In this document: positions 1-64,000 of the stretch, one piece after another
Position numbering within the stretch: the stretch's first letter is position 1
How the letters are laid out: each line of letters opens with the position of its first letter
The notes under the pieces: model-generated
Databases searched by the model: none
The model's input: only the letters and a program-made list of their open reading frames with translations
Told to the model about the DNA's origin: nothing
Translations under genes and position numbers: made by a program
NCBI GenBank assembly: GCA_964035545.1
Contig: OZ037766.1
Coordinates: 21,068,767 to 21,132,766, forward strand
Origin: Bugula neritina
Lineage: Eukaryota; Animalia; Bryozoa
DNA length: 64,000 bases
Direction of reading: 5' to 3'

Positions 1-108
1 CACTTAGCTAAGCATTGGTTTCTTTCTAGTTCTACCAACAATAAACAAACACATTATGTAGAAATTTACCTTGCAACTTTTTCTTTAACTTTCGAGCAAA
101 TTTTACAA

Positions 109-668
109 CGGTGTCATTTCAGATAGATGCTTCCCAGTTAGAAGCTAGGCTAAATTTCCTACTTGAACATTTTCTAGTTAGGCGCTATTTATTTATATTG
201 GTACAATATATATACATCTATATATTATGTGCAATTTATTTGAATATTATTTAAATATTTGTATATTTAAATAAAGCATGTATTGAACACATAAATAAAT
301 TTCTCTAATCTGCATTAACATATCAATTTTACATATTTTTGGGGTCTTGTTTGAACAGATATTTTGTTAATGAATGTTCATTAACTAAAGATAATGTTTA
401 TTACTAATATATTACTGTTTTTTGTTCCATGAAAATTAGAATATTATTCCAGATAATTCATGTTATCTATTATAGCTATTAGCATTTTAGCTATTTAGCA
501 ATCAATGCAAGAGTTATATACAGGTATATATAGGTATATTACTATATAATTATATGGCACCAAAATAAAAGATAACATCTAACTATAGGGATCGTCTCAG
601 TGAGAAACATTCAAATGGGACATTTAGCTTAGCGTCTAACTGGGAAGCGCTTATCTGGGATGAAACCT
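109..668. mobile_element. MITE-like element with ~60-bp imperfect terminal inverted repeats
   Basis: Left ggtgtcatttcagatagatgcttcccagttagaagctaggctaaat matches the reverse complement of right catttagcttagcgtctaactgggaagcgcttatctgggatgaaacc. ttacaa occurs on both flanks (possible TSD). A partial copy lies at 38261-38410. Confidence 0.7.
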
Positions 669-745
669 TTACAAGTTACAAGAATGCAGTAGTTTGCAAA
701 AACAAAGGGTGTTATACAATTTGACCAGCTAGTAAATATACGTAC

Positions 746-1186
746 CTGGGTTATGACTCCTCAAAGTTTTGAACCAATTGATGCTTTCTATGTTATCCAA
801 AACTACCATTGTCTCACCCTTAGCTTCACAGCTGTCTCTTGCATCAAACCACCCTTGTACATCCTTATGGAGCTGAATGCAGGTCTTACTAAATGGGTTT
901 AGGACGTAGTCACTGGGGCAAGATACTACAAGTTGAATATATAGTTATTACAAGTATTTATTTCTTCTATAATGTAGAATTTAGTTTGGTTTAATATTAA
1001 AACATGTTAAGCAAGCTTAAAAACTTTTCTACATTAGCATAAATAAAACCTTCTAGCAAAGTGTATCTAATGCATATATAGACAATTAAAGTAAATAAAA
1101 ATGTACTTACATTGAGGCTTACAGCTCAATTTACCAAAAAAGCATACAAGGGACAAAAATAACAAACTCTGATTGAGAGTAGCCAT
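746..1186 (-). CDS. CTL-A: secreted C-type lectin domain protein, 5' part (last exon presumably outside the window)
   Basis: Exon 1 1186-1111 (MATLNQSLLFLSLVCFFGKLSCKPQ, signal-like, gtaagt donor). Exon 2 925-746 (SCPSDYVLNPFSKTCIQLHKDVQGWFDARDSCEAKGETMVVLDNIESINWFKTLRSHNP), with phase-1 AG/GT borders. Exon 2 is absent from the ORF track. Confidence 0.85.
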
Positions 1187-2058
1187 TTCTTCTTCTGATT
1201 TACTTGAATGACTCTGGCAAATAGTAACGCAGCTGTGTCTATAAGTAATGGATATTTGTCTTTTCAAACGTTTTGGTCTACGCTAATCTTTAAAGTGACC
1301 TACATAATATAATACAAGTACAAATACTACAAAGCTTGTTTTGGTAGCATGCCGCATGCTTAATGAGCTAAATTATTTTCTTACCTTGAGTAAATAGTTT
1401 AAACTTGGCTAAACTTTAATTAAAGTCCTGAAATCCAGCAATTTAATCAGCTCACCCATTTGCTAAGAACCGTAATTACACAAGTACTTAAATCTATAGC
1501 TATTCATAAATATGCTTTAATAAGTTTAATACCCAAGTTTAGAAATATTTTACCTAATTTTAGCTGGTATTATAGAAACAGAAATAATAGAAAAAGCTGC
1601 TTAAAAATTAAAGTTTTCGTAAATACCCCTTAGCCATAGCATTCGCACTAATCCAACGATTTGAGTTCAAATATTGGCTGCTTAGCATTTAGATTCTTTG
1701 TAAAACTCTATTAGAGTTAAGCAGCCCTTTTAGTCTCTGTGTAATAAAGGTTTGTTTTATAGTTTATCTAACTTTTGTCACCAATGTTTTACTGCAAGTC
1801 TTAAAGATACCAGAGCTTCATATTAAAGTAAATTTAAATTGGTTAATCTAATATTTCATAATTTTGTTACTATAGGCATATTGTGCAATCGTAAAAGCTC
1901 ATGTAGTAATACTTAACATAAATTACATCATGCTTGATAATGTGAAAAACAAATTTACTTTCACTTTTTATATTTATAGCTAATTTAAATAGTTAAAAAT
2001 AACTGATAATTGATCCACGTAAATTGCGAGTATTTTACTTTGTATGTACAATATAAAG

Positions 2059-4666
2059 ATGGTTAGTTTTCATCAAGCCTTGCTACCTCTGATGCTAGTA
2101 ATCACTTTGTTGGAAGCTAAAGAACAATTGTCAAGTAAGTGTATTATTTTTAAACAATTGAACGTTTGTTTTACATATATACAGTTATCAGCTCTTACTT
2201 TTCAACTTTCTACTCAAATAGAGGCTGCATCATTTTTAACAAAATTTATATGCTTGATTAGGTATCATAATTTTAGTTTGAATAAACTAAGGTAGCTGGT
2301 TTAAATTACATAAATACAGTTTTAAAAAATATTCTGGGTTGGTTTTTTTTACTACTTGATGGTAGATATGGAGCATATGGCTAACATTAAAACATGAAGT
2401 ATTTGTAAAAGAATATTGTTTAAAAGTTCTTTGTATCTAATATTAAATGGGTGCACTCAAAGTTTTGCTGATAATATACTGTATACCCACTAATATGTAG
2501 CCAAATTAATAGAAATAAATTAGTATATTAATAAAGATTTCAATGTTAACAAACCTTAAATTAAACAATAGCCGCCAGCAACTATAAATATAACCTTCAT
2601 TAGTAATACACTATACAACAACATAATTGTAATATTATGTTGGTTGCTTATAGTAGTCAAAATGTGCTAGTATCATATCAATTGCACATATATGTCACCT
2701 TATAATAGCTTGGAACATAATTACTGAAATTTTCTCAAACGGCAACAACAACTTTAATGTTGCATATTATTTAGCATTCTGACTACAAATTTAAATATTG
2801 CCATCAACTAGCCCTAACAAACTTACCAGTTTTGTAACTAGGTAATTACTTAGCAGGTATCTTTTTAATTTTTTATTTTGAAATGATATCATTTTGGTAC
2901 TTTGTATAAAACAACTTAGTATCTCGAAATCATGTTTGTTCTAATCTAGAAGCAAACGCTTCCATTATGTTGAATAATAAAAGCATGTTGAATTTCAACA
3001 TCATTTAAAAAACAACAAGACATAAAAACTTCAACCAGCTACTTGCTTTTTATAAATTTGTATAAAAATCAAAAAAAAGTCTGTTGATCTATTTGCTAGA
3101 GCTTGTATAGTAGAGTACTAATGATTAGAAAACACAAAAATTAACTAAAAAGTTTAATAATTCCAATAAAAAATATGTTGAGCACTGGTTGGCTAAATGC
3201 ATTTCACTGATATTTTAGATTTCAACCAAAACTTTAATGACAATTGCAAAATATGCTAGAGAAACTTGCAAACTGCTTTCCCTATACTCTAAATGCAGGT
3301 AAATTAGTGCAAATTATTACTAATATTCATGTTGACTTTTGCAGGCAGCTGTCCAACAGGATACACATACAATCCAATCAAAAAGAACTGTATAAAATTT
3401 TTCTCCGACAAACTCGATTGGTGGTCCTCCAGAAAAGTCTGTACAGATGATAGCGGTGGTAGTCTTTTAATGTTGGATAGTCTAAATCTTATAATCTGGT
3501 TTAAGAATCTTAGGAAGCATCATTCAGGTACATTTTAAACAATACAAGATACATGTACGTTATGACATATGTATGAGTATATTAGTGAATTCAATTTGCA
3601 ATTGCTCTTAAAGATGGTAGACAGAAAAATACTAACGGAGCTTACAGCCGGCGTAAGCAAGTCATTAATTAATAATTAAATAAATTGTAAATTTTACCAC
3701 AAATTTCAGGTATAACTGTTTAGTTTTGAAGGAAAATATAGACTCGTTATTTAGCTGAGTTGGTAAATTTAAAAAACATTTAAATATTTGTAGCAAAGCA
3801 CCAAGAATATAGTATTTTTTAGTTTTAGAATAAAATTAAAACTGTAAAATATCAACTTGACCAAGTCCACCCATTTGTAGGTATATGAATTATGCTAAAA
3901 ATTCAAAAATAAAAATTCAGTGACCCATGTTGGATAAAATATTTAAAATACAGCAACATCAGATGGTTATTTTTATTTGTATATATTGTTGTTTCATCAG
4001 CAAACAAAATTTAAATTCAAGAATGCAAAAAACAATTTTATAGCTTACGATAAGTTGCAAAATGATGCTATATATGAATTATATTTTATGCATTTCATAA
4101 TACTGAATATCTAAAATAAATTATGCAACATATATTCATTTAAAGAAGACTTTTGTGCAGAAAGTATGTTGGGGAGTGTATAAAATTATGCTTTAGTGCT
4201 TGGTGACCCTATAGCAGTTTTATAAATAGTTAGTTAATTTTAAGTAGCAGTTAATCAAGCATTGTTGTTTTGTAAACTAATTATGAGAGAATCTAATATC
4301 TGCTTTGCTTTCAACTGAAAACAACTTTTTTTCATTCTTTTATAAACTAAACTAAAAACTTTGCTTCAAGTTTCAACTGGAATTTTGTATTTATACAAAA
4401 CTGTTTGCCATATTTTAGATTGGATGCATACACCCGCAGTATGGGCAGCGGGATATAATTATGTGGGCACCTGGGAATGGTTAGGATTAAAGAGAGAAAA
4501 ATTCTTGTTAGGAGATTGGGATTTATCTCAAAATGAACCAAATAGCGATTATAAGAAAAATCAATTTTGCCTTTACATTGGCGAAGCTTCAAAAGGGACA
4601 TGGTTTGATGATGTCTGCACTAGTGAGCGCAGTTTTGTATGTGAAAGTCCAATACCCACATACTAA
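2059..4666 (+). CDS. CTL-B: secreted C-type lectin, ~168 aa, EPN (mannose-type) motif
   Basis: Exons 2059-2134, 3345-3527, 4419-4666, all phase 1. Signal MVSFHQALLPLMLVITLLEA, then CPTGY..C..W....C, VWAAG, EPN, C..WFDDVC..FVCE. Confidence 0.92.
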
Positions 4667-4762
4667 AAATGTTACACTATAAAGCTGTTGTAAAATATTT
4701 ACATATATATTTATTACAAAGCTTGCCTAAGAATTAGAAATAAAAGTATGTGTGCATGTGTG

Positions 4763-4785
4763 TATATAAATATATATAAATATAT

Positions 4786-4854
<69 letters not shown>
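4763..4854. repeat. (TA)n microsatellite
   Basis: Seen directly in the sequence. Confidence 0.95.
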
Positions 4855-4856
<2 letters not shown>

Positions 4857-6250
4857 AAAGAATAATAATTATAACAATCTGTTAATTATTGATGCTTTTA
4901 AGTATAACCAGATTTTTATCAAGCTAATGTTTTCTTAGCTATTGAAGTGCATCAACTGAATATTAAAGTTGATTTTATTTTAATTTTCAGCTGTGTAGGG
5001 TGCGTATCATAAAGATCAATAAAAAAGTTGGTCTTAAATTACGACACTTGTTTTTTAGTTTTATGTATTTTGTAGTCAAATTTAGTGAACTTTGATTTAT
5101 GGTATTCTAAATAAAAGTTTAAAAAATTGACAATTTTTTTAGTGTTTTTCTAGTTTTTAGCTATTGTTTTAGATACTCATAAATTTTGTAAACTTTTAAT
5201 TTTATGAAGGAAACAGGATTGAGCTGAAAAGTTTAGTCATTCAATTTGAGGTTTCAGCAAAAAAATATTATTTAGCTAATATTATCATTGTTATTCAGGC
5301 ACTCCATAACCAAACAGCACTGCTATCTAAGAAACCTACATGTACACCGCAACCTGAAATATGCAGCTATTTTCCTCGCTAAATAGAGCATTTTTATGAT
5401 TTACTGGAGCTACAGAAAGAAGGCTTCACTGGGCTTGCAAGGCTCATAGTCTACCAGAAAAATCTAATGTAACATAAAGTTAAGTTTACAACTTATAAAG
5501 TCGAAGATTTATATATTAGCGCTTTTGGGGATAAATATGTTTTCTTTGCGCTAGAATGAGAAATCACATGTAAATTGATGTTTTCAACATTGCTATGAAT
5601 AATTAAGACAACTTTTGAAACATATTGCATTATATTTGGTACATTTGAAATTTGAAGCCGGCTTAGCTGCATGTGCATGTACCAGGTTAGCAAGTTGAAC
5701 AGTGGATATTTTAGGTATTTATAGCTGTGATCGTAAATTTCTATGCGTGCTATCTGATTAACGGAAAGGATGAAGTTGCTTTGCATATTTTAAGAGTAGG
5801 TCACTTTGCAGAAAGGCTGCAGCTAAACCATATTCCTTGAATATACTGTAAATTTTTATTCATTTATGCATAGCTTTTAAGGATACTATATAATGGGGAA
5901 AAACAATAAATTTATAGCAGAAACATAATATGACGCAAGACCTGCAATGAGAAGTTAGAGCATTCACGTGGTCAAAGTATAAGTATTATAACAAGCAGAA
6001 TTAAATAGAAAGAGCGCAAAGTCTTGCTACAAGTAAGTGGGTAAAAATGTATATTATGACTTCTAAATGTGCCTGTCAATTGAATGATAACCAAATTATG
6101 GATGGGCTCACATTATATTATATGTACACAATACACTTTGCCCACCAAGTCACTTACAGTTATACTTGGCCAAATTGCTTGCTAATAATTAATTTCAAAA
6201 TACACGTACATTTATATGAACGCTACACTTCTGGTAGTGAAAGTAGTGAC

Positions 6251-6320
6251 AATAGCCTAAAGCAAATGCTTTGCTTAGCTTTTGCATTAATTCTTTTGCA
6301 ACTTGTGATTACAGTCTATA
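6251..6320 (+). pseudogene. Degenerate orphan copy of the CTL-C signal-peptide exon
   Basis: aaagcaaatgctttgcttagcttttgcattaattcttttgcaacttgtgat aligns to CTL-C exon 1 aaagcaaataatttgcttagctgtcgcattaatactttttgcaacctgcgat. It has a 1-nt deletion, lacks the homologous start ATG and has no GT donor. Confidence 0.6.
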
Positions 6321-6845
6321 AGGAACTCTACCTATCCATATTAGCTATAAAGTTAGGATATTCAGAAAATTTTCTTTTGTGATAATTTATAAAACCCAAT
6401 GAAATTAAAAATGTAGAAAATTAAATTTTAAAAGTAGGCACTAGTATTTACAAAAAAAGTGGCCAACCCCAAAACAAATATAGTAGTATAGTAGCAAAAC
6501 ATTAAATTTCATGCGTGAAACTGAAGTTCCAAAAAATTCTAGAGAAAAAATTAATTTGAAACTTGAGGTTATGTGAATGATAATATCTAAAGTAAACAGG
6601 TGCATAGACAAGATTATTTGTTATCAAAAAACATTTGTTAAATACATGATTATATAATATAATACTTCTGAGTGAATACGGTCAATGCCAGCTATGACAA
6701 ATTATAGTTCATCAGATACCAGGTTGCACTATGCACTTAGCCCCCAGCTGCGTAGTCTCCTAGAAAACACCTTATATAACAGTTTAGTCTAAACTTTATT
6801 TATATCTGGCCAACTTGATAGTCTACAAGCATCAGCGCGCAAACA

Positions 6846-8068
6846 ATGATATGCTCAAAGCAAATAATTTGCTTAGCTGTCGCATTAATACTTTTTGCAA
6901 CCTGCGATGCAACTGCTTTTTGTAAGTATGAAATTACTGCACATAATTAAAATACAAGAGTAACAATTTAGTAATGTAGTGTATATTGGTATGATATTTA
7001 AAGTAAAAAACTTATTTTATTTTAGTAATTTGAAATAATTTTGCGAAGTTTTATATTTTCTAGCTATTAGTATGACTCAGTATTTTGACCTAGTCATTAA
7101 TTTAAACAGCTGCCTAGTTTAAGTGGTATTTGTGAAAACCATGATAAGCTGCACCTACTTGAAATTGTAGGAGTAATGCTGTTAACCGTATTCTAACTAA
7201 GTGCAAATCTGGCAACAGAAGTCTGGGAAAGGTTTTCTTTAGCAATCTGTTATAAATAAAGAATTGTATCTAAATGGGAAATATTAGTGTGTTGATTAGG
7301 CTACTTCTTTTACTGACTTGAAAATCTACTTTGTACAGATAGATGTCCACCTGATTACACCTACAACCCATACAGTGATGTGTGCTATCGTCTCTCCAAG
7401 AAAATAGATACCTGGTTAAATGCTCAGAAGGATTGTCAGAAAAAGAAAGAAACATTGATAGTTCTGGACACTATACAGGATATTAACTTCTTTAAAACTC
7501 TCTTATTACAAGATCCTGGTATGAATTTGAAAATCTCTTGAACGCTAGTCAAATGTGTGCAGAAATTCTCTGTGGCTAATATTCTATCAAATAATTTATA
7601 AAAATAGTTTAGATTATGCTTTAAATAGTGATAGCTATTATGACTATCATATTTTAGGCACAGTTTGACTAATAAGCTGCTGAAAATGAATCAGTGTTTG
7701 ACATTGTAAATTTTATTGGCATTGATAATAATAATAATTGGTCTCATATTTTTGTATATAATGTATGCTATCCTTTAGGCTGGATTTCGACAACAAATCA
7801 TCAATCATCTGACATTTGGACAGCTGGTATTGAGACCTATAGCGACTGGGTTTGGAGCCTATGGAATGATCCCGAACACTTAGCACAAAGACAAAAACCT
7901 ATACACTTTGCAGATTGGGGCTATAAACAGCCCATGGATGTTTACCTACTTCCTCGAGCTATATGTGTTAGTCGCCGTTATTGGTGGCAATTTGTCGCTA
8001 AAGATTACAATATAAAAAATAAGTATGCGTGTCAAAGACCTGGGTCTGACTATAATCTTCACAATTAG
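6846..8068 (+). CDS. CTL-C: secreted C-type lectin-like protein, ~181 aa, QPM motif, one conserved Cys missing
   Basis: Exons 6846-6921 (MICSKQIICLAVALILFATCDATAF), 7339-7518 (YRCPPDYTYNPYSDVCYRLSKKIDTWLNAQKDCQKKKETLIVLDTIQDINFFKTLLLQDP) and 7779-8068 (IWTAG..DWGYKQPM..RAICV..FVAKDY..YACQ). All introns are phase 1. Confidence 0.9.
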
Positions 8069-9296
8069 TGTCCCCATTGATAAATTCTAGCTGTGCTACC
8101 TTCTTTCATATCTTTTTGCTATTACCTAAACTGTAATTGTAAGCAATTCCTTTTTCTTATATGATAATGCTATAACAAATGTCTACGTCGATAGTTTAAG
8201 TTATTCCAAAAATTTTTCTTTTCGATGTTTTTAAATGTTTGAGTTAGAGAGCTTCACAATTGATCAAAATCTTAAGTTAACAATTACGAGAAAAAAAATC
8301 TTTGGTTTAAAATCCACCTATAGTAGTGTCATTGAGAAACTGAAAAATACAGTAGAAATGTTTACTAATTACTTAGTTTAGGATAATATTTAAAATTTAT
8401 TCTAGCACTAAAATAATACATAAATAGAAAAACTTTAACTAGCCTCCTTTCATCTAAAAACTTGGGGAAAAAATTATGCATTACTTATTTTCGAATTTTG
8501 AGAATTTTGATTCGTTTTATCAGTATCTGAACTTGCTATTTGATCTTTGAATCCTTATATATGACAAGGAGATTGTAACATCTATTTTATAATTTACTGG
8601 TAAATAGACACTGAAAGTTTTTAGTTATTCATTGTTTTGCTACATGTCTATGGCTTATGAGTTTTACTTTTCAGACAGAATGATTTGCTATAAACTGCAT
8701 GTATGTTTTCAACTAAAGCCAAATAAAAAGTATGCATAATATAAAGTTTTGTTTTGCAGGGTTTTTGGCTTTCATGCAACTTAAAAAAATATTGATCAAA
8801 ATATCAAATACAGTTTTTTAAATCTTATTCTAAACTCTACTCTATACCATGAAACTAAGCTTTAGCATAATAAATTTCTAAAAAGTAAGTAATAATAATA
8901 CAGCTATAGTGCTTGTAAATGTAATCATGGTAGGCTATTCACAATATACTTTTTTTTATCAAGCTAAAATTTGTTGTAATTGTAAAGTAATAAAATAAAG
9001 TTTATTTAATAAAGAGCCCATTTTAAAGTGTCTTTAATCATTATGAAGCCAAGTAGTTTAACAAAGTCTTTGCTTTGTGATTTCTTTGCTTGACATAGAT
9101 TAGTGTTTATAGTTTTAATTTTTTTTAAGCTTGACTCAATTGCATCTTGCTAATATAAATGCTCAATGCAAATTCATTCTGTTACCTACACTGCTGTATT
9201 ACAGCATTGTTGCTATACAGGCTTTAGGAAAAAAAGCTGTGTTAAGCGTTCAAATAAAAAGCTGATGCTTTATGTAGATATGCAGACATTCTCTCT

Positions 9297-9376
9297 CATT
9301 CACTCACTTACCCACTCACTCACTCACTCACTCACTCACTCACTCACTCACTCACTCACTCACTCACTCACTCACT
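9297..9376. repeat. (CACT)n microsatellite
   Basis: Seen directly in the sequence. Confidence 0.95.
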
Positions 9377-9712
9377 CTCTCTCAAACTTATAGTAACACG
9401 CGTCATGTTCTATAATGCACAATAAAATTTATTTATATATCACTACAGCAGCAGTGCCCTTGATACTATAGTTATTCTCATCTCCAGCATAAGTGAAACA
9501 CAAGCCAGATTTCAGAATATATTATATCAGGCAATCAACCTCAAAGTATTCCTATATCCATATGCTCAACTTACCTGTCGCTTATTGGCAAATAATTGCT
9601 TCTTGGCTGTTATTATAAAGTCATATGCAGGCTTATGCTGCTTTAATATGATCAATAAATATTATTATAATGAAATTTTCGTATAAATGTCCATCATTTA
9701 AGATTAAATGTT

Positions 9713-10953
9713 GCTCAGCCACTCTTTCAAACTCTATAAAAAAGTAATCAAAGCACGGCTAAGGGAGTTGGTCAAGTTAAAGGACAACCAGTATGGTTTT
9801 CAAAGAGGCAAATTTACTACTGAGCCTATGTTTTGCCTTTGCATTCTGCAGGAAAAGTACATTGAATATAATAAAGAACTGCATATGGTATTCGTGGACC
9901 TGGAAAAGATCTATAATATCATTCGAAGAGAGCTAAGAAGGAAGCGCCATCTACCCGAAGCTTACATCAGTATCATCAAGGATATTTACAAGGATACAAC
10001 AAGAGTAGGAACAAATGCGTGAGAAACAGGAGAAATAAGAGTAGAAACTGGACTACACCAGGGCTCGACACTAAACCAATTGCTTTTTAGAATTGTAATG
10101 GATGTTATCTCGAATGACAATGGCGAAGTCGCACCATGCAAGGAGCATGCTGTTTGGAGATGATCTGGTACTATGTGGTGAAAGTAGAAACAACATAGAA
10201 GAAAGATTGGAAAACTGGAGAAGGCGATTAGAAGATGTCGGCTTAAAAGTCAGCAGGTCTAAAACAGAGTACCTACCACCAAAAGAAAGCAGTGATGACA
10301 TAAAAATTGAAAGAATTCGATAGCTCTGACTATGCCACTTTGCCTCAAAAAGTCACTTCAAAGTACCTTGGGACTACAATCCACCAGGATGTAGGACAGA
10401 AATGCAAGTGCGCATTGGCAGAGCCTGAGATAAATAAAGGAAGCTGGCCGGGATTTTGTGTAACCAGAAAATCCCAAAAAGACTCAAGGTCCTCATTTGC
10501 AAGACCCGATTCTATTATATGGGCGGAAACATGGCCAGTGACTAATAACCTTGCGGAGAGAGTGAGTGTATGTGAAATAAGAATGCTGCGCTACTGCCTA
10601 GAAATTACTCTTGAAGAGCATAAGACCAGCGGAAGCATAAGGCAAGAAGCGAAAGTGATGAATATGTTACAACTGATGAGAAGAAGAAGGCTACAGTAAT
10701 TTGAACATATATGCAAAAGAGCGAAAGATGATGATATCAGAAAAGTGCATGAAATGAAAGTTGCAGGAAAGGGAATTGAGAATGCCCAAAGCACAGATGT
10801 CATGATACTATTAGAAAAGACCTCCAATCCTGTTCCCTCAATAAAGAGGACGCTCAGGACAAGGTTAGGTAGAGAAGCCTAATTGCGCTAGGCATTCGGC
10901 AGCCACCGGCTACCCAAACAGGTCAAAGAGGAGATAGCTGAGAATAGGTGAGA
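9713..10953 (+). mobile_element. 5'-truncated, frameshifted RTE-clade LINE (reverse transcriptase fragment)
   Basis: Peptides LLSHSFKLY..NQYGFQRGK..VFVDLEK..GLHQGS..MLFGDDLVLC..KYLG. A 17-bp TSD atttaagattaaatgtt is at 9696-9712 and 10954-10970. Confidence 0.9.
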
Positions 10954-12420
10954 ATTTAAGATTAAATGTTCTTAAATGGCGTTACTTATTTTTATAAAAA
11001 CTAAAAATACCAAAATAACATCATGTTTTGCAAATAAAGCCAATTTTGTATCCCATCTTAAGTTTTTAAAGTAGATGTATGTAAGTAACAAAAATAAATT
11101 TGCTTAGTTTGTTAAAATATTATTATAATGAGCTGCATATAGGAATAGTCTGGTTGAAAATTTAACAACAGGGTAGATTCCCAACAATTGGTGGAAAAAA
11201 TAAATAATAAATTGTATATAGTTTTGTCTAAATTACTGTTATTTTATGTTCCAGCTAAGCTGTCTTTAAATTTAAATTCATATAATTTGACCTGTTTTGC
11301 AATCGTATTTTATAATCATTATATTTTATAGATTAAATTATATGTATTGATATATATAATTATCTTAAAAGACTATACAAAAACATGTTTTTGCTAACGT
11401 TGTTTTCCAGTTTCATTTAACCTGAAATAGTTATAAGAAATTGTAGTTCAAATTGATTTAATACATATCACAATCTTGCGAAATTTAGTGTAAATTATGA
11501 CCATAAGAAGTAGAAATAAAAAAAATTGGAAAAACATCAGAACTCTGTTGAATTATTTAAAATAAAAGATCATTTAAAGTACTTGCACGGCCATAAAAAG
11601 CTATCTCTGCCCTATGCTTCTCTATATTTGGTGTTTCGATATCTTCCAGAAGGGCATTGACTCAGAAACTTATTGATGAAATGGTCATTGACTACTGTAT
11701 GTTTGATGACAAGTGCTTTAGTTGATTTCTGAATATATGCAAATTTATGCCATGATGCTCAATACCAAGTTTAGAGCAGTATTTGAAAATACTTTCGATA
11801 GCCTTTTTATCACTAGCATAGATACAAGTAAGAATTATACGAGATGACATATATTATGATAAAACTTTTAAATAACATTTTTGCTAGAGGCTTAGAGCTA
11901 AAATACACACAATTCTACTGTGGGAGGAAGGGGTCAACGCTTTACAAACAAAATTAGTTATTTTTAAATTTATTAAACCAGAAGCCAACCATGTTATAGA
12001 AAGCTAAAATAATCAAAACTACCCAAAAATCATCTTATACTGATGATGAAAAAATGTGATGCAAAGGCATAACATTTCATATTTATTAGAAAATTTCAGT
12101 TAACATATCTTTGCTCAACAATATAACATACTAACAGTCTGCAGTTAGTTATAAAATGACAATTTGCTTTAAAAAAAATGTTGCATTTCTGATTATAGCT
12201 AAATTTTATAAATGTAAGCTACTGTAAATATGAGTAACCTAATAGCTGGGTACGTGTAAACAGAGACAACCTTTTCATTGCAGCTTCTCTTACAAAAGCT
12301 ATACTCTATAATATCAACTATCATAGTCTTGAAAGTTTTAAGTACAATATTTGATGATTACCATTTAACATATAGTGGGTGTGGTTTTCATCTCTATTAT
12401 GATATATGACATGTATATAT

Positions 12421-12427
12421 TATATAA
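12421..12427 (+). promoter_or_regulatory. Candidate TATA box of CTL-D
   Basis: TATATAA 70 bp upstream of the ATG at 12491. The AT-rich background limits certainty. Confidence 0.4.
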
Positions 12428-12490
12428 GATAGGTAGTGTTATGCTAGCCGTGCACTATTTCTTGTATTGCTAATATACCTGGTTAAGAAG

Positions 12491-15400
12491 ATGCAGATAC
12501 AATCGTATTGGATCATCACTTGTTTATTATTTGTGACCAACTGGTCAGCAAATGGAGTGGAAGTCTCACGTAGGTTATACAAGTACTTGTGCTGTTTCCT
12601 CTGAATTTATGTGTATTTTGACCAGAAAACTGTTGATTGTGAAAATGATTATATATCCTAAATTAGAAACTGTGTCAGTTGTACACATGTGTAGTTAAAA
12701 TGTTTGAAAATTAACAGCAATTTATATACACTATATATATATATGCATAAATTGCGTTATCTTGAAAAAATTCATCAGCAACTAATTAAACGCCATATGT
12801 GCTATTTGCACAGTGCCAATGGCTGAAAAGGTTTTTGTTTCAGTCATTAATGCCGTCCACGACATCATGGCTATTCAATATGTAGATGCTACTTCGCAAG
12901 AACATGAAGGTGTACTCAATATCACAACAAGCTCATCAGCAACTAAAGAAAATGGTAGGTTTCAATTGCGTGGTGAGCGTTTGTACTAGGGCAATTTCAT
13001 GCAGTCTGTGTCATACATTTAAACATCTACAGATCCAGTCACCTTTTAATCAGTTTCTGAATATTCTATAGTTTTTTTATATTTGAATTTGACACCTTTG
13101 TAGCAGTCAACATTATTTTTGCATCAGCTCAACCTTGCCACATTAGGCTAGATTCAATATTTTTCAGACAAATCTCGGAGCTATTGTAATATAAAAGTTT
13201 TACTTTTTATAGAATGTATAACTTATATTTACTAGAAGCTGAATTAAAGCATATAACACGACAAAGGTAAAAGTGCATGCATGTGTGAATGTACATACCT
13301 ATAAGCGTATTATTACAATGTGATTATGTATATTCTTGTTTGTTTTACAAAACACAAAAACACAAGATTGTACCCATAACTGTATAACTGTACAAATAAG
13401 GTTTGCTCATGAAATCAAAGAGAAATCCTGCTACAAACATGGCATATGAATAGTGCTCAGTCAGGCATTGATGTAAAGACAAAAAACTAGGCTATTTAAA
13501 TCAATGTAAAAACTATTTGCAATAAGCTGATTGGTAAACTGCCTTAAAAGTTTGGAGTTGTCAATCTTAAAACAAAAGAATCATAGCAGTGCTTACCTAC
13601 CATATTTGGAGGTTTGTCCAGTCTAAGTTAAAATAGCTTTTCACAGCACACGAACAAGTGTTACTTAGTTATTTTGCTCAAAATAGTGATAAACAGACTA
13701 TGGATTTATATCTGAGTAATTACTATACATTTATGTTTTATTATTCATCATGCATCAAGCATTACATTATTTAACTATTTTTATGTATTTATAATGAGTG
13801 TAAAGTTTTTATTAGATAAACGGCCAGGTTTACATATAATTACTGAAATTGAATCACTGTGCTTTTCACCATTTTGCACAGCTGTAGTTATAATTAGATA
13901 AAGAAACCGACAAGTTTTAAACAAGTAATGAAATTTCATATCGTCTACTTTTAATGTGGCAATATTGGGATGTTTTGCAGCTTTTTGTATATTTAATCAT
14001 GTTTTTAGCTGCTTCTGTGGAAGAAACCACGAGTTCTACTGAATATGTGGTCTCTAAGTCTCTAGACAATGAAAATATCACTGGAGACATTTCAGAAAGT
14101 AAGTATATAACGTTACATAACAAAGACTTGCTATGTTTTTAAGTTGAATGTTAATAAGAAAACTGCAAAATTATTGTTTGTCTCCCATGGGTGAAAAAAA
14201 GTTTGTTGATTAAAGCAAAATTCCTATTATAGCCAAATATCACCTTGTAGTCTAGCATCCCTGTAGTTATTATTAGCAGATGTTATGACTATCATGATCG
14301 TTTACTACTACATAGTTTCTCTCACAGCATTGGATATGCATGCTACTACAATCAACAGCCCTGAATTATTTACATCCTTACATAAAGAGTCACGGTTCAG
14401 CAGTTTCGAAGATTTTTTATGTATTTATAATGAGTGTAAAGTTTTTATTAGATAAACGTCCAGGCTTAAATATAATTATTGAAATTAAATCACTATGCTT
14501 TTACCATTTTGCACAGCTGTAGTTGAAATTTCATATCGTCTACTTTTAATGTGACAATGGGATATTTTGCAGCTTTTTGTATTTTTAATCATGTTTTTAG
14601 CTACTTCTGTTGAAGAAACCACGAGCTCTACTGAATATGTGGTCTCTAAGTCTCTAGACGATGAAAATATCACTGGAAACATTTCAGAAAGTAAGTATAT
14701 AATGTTACATAACAAAGACTTGCTATGTTTTTAAGTTGAATGTTAATAAAAAAAACTGCAAAATTATTGTTTGTCTCCCATGGATAAAAAAAAATTTGTT
14801 GATTAAAGCAAAATTTCTATTATAGCCAAATATCACCTTGTAGTCTAGCATTCCTGTAGTTATTAATAGCAGATGTTATGACCATCATGATTGTTTACTG
14901 CTACATAGTTTCTCTCACAGCATTGAATATGCATGCTACTACAATCAACAGCCAGGAAATATTCACAACCCTTACATAAAGAGTCACAGTACAGCAGTTT
15001 TGAAGATTTTTAAAGTTGCTATCACAAAGGTTGAATAGCCATAAATATAAAAAACAGTGGAAAACTTGTTTTAAACCCCCTTAAAAGTTAATCTTATATT
15101 CCTTGCAATGAAAAACCACTGGTTTAGCTATAGATGCTGTATGCTAGGTTTTATAATATTCTATTTTTTTAACTTTTTACCCTTTCTTGCTCATCCTATA
15201 AACTATTTTCATTCATATTTGTTAAAGCCAGTTCAGCTCTTTCTGAAGCTCTGAAGCCATTTGTTAAAGAGACGAGCCCCACCAACCAGACTATGAAAAC
15301 AGGTGTTGTGTTAGACAATTCAACAGATACCAAAAAGAACGAGACAAAGGGTGAGTTGTTATTAGACAGCATTCCCATATTTTGCGGTAGCAGTAGCAGT

Positions 15401-16554
15401 AGCAGTTGGCATACAATGGCAAATAAAAACCTTGCAAGCCTATGCCATTATTTTATCCAGATCATTCTGTTAGAACAAAAAATAATACGTTTTAAGAAAG
15501 TTTATTTGCCAGAAACATCTATAGTGGCAGCTTTATGCTTTGTTTTATATCAATATATTTTGTTGCTAAGCCTTAATTCAACAATAAATGCATTCATTCC
15601 CACAACTATCCTTGCAGGGAGACTTCATCCCTCTCGACAAACAACTCCAAAATTACAAACTACTGCCACAAATGTTTCGCATCTAGAAGGAAACAGTAAG
15701 TCATAATTACATTCAGAATATTATTATATAGTCAGTCATTTAATTTCTAATAATTGTAAATATTTTATGTGAATTGAAAATTATTTTTTTATTTGATAAA
15801 TAAACATTTGCATCAAGTGGTAAGCGTTTTTTACATGTGCTGTAACTTGATACTTGTTTTAGGTGATAGATGTCCTCATGGTTATGTCCATTACCCAGTC
15901 ATGGACAATTGTTTACGCCTAGATAAACGCCCAGCCAACTGGTTTCAGGCACACAGAGACTGTGAGCTGGCAGGAGATCATTTGTTAGTACTGGACAATC
16001 CCAAACTGATGAACTGGTTTAAAATTCTTCGGTCTGAGCACTCTGGTTAGTTTTTTGCTACAAAACTTAAACTTCATCAGTGTTCTTGTTTTGCATACAT
16101 TTAATACTTTATAGTAGAATTAAGATGCTGTAGACTAAATGTTTGATTCAATTACTAACTGTTTTTTTCTTAAAGCCTTAATACAATTTATCAACTGTAA
16201 TTTTGAAAAGTGTATTAGCTATATAATTTCTGTAAATTGTAATTATATGTTTTGGCATTAACTGAAACAGAATCAGCATTGTGTGTTTTAGACTGGGAGA
16301 ATGATGAGCCCTTGTGGATAGCAGGCAGGAGAGCTGGTAGGGTATGGAAATGGTATGGCAGAGTTCGAGGTATCATTACTCAAACAAATTGGAATAATCA
16401 CACTCACGAACCAAATGCCCACTCAAAAGTTGATGCATGTGTCCAAGTTTTACCTGGATACTTTGATCATCTTTGGGACGACCAGCCGTGCTCTCACTAC
16501 TTACATTTTGTGTGTGAGAGACCAGGCAAAGACTATTCCCATATAAATGCATAA
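12491..16554 (+). CDS. CTL-D: secreted C-type lectin with N-terminal Ser/Thr-rich glycosylated stalk, ~338 aa, EPN/WDD
   Basis: Exons 12491-12569 (MQIQSYWIITCLLFVTNWSANGVEVS), 12844-12954, 14009-14098, 14601-14690, 15228 (or 15237)-15350, 15618-15695, 15863-16045 and 16292-16554. All are phase 1 and join to an open 1017-nt frame. CTLD: CPHGY..LWIAG..EPN..CV..WDDQPC..FVCE. The CTLD exons are certain; the stalk exons are less so. Confidence 0.82.
13777..15011. repeat. Tandem duplication of ~600-635 bp (13777-14412, 14413-15011), each unit carrying a 90-nt coding exon
   Basis: Near-identical units run from ttttatgtatttataatgagtgtaaag to cagcagttt(c/t)gaagatttt. Copy 2 has a ~39-bp deletion. Confidence 0.92.
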
Positions 16555-19152
16555 ACAGAACTGTCTCTGATGTTTCATTCTTCTCGGTCTATTGTGACTC
16601 AGCTTTTTAATAAAAAGTTTTAAATTGCCCCAAATTTAGTTTTGCCCTCAATAATAAATGTCTTAGCATTTTAAGTTTACTATAAAATAAATCAATATAC
16701 ATATTATACCTATGTGGCTATGTCTATTAAGTAATGAGGTAGTGTCATGTAAACAATATAATTAATACACAAATTGCCAACTATGTACTGTAAACACTAG
16801 TAATGTGTGTAAGAAAATATACAGTATATTATATGCTATTTGTTGTTTGGATAACTTGCATAAATTGAGCTTTAAATATATATACCTGCATCCGTAAATA
16901 CACAGGCCTATTTTTCAATATTATAATAGTTTGTATAACTAGTACACAAGTATGAAATCATTGTATTTACCGAATTGTGTCAAAAATCCTCCATATAATA
17001 TAAAACATTCTAAATTAAACAGCCAAAATACCGCTGCATATTTTTAACCAACTTAGTTGTTTAGTCATCTATACTCTAAGAATTTCATAGATGCGTTTAA
17101 TTGTTAAAAACTAATAACAAATTCAAGCTAATAGATAATAATATAAAGTACAGACTGTTGGTTTAACTAAATGTCGTTACTCAAATCTAAGCACTAATTA
17201 TACATTAATGTGTTTGTGTTAGGGCAACTAGTGTAACAATTAGATTTTGAGGTTTGGGCAGAAACAAATAGTGAACATTTTGGCAGTTGAAATTGTAAAA
17301 TTGTAAAATTTCTTAGACTGGTATCCTACATGTACATGCTGAAATATTTTGTTATGTACACAAATACTGCTGCATCAGAGAAAGGGTAGATGCAAGAGCT
17401 AATAATAGGAGTACAAAGCCTTTCACCATTTAATGATGGTTTAAAAAACACTGTTTAGTGTTAACAAAATTATTCACTGCAGACTCCTGAAACAGGGAAG
17501 TTACGGATGTAGGTGAAACAATATAATGTTGATTTTTACATCTGAGCACTATCAAACCTAATGCAACCATGTGCAATAATGATTTAAGTTGAAACTTGCT
17601 TTTTTATCTGTTTAGTAGCCCATTTGCTTAGACCTTAAAAGCTTAAAAGAAACTGACATCTGAATAGTAAAGAAAAAGTACAGGTATGATGAGAAAACAC
17701 CAGAGCAAAAGTCTCTGTTCAAAAACATTAAAAATAAAAATTTGTGTCATTAAGTAAGGATTATGTTGAAAATATTTTTGACATGATTTGTGCTAATATA
17801 CATTTCAGCTCAATCCGAAACCATCAAGCAATGGTAGTACCTTACTTCAATAACAACTCCTGCTGTTTACCTATTTTATACTAATAGCTACCCGTTCATT
17901 AAGTATTACAACTGTTGGTCTTGCACACAGCTTGATCATGTATGCAAAACAGCCTGGCTGGTTAATTTGGACTGACTACTATAGTAGTTGCTATATAATT
18001 AAGTATACTATCCTAAATTATATGTTTCATGCTTCTTATATATAGTTTCTATATACACTTGGGCTATAGGGAGTTTGAATTTTCTTATCATTTATTTTAA
18101 AATAAAACTCTTAGATCTTTATATTTCTAAGGTTTTTGTTTTTGTTTGTGTTTGCCAAAATGAATTATAAACAGCTGTTCAGAATAATAATTAAATGTAT
18201 TTTGGTTACAATTGCTATGAATTTTGTAAGGGTCACCTGTCTTAGAAAATTGTAAAACAAAACTACAGCCCTATTAGATCTAACGATAAGATGTGACACT
18301 CCAAGTTTGTACCCATGCAGTGTGTGAGATACAAAACAGCAAAGTTGAAATTAGGAGTTTAATTAGACCTAGACTTAGATAATGTTGTTGAGTGAATACT
18401 CAAAACTTGCTTTATGAATAAAATAAATTTATGTTATATCACTGTACTGTATGTTTGTTGTTTTATCATGGGAAATAATTTTAGGCCCATATACACCAAC
18501 TGAATAATTACCCAACTTAGTGTACAGGCAACTCACATTGTTGCAGTTGCAGTAAACAATGAGGTGTATACTGTCACTGTATAAAGAATAATATTAGAAT
18601 TTGTTTCTGGGTGTTTTGTCTTGTGTTGCTAAACTATTGCAGTTTTCTAGCCATACTTAGCAGCTTTCACTGCAACACTTTACAAGTAGTAGGGCTACAG
18701 ACTTTCATTTTCTTAAAGCGAAAGCCATTAGTCTCAGAAAACAACTTGTATATTTTTCGATAGATGAAAAAATAAACACACAATCTAGTATATCTTTATT
18801 CAATGAAAATAAAATATTTATAAATTACTGCACCAAACATGCGAACAGCTGAAATTTGTAATTATTTTATTTTATGTGAAAATGAACTATGTCCATCAGA
18901 TTTTACAAGCTAATGCACTATTATAGATTGCATTTTAAAAGCCACCAACTGCTACAAAATTCATCAATCATTATTGGTATTTGATAACCTGCAGGCTATC
19001 AAATACCAACTGTTTAAGGTAATTACATTAATCAAAGTATTTGAGAAAGTTAATAATTAAGAGGCATAAAACAAGTATCTCTGACAAAATTTTCACTCTT
19101 AGTAAAAGCAAATGTCATCAAGAAATTGACAATCATGACTAAACTGAACTAT

Positions 19153-21176
19153 TTAATACTTTGAAATAGGCCTCTCGCACATGTATCTCTTTTTCCTTGA
19201 ACAATCATCTTCTGCCCATGTCAAGTCTGGGAACCCCAACTGTTGCAGGCAGACACGTTTTGGGTGATTCTTATCTAAGCCGAATCTAGGTCTCCCACGC
19301 TTGTAATTGCTTAATAGAATAGGCATTCCAGTTTTGCTACCGGATCCCCATCTCCAAACGCCATCATAGTTTTTTCCTCCTAGCCAAACTTGAAACTTTC
19401 TCCATTCTGAATCACATAAAAACTCAACTATATTTTTATCTCATATTAGAGTATTTGAGGTATGCTGCTTATAGTGAAAAATCTGCAGATTATGTCGTAT
19501 TTTTCACTGTTTATTATTGCTAACTGTAGCATGTTGATAATATGTTAGTAATTTTCATCTTTCAGATTGTTTTTTATGTTGCAGGTTGTAAATTCAACTG
19601 CAGGTAATAACTACCAATATTTATTGCTAAACAACTATTTGATATTCCTCTAATAAGCTGACGTACTCAGGCTTGAAAACAAACAGATCACTGAATGTGT
19701 CTTTCATACCATACCATACCATACAATACCATACCATACCATACCATACCATACCATACCATACCATACCATACCATACCATACCATACCATACCATACC
19801 ATACCATACCATACCATACCATACCATACCATACCATACCATACCATACCATACCATACCATACCATACCATACCATACCATACCATACCATACCATACC
19901 ATACCATACCATACCATACCATACCATACCATACCATACCATACCATACCATACCATACCATACTATACCATACCATACCATACCATACAATACCACCCC
20001 ATACCATACTATACTATGCCATAACAGCTGGTCATCCATAACAAGGTTTAACTAATTGTGAGTTTGCAGTTATGATAGATTTTTTTCATCAAATTGTGGA
20101 TTATAGTTTATAACTTGAGTAGTGCACTACTACATCTAAATCATATATTATCATTAATTTCTATGGCTAACAAAAATAAAACAATATTGTTACAGATGAA
20201 ACAAAAATCAATAAAAAAACAAAATGTATGTGTATACTAGTTGTTCATATTTGCCGGATTTGAAAAAAAGTTGCTGGGCTTTGCTGTTTTAGCAACTTAT
20301 AAGACGTAATTTCAATGCACTCACCGTAAAATTGAGCTCTTAAAGTTCTAAATCCCACGATATCTTTAATTGTATCCAATACCAAGAGTGAGTCATTGCT
20401 TGCCCTACAAGCCATGGCGGCATCGTTCCATCCCAGCTCGTCATAAGAGAATCTCATACATGCTAGTTTAAAAGCTCCTAACATGTATCCTTTTGGACAC
20501 AGCTCTAAAATATACATTACATTTATTTGCGATTACTGATGAAAATAAGTCCTAGGTTCTTAAAAGACTGATACTTATTTGCAAGACATACAGAGTCTAA
20601 ATAAAATATAGCTCTCAGCTTTGCATAATGTTTGATAGATACATATAATAATCCTAACACAGGATATTTAATTAGTGTTTTGAACTTTTTTGAGAAAGTA
20701 CCTTTTTTCTACTCTAATATACAAGCACTTATTTATTGAAGAGTTTAGAAATTTTTATAATTTAATGTAAAACAAGCAAGTTTACTAGTCAAATTTATTG
20801 TAACCCTTATATAAGAATGTTTTCAGTTGTTACTAATTAAAACAAAAAGCAACTTATATTTTTCCTAGAATACAAAACATTTTTCCCTACAAAAATTGTT
20901 TGTGTTGAGATTTGATTTTCCCATGTGTTTTTTACCATAATTCATTCTTTGTAACAAAAATATACTAACTATAGAAGTATTTAAGCAATTTTGTCAGCTC
21001 CATCAGTATTTTTGTAAAGTAAGTTGTTAATTGAAGCATCATAACACACTAAATTATTTCATTAGTCACCTACAAAAGTCATTATGACAAGTTTGCTTAC
21101 CCTGATTAGCTTTAGTTGATGGTAGCCAGCTTGCTACAAAGAAAAAAGCTCCAACCATCACATAGTACTTCAGCAT
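19153..21176 (-). CDS. CTL-E: secreted cationic C-type lectin-like protein, ~169 aa, RPR/WAE
   Basis: Exons 21176-21101 (MLKYYVMVGAFFFVASWLPSTKANQ), 20504-20325 and 19406-19153 (EWRKFQVWLGG..NYKRGRPRFG..VCLQQLGFPDLTWAEDDCSRKKRYMCERPISKY*). Introns are phase 1. Exons 1 and 3 are absent from the ORF track. Confidence 0.92.
19705..20020. repeat. (CATAC)n pentanucleotide microsatellite in CTL-E intron 2
   Basis: Seen directly in the sequence; it generates the spurious MVWYG/PYHTI ORFs. Confidence 0.97.
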
Positions 21177-21909
21177 CTTTATTATAGTTTTAATAAGTAT
21201 TTTTAAATATTAATGCTCAACTTTCTTCTATAACATTGATTATAAAGCAATATGTATGTTCCTAAATAGATAACTTCAAACAGTGAAGCTGTCACTTCGG
21301 CCTTTTGATGAGTATATGCAACCTCTATATTTGTATTTGAATCTTTAAATGATAATAAAACCAAGACTGTAATAATATGTTACAGGTTTGAAGTTATAAA
21401 TGTTGTTATTAAAGTTCAAGTGGTTTCATGGTGGTAGAAGTGGTGGGCCTCCAAAGGATGCATTCAAAGATTCAACAAAGAATTTTGTTTGGTAACTAAT
21501 AATAAAGGCAGATATTTGTGAATTAATAATAGTTCTTTTAGAAATGCTGCATTTTATGCGTAATTGTGTAAAATTAATGCCATGTTTATAGAAAGCAGCA
21601 CTATTTAGGACAACAAAAATATGCTGGTAACTGCAGCTTAATTGAAACAAACAAACAGTGTGCATCAGAAACTATGATCTTTGATTTCACTATAATACTT
21701 TGTACTTGGCAAGTATAGCGTATGTTATCCTTCAGCTAATGCATGCAAGTGAATCTTGGGTTACCATTCTTTGGGAGCTTAAATTAGAATGAGTGTAGAC
21801 ATAATGGCGAAAAGTTTTTGAAACGTGCAAAAATATTTCTATAAATTATCGCCTTTTTCTTTTTATATCTTTTACTATTTTTGACGGTATTTTATCAGTG
21901 TTTGCATAT

Positions 21910-21985
21910 GCTGATTTGCTGTGACTTATTTGCTGTGACTGATTTGTTGTGACTGATTTCATATGGCTGAGTTGTTATGGCTGTG
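21910..21985. repeat. Short 14-bp tandem repeat (ctgatttgctgtga)-like, about 5 degenerate copies
   Basis: ctgatttgctgtgacttatttgctgtgactgatttgttgtgactgatttc... Confidence 0.7.
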
Positions 21986-22930
21986 TCACATTATTAACAG
22001 TAGCAGTTATAGTTATAGCATGTGGTAGTTCAAATATAATACACATTTAAACTACCTACACCACCCATGTATAATTCTATTTGTTATTACATATATTATC
22101 TAATTATGCAGGTTGCCCAAGATGGCGCAATATTGATATTTTATCTCTTTAAACATAATGGTCATAATTATTACACACCCATTTCAAACACCCATAACTT
22201 ATTTGCAGTAATTTGTGGTTCCCTACCCACTATTTGAAGCAGTTTGTTTACTCTTTTTTTTAATAAAGAGTTGCATAACTTTACCAACTTCTGCAGAAAA
22301 CAAAACTGTTAAATTCTAAAAACTTGCTTCATGTAAATTTTTAGCCTATACTGTGCAAATTTCTTAACCTTTTATATGAATTTAGCAGCTTTGGTGTAAA
22401 TTGCAAGTTATTACATAAAAACAGTTTTACGCAGTTGTAACTGCATTATTAAAAACTCATAGACTGTATGATGCTGCTTCCATATACTGCATATATAATA
22501 TAATATCATCTGTAAGATTAGATTAGTGAATTGCCAAAGATTTCTATAGTATAGCTAGCTGATACATTTAGAAATGGTTTTTTTTATATTTATTTGCATT
22601 TATTACAGCTGACTGCAAAGTCTAAATTTTCTACACACCTAAAGGATGAACAATAATACATATAATAATAATAATATAGGTAACCGTCACAATAGCTTAA
22701 ATTCTATAACTGTCTGGATAGTTATCATTGGAATTATAGCTCTTTTGTTAAGGTGCTTAGCTGGTAGGCTGGTTTAAAGCTGCTGCTGCACTGCTACTTT
22801 AGTAAAATCTTAGATTTTACAAACTCTATTTAAAACTTTAAAATAATCAACAACTTACACAACATTTTACAAATATATCTAATAAATTTTAACATGAGAG
22901 TTTTAAAAGAGTTGAAGTAATGACTTGTTA

Positions 22931-25529
22931 TCACCATATAACTAAGTTATCTTGCAGGCTTGGTCTCTCACACATGTACTTTCTAGCAGTCCCGCAATCA
23001 TCTTCTGCCCAAGAAAAGTCTGGAATTCCTTGAACTTTAATGCATACAGTTTTAGACGTGGTACTGGCTGGCTTAAATAAGAGTTTACCAGATTGGTAAG
23101 TGGCTGGCAAAAAAGGAGAACCGTCTACTCTACCGTACCATTTCCATTCACCACCAGTCCTTTTACTGCCTATCCACACAGGCTCATTTGTTTTCCATGC
23201 TAAAAGCATAAACCCATAATAATGCTAGTCTTTAATTTTAACAAAGTACTGTCACAGAGCACATTTGTAATTTGCTAAATAATCTCTGGCTCACTGTAAC
23301 ATTTATGTAAAATATTTTATGGAGATATTTTCTAATTGGTGATTGTTATCTTTGGCATAAAAGCCCCAAAAACTTTTTAAGCAGCACAAATTCTTCTATA
23401 ACAAATTTAAAAACTCAAAAAACTTATTTTACTTACTTACAAAAAATTGATAAAAATATTTCAGCACTATTATTATTATTTGGTTGTATCACAGCTTTTT
23501 AGCTGGTGTAACCTTCTACCATCGGCCTAGTTTCACTAGGCTTGGATGGATAGAACTTTCCTCAAGATGTGAGCTGATCCTAGTAAGGCTGTCTGCTGAA
23601 TCAGTGGGTATTTGTTTTTAGCTACTCCAAGTAGGTCCATCCAGTCTACAGTTTTGTGTGAAGCTCCAAGGGCTCCAATTACAATGGGGATGACTTTTTT
23701 TGATGTTTTCCAAAGGCGGGTTAACTCTAGTGCTAAATCTTGATATTTTCTTATCTTCTCTAATTCTTTTCTTTTACTCTGTAGTCACCAGGAACTGCGA
23801 TATCAATGATTGTTGTTTCAGTATTACGCTTGTCAACTACTACTATATCAGGCCTCCTAGCTTCGATGACTTTGTCGATGTGTATGTTGAAGTCTCACAA
23901 TATTTTTACATTGTCATTCTCCAGTACTGATTCTGCTAGGTGGCCGTACCAAATTTTGCTTCTCTGAAATCCATGAAGTTCACACAACTTCCAGTGAATT
24001 ATTGATGCCACATGGTCGTGTCTTTTTTTTATATTCTCCTTGTGCTAACTTCTCACATTCACTCAGTATATGCATCACAGTCTCGTCCTTTGCATTACAC
24101 ATCCGACACTTCTTGCTACCTTGTTCCTTCATTATAGCTACTTTATAATTTCTAGTAGGGAGTGCTTGATCATGCATAGCCAACAGCAGTCCTTCTGTTT
24201 CTTTTTTCAGCTAACCAGATTTCAACCATTTCCATAAGAATGTTTTCATGTCTTTCACCTTTCTGATGTACTGACCATGGCCTTTTTTTCCACTCATCAG
24301 TTTTTTCTGATTTATTGTTCTTAAGTTCTATCGCTGTTTTGCCCTTCAGGAAGGTATTCAGAGTAGTGTCTCCATCAGTGCATGTCCTCTTTATGTAATC
24401 TGACATGCTGCATTCTTCAATCTTTACACATTCTTCAATTGACAACATCTCTCTGCCCCCTTCCCTTCTGCTAACATACAGTCTGTCTACATCTGCTCTT
24501 GGATGGAGTGCAATGGGATTATTATTATTATTATCATTATTACTATTATATTAAATTTTTGCACAGCTCAAACTTGATTTTTCATATGTATATGAATAAT
24601 GCAGAAAATAAACTCACGCAAGTTTATAGTCGCTATCCCTGTGAGAAACCCCTGTTGGAAAGGGTTTTTATTAGAACGGGCTAAGGACTAGTTCAAATGA
24701 GGCACAAGAGCATTTATGACTGGATGCTCTTCCTAACATCACCAATGGCCTTTGTCGGGTTCGAACCCATGACTTCGTGTTCACAAAGCAAACGCTTTAA
24801 CCCCTAGACTACGACTGCTCCCTGAATAATGCAGAAAATAGCTGTTTATTTTTTCAATAAATAAGATTTCATTTCTTTTCGTTAAATAAAAATTATCTGT
24901 AAATGACTACAAGCAGTAAATATATAAAGTAACCCTGATGATGAGTTTACACCAAGTTTTGGTTGTTCAATTGGTATAAAATTCATTTGAATTCAAATGC
25001 ATACTATAAGAGCTAATAAAAAAACCGGTTTAAGGAGCCATCACTTTTTAAGTACCTTTCAATGTTTTTCTTTGTGTTTTAAACCATGTAATCAGCTCTA
25101 AAGTGTCGAGTACCAACAATGTGTCACCACTCTCTTCACAGGCAGCTTTGGCAGAGTCCCAGGACCTTTGATCTTGAGAAATTCGTACACAAATGCTGTT
25201 ATTGTTGCTCTGTACATATCCTCCACTTGGACACAGCGCATCTAACATATTATTCAGAGTGGAAAAATAAACTATTCATAAAGCAGAAAAAGTAATGATT
25301 GTTTAAAAAGTCAAAATTATATTTTTATACTAATTATGATTGTGTGAAGTTTACAACAAATAGCTATAAAAACTTATAATTACAGTAAAATTTTATTATT
25401 TGCAAAACAATATTGTATTCAGTTTTTTTATTATTTAATGTACTTACCAGAACTATTTACTTGACACGCTACGAACCACAAGACAACAGTGAAGAAAGTT
25501 AGTAGTGCTGTTTGACTTAAACTACTCAT
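22931..25529 (-). CDS. CTL-F: secreted C-type lectin-like protein, ~178 aa, no EPN/QPD (KLL), WAE
   Basis: Exons 25529-25448 (MSSLSQTALLTFFTVVLWFVACQVNSS), 25241-25056 and 23199-22931 (VWIGS..VCIKVQGIPDFSWAEDDCGTARKYMCERP). Introns are phase 1. Confidence 0.92.
23481..24518 (-). mobile_element. 5'-truncated non-LTR retrotransposon with restriction-like endonuclease, R4/Dong/Rex6-like, in CTL-F intron 2
   Basis: HPRADVDRLYVSRREGGR, CCHC knuckle CRMC..ETVMHILSEC, and RLE motif RRPDIVVVD..IIDIAVP..EKIRKYQDL..PIVIGALG. It contains frameshifts and has (TAA)n on both flanks. Confidence 0.88.
24611..24822 (-). mobile_element. tRNA-derived SINE with 18-bp TSD
   Basis: The minus strand begins gggagcagtcgtagtctaggggtt (A box) ... 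gggttcgaaccc (B box). TSD tgaataatgcagaaaata at 24593-24610 and 24823-24840. Confidence 0.88.
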
Positions 25530-26824
25530 TTCTATGTCCTTCTTAGTCTTCTCTCTGTTTTGACAGTTGGAAGTAATATCGTATTTTAAAAGCAACTTAA
25601 TTTCTCAACTTTCACACATTTATTTAGTACATGGGATTTATTGTACAGTTCAAAATAACATTAACCAATGACTATAATTATGTAGAAGGCAGTAGCTTTA
25701 ATGTACATGTATACCTTTTACACAGTTGTCACCAGGTGTGACAGTATTAATAGCTAGGTGTATCTTCAAACTCTGTCTGATGTATAATTTCAAGGAGTGA
25801 GACACACCCAGTTATATATAGTTTTTATCAATTAAAGGGAGAAATTGCTTTTGATTAGATGTTTCCCATTTAAATTGTGACTTTCAGTTATATAATTTTG
25901 CTTAAAATTTGAATACTTGCATAATAACACAAGGTATTGCATTTTTATGCTAATTTGCATTGCCATTTTGACCGTCCGTTTGTGTGGCATTTGCTTTATC
26001 AAAGCTTATTGATATACCTTAATGCACTACCTCGAACTAACAAATCTTTTTATAGTTCCAGAGATAGAAGTATTTATATTAATAGAATACCAGGTCCTTA
26101 TAGCCTACATAATAATTTTCACCACCACAGCTAGTTGATGCAGATATGTTCGGTACAGGATTGGGCATATAAGGTAGACAGGATGTATTTATATCTTGGG
26201 TCTTCATACTCAAGCCTCTGCAGATATTCTTGTTACTTTCATTTTATTCTAATATTAGGATTTCCAAAATAAATGTATATTTTAAAATTATCCTGACTGA
26301 AACTCTAGTAACGCACCTAATTAAATAGATCAAATATATGGGTTTTTCATTTCATGTTTTAGACCTCGCAGAAGTTCTGCATATAGCAATTTAAATTAAT
26401 TATTTTAGCCTAACTCTGATGGTTATTGTTTTACTTATTACTGACTCTTAACTGTAAACTAAATTGTTCTGTACTATATGGGTAGTATAAGATAAAACTA
26501 TAATAAGCAAATTTTAATGCCTACAAATAGCCACTTTTGTCACTAGTGCGTGGTAGTAATGCCATTTTGTAGTTGCAGTTACCTGTAGAAAAAAATTATT
26601 TAGCAAAATGAAGTATGGTGCATTTTATTGTGTTCATCAAATTTACAAAAGCATGGGAAGAAAATATTTATATCTACTAAAACTTATGCATAGTTTAAAA
26701 ACGGTTATTCTAGTAAAAAGAATTAATGTTATAACATGCTCAAACCACATCTCTGACTAATACATTATGCTCTATTGAAAAAGAATTGAGTTATAGTAGT
26801 CAACAATATTGAGTTAATCTCTGA

Positions 26825-28538
26825 TCAAAGATTAATATATTTCCGACAAGCAAAATAATTTTCATCGGAACAATCAGGGTCCATTCAGCCACGTGATGCA
26901 TAAGACATTTTTGTCAGCATTTACAATATCCTGTCTTTTAGATACAAAATCAGACAGGATTATGGGAAGTTTATTATTTTTGTAACCATTCCACTGCCAA
27001 ATGCCTCCGTCTACTTTCCTTTCCAGCCAAATGCTCCTGGAAGCCCTTGACACTAAAATGACAATAAATCGTATAGCGATGTAGGGTGTGATATATTTGA
27101 GCATTATTTGTAGCTAGAGTACAACAGAAAGTTAAAATGCTGCAACTAAGTAATCAACTAAGTAATTATAAAAGATGCACAATTATAAATATAGTTTGGT
27201 ACACTTTAAAAGCTAGTATAGCTTCATTTACAACTAGTTCTATACGCAAATTATCAAGTGCGCTATATTTAGCTTCAGGTTTAATGCTAAAATTGATGTA
27301 GAGCTTATAACATACGCGTATGCACTATAATATACCCGCGCATGTATTATACAGTATTATATCTGCATACATTTCAAATTTTGAGGCTTAGTAAGTTTAT
27401 TGGCTGAGAGAAATTAATCTTAGAAGCTAATGAAACAATAAGTTGGACATATATAATAAATTTCATAGCTTGATAAAAACTAATAGGTATGTTTCAATTA
27501 TGTTACAAAACTACACCAATTTCCCCGTGAAAAATTTTTTTTTTTAGTACTACTAAATTGGCAGTGTTTAGGAAATAATATATTTTATTTAGTCAATCTA
27601 TTTGTGAAGAGCTTGCAACAATTAGGATAATGCAACTAAGTGTTACAAACACTCATAACTAGCAGCTTGCACATATAACAACAATATCATATCATTATAC
27701 ATGGAACTTATGCTGCATTTTCCTTCAGCAAAATTTAAAAAAATATACTTGATAGAAATTATCGATGATATTAACTTATTTTCTAGTCTGTCGCACATGC
27801 TAACTTCAATCGACCAGCTGTTTAAGGCTTGCTGGCTTTGTCTTCAAACTGTTTATTAAGACTCTTAGGAGTGTTGGCTGCTTTGGGCTTACCTCTTTTA
27901 AGGCTGGTCTAGGTGCTGAACCAGCGAATCAGCTTTAGTGTATCAAGGATAATCAGCCTTGCTCCCTTTTTCTCTCATATAAATTTAGCTTTGTCCCAGG
28001 TAGCTGTGTCACTAGATAAGTATACACACAACTGTTCTTGTTCATAGTGCATATGTCCAGAAAGACACTGGTTATCTATATTGCACAGAAAAAAATATTT
28101 TAAATATAGTATCAAGTTTTTATAATGACGTATAGTTTAGGGTTATGAATACTTGACCTATTTCAGCTAAAATCTCACCAATAGATTTATATGCAAAAAG
28201 TTTTATCATAAAATAAAGTCTTCCATAAATGTAAGGGCAACACACTTTTGTATAAAAAACTGATTAAACTTTTGATGTTTTTTGACGTTTTTATATAAAA
28301 ATTTATGATAAACATATTGAATTTTGTCATAATTAAGCTAAAAGCGTTCACATTGTGATAGAGTGCACAATAACAATGTTTTAAAGCCATTAAGTTTTGT
28401 AAAGTTATAAAACAATTTTAATTATATAAAAAGAAAACTGGTTTATAAATCACTAATATCAGCTGCCATACAGGTAGTGACGATAGTGGCAGCAATTATT
28501 AACAGAGAAACAACTTGGTTTGAGCCAAATCTCGCCAT
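26825..28538 (-). pseudogene. psi-CTL-G: pseudogenised duplicate of CTL-H
   Basis: Exons ~28538-28460, 28075-27893 and 27052-26825. In-frame stops TGA (27975-27977, replacing the conserved Cys) and TAG (27909-27911). Exon 3 is frameshifted relative to CTL-H and the exon-1 donor is degraded. Confidence 0.9.
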
Positions 28539-31074
28539 TCCTTAGCTTAGCATAAACTACAATGCAGCAACATATATCAGACCCAATATTTTATAGAACT
28601 TAAATCTTCATGCAGAGTTGTTGGGGTCATTATTTTTAAGAAGCATTCAATTTAACTCGTTGGTTCTAAATTATAACAGGTTAACATAAGAAGTAAGGCA
28701 TATAAAATCTTGTAGTTTATTATTTTGCTTATTGTGGGCATGTTTATTGTATAGCAGACATACAAATTATACTGATACAGTTTCTTAGCAAGCTTGATAA
28801 TTTAATTTCAGCTGACTGGCAAAGAATTATAATGTCAAAATTATTACATAATAATAGTATAGCTCAAGTGCCAAGTATAAAATAAAATTGCTTGTTCTTG
28901 AAGTTGTTAATAGAAAATAATGAAACCTGTTATTCTTTTAATTTGACAACTTTGCTAATTAGTATTTTGTACTCACTTTGACAAAAACAACTATAATAAT
29001 CAGAATAAATAGGTTTCAAATACATTGCTTATGACTCTTTTGTTAAACTATAAATTTGAAAATTAACTGTTTTTCAGTAAGAGTTGGCGCTGTGTTATAA
29101 CTTTTATTTTCAAAAACTTTTTTTTTCACTTTTTAATTTACATGCTTTCTGATCATATCTTGTGGTATACATCCACCAATATGTTGGTCTTCTTTTCTTT
29201 TCTTTCTCTTGTCTGCCAAACAGATGTTGTTAATTTTATATCTTCTTGGTTTCTGCAAAGCCTTCCTTTTACGCTTTTACTCTTGATGTGTTTTTGATTT
29301 TCTTATTTTTTTGCTCTTCTATGCTGATGCTACAGATGTGGCAAAACATTTCCATTTTGATCAAACAAAATAAACTTTCTACAACTACTCATAAAAATAA
29401 ATCAAGTATCAAGGTCTCATCTAATTCTTTGAACTGAAATTTATTAGTTGAGAGCTTTTGCCTCAATTTCAGTTTTTACTCATCAATATATACACAGAAA
29501 AGGAAAAAGGGCAACTAAGTAAAATATAATAATCATTTTACATTTGTTGTTTTAGTTCAGAAAACAATTCTGTGACTTATCTATTCTAACATGGTATCAT
29601 AATTATAAGTATAACAAGCAAAATGTAAATCTCAGTATTAAGTAGTTTACTGTAATATAGTTAAACCACAGGGCTGTAAAATGAACCCCATGCATGCTCT
29701 AAATTTTCTCCTTTTATTTATTGCACCCTTTTATCTTTTTCACTTAAAAGCGTTTTAGGTAAACTATATCAAACATATGAAACGATCTGAAATCAAAGCA
29801 GAAGTTTTCAGGTGAGCAAGTATTTTTCACATTTTTTGCATATAAAAATTGATCAAATTAAAAATTCATTTTTTTCATAAAAGTAGCATAACTTCTCAAG
29901 CTTTAATAGATTAGTCAAATACATTCAGGCATGTATTGTCAACATGATCTCAAAGCTGGGCAATAATCTAAAGTTGTAGAGATATCTCAATTGTTTAACT
30001 TTTGTATAGAGCAGTTCAACCTGCCCTCTACCTGGCACATTACATGTGCCAAAATACTTACAGTCAAAAAATTGGGCTTTATCTTAGTGAGTGAAATGTG
30101 TATGCATTTAATTTTAATAGTGCTGGTTTTTGAATTGACAATAAGTTTTTTTCAAAACTTTTGCCCAAAAACAAAAATGTTGGTTCTACTAGCCTCACCC
30201 TCCGTTACAAAAAATGCAATTATTATTAATGTCACTTATTTCTTACTTTTTGAAAAGTCAGAGTAGAAAATTGACAAAATCTCCTGCAGAATCGCTGGAT
30301 ATTTATATCCTTAACTACGCAGTTCAGATTAAATTGGACTAAAAGATTCTGGAAAAGCCTAAACTTTTATAGCTATATCTTTGAATTTTTGCTAATGTTA
30401 TATTGTAGCTTCGTGTGCTGGTGTTTCATAGAGCTGCCCTTACTGTCAACTGCACTTCAAAACTGTGTATAATCTAAGTTGGCCCAGGTTGTAGTTGTAA
30501 GAGAAATTGAGTTCTTATTTTATTTGTTGCTTTTAACATTGCTTCATAGCTGTTTGATAACAGCTGTTGAAAACATGATTGAATTATTGATTGGATTTAT
30601 CAAATTATTACTTTGACGGCCATGAGCTAATTTTTGATCTGCAAACAAGCTTTTGCATGATGGTTATTGTGTTGCTTGTTACTAACTCTTGGCTGTAAAA
30701 TATTATATACTGCTTTGTAATATATGAGTAGTATAAGATAAAACTACAATAAAAAAGTTTCAGTGCTTACAAAAGTCTACTTTTGTCACTAGTAGTATCA
30801 ATGCTGTTTTTTAGTTGCATGCAGTTACCTTTAGATAAAAGTGGGTTAGCAAAATAAAAAGATTGTGCGCTTTATTGAGTCTATCAAGTTTACAAAAATA
30901 CACTAAGGCATTTTTATGTCTACTAAAACTTATGCATAGCTTGGAAATGATTATTTTAGTAAAATGATGATATAATATGTCTGTAATTACTCAAACCATA
31001 TCCCTGACTAATACACTATGCTCAATTGAAAAAGACTTGAGTTACATTAATCAGCACTGGTGGTAAATTTTTGA

Positions 31075-32598
31075 TCAAGGATTGATGTATTTCTGGCATG
31101 CATAATAATATTTCTCAGAGCAATCAATGTCCATCCAGCCATCAAACACTCCAATGTGATGCATAATACATATTTTGTCAGCATTAAAATTAACTGGTCT
31201 TTCGGATAGAAAATTAGACAGGATTATAGGAAATTTATTATTTTTGTAACCATTCCACTGCCATTTGCCTCCTTCTGCTTTCCCTGCCAGCCAGATGCTT
31301 TTATCAAGCCAGTCTAAAATGACAATGTATTGTATAGTGATGTAGGGTGACAGGGTATATAACAGGACATTAAAATGCTGCACATTCAAGTAAATGACAA
31401 AGTATAATTATACAAAATACAAAATCATCAATATATTACTTTGGTACACCTTAAAAGCTGATATCTAGTTTTATTGGCAACATATGGTTCCATTCACAGG
31501 TATAACTGAGTGAGCATTATTTAACTTTAAATTTATGCTATATCAATTTCGTGTTTTCCGATACTAAATTACCAGTATTGCAAAATAACATAATATTTTA
31601 TTTAGTCAATAAATACCATTTGTAAAATACTTGCATTAACAAGACACTGTGCTAGACTAAATATAACAGCTTACGTATACAGCAACAATATATGATATCC
31701 TATACTTAGGACTTATGGCGTCTTTTTCATTCAACAAAATGTTGAAAAAGAGACAATAGAAAATACTTTATATCAACGATATGAAGTTATTTCTCAATCT
31801 ATTGTACACACTAGCTTTAATTGACTTGCTATTTTAAGGCTTTCTGGCATTGTTTTTCAAACTTTTTGTTAAGACTCTTAGGAGTGTTGGCTGCTTTGGG
31901 CTTACCTTTTTTAAGGCTTAACTGGGTGCTGAACCAGTGAATCAGCTCTAGTGTGTCAAGGATAATCAGCCTTGCTCCCATTTTCTCACACGTAAATTTA
32001 GCTTTGTCCCAGGTAGCTGTGTCACTAGATAAATGTATGCACAACTGCCCTTGTTCATAGTGCATATCATATCCAGAAGGACATTTCATGCCATCTACAT
32101 TTTATACAAAACATTAGTTTTAAAATACATTAATTCTATAATGGTAGTTTAGACTTTAGAATGAGGAATACAGTTTTGGCTAGTTCAGCACTATCTTATA
32201 CTGATAGACAAATATATATGCAAGAACCTATACTGTAAATATATAAAAAATAAAATCTTCAATAAATGAAAAAAATAATCTATTTGGAAACAAATATCTT
32301 TTGTAAAAAAATATTGATTAGGCTTTGTTTTCTGCTGCTGGTTTTAATATTAATTTTTATGTATACAGTGAATAAAATATTGAATGTTGTCATAAGAAGC
32401 TAAAAACATCTGCATTGTGATACAGTGCACAATAACAACATTGTATATAAAGCTGTTCAGGCTTGCAAATTTTGTAGAAAACTTTCAATTTAAAAAACAC
32501 TTGTGATTAAATCACTTACTAGCTGTCGTACAAGTAGAGAAGATAGTGACGGCAATTATTAACAGAGATGCAACTTGGGTTGAGCCAAATCTCCCCAT
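31075..32598 (-). CDS. CTL-H: secreted C-type lectin-like protein, ~168 aa, RPV/WMD
   Basis: Exons 32598-32520 (MGRFGSTQVASLLIIAVTIFSTCTTA), 32094-31906 and 31313-31075 (IWLAG..NFLSERPV..KICIM..WMDIDC..YYYACQ). Introns are phase 1. Confidence 0.92.
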
Positions 32599-32648
32599 TC
32601 CTTAGCTTAGCATACACCACAATGCAGTAATATATAACAGACCCAATA

Positions 32649-32655
32649 TTTTATA
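32649..32655 (-). promoter_or_regulatory. Candidate TATA box of CTL-H (same site at 28589-28595 for psi-CTL-G)
   Basis: TATAAAA on the minus strand ~51 bp upstream of the ATG, identical in both duplicates. Confidence 0.5.
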
Positions 32656-34444
32656 GAACTTAAATATTTGCGATGATTGTCAGTGTCATTATGTTTAGAA
32701 AACATTCAATTTATCTCCTTTGTAAATTATGATAAGCTGAACATGGAAAATAAGATTATAGCTTATTATCCTGTCTACATACTTGTGTGTCTATCTTATA
32801 GCAAATGTACAAATTATACTGACTCTTCCCAGCATGAGAATTTAATTTCAGTCATTTGTATTCAAATTGGTTGCTTTAAGCCAATTGTTACATAAAAATA
32901 AGTGTCTGGTGCAAAATAAAATTACTTGTTTTTGAAGTTGCAACTTCAAAAATAAGTAGTTTTGTTGGGAGTAGAAAATCTTGCAATCTTTTATTTTTCT
33001 ATTTAGAAAACTTTGTTTAGGATTTTGTAGTCCAGAAACAACTTGTAACCATTAACAGAATAAAATGAGTTCCAATATTATATATACTAGTGGTTCCAGA
33101 CCTTTTCATATTATTCCCCTTTTCTTGAACATTTGCTATCGATCTCCTCCTTTTAAAAGTTCCAATTCATATGTATGTACATGCATCACAAAACCTGACA
33201 TAATATATAAAAAAAATTATGTTTTTATTAAATTTGATTATATAATACTCAAAAAAGTTATAGTAGAAAAAAATCTACCATCATAAATAATTTTATATCT
33301 GTTTATTTAATTATTACTTAAAGCATATTTTGATATTAATATCACTATAAAATGCCTACTTTATTGTGGAACGTGAAGAATGCATTTAATTTATATAATA
33401 TTATCCAACATGTTATAGTAGTATATTATATTATATTATAATATAATATTATATTATATTATAATGGTTGCAATAGTATTATGCATGTATAAAACCACAG
33501 GGCAGCTCAATTATTATTAATGCATTGGCACAGCTGACGCTTTTGTGCAAACTTGCTTAAGTGTAGCTCTGTTTTTTTCTGCAGGTCAATATAGTTTCTC
33601 TTTTTATTTTTAATATTTAGCTATGGTGAGAATTCCACCTCACTTAAAGAAGTGTGCTGAATGACACCAAAATTCTTAGTGCCTTGTCAGCTATGCATGG
33701 AGGAATTTTGATTGTTGGAACTTATGGATCTCTTAAATTGATGAAGATTTCATTGCAGAATTATCAACTATTTTGATGAAATTTCTTCGTTTTGGAATGG
33801 GCCACGTGGCAAAGTTAAAAACTTTTTCCTTCTTTTTAGTTAGCCTAGACAGATACCGCTTAAACTCTGTTACGATTTCAGCGAGATGCTAAAAAATGTT
33901 TTGAAAGAAAACCTGAAACAAGTTATTTTTCTAAAAACTCTGTGAGTGTGAGGAAAAGACACCATATTTTTGATAATATGAACATGTAACTGCCACAACT
34001 TCAGTTAAACTTTGGAAGCATTGATTCTAGCTAATATGAAAAACAATGATGTGACGATTTTAAAGTTCAAGTTATTTAGGGAAGCAATTATGGTACTAGA
34101 TATGCGGCATGTAACTCATTGGGAGATCAGCTTGTGTTGCTGCTAAAAGTTCCAGTTGGTTTTTGCTTTCATGAAAAGTATAATTTGTCTGTATAATTAT
34201 ATAAGTAGTGTTCTCTCTGAACTTGCCCTATTTTACTCTAGAATTCTAGAATTTTCCATCCGGATTTACCCCAATTCGGACATCCGAAATGATATTCAAA
34301 TCAGACATCTGATTTATAATTGGTTGCCAAATCGAACAGAATTCCTTCGAATTGGACACCATGAACTTCGGGAAGTCCAAATTCGGTTAAATTCAGATTT
34401 ATATGTATATATAAAAGAGAGATAACTCCAAAATCTATTACAAT

Positions 34445-35018
<574 letters not shown>

Positions 35019-35044
35019 GCTATATTGCAGACTTTTTTCTATTG

Positions 35045-35120
35045 TGGTTCATGTGGTTGCAGTGTTAGGTTAACCCAGCAGACCCTGTGACCGGAGGTCT
35101 GTTGTTTGAATCCCAGTGGG
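35045..35120 (+). mobile_element. Degenerate tRNA-like SINE head
   Basis: tggttgcagtgttagg (A-box-like) and gtttgaatccc (B-box-like). No TSD was found. Confidence 0.35.
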
Positions 35121-35686
35121 AGGGGAGAGGAGGGAGCAATTTTCTTTTAGTGGTGCATATAAGTGAAATAATTCCATCAAAGTTCATTAAAAAAGCAATC
35201 ACGATACTAATGTGCTTTGGAATGCTGAGTTTTTTTTCTGGTAAACATTAACTAATGGCTCTTTCAGTAACTCATCATAGATTCTCATAGCTTGTTATGT
35301 TTAGTTTGCACACCAGGCATGCAGTATAGTAGCAGATGCAAGAATAGACTTTTGAGCTGATGTTATTTTTTTAAAGAAATTTCTGTTAGATTTTCTTCAT
35401 TATCATTTTTATTTAATTTCTATAAGCTCCTTTAGAGCCTTAGACTTGAGTATAGATAAAAAATGAGCAGTTTGAATATTTATTGCTATATCCTGTGTAT
35501 GTATACTCTATGTCAGCCACCAGTATAAACATACTGAGTTGAACTTGCAACCTGATCGAGAAGTGAATGGTTTGAGTAGCCCAAATATTTAGTTTTTCAT
35601 ATATAAAATATAGGTTTCTTCAAATTGCTTTGTTCGTTGGTATTTTATTTTGATTCAGCCACACCAAACTTTCATGATCATGAATG

Positions 35687-35915
35687 TAGTTTTGTTACCA
35701 AGCTAAATCAAGAATTTATAAAAACGTCATTTAATTCGATCAGAAACATATGATGCGTGGGAGCAATCATAACATGTAGTAATGGTAGGATGAGAGGCAT
35801 TTATAGAGGCACCTCATCCTACTATTACTACATATTATTATTGCTCCCATGCATCATATGTTTGATTGAAATGACGTTTTCATAAATTCCTGATTTAGCT
35901 TAGTTACAAAAACTA
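35687..35915. mobile_element. Foldback/MITE-like long imperfect inverted repeat
   Basis: agctaaatcaagaatttataaaaacgtcattt..catatgatgcgtgggagcaat..gtaggatgag is mirrored by ctcatcctac..attgctcccatgcatcatatg..aaatgacgttttcataaattcctgatttagct. Confidence 0.75.
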
Positions 35916-35924
35916 AATTCACCA

Positions 35925-37735
35925 ACATTTACTGGCATGTTATATATATGCACATCTATGTCAAAATAGGCTGTACTCTATCTACTCAGTACTTTACATA
36001 TCACTTTTTGTACACAAAGCTAACAATATACTAGGGTAGGTTGATCAGTATTCTTCAAAATTTTAGGATTTGTGTCCTCAATGTTTGCTAGCAGTTTTAT
36101 TGCTAAATTTGCTACCTAGTTTGCTATCTCTCAATAAAATTATTATGAGTAAAATCATACTTAAGACACAAGCTGTTTGACAAACTAGACTCTTCTATTA
36201 ATGTTAACCTATTTTCTAAATTCAAATACAGAACAAAAGCATTTAAAAAATAGCTTTTGATGATTGCAATGCAAAATAATATGAATAATTTTAATTTAAT
36301 ATATTTTAATTTTATTGTACAATGCTTTGCATGAGAACATCATAGCTTTAAGATCAGCATGGTCATTATTAAGTAATAGAATGAGAAAGAAATAAGTATA
36401 ATAGGTAAATTGTAATAAATATTCATTAAATAAAAAACAGAAGTTGAAATAGATGGTAACTATAATTTATATCATAAAAAGTTATTTTTGTAAGGAGATT
36501 TTTAACAATACATTAGCAGAACAAAAATAAAATAAATGTATATTTTTATGTTTTTCAACATTGGCAAACATACTGTATTTGAGCACCAAACTATCTTTTT
36601 GCATTGAACAAAAATAATGAGTGTCGGAAAATATTTTTTGGTTACTAAATAAAAAATATAGCAATAAACAATTAACTTTCAATAAAGATGTTTTTATTAT
36701 ACATAAAGCATGAATAAATCTGATAACCAAACTTTGCTTAAAACATGACATCATAAATAATAAGTGAACACCAAGTTTGTAGACGTGTGAATAATATTTA
36801 CAGGTTATCATGAGTAATTTTGATCTATTGTAAACTGCATCTAGCTTCTAAATGGAGAAAAACACAAACTACTTTGAAGTATTAAAATGACAGCAGCTGA
36901 TGTACTACTAGCAGGTAAATAGGTTCACCTTGTGTAAACTCCTCTAAATGACTTTGTCATGATATATTAAAGATTACCTATGTGACATCATATCCTGTTG
37001 AGATATCGTTCACAGTCTCCAATAATATCATTGTGGTTAGTAAAGTTAAACTGCCTAGGTTGAACATTGCCAGCGGTAGATGAAGACTTAGCTAGATAAA
37101 ACAAACAGAATTATGATATATTGTCATCACAATTTAAGGACGTACCAGATGAGAAAAGTAGCAAAATAAGTTAAATTTTCTTGTGTACCTACACCAAAAT
37201 TCAATATCACAAAACTGTAAAATGCTGTTTATTATGTCATATAGAAATAGTTCTAGACATAAGTCTACAAGTTTCATACTTATTGTGAAGGTGCGACACA
37301 CGATAAATGAATGTTCTTTTAGGTCCAAACAGATCAGATGAAAATGCCATAATGATGGAGATGTACTTATATGCTCCCCTTACTAGCGCTATGTTGATTT
37401 AGTTTGGTTGAAAAAACTATTTTCGCCTACATTTACTTGCATGTTATATATATGCACATCTATGTCAAGATAAACTGTACTCTATCTACTCAGTACTTTA
37501 CATATAACTTTTTGTACACAAATCTAACAATATACTAAGGTAGGTTGATCAGCATTCTTCTAATTTTTAAGATTTGTGTCCTCAATGTTTGCGAGCAGTT
37601 TTAATGATGAATTTGCTACTTAGTTTGCTACCTCTCGTTAAAATTATTATGAGTAAAATCATACTTAAGACACAAGCTGTGTGACAAACTCGATTTTTGA
37701 TGTTAAACTATTTTTTTTCTAAATTCAAATACAGA
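35925..37735. repeat. ~305-bp direct repeat pair (35925-36232 and 37429-37735)
   Basis: Both copies run acatttact(g/t)gcatgttatatatatgcacatctatgtc ... ctaaattcaaatacaga with few differences. Confidence 0.9.
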
Positions 37736-40700
37736 CGTCTAAATTATGATGAGCTACATTAAACTACCCTAAAAGTGGTCCCTTTGAAATAAACTGAAAC
37801 TTGCACTTGCATTTTATACCAATACAACTCAGCAACAAAGAAACTAATGATTTGGAATTATAACTCATAAATAAGTAGACGATTGACAGGACAAACAGCA
37901 TCACCTGAGTAAGATGCAGATCATAAAACTACAGTTGTGTTCGTATCATGTGTTTGAACACTCGCTCAATTCGTTCAGTCTTCTGAAAATATATAGATGT
38001 GCCTACTCAATATCAAACCTACCAGCTCCAGACACCTGCTGTTCCAAGTCATTCAGCATTTTGTCGAGTTCTTCTTGAGTGGATATTCCTCTAGCGTCAT
38101 CAGGTTTTCTGTTAAATAACTGAAGGCTCTCCTCATCAAACTGAGAGCCATCTCTCTCGCCACCTTCTAACTCCTAGAGGAGACAAGAAAGTTGGAATTT
38201 TATTACATAAATATTATGTGCTTTTGATCAAGCATAGAGCATAGAGCAAATATCCTGAAAAGGTGCCACCCAAGATAGACGCTTCCCAATTAGACGCTAT
38301 TTATTTATTTATTTCAGTACAATATATATTTATATGCAATTTATTTGAATATTATTAAAATATACCTATATTTAAATAAATTTGGAACAATTGCATGTTA
38401 TTTAGCACATACATAAAGACTGACTAAATGAACAGTTATTATAAAGGAAACATGCTCACCTGCCGGTCTGGGAGCCCTTCGATATACAACTCAACTTTTT
38501 GCTGATTGGTGGTATTTGGCATAGCCACCGACCTGTCCTTCCCTGCAAGAAGTCTATCAATATCAACTGCGTGCTTGCTGCCCGAGAGATCTTTGAGTGT
38601 TATGGACATGTTTGAAGTGATAGACTTGTGTGTGGCTGTGAGGTATGGTTCTGGCCCGATCCAACTCAACAGCACTGGTAGCAGACCCAGACCATTGAAT
38701 AAACCAAACACTACCACCAGGAAAAACACCTAGACAACAGATGAATATGTATGAGGAGAGTTATGTCACTGCAGTTATTAACAACTCATGTTGATAGTGA
38801 ATTCATACTTATCAACAATTCATGCTAAATGCTAATTGTGAACCTATACAGTGCATGTGCGACTTTAGAATACAAAATGAAATGTTATAGTATTCAAAAT
38901 ATGTCACGGAAATAAATTCACATGTTTCAGACCATAAATGCAAAATCTTGTAACTGCAAGTTCCGAAGATTTTTTAAAGCTGTAGCCATACAAAACTTCT
39001 GGACCCTGTCATAAGGGTCCAGAAGTTTCATTCAAACTATGTTTAGGTAATAAGAAGTTTTATGCAAAGGAAAATAATATTAAATGAAGTTGGGCTATTA
39101 TAAAGCTATTCTTCAAAATAAATATGTTAGCATATAATAACTGAGAAGGATTTAGTACAAATATTTAGTCCAGAAATCAATCAAGAAATTTACATAATGG
39201 GTGTTTCTGGTAACATTATTTGAATAGGTCACCAGACTTGAATGAGAGAACTTATCAAATACGTAAAAGTTACGGTTGGTTTATATCTCTGCTGAAAAAG
39301 TACCGAGTTTCAGTTAACATAAATCATCTAAGCACCACAAGTTATAGTTTTAATGAAAATCGTTGAAATCATATTGACGTGGAAACTACTCTCTGATAAT
39401 GAAACATGACTCGCTTAATCGCTATTTGATGCTCTTTGAAAACGTAATGAGTTATTTGAGTCGACAGCACAAAAGCGTTGATTGAGAAAGGCAGTCGATA
39501 TATTTATGAATACAAACACCAATATTTACATGGAGTTATCATTCCTTTTTATTGTTATTTTAAAATAGGACGACTAAGTTATCACAAATAAAAAATTTTG
39601 AAGAATGGCCTTTACAATGCAATGCAACTAAGTAAAATTTTCAAATCGGCCAAATTGAATTTCTGACTGAGATCGTGAAGGTATAAACTTTAGAAACTGA
39701 TTGCTCAAAAGTGTGTATTTAACAAATCTAACTATGACTTGAAAGCAGGCTAACTACAAGTATAATTTTAATGAGTGATTGTTTATAGTTACTGCACTCA
39801 CCTTGAAAAAAGTAATAAACACGTAGGAGTTAGAAGTGGCTAGAAGAATAAAAGCCAGGAATGTGCTGAACCCTCCATTAATGATGGCTGAACCCATAGT
39901 TGCCACGGTGATTTTTGCTCTTTCTATATAGAAATAAACACATAACTCTATCACATGCACAAGTTAAGATACCAAACAAGTATGATCTATACTGAAGTCT
40001 TTTTATGCCAAGATAAGGCTCACAAATGTTTAGCTACTGAACTTAGAAACAGTTGGTAGAAAGACAGGCATATGTGACATACAGATGCAAATTTCTTATG
40101 AGCTAGCAGAAATATTTTAGACAGTACAAAATAAAGTAACTGATAGATAAAAATCTGATTTTATTAAAAAACCAGAGCTAGATTATTGCAACATGAAAAG
40201 ATCACATACACATGAATACATGTATAAAGATTAATAAGTGACACCAATTTTCAGGCTAAGAACAATTGAAAATTTCCTATCCATTCCGCAACTATATCTA
40301 GACGTAAATTGCTTGATATTTTAAATTTACTAATCAGTTTTTAGCTGTTTGCATATTCAGTGACTTAATGGAAATGTACCAAGAGTGTATATGCACCAGT
40401 TGTAACAAAACCCAGTAAGAAAAAATTAAATATTGAACATTGAATAGTATGACTTAAATTGCTACGCATCCCAAAAATGTAACCACTTACGTTTTAATGT
40501 GCAGCATAACTTATCAAATTAAAACTAATGAAGTTAGTTACTAAGTTACTTGACAAATTGAGTAAAAACTCAGACCCAGTGAACAATTGCTATGTTGAAA
40601 AATGGCCAATTAGTTGTAGAATTGAGCAATATAAATTTCTTTAGAGGGAGAGCGCCTAAATAACCCTCTGTGCATATGGTATCCAGTTTATAGGCACTAG

Positions 40701-43700
40701 CTAGAATTGGTGAAACTTACAAAGCAAAGTTTATTATGCCAGTTTTTTGTTGTTGAAAGGCCTTCATTAGTAAAAATACACTAAATTATGATGCAACAAA
40801 CGTTTTTGCTTAAAAATGTGCTGACATGCATTGGCTGGTTTGACAAATAGTAAATCAGGGAGCTACCAAAGATGGGGACACTTGCAATCATAATCCTATT
40901 ATTGGGCAATACATGTAAATCAACTTCTATTCATAATACAAAATACTAAAATTATATAGAATATAATTTTTAAATCTTATAATACAGCTATCAAATAAAA
41001 TAATATAATATTCTAATAAATAAGACAAGCATGTTATTTTTACTTGGCCTAGAGCTTGAGTCCACAGTTACATTTTAAGAGAGTTAACCATGCTACAATC
41101 ATCAACTAGACATTAGACTACACACCTTACTCGTTCATAGCTGATATGATAGTGTGATATACTATGATAAAGTGTGATATGATACAGTGTGATATGATAT
41201 GCTGTCATATAAAATCATATAACAATGTAATGAAACAGAGCTACACTTGCTTAATAATCACGTGTAGGCACTACAAAGCAAAGCAGTGCTAGAAACTACA
41301 GTTAGATTTGCATGGGTTTAATATTTAACTAAACGGTTGACAATATTGATACTTGGCAAACATGTTGAACTGTTAAGCCGGAAATTTCCCTGCCTGAGTG
41401 TGGCACGAAAACTTAACACAGACGGCAAAGTAGTGCAGATCCATGCAGTCAACATGCTGAGAGAATTTCACAAACAGTTTTTCCAGTAATGATCTAATTG
41501 GTTGAATACGATTTGGTGTTTTTGTTTTTATTCTCATCAACTAAGAATTATTACCAGCGAGAATTTAAAATGAAATAACTCAAAACATTTGCAGCCAATC
41601 CATAACAAATTTACGATTGGTCACTCTAGTTTCACCCCCCCCCCCTTAGCAACATATTGCGTGTGGTAGGATAAATTCGAACTTGAAACTCTGATGTGTG
41701 TTAAATTTTCCTAAAGCTAGCTACTCTAATGGTTAGGTAGTGTTAAGTTTCTACTAAACTCATGCAATTACTCAAACTATCGACTTTCAACTTAGCTTAG
41801 GGTCTCACAGGTGACACGACAAAACATCAACTTTAAACAAGAACAAGAACTTCGAAGCATTCCGATTGAGTGAACAAATGGAAGAATAAGATTAAAACAC
41901 ATGGACTTCAACTTAATCAATATTTCAATTATACAATCAGAGATGAAAAGCAAAAGGTGTAGAAATCTAAATTCCTAACCAAAATTAGTATGAATATATT
42001 CAAATATGCAGAGGAAAAAAGTTAGGCCTACAATATTTTGTGGCAATTCACAACATAGTTATTTACTTAAAAAAATATATGATATTGACCCATGTTGTGT
42101 AGAAGCAAATCATGATTTAAATAAAATACAAGCAAGCAAATTTCATGAGTAAAATCTGGAAAATGCAAATTTTGATGTATCAACACTTCAAAATCTTTGT
42201 ACAACAAATACGAAAAATCAAATGTAAGAAAAGCTACATATGTGCTAATTACTAAGAGCTAACTATTCAGCTTGTTCATTTCTAAAAGATTTCACTCTTA
42301 AAATATTTTTTTCAGTTAACACTCACTTAAAATAGATATATAATAAAATGTAAATACATCAAAGTTTTAACTAAAATTAAACCATAAGTAAGTAAAAGCC
42401 ATCTGAGTCGTTTTTCAAATTTCATAGAATAAATTAAATTTCATCAACACATTTGAATTCACTCATATGTTGCAACTAAATTATATTTTTGAACTATTAA
42501 CATTATATTACCATCTTTATTGTCGACACCTTTGAACATACAAGAAAATGAAGTGCATATAAAGCAATGAGCTAGCAAAGCAATCAATACACCTCCAAGT
42601 TATAAAAGAAAAGAAAACTCCAAATATGAATCCAAGGTTAAAGCACATATTAAAATACATTTTACAGCTGTGTAATTATTTTAACCATAAATTTAAAAAA
42701 CAACGTAAAAAAATTGAAAATTGTCAGTAAGCAGCTGAATAGAAGAAGAAAAACTAGACAAAGGGGTGTAGTCTAAAAGAGACAAGGTACAATATCAAAT
42801 GTTATAGAATCTATTTACTAAACAAATCTCATGATCAGGATACACAATTTATTTAGAACGATGGGGAAGGGTAGTAACATTACAAATAAAGGTAAGACAA
42901 ATGTAAATAGACATACCATTGCGAGTTCCAGCAACAGTCATAAATGTGTGGCCAATGTGGGCGGAGTAATCTATGGCAAGGCCCAGTGACAGAATGAGAA
43001 GAATAGATGTCAGAATGTCTATAGTTAAGTTCCAAAAGTGCATCATACCACACACATTCACCTAGAGGAGATATACAGACTAAAACAGACTGCAATAGTT
43101 CAGAGAGCAGGGTTCCAGACCTGCTTTAACTATACTTGAAGATACACAAATATTACATTGAAACATGATATGTATATGCTAAAGTACTACAATGGAGCAG
43201 CTGTGGTCTAGTAGTAAGAACATGGGTTAGTAAACACAAGGCTAGCGGTTCGAATCCCAGTAAAAGCCATTGCAATGTTAGGAAGGACATAATTGCTCCT
43301 TTGTCACAATAGGAAACAACTCTTTAGCCCGCTTAGAAAACTCTGTCTATCGGCTTTTCTCACACAAGAATAGCAACTATACACCCACGTGAATTATTTT
43401 GGGGTACTAGTCAACTTAATTTTAGAGTTGCCTTCTCACACTGTACAAAAACTTGCCTACTTTTTGACATGGTATTGCTGAATCTAGTGTTGGTACTACA
43501 ATATTATGTTTATTACTATTTGTACGATTTCAACCAGCTAAAATACAGGGCAAAAATTCTAACAGTGAAACACTTGAGTAAGGCAGCAAGGTATGTGACT
43601 TCAGAAAAGTTGAAAGCTTTAAACTCTATTTTAATGTTTGGTTTTTCGAATTTTCCCATTGATGTGCTTTTAATGTTTAAATTCTGATAAAAGCATTTCC

Positions 43701-46700
43701 AAGATATTGCAGCATATTTTATGTAAGATAAATGGAGTTAATGCCATCTACTGGAACTGTTGATTATACATTTCCTCAGCTTTCCTCTTATTTCTTGCTT
43801 TAGGAAGTGCAGATGTCGAAGTTTCAGCTCAAATACAGAGAAACTCAATCAAACTTCACAGACAATAAATTGGATAGCTGGTGAACTTACCAATGTGATG
43901 ATAACACTGAGGCAGACTAGGAGACACACCCTCAAGTTGGCAACTAGTAGCAAAGTCACTATAAACACAGCTGCGAATGCTAACCCTAAGTTAGTGTAGA
44001 GCTCATTCCCTAAAAGTAAACCACAACTAGTGTCAATTTTCAGGAAACCAGTCTATTTGGGTAATTTTACCTAATTTAGTACACACTCAAAATCTCAAGT
44101 TTTTAGCTATGTTTCACAATTTAGTTGCTATTGTATATAGGTTCTTGCCAAAAACTAATAAAACATCAGTAGATGCAAATAAATAATCAAGGTTCTTTTT
44201 TATTTTGCTAAATTTTCAATGTTTTTTCTAATTATTTCACTAATTTAGATTTGCGGACCGTCACGGTTTTTTTTCGTGACTGTTTGCAAATCCAAATTAG
44301 CTGAATAACTGGAAAAAACCATGGGAATCGAGCAATATCGAAAAGAACCTTGATTATTTAGTTATATTTTTTATTTATCTCACTATTTTAGAGCAAAAAC
44401 CCATATAAATCAGCAGCTAAACTGTCAAAAACAGCTAAACACTGGAGATTTTGAGTGAGTATTAAATTAAGTAAACTGACTCATTTACTCATCAAGTAAA
44501 ATGACTCAATTTTCAGACTTTTGAAACTTCATTTTTGAGTTTCAAGTCAGCCAGATAATAACAAGGGTTGACAGAGAAGCTAAAGCAACATATTAAATAA
44601 TCATAGTATGCTTTTAGTTCAATATTACCCCAGAGCTTACCAATTACTCTGTTGGTCTCCCAGTTTCTAAAACCAGGGCTCCACACGAATGCCTCTCTAC
44701 CATAGTGAAACTCTGTTAGGTTCTCAAAGAATGTCAGGCATTTCACTTTGGCATCTGTTGAATCAAGGTCTTTTATACGAAAACTTATTTTGGAAGCCTA
44801 AGAAAGTTAATACAATTAAAGAATATACGAAGATATATATTAAATGCTTATGAAGACTTGATTTGTTCAATTATTACATAAATGAAAGGCAGTGCTTTTA
44901 CCATGGTAAGGGTAATATTGGCAGTATTGGTTCATTAGTATACAAACGCAATATATTAAAACAAACGCAACAAAATTAGAAAAAATGTTTGGACAAACAT
45001 TGATTAAAAAACAATTGTATATTTGACTGCATATAGTCAAATTATTTGAACTGAATTTTATGAGGGAAAGAAATGACATGTTAGACTGGTGATGCAATGG
45101 TTCAGAGCTTCATATATAAACATTGTAATATGGTTACCTTAGTTATAAGCAGGGAATGTAGGTGAAGGACTTATCGAGCTAATAGATGCTGGTAACTTTA
45201 GTGAGTCATATGCACTCATTAAACATAACATTACAATATTAGTCAGACCTTATTGAGTAGTTATTCAGAATAACGCATAAAACTAAAGCACAGTAGTCAT
45301 CACTTCAATGTAGAACTGCTCCGAAATAATACAAAAGTATATTTTTACCTCCAGTCTCCGAGTATTGTTGGGGTTTGTATCGTTCCACTTGAGTAGAGGA
45401 TAGTACTGCCTCTCATATTTGCCAACAAAAACATTGAGTAGAGTGAAGTAATCTTGTTCTTTCTCAGGATAACCATCTGTAGGAATAAATATATCGTAGT
45501 GAAAGAACACCCATGACAACACAACACATATATCATAGTGAAAGAACACCTATGACAACACAATACATATATCGTAGTGAAAAAACACCTATGGCAACAC
45601 AACACTTATATCGTAGCGTAAGAACACCCATGACAAGACTGCTATATGTCTCAAATCCGGATAAAACCTGAATTTATTATTAACACTACTTCAAGTGATT
45701 ATTACTACTTTCACCTAAAAAGTTCTAAATCAGCTCGCCCAAATTTGACTAGATTATGTAAAAAAGGGCAATTAAACAATATATAAATGAATTCGTGTAA
45801 AAAGAAGCTATTCGCAAAAATGACATACAGTACATCCAAGGAAGGTCAAGGCCATAGTATGCTACATTGTTTGCTTCTCTTGTCTCCAGCCATGCTATGT
45901 ACTCTCTGTGCCAGTTCACTAGAGAGCCTTCGATGATGTAGCCACTGGATTCTATATCTTTTACCATAGCCTCAATTCTATCAGTGTCATTGTAGTATGT
46001 GATGTTGCCTACAGGTCATCAGGGTAAAGGTATTTTCATATCACACTTGATACAATCATAATTTTTAGCTATTATAATTGAAATTTTATACAAAAGTGAA
46101 AGATAAATTTTTATCTTATCTAGAATAACACGTCATTTTGTTTTTAAAAAACATCACTCTATTTTAAAAATTATTACTGAAGCTAATTTTTTTCAAAAAC
46201 TTCTTTAAAATTGCTTTTAATAACAGTGTTCCTCTAATTCTTCTCAATAAAATATAACACTAATAAGTCTAGATATGTGAATTATAGAAAGTTTAGTGTT
46301 AAGACACTGAGTATTTCTAGTTTCCAATGTAAAAGTTAGTTGTTATCAGTACCAATACATTGTTTTCATTGTCATGAAGTTTGGTAGTTACTGTATTAGC
46401 ATTAATGTATATATGTGCAAACAAATTATAAAGGCGAAATCATAATATGCACACAAGGTAAAATTAAACAATACAATTTATAATATATTATAAATATTTG
46501 GTTTTTATTCATTAAATATAGCATATTTTACAATGTATAAAACAAGTTGATCGAACTAATAAGCCTAAAGTTGCGTTTATACCTCTGCTGAAAAAAGTAC
46601 CGAGTTTCACTTAATAACGCTTGTCCGAGTACCCCTTTATAGTCAAACTGAAAATTGTTGAAATCATATTGATGCGGAAGCTTACTTTCTAAAATTGAAA

Positions 46701-49700
46701 TCTAACTCACCTAATCGCTATTTGATGCCCTTTGAAAACCTCGTTAATTAGTGAAGTTGACAGCATAAAAGTGATAATTGAGAAGGCGTAGGCGATATAA
46801 TTATTACCATATATAGGCAAGACATCTAATCGCCAAAACCATAATTAAATAACGATAGTTACAAGGAGTTATTACTCCTTTTGAGCATTATTATGAACTC
46901 GGCTGATTAACTCATCACAGTACAAAATTTTTTAAGAGTGGCTTTTACGGTGCAATGCAAATCGGAGAAATTTCAACTTGGTGAAATTGAATTTCTGACT
47001 GAAAATCGTGAAGGTATAAACGCAACTTAAAGGCTTCTAGTACCACAGAAACAGTATTGAGCGTAGAAAAACCTCCAAGCTAATAGCCTTAGCTGTTCTG
47101 CACACAAAAAGACTCACCGATGTAAAGGTCTGACAACATTCCGTCACCAAAATATGTATCGTATCGGTTGAAAAACTTGGTGAGGTAAGAGTCAGTTGGG
47201 AGGAACCAAGCAAGGTTGGAATCAGTCTTTAGTAAGTAAGTGCCATACGAGCTCACTCCCAGTAGACACATGACCAGGGTGAGTACTAACACCTTAATAA
47301 ATATGACATTTATTTCTCACATGGGTTGCCAGACTTAGTCCCATATAAAAGTAGAAAAGAAAGTGTAAAAGTTGGTGACTACTCTGATTATGCGAGTAAA
47401 GCTATTGAGTACAAGTAACTAGACAAGCAAATTGAGTAATCAGCTAATATAGCATAATTTTTGAGACATTCTGGTGGATATGAAAACCAGTTTTTTTCTA
47501 TGAGGTTAGCAGTATTTCGGTTTCACACTCAACAAAATAATCACTTTCTTACAGTGATAAAGGTCAAAAATAAGGGTAAATAAAAAACAGAAAAACTACT
47601 TTAAGCGAAAGCAATTTCTAGGTAAGCTTTACTTGTTGAATAAAATTTGTGTTGTAAAATACCACATTCTTGTGGGACGGTGTAGAATGTGAACCAACCT
47701 TTATAGGTGTGGTAGTAAGAGCAGGGGCTAGAAACTTCCGAAGCATCCATGGTAGGAATTGAAACTGGCTACATTTGTTGGGCACAAAGTTATAGTACTT
47801 GATCCAAATACAGCAAGCATCTCTGCTGGCATCTTGTCTCCTCTGGTCTATAGTCAGCCACGCCACAAAGAATGTCGATTGCATGATGAATAGAAACAGG
47901 ATCCCTAGAGCTGCGTAGATGCAGAATGACTTTAGAGCGGGCAGTGCCTGCAACAGAATATGTGTCAGTTTACTTCATTTAGTACACACCAGCAAATTAT
48001 GACCTAACATTAAAGTTTGCTCAAAATCCATTGAAATTTACTATACATGGTATTTTTATGTGCTGGTTTTAACTACGCATAACAGAAAAGGCTGGAAGGG
48101 GATTCCCTAACATTAAAGCACAGGTCATTGTCATATGCACTTAATATTCTATATGTGCAGACCGTTACGAAAAAACCGTAACGGTCTGTAACCAAAACTA
48201 GCTGAATAATTAGGGAAAAACGTAGGAAATGAAGCAAAATTAAAAAGAACTTTGATTATTTAGGTGTATTTATTGGTGTTTTACTAGTTTTGGCCAAAAA
48301 ACAATGTTCATTACCAGCTAAATTGTGAAAAATAGCCAAAAACTGAAGATTTTGAGTGTGTACTAAATTAAGTAAAACGACCCATATATAACACAAAGAT
48401 AAGCAAAACATGCACACAGGATTCTAGCTAAAAATTTGCTAAATACAAGCAAATATTCAGTCAGTACACACCGTTGAAGCACCAATAGCGAAGGCGACAA
48501 AGTCAGTAACTGAAGTGACAGTTATCGAAACACCAGCGTGCTTCATGGCAATGGCTACTTTTTCAGGCAGAGGTTTCTGTTTTTCAAAAGTTGAGAGGTT
48601 ATTCCAAGCTTCAATGATCACAAACATATCATCTACACCTAAACCTGAATAAAATGTAACAATTGAACAAGCTATTGAATAATTATCATTTTCAAAAACG
48701 TATTTCTTGAAATTAAAAAATACTTGAGAAAACATAACTTTAAGTGGGAAACATGAAGATCATATAAAAAATACATCTGGCAATCCAAACTCCCAATTGA
48801 GACACACACATTGGAGTCATGGCTACAGACAATCATGCATTGGCTTCCATCATAAACGGGCAAAACTTTAATAAATGGAAAGGCAGTGATTGAATGCTTA
48901 CCAAGTAACAAAAATGGCAATATCGGATGAATGGGGCCATAAAACTGGCCAAGAGCAGAAGCTAACCCATATGACACTAAGATAGCCAATCCTATTCCAA
49001 AGACTCCAACTAGAGCTAGATAAACCTGAAATAATATTGACTGAGCATTAGATGACACTTGCATGAACAATTTGGTAATATGACCTACAAAATGTTAATC
49101 TATAAATATAATTCCAACGATAAAAATTACAAATTTAATTTTTGCAAAGCTATAAATGTAACTACGCTGATCATAGTCTAACCTTATGTTCAACTTCATT
49201 AAATTTTCCCATAACAATGGCCACATAGCAAATGATGATAACGATACCAGCTGCCAATAGTATGACGTCAGCCTCGAATGACTGGTCCGACTCATCACGG
49301 AAACTGTAACAGACCAACAGGAAGTGCATAAAGAATCAAATAAATATCACAATTCAAACAGACCATGTTCGGAACATTAATGAAACCATCACATCCGAAA
49401 CAATATAGGTGAGCATTGACAATAGAGATGAATCATTCTTATAAAACTCCAGTAAATAAATGACAATTGTAACTCGAAAAATAGCATTTCTGAGAAACAA
49501 ATGAAAATTTCATTAAAGTAACAAGTTGGACAAAAGTTTTAAAGTTTCTTTTCAACTCTCAACTTTAAAACATTAAGACTTTTAAAGAAATATAGTTAAA
49601 AGGATTGAGAAATTCATACAAGAAATACTGAAATTAAATTTCAGTATAGCTATTGATAGATACAAAATGAAAAAGGTTTTTGCTCTAATATCTATAAAGG

Positions 49701-52700
49701 AAATGTTCTAAAATAGCAATCACCTTCGTACTGCCTTAACATCAACAGACTTTAGGGCTCCTCCTTCTCTCTTTCCAAATCGCTGAGCTAAACTAACAAA
49801 TCTTGTTTCCCATAGCAAATCTGGAGCCTAAAATATTGGACATTTTCTAAAAAACTAAATTTGAGCAGTTTTTGCGGGTTTATGGCAGAGATAGAAATTG
49901 GTACTCCTTTTAGCATCACAAATAGTTTGATAAAAACCAGAGTCTCGGCACTTTCTATTTGAAAACGGTTCAATCTTTAGATGTCATGACTGACCAAAGT
50001 GCTAAACAATGAAAATGCCAACATATATAATTACCTAAATAAAATTAACAACTCATATTGTCTCACATTTAATCTAATAAAAATTAGTTTAAATAGTGTC
50101 TGATATAAAATAACAAAAAAATAATTTGCTAATATTTTAAATTTTATTGGTAACTAAAAACACATATACAATCATGAATATTTTTTTCAATCAATATTTA
50201 AGAATGTAACACAGTGATGTTTCATGTATGCTATTATATCAGCTAGAACACAACGTTCCTAGTTGTACTTGAATTAAAAATGCTAACATCTAAAGTTATT
50301 CTTTTTCCTTTCAAATGCCTATTGTTTTTCATAGTAATAAACTACCACAGAAAAACATGAAACCAGTATTAAAAACTAAACTGTTTTTATGGCAACTGAT
50401 TTAATAGGAATTCAACTTACATCAATCCTCGTATTCAGTTCATCACCGCTTGTAGCTTTAATAGCATACACCAGCTTTGCTGCCTTGGCATTGATGATGC
50501 CGCCATCGATATTGAAGGTCAGGTCACCTAGCCAGTCGCTGCCCTCAAACGGGTCATCAAACACTGGACTTCGTTCTGTATATGCTAATAGGTTGATAAT
50601 CTCTGAGGATGACTTCAATTTATTGATACGGGATTCATCAAACTCCCACAATTCAAGTATACTGCGGGAAACACATTTACCCGGCCCATATCTGCAAATA
50701 TAAACTGAGACTCTTGGTCTAAGGAGAACACAGTAGACATTAGTGAAAAAACTTGAAGTTTATAATTGTTGATATGACTATCATATGAATAAAAGTAGCG
50801 CATAACAGACATTTGGCTGAAACAATTTTCAAAAGGACTTACATTCACTAACATTTGTTTGTTATAACTGTACAGCTAGAGACTAATGAATTTTAAAAAA
50901 AATTGCTTAAATATGTTCTACCATGCAGGATACTAAAATGACCAAAAGAATTATAATTAGTGTGCCTTAAATAATGTTGTAAAACCAGTTTACTTCCTAT
51001 ATTATATAAAAGCTTTTACTTTCAAAGTAAAAAATACAATAAAACCAGTCATAAGTGCCATAGTTAAATTAATAAAACTTGCAGGCTAGCGGTGCGAGCG
51101 TACTTACGGGATACATATACTGGTCCAGTTGAATTCTAATATATCATTTTGAGAGTTGTTATACTCAACCATCTGTTTGACAGCTGTATCAATTTCAGAC
51201 ATCTACAAGAAGACAAATTTTAAATATGAGAAGGAGGAGGAAATGTTCGGCAATGGAACGGAGAAAACGCATTAGTGGAACATAAAGTATCAGTAAAAGA
51301 GAAGGTAAAACAAACTAGTACATTAATAACACCGAGAACACATCATCAGTGAAACTAATAGCAACACATCACATAAGTATATTGCAGTGGCATCAAGTGT
51401 GAGTATTGGTGAAACAAAGATCACCTCACGTAACGCTGCCGGCGATAGTATGTTGTCAGCAGTTACTAGTATGACGTTATACCGAGCTCTGAGGGGAAAC
51501 TCCTTCTCTGTCCATAACTGGTTAGCTTGTACCTATAAAAACACTCCAAAATTATAACATATCTAAATATAATAACATATTACGTAAAACTTATCCTCAG
51601 ACCAGATTAACACACAAACAAGGACTTTGTTACAAAAAATCAAATTATTGTAAACTCAATTAACTTAGACTGTAAAAGAGATATTATTACAAGTCACAAG
51701 AGATATCTACTGACAACTTAGACATCCAATAAATAACCTAGCTAGCATCTACTCTCAACTATGACAACAAATTATATGCAATAAAACTTATGGTAGCATT
51801 TTACCATGTGTCTAAAAATGATGACACAAATCGGACAAAGATAACCACCCTGACATTGAACGATTTTTTTTAAAAAAAAGGAAAAAATAAAAATTAACAA
51901 CATCTTGTTGTTTGATTATAATTCAAAGTTGAAAGATCAATTACATCCTATAGATAATAAGTTATAATAAACTACAAATTTATCATTACAATAATAGGTT
52001 TTGTGTATTCCCAAAAGAAAACAGACAGTACCTTTGACGTGACTGGAATCCATATTGGGGCTGAACTGTCTTTCACCTCAAATTTTATCATTCCGAGACC
52101 ACAAAGAGCGGAAACTAGAAAGCAGCATAGTATCACCGTCCATGGACTAGAGGCTATGCCATGACCTAAACTGTAACACAAACAAACAACTCTACAGCTC
52201 TAAAGCTTCCCACTCGTATGCGTTATTACTAGCCTCACCCAGCTATTTATGCATCATAATTAGTAAATTCAAAAATTAACTTGCAATCAACAGTTGACAT
52301 AATGTCTAATGGCTGAAGACTAACTTATAAAAGAATGTTTCAAGACTATGTGATACAGAAGAGCCTATGCGTTGCAGCGCATTTCGTTGGCATCTTTTAT
52401 TAGGACTTGGCTCAGCAGCTTCTTGCATAGGACATGCTTCATTTAGCCTAAAAATAATAAGTAGTAAAAACAATTACAATTAAAAAACTACACAAAATAG
52501 TTATGTTTTAGCTTTTTAGCCATCCATTAAATGCTTGATAGAAGTTGAAAAAAACCAGATTTTAATTCAAGTATATCCCAAGTTAAACAAGATTATGTAA
52601 GTCATCAAGTTAAGGCAGATGTAGCTCCGAAAAAAGCTTAACATTTATTTGCATATATTCAATTTACCCGTCTTCTAACTCCACTTGTTCCAGGTCAACC

Positions 52701-52801
52701 TGGTGCACAGGCTGTTCTGTAGTCGGTACACTTCTAGCACCTTTCTTATAGCTGACTTCTAGCCCAGAGTCTTCATAGCTACCTTCACTGGGCTTCTGCA
52801 T
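36988..52801 (-). CDS. Patched-related (PTCHD3/Ptr-like) sterol-sensing-domain RND-family membrane protein, ~1063 aa
   Basis: 21 exons: 52801-52668, 52447-52325, 52170-52032, 51532-51425, 51202-51108, 50691-50421, 49827-49724, 49303-49183, 49025-48902, 48644-48472, 47947-47699, 47292-47118, 46008-45829, 45476-45349, 44797-44641, 44009-43891, 43061-42917, 39923-39802, 38729-38460, 38173-38023, 37091-36988. Phases are consistent and total 3192 nt. Motifs PFLLLGLGVDDMF, HAGVSITVTSVTD, GLAIDYSAH, GLFNGLGLLPVLLS. There is no NPC1 N-terminal domain. The terminal exons are less certain. Confidence 0.88.
38261..38410 (+). mobile_element. Partial copy of the 109-668 MITE
   Basis: aggtgccacccaagatagacgcttcccaattagacgctatttattt..gcaatttatttgaatattatt matches 110-270. 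Confidence 0.65.
39270..39692 (+). mobile_element. Second copy of the 46556-47041 MITE family
   Basis: Shares ctctgctgaaaaagtaccgagtttca..gttgaaatcatattga..aattgaatttctgactga..atcgtgaaggtataaac. Confidence 0.75.
43193..43392 (+). mobile_element. Older copy of the tRNA-derived SINE family seen at 24611-24822
   Basis: ggagcagctgtggtctagtagtaag..ggttcgaatccc..gccattgcaatgttaggaagg..tagcaactata..cgtga is co-linear with the 24611-24822 element. Confidence 0.75.
44057..44484. mobile_element. ~430-bp foldback palindrome (MITE) centred near 44268
   Basis: taatttagtacacactcaaaatctc..aaataatcaaggttcttt..gatttgcggaccgtcacgg is mirrored by cgtgactgtttgcaaatc..aaagaaccttgattattt..gagattttgagtgagtattaaatta. 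Confidence 0.8.
45488..45636. repeat. 39-bp minisatellite, ~4 copies, intronic next to an acceptor
   Basis: Unit atatcgtagtgaaagaacacccatgacaacacaacacat. Confidence 0.9.
46556..47041. mobile_element. MITE with ~30-bp TIRs
   Basis: Left aagcctaaagttgcgtttatacct pairs with right aggtataaacgcaacttaaaggctt. Confidence 0.8.
48155..48388. mobile_element. Half copy (central hairpin plus one arm) of the 44057-44484 foldback family
   Basis: cagaccgttacgaaaaaaccgtaacggtctg..gattttgagtgtgtactaaattaagtaaa. Confidence 0.72.
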
Positions 52802-54354
52802 TCCAAAGTGACTCTACAAAAAATAAAAAGACAAGCAACTCTAAATCAACAGTGATTCCTTGCCATTTTTTATTTAATTATTAATAAAAACACCCTGACT
52901 AACCCAATAAGATGGTAGATTTTGATACTTCGCCCTCAAAGTAAAATAAAACAAAATTCAAACAATGAATTAAAGTACTTCACTACAGTAGTATAAAATT
53001 AGTTTACATAAACATTGTTGAACAAGTGGTAGCTTGTGGTAGCTTCAAGTTACCTTGAAACCAACTTACAGACATTTAAAATAACTTAATCGGCATTGTG
53101 AAGTCAATGGCATTATCAAGGAACTATGGCATAACACTTTTAGTTTTGTTACCATACTATAAAATAAAAACTAATGCTTAGAAATTGCTAGTCGATTCAT
53201 CTAACTTTAGGTCATTAGGTATTTTCCTTGTGAAAAGCATGCTAAAAATGTTCTTATGCCGAAAATAAGCATTGGGTTGTATTTTCAAAACTACATCTAG
53301 TGAAGGAAAATATAGCAATGAGTACTAAAATGTCAATGTTAACCAAAGAGCACCTTTTCACTTGCTGAATTAGATTGCTATTTCTTACTGAGTCAGTGAT
53401 AACCAAATTTGTGCATTACAGAATCTAACTTTGGCATTTACATCAAAAAGAAACTGTTTAATATTATTTTTGATGGGAAAGCATATGTTATCAACACATT
53501 ATAAATAATACAAAAATATTCCAGTAATACTTTTTATTGCAACATAATTTTGCATACCACGAGTAAGTCCCAAACGTTTATAGATACATATTACAAGCTT
53601 ATAAAGAAGAATTAACTTCAATGTCAGTGATAGTGCCTAGTTATACCTAAATTCATCATCACGGTGCAGCTACTAAAACAAAAAACCTTAAATCTGCTAT
53701 TTTTAACATGAAATAATTATTTGATCACTGCTGCACTAATTCTTATTAATTAAAATAATAATGGTCAAATGTACCATTTACTGACTTAACTGGTTTTGAT
53801 ATTAAATGACAAATCCAACATTAATACTACTGTAATCTAATCATAAATATAAAATATACAGTATATTTAGTCTTACACTTCCAGCAATATGAATATGAGT
53901 TTGATAGAATCAAACGATTTAGATTAACAAGCTATTGCTATTGATACTCATACTCATGTTGATATAAAATGGAGTTTACTCAGTCATTAAGGCTTTGAAT
54001 ATGAATAAGAGTGACTGTAACCCTAACTATCAATGTAACACTAGCTTCATTCTTATGCAGAAAGTCACTGAATCATTGAGTTATACTCATACTGATTGTG
54101 CATATCACTTATCACAGACATATGTCTATAAACATATATATTAATTTATTATTATTGCATATATAAATTTATTAAATTCAATACATCAAGTCCAATTGAA
54201 AATTAATACCAGCAGGCAGTATTACTATAACTATTAGATTATCATTAAGTGTGATATATAATTAATATTATACCTTGATATATATATATATTATTGATCA
54301 ATGATAAGGTACTTTTTGTGTCTTAGGCTTATAACTAAAAGTAAATAAGCTAGT

Positions 54355-54462
54355 ACTCTAGAGTCTAGTACTAGCACTATTACTATACTACGAGTAGCAG
54401 TACTACTACTAGTAGTAGTGGTAGTGGTAGTAGTACTAGTACTAGTCTAGTAGTAGTAGTAC

Positions 54463-54498
<36 letters not shown>

Positions 54499-54620
54499 CA
54501 GTAGTAGTAGTAGTAGTAGTACAGACTTAGTTTACTTTTAGTACTACTAGTACTACTACGTCTAGTATAAGTATTAGACCTAGGGCTAGTGAGAGTAATA
54601 CTAATAGTAATAGTAATAGT
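54355..54620. repeat. (TAG/CTA)n low-complexity microsatellite
   Basis: Seen directly in the sequence. Confidence 0.9.
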
Positions 54621-54689
54621 AAAACTAAATTAAAATCAAAATGCAAATGGTTTAGAGTTTAGACTAAAGACAAAGTCATAAACTTTTTC

Positions 54690-55100
54690 TGTCGTGTTAA
54701 ACTTGCAGTTGAATCGTCACCACCACAGTTGAAGCATAGAAATAATTATGAAGATACATAAACATTTATGATCATTGGACTTCGTGATTGGTATAGCTAC
54801 GAAATATCATTTTAACCTTTGCCCTTCACAAATCACAATTATTATTAGCTTGAAGACCATCATAAAATAATCATAACGATACGTTTTCATTGTTTAAAGG
54901 AATAGTGCGCATTAGTGCACGTAATTTTGCAAATAGTTTTGACATGTAAAGCTCAAAAGTTGTTTTTACGTGTAGCTTATGTTTTACAACCAACCAATAT
55001 CAGTCCCTGACCTTCAAGGTCAGCATCAATTGTCGCAATAAATTTAATCGTAATAACAACGGAAAATATAATGGTTCAACACATATGACTATGAGTTATG
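54690..55100. promoter_or_regulatory. Candidate bidirectional promoter region between the Patched-related and MCTP-like genes
   Basis: Local rise in CpG and oppositely oriented CCAAT motifs (gattgg ~54786, ccaat ~54995). Both first coding exons are preceded by splice acceptors, implying upstream non-coding exons. Confidence 0.3.
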
Positions 55101-55673
55101 ACAAGTTTATAAGTATATTTTTATAAGTTATATCGTATTCAAATTTACATTTCGGTCAAGACCGAAACTTTTATGAGTTTTAATTTTAAATGTTTTGTTG
55201 TAACACATTTTGCTCTAGCCTTAGCCTGAGCACCTCGAAAGTTTATTGAATTTAATGATTATAATTATTAATTTATTATTTATTAAATTTAATATAAATA
55301 TTATTATTACTTATTCGTTAAATATTAGTATTAATAAGATTATGAATATCAATGTCATAATTTAATCTTATATTTATAATTATAATAATGATTATTATTA
55401 TAATATAATTCGTATACATTATGATTAACTTATAGTTATAGTTATACTATAGTTGTAAACTATCAGTGTCACTTTGTAACTGTTCATAACTTATCACTGT
55501 TTACCTTTAACGTATACTTATACTACGTAATTTCATATTATTTTAACTCACCTCGTAAAAATTTATGTTGTTTTTGTTTGGGTTTATCATTATCATATGT
55601 TGAAATGTATCTATTCTAGCATGTAGCTAAGTTTGGATATTTTAATTGTAATGTAATAGGTTTTAGCACATAG

Positions 55674-56357
55674 CTAAGCTGAGTTTGTGTTATGAGGTGT
55701 TATCCTCAATTCTCTAATGCTTCGAGGGAGAAAGTTGTTGTGAGAGGTCTGTGAGGATGCAGAAATAGAAGTTGGTTCTCCTCTCTTAGCAGATTGAGTG
55801 TTTATTGACCGATTTAAATAGTTCAATAGTTCATCATAAGCAGATAAAAGTGTTTCATGGCGCTCTTCGTCTGAGAGTATTCTCAATAATAAAGTTAATC
55901 TGCGGTCTCTTTGTCGGCCGGCAAGAGTTTTTAGCAGCAATTCAGTTCGAGCATCACTAATGCCACATCTTCCTTTGAGATTAGCAATAAACCTGATGGC
56001 TTGATTTTGAACATGTTCAATTTCCTCACAGGCACTTTTGTTAGTCGGATCCCACAATGTGTCTGCATACTCAAGGATAGGTCTACATAGACTAAGGTTA
56101 CATGCAATTAATTTTGCCTTCATGGGTGCATTGTAGATTGTATGCTTGATACAGCCAAGTATTTTGCTTGCATTGTTGACTTTAGATGTAATATGTCTGT
56201 CAAACTTTAGGTTAGACTGCATGATTACACCAAGATATTTGGCCCTTTTAACTGTTCTAAGAGTGGTGTCACCAAGTGAATATAGATGGGAGGTGTCATC
56301 AGTTTTACCAAATATAATCACTTCACACTTATCGGTATTAAATGGCATTTTCCATTT
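55674..56357 (-). mobile_element. 5'-truncated CR1/L2-like LINE, RT C-terminal fragment
   Basis: WKMPFNTDKCEVI..KYLGVIMQSNLKFDRHI..RPILEYADTLWDP..IEHVQNQAIRFI..NNFLPRSIRE. Confidence 0.85.
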
Positions 56358-58255
56358 AGGTTACCAGCTATAAAGTGAGCTTAGGTTTTCAAATTTAAAG
56401 TCAGTGTCCTTGTATTTGGCTATGTATCATATAATGGTATCTCTAGTTTATTAAACACTTATTTTTAAAGTACAACCAAATACAAATCTGAAATTTTCTT
56501 TATTATAAAGTGTCATTCTATCATAGTTGAGAGCATGGCTATTTTAACCATTGAAATTTTCATTTTTGAGTAAAATTTTCTTAGTATAATAAAAATTGTA
56601 TTTTCTGATTTTTTTTTATAAAAAGTAAGGTTTATTATATGTATTGAATTAAAACCTGTCTAAAAATAACTAAAAAAAGTCACTTGTAGAATTTTTGGTC
56701 TATAGAACTTAGCAGAGAGATTGTTAGTATTTCAGCATAGATTAGATTGAAAAGTGTAGTACCTATAGTATAGATTTAATTACATTTAGCTATTGAAATC
56801 ATTTGTTTCATTATTTTACAAGTATTTTGTGGTTTAGAGTGCAACTTTATTTATTGAGTTTTCAAACAACTCCAGTAATGAAAAGTATCAAATACTAAAA
56901 TACATAACATCAAATAGTGAATTTTATTTTACAAATTTTAACCTTTTTTTGTAAAAACCGTAAAATGTTTTGAAAAACTTGCCTAGCTATATTGTGTACC
57001 TTTACTGTGTCATTTTTGACACAGCATCAAACTCTCTTTTATCTCAAACATATTTTTTAATATAAATATTTTTGTATATGAAGTTGTCTTGCCTATATTT
57101 CCAGTTTAGATAAGGGTTTTAAAAATTCAACATAATGGTTTTTACAAAAATACTTGGTTGTTCAAAGGAGAGAATTTTACTTTCTTTGTTGTTTCATTTG
57201 TAACGTATGAAGTGTTGATGTTTGTTTTTTCTTTTACTGAGTTTATTTGGTTGGTTTAGGTGTGTGAATTTTTCAAAATTACTTATAAGTGCTTATAAAG
57301 TTAGAAACAGAGCACTTTCTGAAGCTGACAAATGATACATACATGTAGCTGTACCCCATTGTACTATAGCTGCCGTCAACCGTTAAACCCTATTCAATGA
57401 ATGATGACTACAATCCATGATTAATTTTAGGCCTAAATAAACTTGTTTCAAAATTGAATATAAACATTTCATAAAATAAACTGAGTAAAAATAAAAGCAA
57501 GCATGTCTAAGCAAAATGAATCAAGTTATGAGTAAGCTACTTTTTTAAAATGATTTTGGTCGATAGTTTTTGCAAAGTATCAAGTATAGAATTACGATAA
57601 GTTTTATTATGAAATTTATCATCTTTGTACCTAAATTAAAAAATTGTTGAGTAAATTAATTTTGAATAAAACTTGTAAAATATGATATCCAGTTACAAGG
57701 GCTAGCTTGTTATTTAGAAACCCCAGGTAAAACTGAAAAGTTCTGTTATTAGAATATAAATAATGAGGTTCTATTGTTACACCTCCGTTCTACTATGGTA
57801 AACTAAGCTACTGTTCTACAACTTTATAAACTAAAGATAGATTACTGTGTTAGGAATATATTACACTGTTTTTATCTCGCTGAGTAAAATAATTATTTGT
57901 GCAAATAACATCTCTGATAACCAACACTCTACTGTTCCAAGTATAAATATAGCATTCAGCTACAATTCTAGTAGTTCTGCACTGTTTAACATATTGATCT
58001 GCCATCAAACTGTTTAATACCCTTACATGAGATACATACATGTTTATATATTTGCTTTCAGAATAGTATTTGTAAAAATGTCAGTAATGCAGTAAGTAGC
58101 TTATTCAATAATTACACTTGGTATAACTGAAGTGGAGTGGGGTTGTTGAACACTGCTCACCTGTATTATGTTAGTTACACTGCCACACTGTGCCACCTAC
58201 TGTGACGGTTATTATTGTGTAGTAGTTCTCGCTTGTCTTTGTCCTGTAGCAAGAA

Positions 58256-61200
58256 ATGGATGAAGACAATGGTGGCATTTCTAGAGCCCCACCAACAGCA
58301 TCTCATTCAAATCCCCTGAAGAAGTTGAAAAAGAAGTTCAACAAGCTGAAACATGGCGGAGTAAGAGTCTATATCATCTGTTTATTATGGATCTGTGTGT
58401 TGATGCAGCCTGGCCACATTATATTATTATTTAGTTTTTGTGCTTAACAGTCAAGCTTCATCAGTTTTCTGGTGCTAAAGTTTTAAATAGATGTATATTT
58501 TTATTTTTTTAAACCTATTTTTTAAGCATGAAGTGTTTTAAATGGAGTATTTTAATTTTTAGTGCTTAATTTTACTTTGGCTGACAGGTTTCTTCATTTT
58601 GATGTACTAAACTTGTGCGGTTTACAAACCCTTACTTGGTTACTTTCACCTATTTTCCTGCTTTCACAGTTATTATATATGTTATAATAATACTACTCGC
58701 ACCTGGATGAAAGATGATGGTAGAAATTGTTATATTGATTGAGCAAGTTGAAGCTGTGTCACTGCTCTACAAGGTTTCTTATAAGCATTGTGAAACCTGT
58801 TGGTTAATTAATTATGCAGTTTTGCCAAGTCATGTCAATGATGGCTTCATATACACTAGACGTAAATGTGTTCTGTGACACGAAGCAACATGTGCTCTAC
58901 AGAGACAAACTACGGGTCATCTCTGATGGGTTATTTAAGCATGTAATGTCAGCATGATTTGTAATGCTACTGAAATGTCATTTCACTCTGTAACGCCTAC
59001 ATGCTATGAATAACACCATTAGATTGGCCTGTAATATATTTGCGTGTGTTTGTGCCACGCATACATGTGTGTGCGTGCTGGGTGTGTTTATCTATGTCAC
59101 CATGCAAAGATCGAAGATTTTATAGTTCAGTTGGTTTTGATTGAAGGGTTTGCATGATGACATACTGGCTAGGGTTGTCTGCTGTTTATTCTATTATGTC
59201 ACAGAGATAACTCCTCATCTAACTGTTGAAGGTTAGGAGTCGAAGCCTGAAATCCAAGTATGTAGAGGGGGAAGCAACTGTGAAGGCGGGCGGCAGTGTG
59301 CCCAGTATCACTAGCCTGGTCAGTAATGACCTGTCTAACACCACTACACCAACTAACTCTAGTATTGCTACAAATACTAATGCTGCTACTAACACCACCA
59401 GTCCTACTTCTAATACCAAATATTCACTGCTCCATCAAGTAAGGAAGTATTATGTTATGTTTCTTTTACTTTAACTTATAGGCTCAGTTACCACCATCTT
59501 ACAAATCATGGATGCACCATGGTCTGCGTTTTAAGTAGCATGACATGGACTTGACTACATCACCATTCTAAGTCATATTAATGAACACATGCAGATGCTA
59601 ATTATTAATAATTATTCTATAAGCTAGATTCGTTATTATATTTCAAAGTTGCCTTCTTTTAGAATCAATTTTTATCAATTCTATCAACCATGATTTCATG
59701 AATTTAAACACATTTAGACTTCTGCTGTGAATGTTGTGCTAGCAAATGTTACTGTTGTTTGTTCTGTTTTATGCAAAATGGGAAAATATGATACAATATA
59801 TTTTATTTTTTAAAAATGCTGGTTCTGTGAAGGATACAGATAGTAGTAATTGCCTTCCCACTCTGAGTGGTTTTTCAACAGTAATGAAATCCTGATAAAT
59901 ATAAAACTACTGTAATAAGATAGCCTTGCATTAAGCAAAATAAACCATCATCGGATCATAATTGTCAACACCATTAGACAGAAAAATTCTGTTGTCTTTT
60001 ATTATGATAATATTTTTATACTTTAATCAACTAATATTTAGTTCAAAAAATAATAACATAATTATTGCCATATCCTAATTTTGTCACTGCTTCAATGGTA
60101 AATTTTGTAACGTGTAGTGAGTTAGATCATTCACTGCTCTTTTAACATTAATTGGCAAAATTAGTTTGGCTGATAATTGCTATAAAACTTCACTTATTGT
60201 GTAGTAACCATTTCTTCATATATGACATGTCTAAGATTTTAGTATGACAATTCCAATCACCAATAATTATGAAGCATATGTCCAAATATTGTTGGTGTAT
60301 TTGCAGTGCACACTGCTGTGTTGGTTGAGGATAGGATGTTTAAACTACATGTAGATATTGTCATTGAATTCTATGCCATCATAGTGGTTACATTTTGCTA
60401 CATTCTATAGTGGTGACAGATGCAAATGAAGTCATCCTCATTAGTACTATATTGAAAGCCTTACAAGCTTCTGACGTCAATGCATTTCATATGAGTTACT
60501 AGTAATCTACTCTCACCTGTGCACTTCTGTGCTGTAGGATTCATTTCAAAGCACAGGCACGGCATCTAGTTTAATCACGAGAAACATGGTTGAGGGTCTT
60601 CACTCTTCTGTTGACCTGCTAGATGATACGATGTCAGACTCAGTGCACTTGTCGGATACAGAACCTGCTGTGCCCAAGGAAGATGTAAGAGAGGAGGGGT
60701 GGATCGATACAGCCTCTCTGAATATATCTGTAAGTTACAGGTTTTGGCTAGTATGGTGAATCAGATGGGTTTGGGTGAGCAAGATACTAATTTGTTTGCA
60801 TCCTCTAAGCTGTACAGCATGTGTTTTCATCAATTGAAAGGCTTCAAACATTGGCATGAGTTTTAGTTGAAACAGCATGACTATTCAGAGACCGTTATAT
60901 CTCCTGATATCACCAGTAGATTAAGAAGCATCCACTCTGCCTTCACTGTGTTTTCAAGCTATTATGCGAATGAATTTTTTATTCGGTGTTCTGAAACAGT
61001 TGCATCGAATGAAACTACAACCATAAGTTTATGCAAACTGCAACCACAAATTCATCCATATGAGCATCCATTCGAATAATGAGAAAGCCATCGAGACGAA
61101 GTGTCCAGCTATAAGACTGTATATATAAATTATTAATAAGGAATTATTTAAAGCAAGTCTTGAGAATAGTAAGCATGGGATTAATATACCAAACTCAGTT

Positions 61201-61798
61201 GTTATTTACAGAAAAATGAATCTTATTAGCAATATCTTGAATAATGACTGTACTACCAGTTAGGGCTTAGATTATAGTAGATAGAAAATTTGTGACAATA
61301 TTGCAACAAATTTTGAAATTGAAATTATGACAAGTATTCTATGCATTTTCCCAAGACCCAAGTTGTTAAAAGAAAGTAGTCCACACAAGGCATAAAAGTC
61401 CTAGCTAATTGCTCATACTAATCCTATATAATTATATTTGATTTTTCATCATCTCCCATATACTCTGTGATAATTGATAATTCCCTGCCAATACTGTATA
61501 TGCATCCACACATCTATGCCTGTATCTTGTATCTTTGTTGTATTAGTATCTGTATGTGTGCATACATATCACAAATTACTCAGCGTGAGTTGAGAGACAT
61601 ACTGTACATGGATAACTGTCTGCTGCCGAGTTATCTATAAATAGAATTATATTTGTTGCCTACTCTAGGAGGCAGCAGTCGAAGCTCCAATCAGCATATC
61701 CTCTAATATGAAGTTGGAACTCACAATAATCTCTGGGACGGACCTCTTATCCCGGGACAGAAATGGTACACATTAACTGCTCATTATATGCTAGTAAA

Positions 61799-61883
<85 letters not shown>

Positions 61884-62127
61884 GCTGCTGCTACTACTAC
61901 TACTACTACTACTACTGCTACTACTACTACCACTACTACTACTACCACCACTACTACTACTACCACCACTACTACTACCACCACTACTACTACCACCACT
62001 ACTACTACTACCACCACTACTACTACTACCACTACTACTACTACCACTACTACTACTACCACTACTACTACTACCACTACTACTACTACCACTACTACTA
62101 CTACCACTACTACTGCTACTGCTACTG

Positions 62128-62165
<38 letters not shown>

Positions 62166-63161
62166 ACTACTACTACTACTACTGCTACTACTACTACTAC
62201 TACTGCTACTACTACTACTACTACTGCTACTACTACTACTACTACTGCTACTACTACTACTACTACTGCTACTACTACAACTACTACTGCTACTACCGCT
62301 ACTACCGCTACTACCGCTACTACCGCTACTACTGCTACTACCACCACTACTACCGATACCGTTTTCTACTACCATTTCTATAACTAATACTATCACTATT
62401 ATTATCACTATTGATGCATTTGCGTTGACATTGAAAGCCATTGCCTAAATTTCTATCCAGGTTTAAGTGACCCATATGTTAAGGTCAAACTTCAGGATAA
62501 AACCATATATAGAACTAAAGTCATTGAAAAAACACTGACTCCAACTTGGGACGAGACGTTCATGCTGCACATAGACAGTCGGAATCAGTCGTTGGCTATA
62601 AAAGTATTTGACAGAGATAAGTTCTCTGGGGATGATTTTATGGGAATGGCTTTAATAGATCTGTCAGCTCTACAAACAGGCAGGTGAGTTCGGCTATTTA
62701 GTGTGTTTGTAGGGTATACTAGTTTATGGTTTTCAATGCACTTTTTGTTAGCTCTTGTGGTGAAATGACATTGTACCTAAGCACGCACACACACGCACAC
62801 ACACTCACCCGAGGGCATTGGACGCACAAATAGGCACGCAAAGAAACAAGCACACTCGCAAACTTCTTGTTATCTTAGCCATTATTGATTTTTCGAAAGA
62901 AGCAAACTGTTTTTATGAGAATAAAATATACTTAGCTATACCTATGCTGTTATATGGTTACATAAACAGCTGTTATTATTTTATTATATATTGCCAGACA
63001 TGTGTTTTTATAGGCCAACAGATCTGATGGTGGAGTTACTTCCAGACTCTTGTGATTTGGAGGAAGAATATGAAGAAAGGGGTCTCGGTGAGATACACAT
63101 GCGCTACTTGCTGCACGATGAAAGCAGCACAGTTGTATGTCCACCAATTCAGGAACCAAAG
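58256..63161 (+). CDS. MCTP: Multiple C2 and transmembrane domain protein (MCTP-like), 5' part through the first C2 domain; continues past the window
   Basis: Exons 58256-58360, 59232-59438, 60538-60729 (alternative donor after 60684), 61669-61765, 62461-62683 and 63014-63161. C2 domain LELTIISGTDLLSRDRNGLSDPYVKVK..KTLTPTWDETF..IKVFDRDKFSGDDFMGMALIDLSALQTGRPTD resembles MCTP C2A and keeps all five Ca-binding Asp. Confidence 0.8.
61799..62390. repeat. Compound trinucleotide microsatellite (CTA/CCA/CTG/CCG)n in an MCTP intron
   Basis: Seen directly in the sequence; lies between the donor at 61766 and the acceptor at 62460. Confidence 0.97.
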
Positions 63162-63437
63162 GTAAACAATGCTCTCTCTGTACCTGCAAATTTCTATTTT
63201 GAGCTATTAGGTAAAGCCACGTAATTTGTGGCTGCTTTTCTTTTTGAATAAAAATTGTGAACAACAAAAATTTGGTGTATTGCGTACTCATGTGCTTTTA
63301 AATATTCATTCATTATAATTAATAAATAGAAATTTGTTTTTTCTATTTAAATAGTTTTATGTTTATGGCAGATGAATAGTGTCTTAGACTTTGATACCTG
63401 CATCTGTACAAACATAGTCTTCTATTTTTCCAGATAA

Positions 63438-63869
63438 TAGACCCTTTTCAGAGGTCCCCCCCCCCCTTACAATTAAGAGTTGTGGTCTCCCAAAATGAAA
63501 TTTGTTGAGCAAAATAGACTTGAACTCATTTTCGTGGTTTTTGTTGCTGAGCAATGCTGAAGTGCCACTTCAGCACTGCTCAATAACCAAAACCACCAAA
63601 GTGCTTTCAAATTTATTTCTGTCAAAATTATCCGTGAAGAAATATTTTTAAAATCTTTTTTGAAATGCTAATATGTGTGCTTACACCAAAATATCCATAT
63701 CTCCTAAAATGACAATTCTAAAACATAAATAGAATTTTAAGTAGCAACCAAACTTTAAATTTTTTAATGGGTTTGCTTTTTATACAAAGATTCTTGAAAC
63801 CTATTCGCTTTGAGAGGACACAAATCTTAATTGTAAAGGGGCTATCAGGGACCTCTTAAAAGTGTTTAT
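63438..63869. mobile_element. MITE with ~65-bp imperfect TIRs and an internal palindrome
   Basis: tagacccttttcagaggtccc..ccttacaattaagagttgtgg pairs with cacaaatcttaattgtaaaggg..gggacctcttaaaagtgttta. Internal hairpin tgagcaatgctgaagtg/cacttcagcactgctca. Confidence 0.72.
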
Positions 63870-64000
63870 TGCATTATAGTATAGATATATTTTGTTTTGA
63901 CTTCATTCATGGTACTGTATTAATAATGTTACATGCACTTTAGCAGAAGCGTAAAAAGTTGAGAGTAAGTGTGTTTGAGTTATGCTCACTTACTTATGTT

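Follow-up and report, generated by a model that had tools for sequence, protein, structure and literature searches.

Expanded and motif-diverse secreted C-type lectins are standard in invertebrate genomes. The described proteins closest to the array reported here are the secreted single-CRD lectins of bivalves (codakine, CgClec-2, MyCLF and SPL-1/2; PMC12842671), which likewise consist of a signal peptide and one CTLD of ~130-150 residues, and which have likewise undergone lineage-specific expansion in tandem. Their motif variants match the range found in the array, with EPN/WFD as in our gene B, EPN/WDD as in gene D, and QPS, QPN and KPD, and since sugar binding persists in bivalve lectins that carry EPN/WFD, EPN/WDD, KPD or no motif at all, the motifs are poor predictors of binding (PMC12842671). 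Among the single-domain PDB matches to the array profiles, codakine is one of the best. The array nevertheless has no close sequence relationship with the bivalve lectins; it belongs to a family of bryozoan proteins marked by a fixed three-exon, phase-1/1 gene structure of its own. A profile search of 1.84 billion representatives gave 4778 matches, the best single-domain ones being Bugula ORFs throughout, and because multi-CTLD proteins dominate the ranking, this search tells us little beyond the existence of those ORFs and of a huge superfamily.

Both halves of the domain find their best PDB profile matches in the vertebrate mannose-receptor family (PLA2R/FcRY, DEC-205, MRC1 and Endo180), with scores that are partly inflated by summing over repeats. 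The CTLDs of this family are of the long form, as in the array, and many are without sugar-binding residues, yet they occur 8-10 at a time in a large membrane receptor that also carries ricin-type and FNII domains, whereas the array proteins are single-domain and predicted to be secreted. The Reg/lithostathine proteins, the type II antifreeze proteins and the snake-venom C-type lectin-like proteins are small secreted CTLDs in which the scaffold is kept and the EPN/WND positions are replaced. Structures of this group (1lit, 2py2, 2afp and 1jzn) are among the PDB matches, but the array shows no specific sequence affinity to them, and their ligands are ice, bacterial membranes and clotting factors. 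The preliminary description of the locus considered it a candidate for an undescribed system. We find instead that the array is an ordinary lineage-specific lectin expansion and not a new kind of system: it is one of many clusters in its genome, it fits the expansion pattern described for invertebrates, and GenBank already lists its B. neritina orthologues as hypothetical or C-type lectin domain proteins.

The window, by which we mean the whole stretch of 64,000 nucleotides that was analysed, comes from the genome of a Bugula, a bryozoan. At positions 746-32598 it contains seven genes that are intact and an eighth that is broken, all with a single long-form CTLD (Table 1). The eight units that had been proposed, A on the minus strand, B to D on the plus strand and E to H on the minus strand, are all present, but eight is the number in the window and not the size of the array, which has 20 members (18 intact) in ~85 kb and extends 52 kb to the left of the window. 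The 20 exon-2/exon-3 pairs span window coordinates -52034 to +32598, and the eight rightmost genes are those in the window. The three-exon gene plan, with a signal exon first and a 180-189-nt exon second, had also been recognized correctly, with the qualifications that the last exon of A lies outside the window and that the signal exon of D is only probable. Exon 2 is flanked by AG/GT splice sites and is in phase 1 at either end. Signal exons of 76-85 nt, also in phase 1, were located for all window genes but D. In these seven, the separate first exon encodes a Met and a hydrophobic core (17-28 residues) and is conserved in B. neritina. These signal peptides were called by hydrophobicity and position, and the exons coincide with the starts in the B. 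neritina annotation (NCBI models). The encoded proteins are ~170 residues long and consist of the putative signal peptide followed by one CTLD; they lack a stalk, a membrane anchor and any further module, and no hydrophobic segment was seen after the signal. Genome-wide, this exon type has at least 119 matches, and many sister clusters are found in the same genome.

Table 1. Features of the lectin array, in window coordinates unless a contig is named.
Feature	Position	Strand	Remarks
Gene A (g13) exon 1, start codon and signal peptide	1111..1186	-	76 nt, phase 1, hydrophobic N-terminus, gtaagt donor
Gene A exon 2, first CTLD half	746..925	-	180 nt
Gene A last exon, EPN/WND	L005:9347-9583	-	415-653 bases left of window base 1
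Gene B (g14) exon 1, signal peptide	2059..2134	+	76 nt; conserved in B. neritina contig L010
Gene B exon 2	3345..3527	+	183 nt, phase 1/1
Gene B last exon and stop, EPN/WFD, Gln replacing Ca-ligand Glu	4419..4666	+	Lectin_C 27.3 bits
Orphan signal-exon remnant	~6259..6297	+	87% identity to C exon 1
Gene C (g15) exon 1, signal peptide	6846..6921	+	76 nt
Gene C exon 2	7339..7518	+	180 nt
Gene C last exon, QPM/FVA	7779..8068	+	without Cys C3 (5 Cys total), 8-residue insert
Retrotransposon fragment (reverse transcriptase), between C and D	9708..10699	+	RVT_1, below cut-off
Gene D putative exon 1, probable only	12491..12569	+	79 nt, phase 1, signal-like, 3.3 kb upstream
Gene D (g16) exon 2	15863..16045	+	183 nt
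Gene D last exon, EPN/WDD, Asp two residues before Cys C2	16292..16554	+	Lectin_C 30.1 bits
Weak exon-2-like orphan fragment	18914..19057	+	E 0.007
Gene E (g17) last exon, RPR/WAE	19153..19406	-	loop +4 residues; mature net charge +12
Gene E exon 2	20325..20504	-	180 nt
Gene E exon 1, signal peptide	21101..21176	-	matches start of B. neritina gene model
Gene F (g18) last exon, KLL/WAE (KPL in B. neritina)	22931..23199	-	Lectin_C 28.7 bits
Retroelement fragment in F intron 2	23980..24448	-	zf-RVT
Gene F exon 2	25056..25241	-	186 nt
Gene F exon 1, signal peptide	25448..25529	-	82 nt
psi-G (g19) last-exon remnant	26877..27052	-	frameshift and early stop
psi-G exon-2 remnant	27890..28075	-	2 in-frame stop codons
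psi-G signal-exon remnant	28454..28538	-	
Gene H (g20) last exon, RPV/WMD (KPD/WID in B. neritina)	31075..31313	-	
Gene H exon 2	31906..32094	-	189 nt
Gene H exon 1, signal peptide	32520..32598	-	26/26 residues identical in B. neritina protein P0004

Our data support the proposal that the genes form a tandem family and encode secreted proteins with one CTLD each on a conserved scaffold (six Cys and a WIGG-type strand). Searched alone, the last exons of B, D and F score above the cut-off of 22.6 bits for Pfam Lectin_C (PF00059) and that of H gives a weak match; the exons of C, E and H, sub-threshold singly, match an HMM of the local family at E values of 1e-20 to 1e-33. The searches used single exons, the sole full-length protein being the public B. 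neritina orthologue of H (P0004), and exon statistics were summed, not taken from joined sequences. P0004 matches Lectin_C with 30.5 bits over profile positions 3-106, and profiles of the exon-2 and exon-3 peptides match solved CTLDs in the PDB at E values of 1e-16 to 1e-18 (1e-11 to 1e-18 for the mannose-receptor family), the matches including rattlesnake lectin and selectins in addition to codakine and the mannose-receptor family. Six Cys, comprising C1-C4 (two disulfides) and the additional N-terminal pair of long-form CTLDs, stand at aligned positions in 16 of the 18 intact genes, the exceptions being C, which is without C3, and g02, which has seven, and the W-I/L-G/A-G strand is found in nearly all members. 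An AlphaFold2 model of P0004, computed from a half-length alignment with exon-3 rows only, has a mean pLDDT of 51.7 and a pTM of 0.31; its secondary-structure order is compatible with a CTLD, but its quality is too low to support a fold search. The Logan and JGI contigs that bear array exons are unspliced genomic DNA, and a search for related loci in metagenome contigs with a narrower exon-2 alignment gave 197 pattern matches, none of which was confirmed.

Public B. neritina contigs are collinear with the window genome, with sequence identities of 81-87% (non-coding DNA) and 85-97% (exons), and the paralogues pair one to one with syntenic B. neritina genes. Each paralogue groups in the tree with its own orthologue, and the internal branches are long; judged from these comparisons, the intact paralogues all predate the species split and the array is old. 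The motifs are kept in the orthologues except for the first motifs of F (KLL compared to KPL) and H (RPV compared to KPD). The missing Cys C3 and the 8-residue insert of C are common to its B. neritina orthologue, which indicates that these odd features are older than the split.

The preliminary description read the motifs correctly, including their variation among members at the EPN/QPD and WND positions (Table 1). The first motif of F is alignment-dependent: a loop equal in length to that of E and the KPL of the B. neritina orthologue favour KLL, and the reading KPA, considered from one alignment, was dropped for these reasons. The EPN tripeptide occurs in three window genes (A, B and D) and in four genes beyond the window (g01, g02, g04 and g06). 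QPD is found beyond the window, in g05 and g12, and C, E, F and H have neither. Possible ligands at all positions of Ca site 2 are found only in D (Asp; WDD) and g04 (Asp; WND), and for this reason we do not class the array as a whole as classical CRDs. A, B, g01, g02 and g06 keep EPN without one or two of the ligands; A has EPN/WND with Arg instead of Glu before C2, and B has Gln at the Glu position two residues ahead of Cys C2 and, in WFD, no Asn. C, E, F and H are without the acidic ligand before C2 and without the Asn-Asp of WND. The site of D looks classical and is the most nearly complete in the window, and D and g04, in which every position is filled, probably bind mannose-type sugars via Ca. 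The earlier claim that classical sugar binding is confined to B and D is thus plausible for D, but fails for B, which is missing two ligands, and it could not take in the EPN/WND of A, whose last exon lies beyond the window. For C, E, F and H, sugar binding in a different geometry or binding of non-sugar ligands is probable, as in known relatives with a CTLD, and the Reg, antifreeze and snake-venom proteins may serve as a model for them.

Purifying selection acts strongly on most members, and these include the non-canonical E and F. Seven of nine orthologue pairs have a dN/dS of 0.06-0.20 (g04 0.11, g05 0.07, g06 0.06, g07 0.10, B 0.20, E 0.18 and F 0.16) and none exceeds 1; fast evolution is seen only in H (0.82) and, less so, in C (0.50). 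These values bear directly on the reading of the locus as a rapid birth-and-death recognition repertoire in which a microbial arms race drives diversifying selection at the ligand loop. Such a repertoire would explain the two pseudogenes among the 20 members (g03 and psi-G) and the orphan exon remnants, the absence of psi-G from the syntenic B. neritina interval, and the duplication of the two-gene unit g08-g09 into g10-g11, which is the sole segmental duplication. It would also suit the loop entropy among paralogues, at 2.31 bits the highest of any segment (1.7-2.1 bits elsewhere), and the high dN/dS of H, with its change of motif between species behind an invariant signal peptide. Between orthologues, however, the loop is not faster-evolving than the scaffold: its pooled dN/dS is 0.29 (0.20 without H) compared to 0.18-0.36 in the other segments and does not exceed that of the tail segment. 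The excess variation at the loop on which the preliminary description had made its reading depend is therefore not seen in orthologue dN/dS, H possibly excepted. In both lineages H itself evolves as fast as introns do, a result equally compatible with relaxed constraint and with positive selection, and a relative-rate test with the two species showed no asymmetry (p = 0.67). Together with the strong constraint on most pairs, the age of the intact paralogues and the conservation of nearly all motifs between species, this makes a diversifying repertoire distinctly unlikely. Of the birth-and-death proposal, the pseudogenes, the copy-number difference between species, the duplication and the orphan exon remnants (a C signal-exon remnant and a weak exon-2-like piece) stand, psi-G being truly broken, but turnover is slow and the paralogues are old, paired one to one and mostly constrained. 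The supposed recent duplicate is not one, since H and psi-G are only ~72% identical in DNA.

In a different reading the proteins are structural or matrix components of the cuticle, skeleton, larval adhesive or feeding mucus, for which CTLDs of the perlucin and spicule-matrix types and bivalve mucosal lectins offer comparable cases. Small, putatively secreted single-CTLD proteins that are mostly without a complete Ca/sugar site would suit this role, as would strong purifying selection and fixed sequences, which befit housekeeping extracellular functions, and Lectin_C domains have been reported in lophotrochozoan shell-matrix proteins (PMC13425148). The mature proteins, however, have net charges near zero save for E and are neither acidic nor repetitive, unlike many matrix proteins; 20 differentiated paralogues are many for a structural role, and our literature search found no support from a bryozoan skeletal proteome. 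We regard a structural role as very doubtful. It is extremely improbable that the non-canonical members (C, E, F and H) have no function or are in decay. The loss of Cys C3 leaves C with an odd number of Cys, C and H have the two highest dN/dS values and the neighbouring psi-G is dead, but E and F are strongly constrained, with WAE and the RPR of E conserved, the frames of C and H are open in both species, and the peculiarities of C are older than the species split.

We therefore think it likely that the array is an old, slow-turnover, lineage-specific CTLD expansion, most plausibly a panel of germline-encoded lectins for humoral or mucosal recognition. The proteins would be secreted as soluble binding proteins with ligand contacts in the long loop and strand beta4, each paralogue would have its own fixed specificity, and the panel would recognise microbes or particles at the surface of the filter feeder. 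By analogy with molluscs and arthropods, an immune or mucosal role is the most likely one. Bugula harbours a vertically transmitted bacterial symbiont, and a further, unlikely version of the recognition panel, suggested by loops that are non-canonical yet strongly conserved in most members, is a stable one with numerous separate specificities, some of them non-sugar or Ca-independent, that could sort symbionts, food particles and pathogens. In this version H, at the edge of the array, would be a member that evolves fast, from KPD to RPV between sister species, behind its invariant signal peptide. If true, bryozoans would thereby gain their first described functional lectin system; our literature search found no description of bryozoan or Bugula lectins or of this locus. 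The resolved 20-gene locus and its sister-species orthologues provide natural variants of the Ca/sugar site on one scaffold, and with these the predictive reach of the EPN/QPD and WND rules for binding could be tested. Intron 2 of F, where a retroelement fragment lies (Table 1), holds an insertion of ~1.4 kb that is missing from B. neritina.

The array genes encode small proteins, each with a signal peptide followed by a single CTLD, that are differentiated at the ligand site and mostly under purifying selection. Our analysis confirms and extends the observation of the preliminary description, whose interpretation was right in part. The eight units that it reported are present, on the strands listed in the table, and each contains both CTLD halves as translated open stretches; a local HMM search of 80 kb of DNA left of the window added 12 further exon-2/exon-3 pairs (g01 to g12), and the full array has 20 members. 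The window is AT-rich (27-37% G+C) and lies at G000:C2:21068767-21132766 in the 216-Mb assembly.

The gene models share a simple structure. Splicing signals are clean: exon 2, of 180, 183, 186 or 189 nt, is bordered by AG and GT and is in phase 1 at both ends; the last exon, which also begins in phase 1, stops a few residues past the final Cys. In A, B, C, E, F, psi-G and H a signal-like first exon of 76-85 nt, likewise in phase 1 at its end, is found 0.2-1.3 kb upstream. For D, the best candidate first exon, 3.3 kb upstream, is only probable. The signal exons are conserved in B. neritina, and those of E, H and g07 coincide with NCBI model starts. Exons were analysed singly and statistics summed over exons, the sole full-length protein used being the public 169-aa orthologue of H (P0004, EB796_022699). 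Taken singly, the last exon passes Pfam Lectin_C in B, D and F, and profiles of the exon-2 and exon-3 peptide alignments match solved CTLDs with E down to 1e-18. The mature proteins carry six Cys, as in the long-form CTLD (five in C), and no second hydrophobic segment was seen in their mature parts. As first proposed, psi-G is a pseudogene, exon 2 being interrupted by two in-frame stops and exon 3 by a frameshift and an early stop; with g03 (stop in exon 2) it makes two broken members of 20. The psi-G interval is absent from the syntenic B. neritina contig. What had been called orphan exons are likely a remnant of the C signal exon and a weak exon-2-like fragment. Intron 2 of E holds a pentanucleotide microsatellite of ~400 bp, read as MVWYG or HTIPY repeats across all frames, and the probable first intron of D holds two copies of a repeated ORF-bearing element.

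Array members and neighbouring features (window coordinates unless another sequence is named; L-numbers are fetched sequences; motif 1, EPN/QPD position; motif 2, WND position; dN/dS between syntenic orthologues)
Feature	Position	Strand	Motif 1	Motif 2	dN/dS
Array, full	-52034 to +32598
Array, eight window units	746-32598
g01			EPN	WLD
g02			EPN	WED
g03 (pseudogene)			QPD	WGT
g04			EPN	WND	0.11
g05			QPD	WDD	0.07
g06			EPN	WDD	0.06
g07			SPA	WKE	0.10
g08			DPD	WFD
g09			QPS	WDD
g10			DPD	WYD
g11			QPN	WDD
g12			QPD	WDD
A	last exon L005:9347-9583, outside window	minus	EPN	WND
B		plus	EPN	WFD	0.20
C	last exon 7779-8068; orthologue L014:577-853	plus	QPM	FVA	0.50
D		plus	EPN	WDD
E		minus	RPR	WAE	0.18
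F		minus	KLL	WAE	0.16
psi-G		minus
H	31075-32598; orthologue L011:10001-11542	minus	RPV	WMD	0.82
Repeated ORF-bearing element	13917-14123 and 14485-14715	minus
Pentanucleotide microsatellite	19627-20041
Multi-exon gene with Patched / sterol-sensing-domain exons, right neighbour of array	35542-51000	minus
224-aa ORF	55674-56348	minus
Trinucleotide low-complexity repeat	61763-62441
CTLD-type ORF, left flank	-58820 to -58353 (L004)
C-type lectin cluster	G000:C2:29935000-30040000

That the family has a diverse ligand site holds for the whole array, but the choice of B and D as the only classical sugar binders does not. In mannose-binding protein A, Ca site 2 further requires an acidic residue at the second position before Cys C2. 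Since this residue is found only in D, g04 and the non-canonical g07, g08 and g10, all ligand positions are filled only in D and g04; B is without two ligands, and A is without one despite its EPN/WND. According to a recent review, sugar binding persists, in some cases without Ca, in bivalve lectins that have EPN/WFD, EPN/WDD, QPS, QPN, KPD or no motif (PMC12842671), and because these are the same motif variants, binders and non-binders are not separable by motif alone.

The preliminary description also saw a birth-and-death repertoire, and a fast process of that kind is an overstatement. In the exon-3 peptide tree every paralogue pairs with its own B. neritina orthologue, and the short terminal and long internal branches indicate that the array duplications are old. 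Nei-Gojobori counts summed over exons 2 and 3 of nine syntenic orthologue pairs gave dS of 0.16-0.32 and, pooled by segment, no excess of dN/dS in the ligand loop (0.29 for the loop with the EPN position, 0.20 without H; elsewhere 0.18 in exon 2, 0.24 in the beta3-beta4 part and 0.36 in the tail). Comparison of the paralogues shows more variation in the loop than in any other segment, if only mildly more (entropy 2.31 against 1.7-2.1 bits). Unusual motifs are kept in B. neritina, namely RPR/WAE of E and WAE of F. Younger duplicates are g09/g11/g12 and g08/g10 (~81% DNA identity, dN/dS 0.18-0.51), which arose by duplication of a two-gene unit.

Genes C and H have the highest dN/dS of the nine. 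C has lost Cys C3, which leaves Cys C2 unpaired, and its WxW strand is followed by an 8-residue insert. The B. neritina orthologue shows the same loss and the same insert, and the reading frame is open in the two genes. In H, all 26 of 26 signal-peptide residues are identical, with 3 silent changes, as against 53 replacement sites in the mature part between the two Bugula species, and the B. neritina motif is KPD/WID. With psi-G as outgroup, the two H lineages change symmetrically and at roughly the rate of introns, which relaxed constraint and diversifying selection fit equally well.

The array products would be secreted, soluble binding proteins, in which the long loop and beta4 may determine specificity. 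Sugar binding through Ca is predicted for D and g04 from their residues; the remaining members may use changed sites, bind without Ca, or have ligands other than sugars. The analogy of molluscs and arthropods suggests that the proteins would most likely serve to recognise microbes or particles, in body fluid or mucus, with a part in matrix or adhesion as the chief alternative.

To call the array an undescribed system was too strong, as it is an expanded array of a known type of C-type lectin family. Among 1.84 billion representative proteins, a profile search found 4778 hits with multi-CTLD proteins at the top, and all single-domain entries among the best 150 of these were Bugula ORFs orthologous to array members. 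In this ranking, which does not support a firm claim of absence, no one-to-one orthologue from a distant taxon was found. In the genome there are at least 100 matches to Lectin_C and at least 119 to the array exon-2 profile, with further exon-2-type clusters on C2 (29.93-30.04, 31.86 and 33.30 Mb), C4, C6 and C9. The first of the C2 clusters repeats a ~9-kb unit about ten times with identical scores, each unit having two oppositely oriented genes of the array's exon-2 type; the pattern points either to tandem amplification in the very recent past or to an assembly artefact.

The right border of the array is the Patched / sterol-sensing-domain gene, which is collinear, with 87% identity, with a Patched-domain gene of B. 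neritina (1083 aa). Beyond it are the 224-aa ORF, which has no Pfam match, and the ~680-bp trinucleotide repeat, in which several frames are open. Left of the array are CTLD-type ORFs of a different kind; the one in L004, uninterrupted at the position of the array genes' second intron, is of a different lectin subfamily.

Word searches with the last exon of B and the exon-3 alignment matched Bugula proteins only: the GenBank B. neritina models EB796_022699 and EB796_015390 and ORFs on JGI and Logan host contigs. The host contigs run collinear with both the window and its left flank, at 81-87% identity in introns and spacers and 90-97% in most exons (85% in those of H), and we conclude that the window comes from a genome closely related to that of the sequenced B. 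neritina. Two contigs both labelled B. neritina, L012 (NCBI assembly) and L013 (JGI host), are slightly unequal in identity to the window (95.5% vs 93.8% in g06 exon 2), a hint that the public data include more than one lineage of B. neritina.
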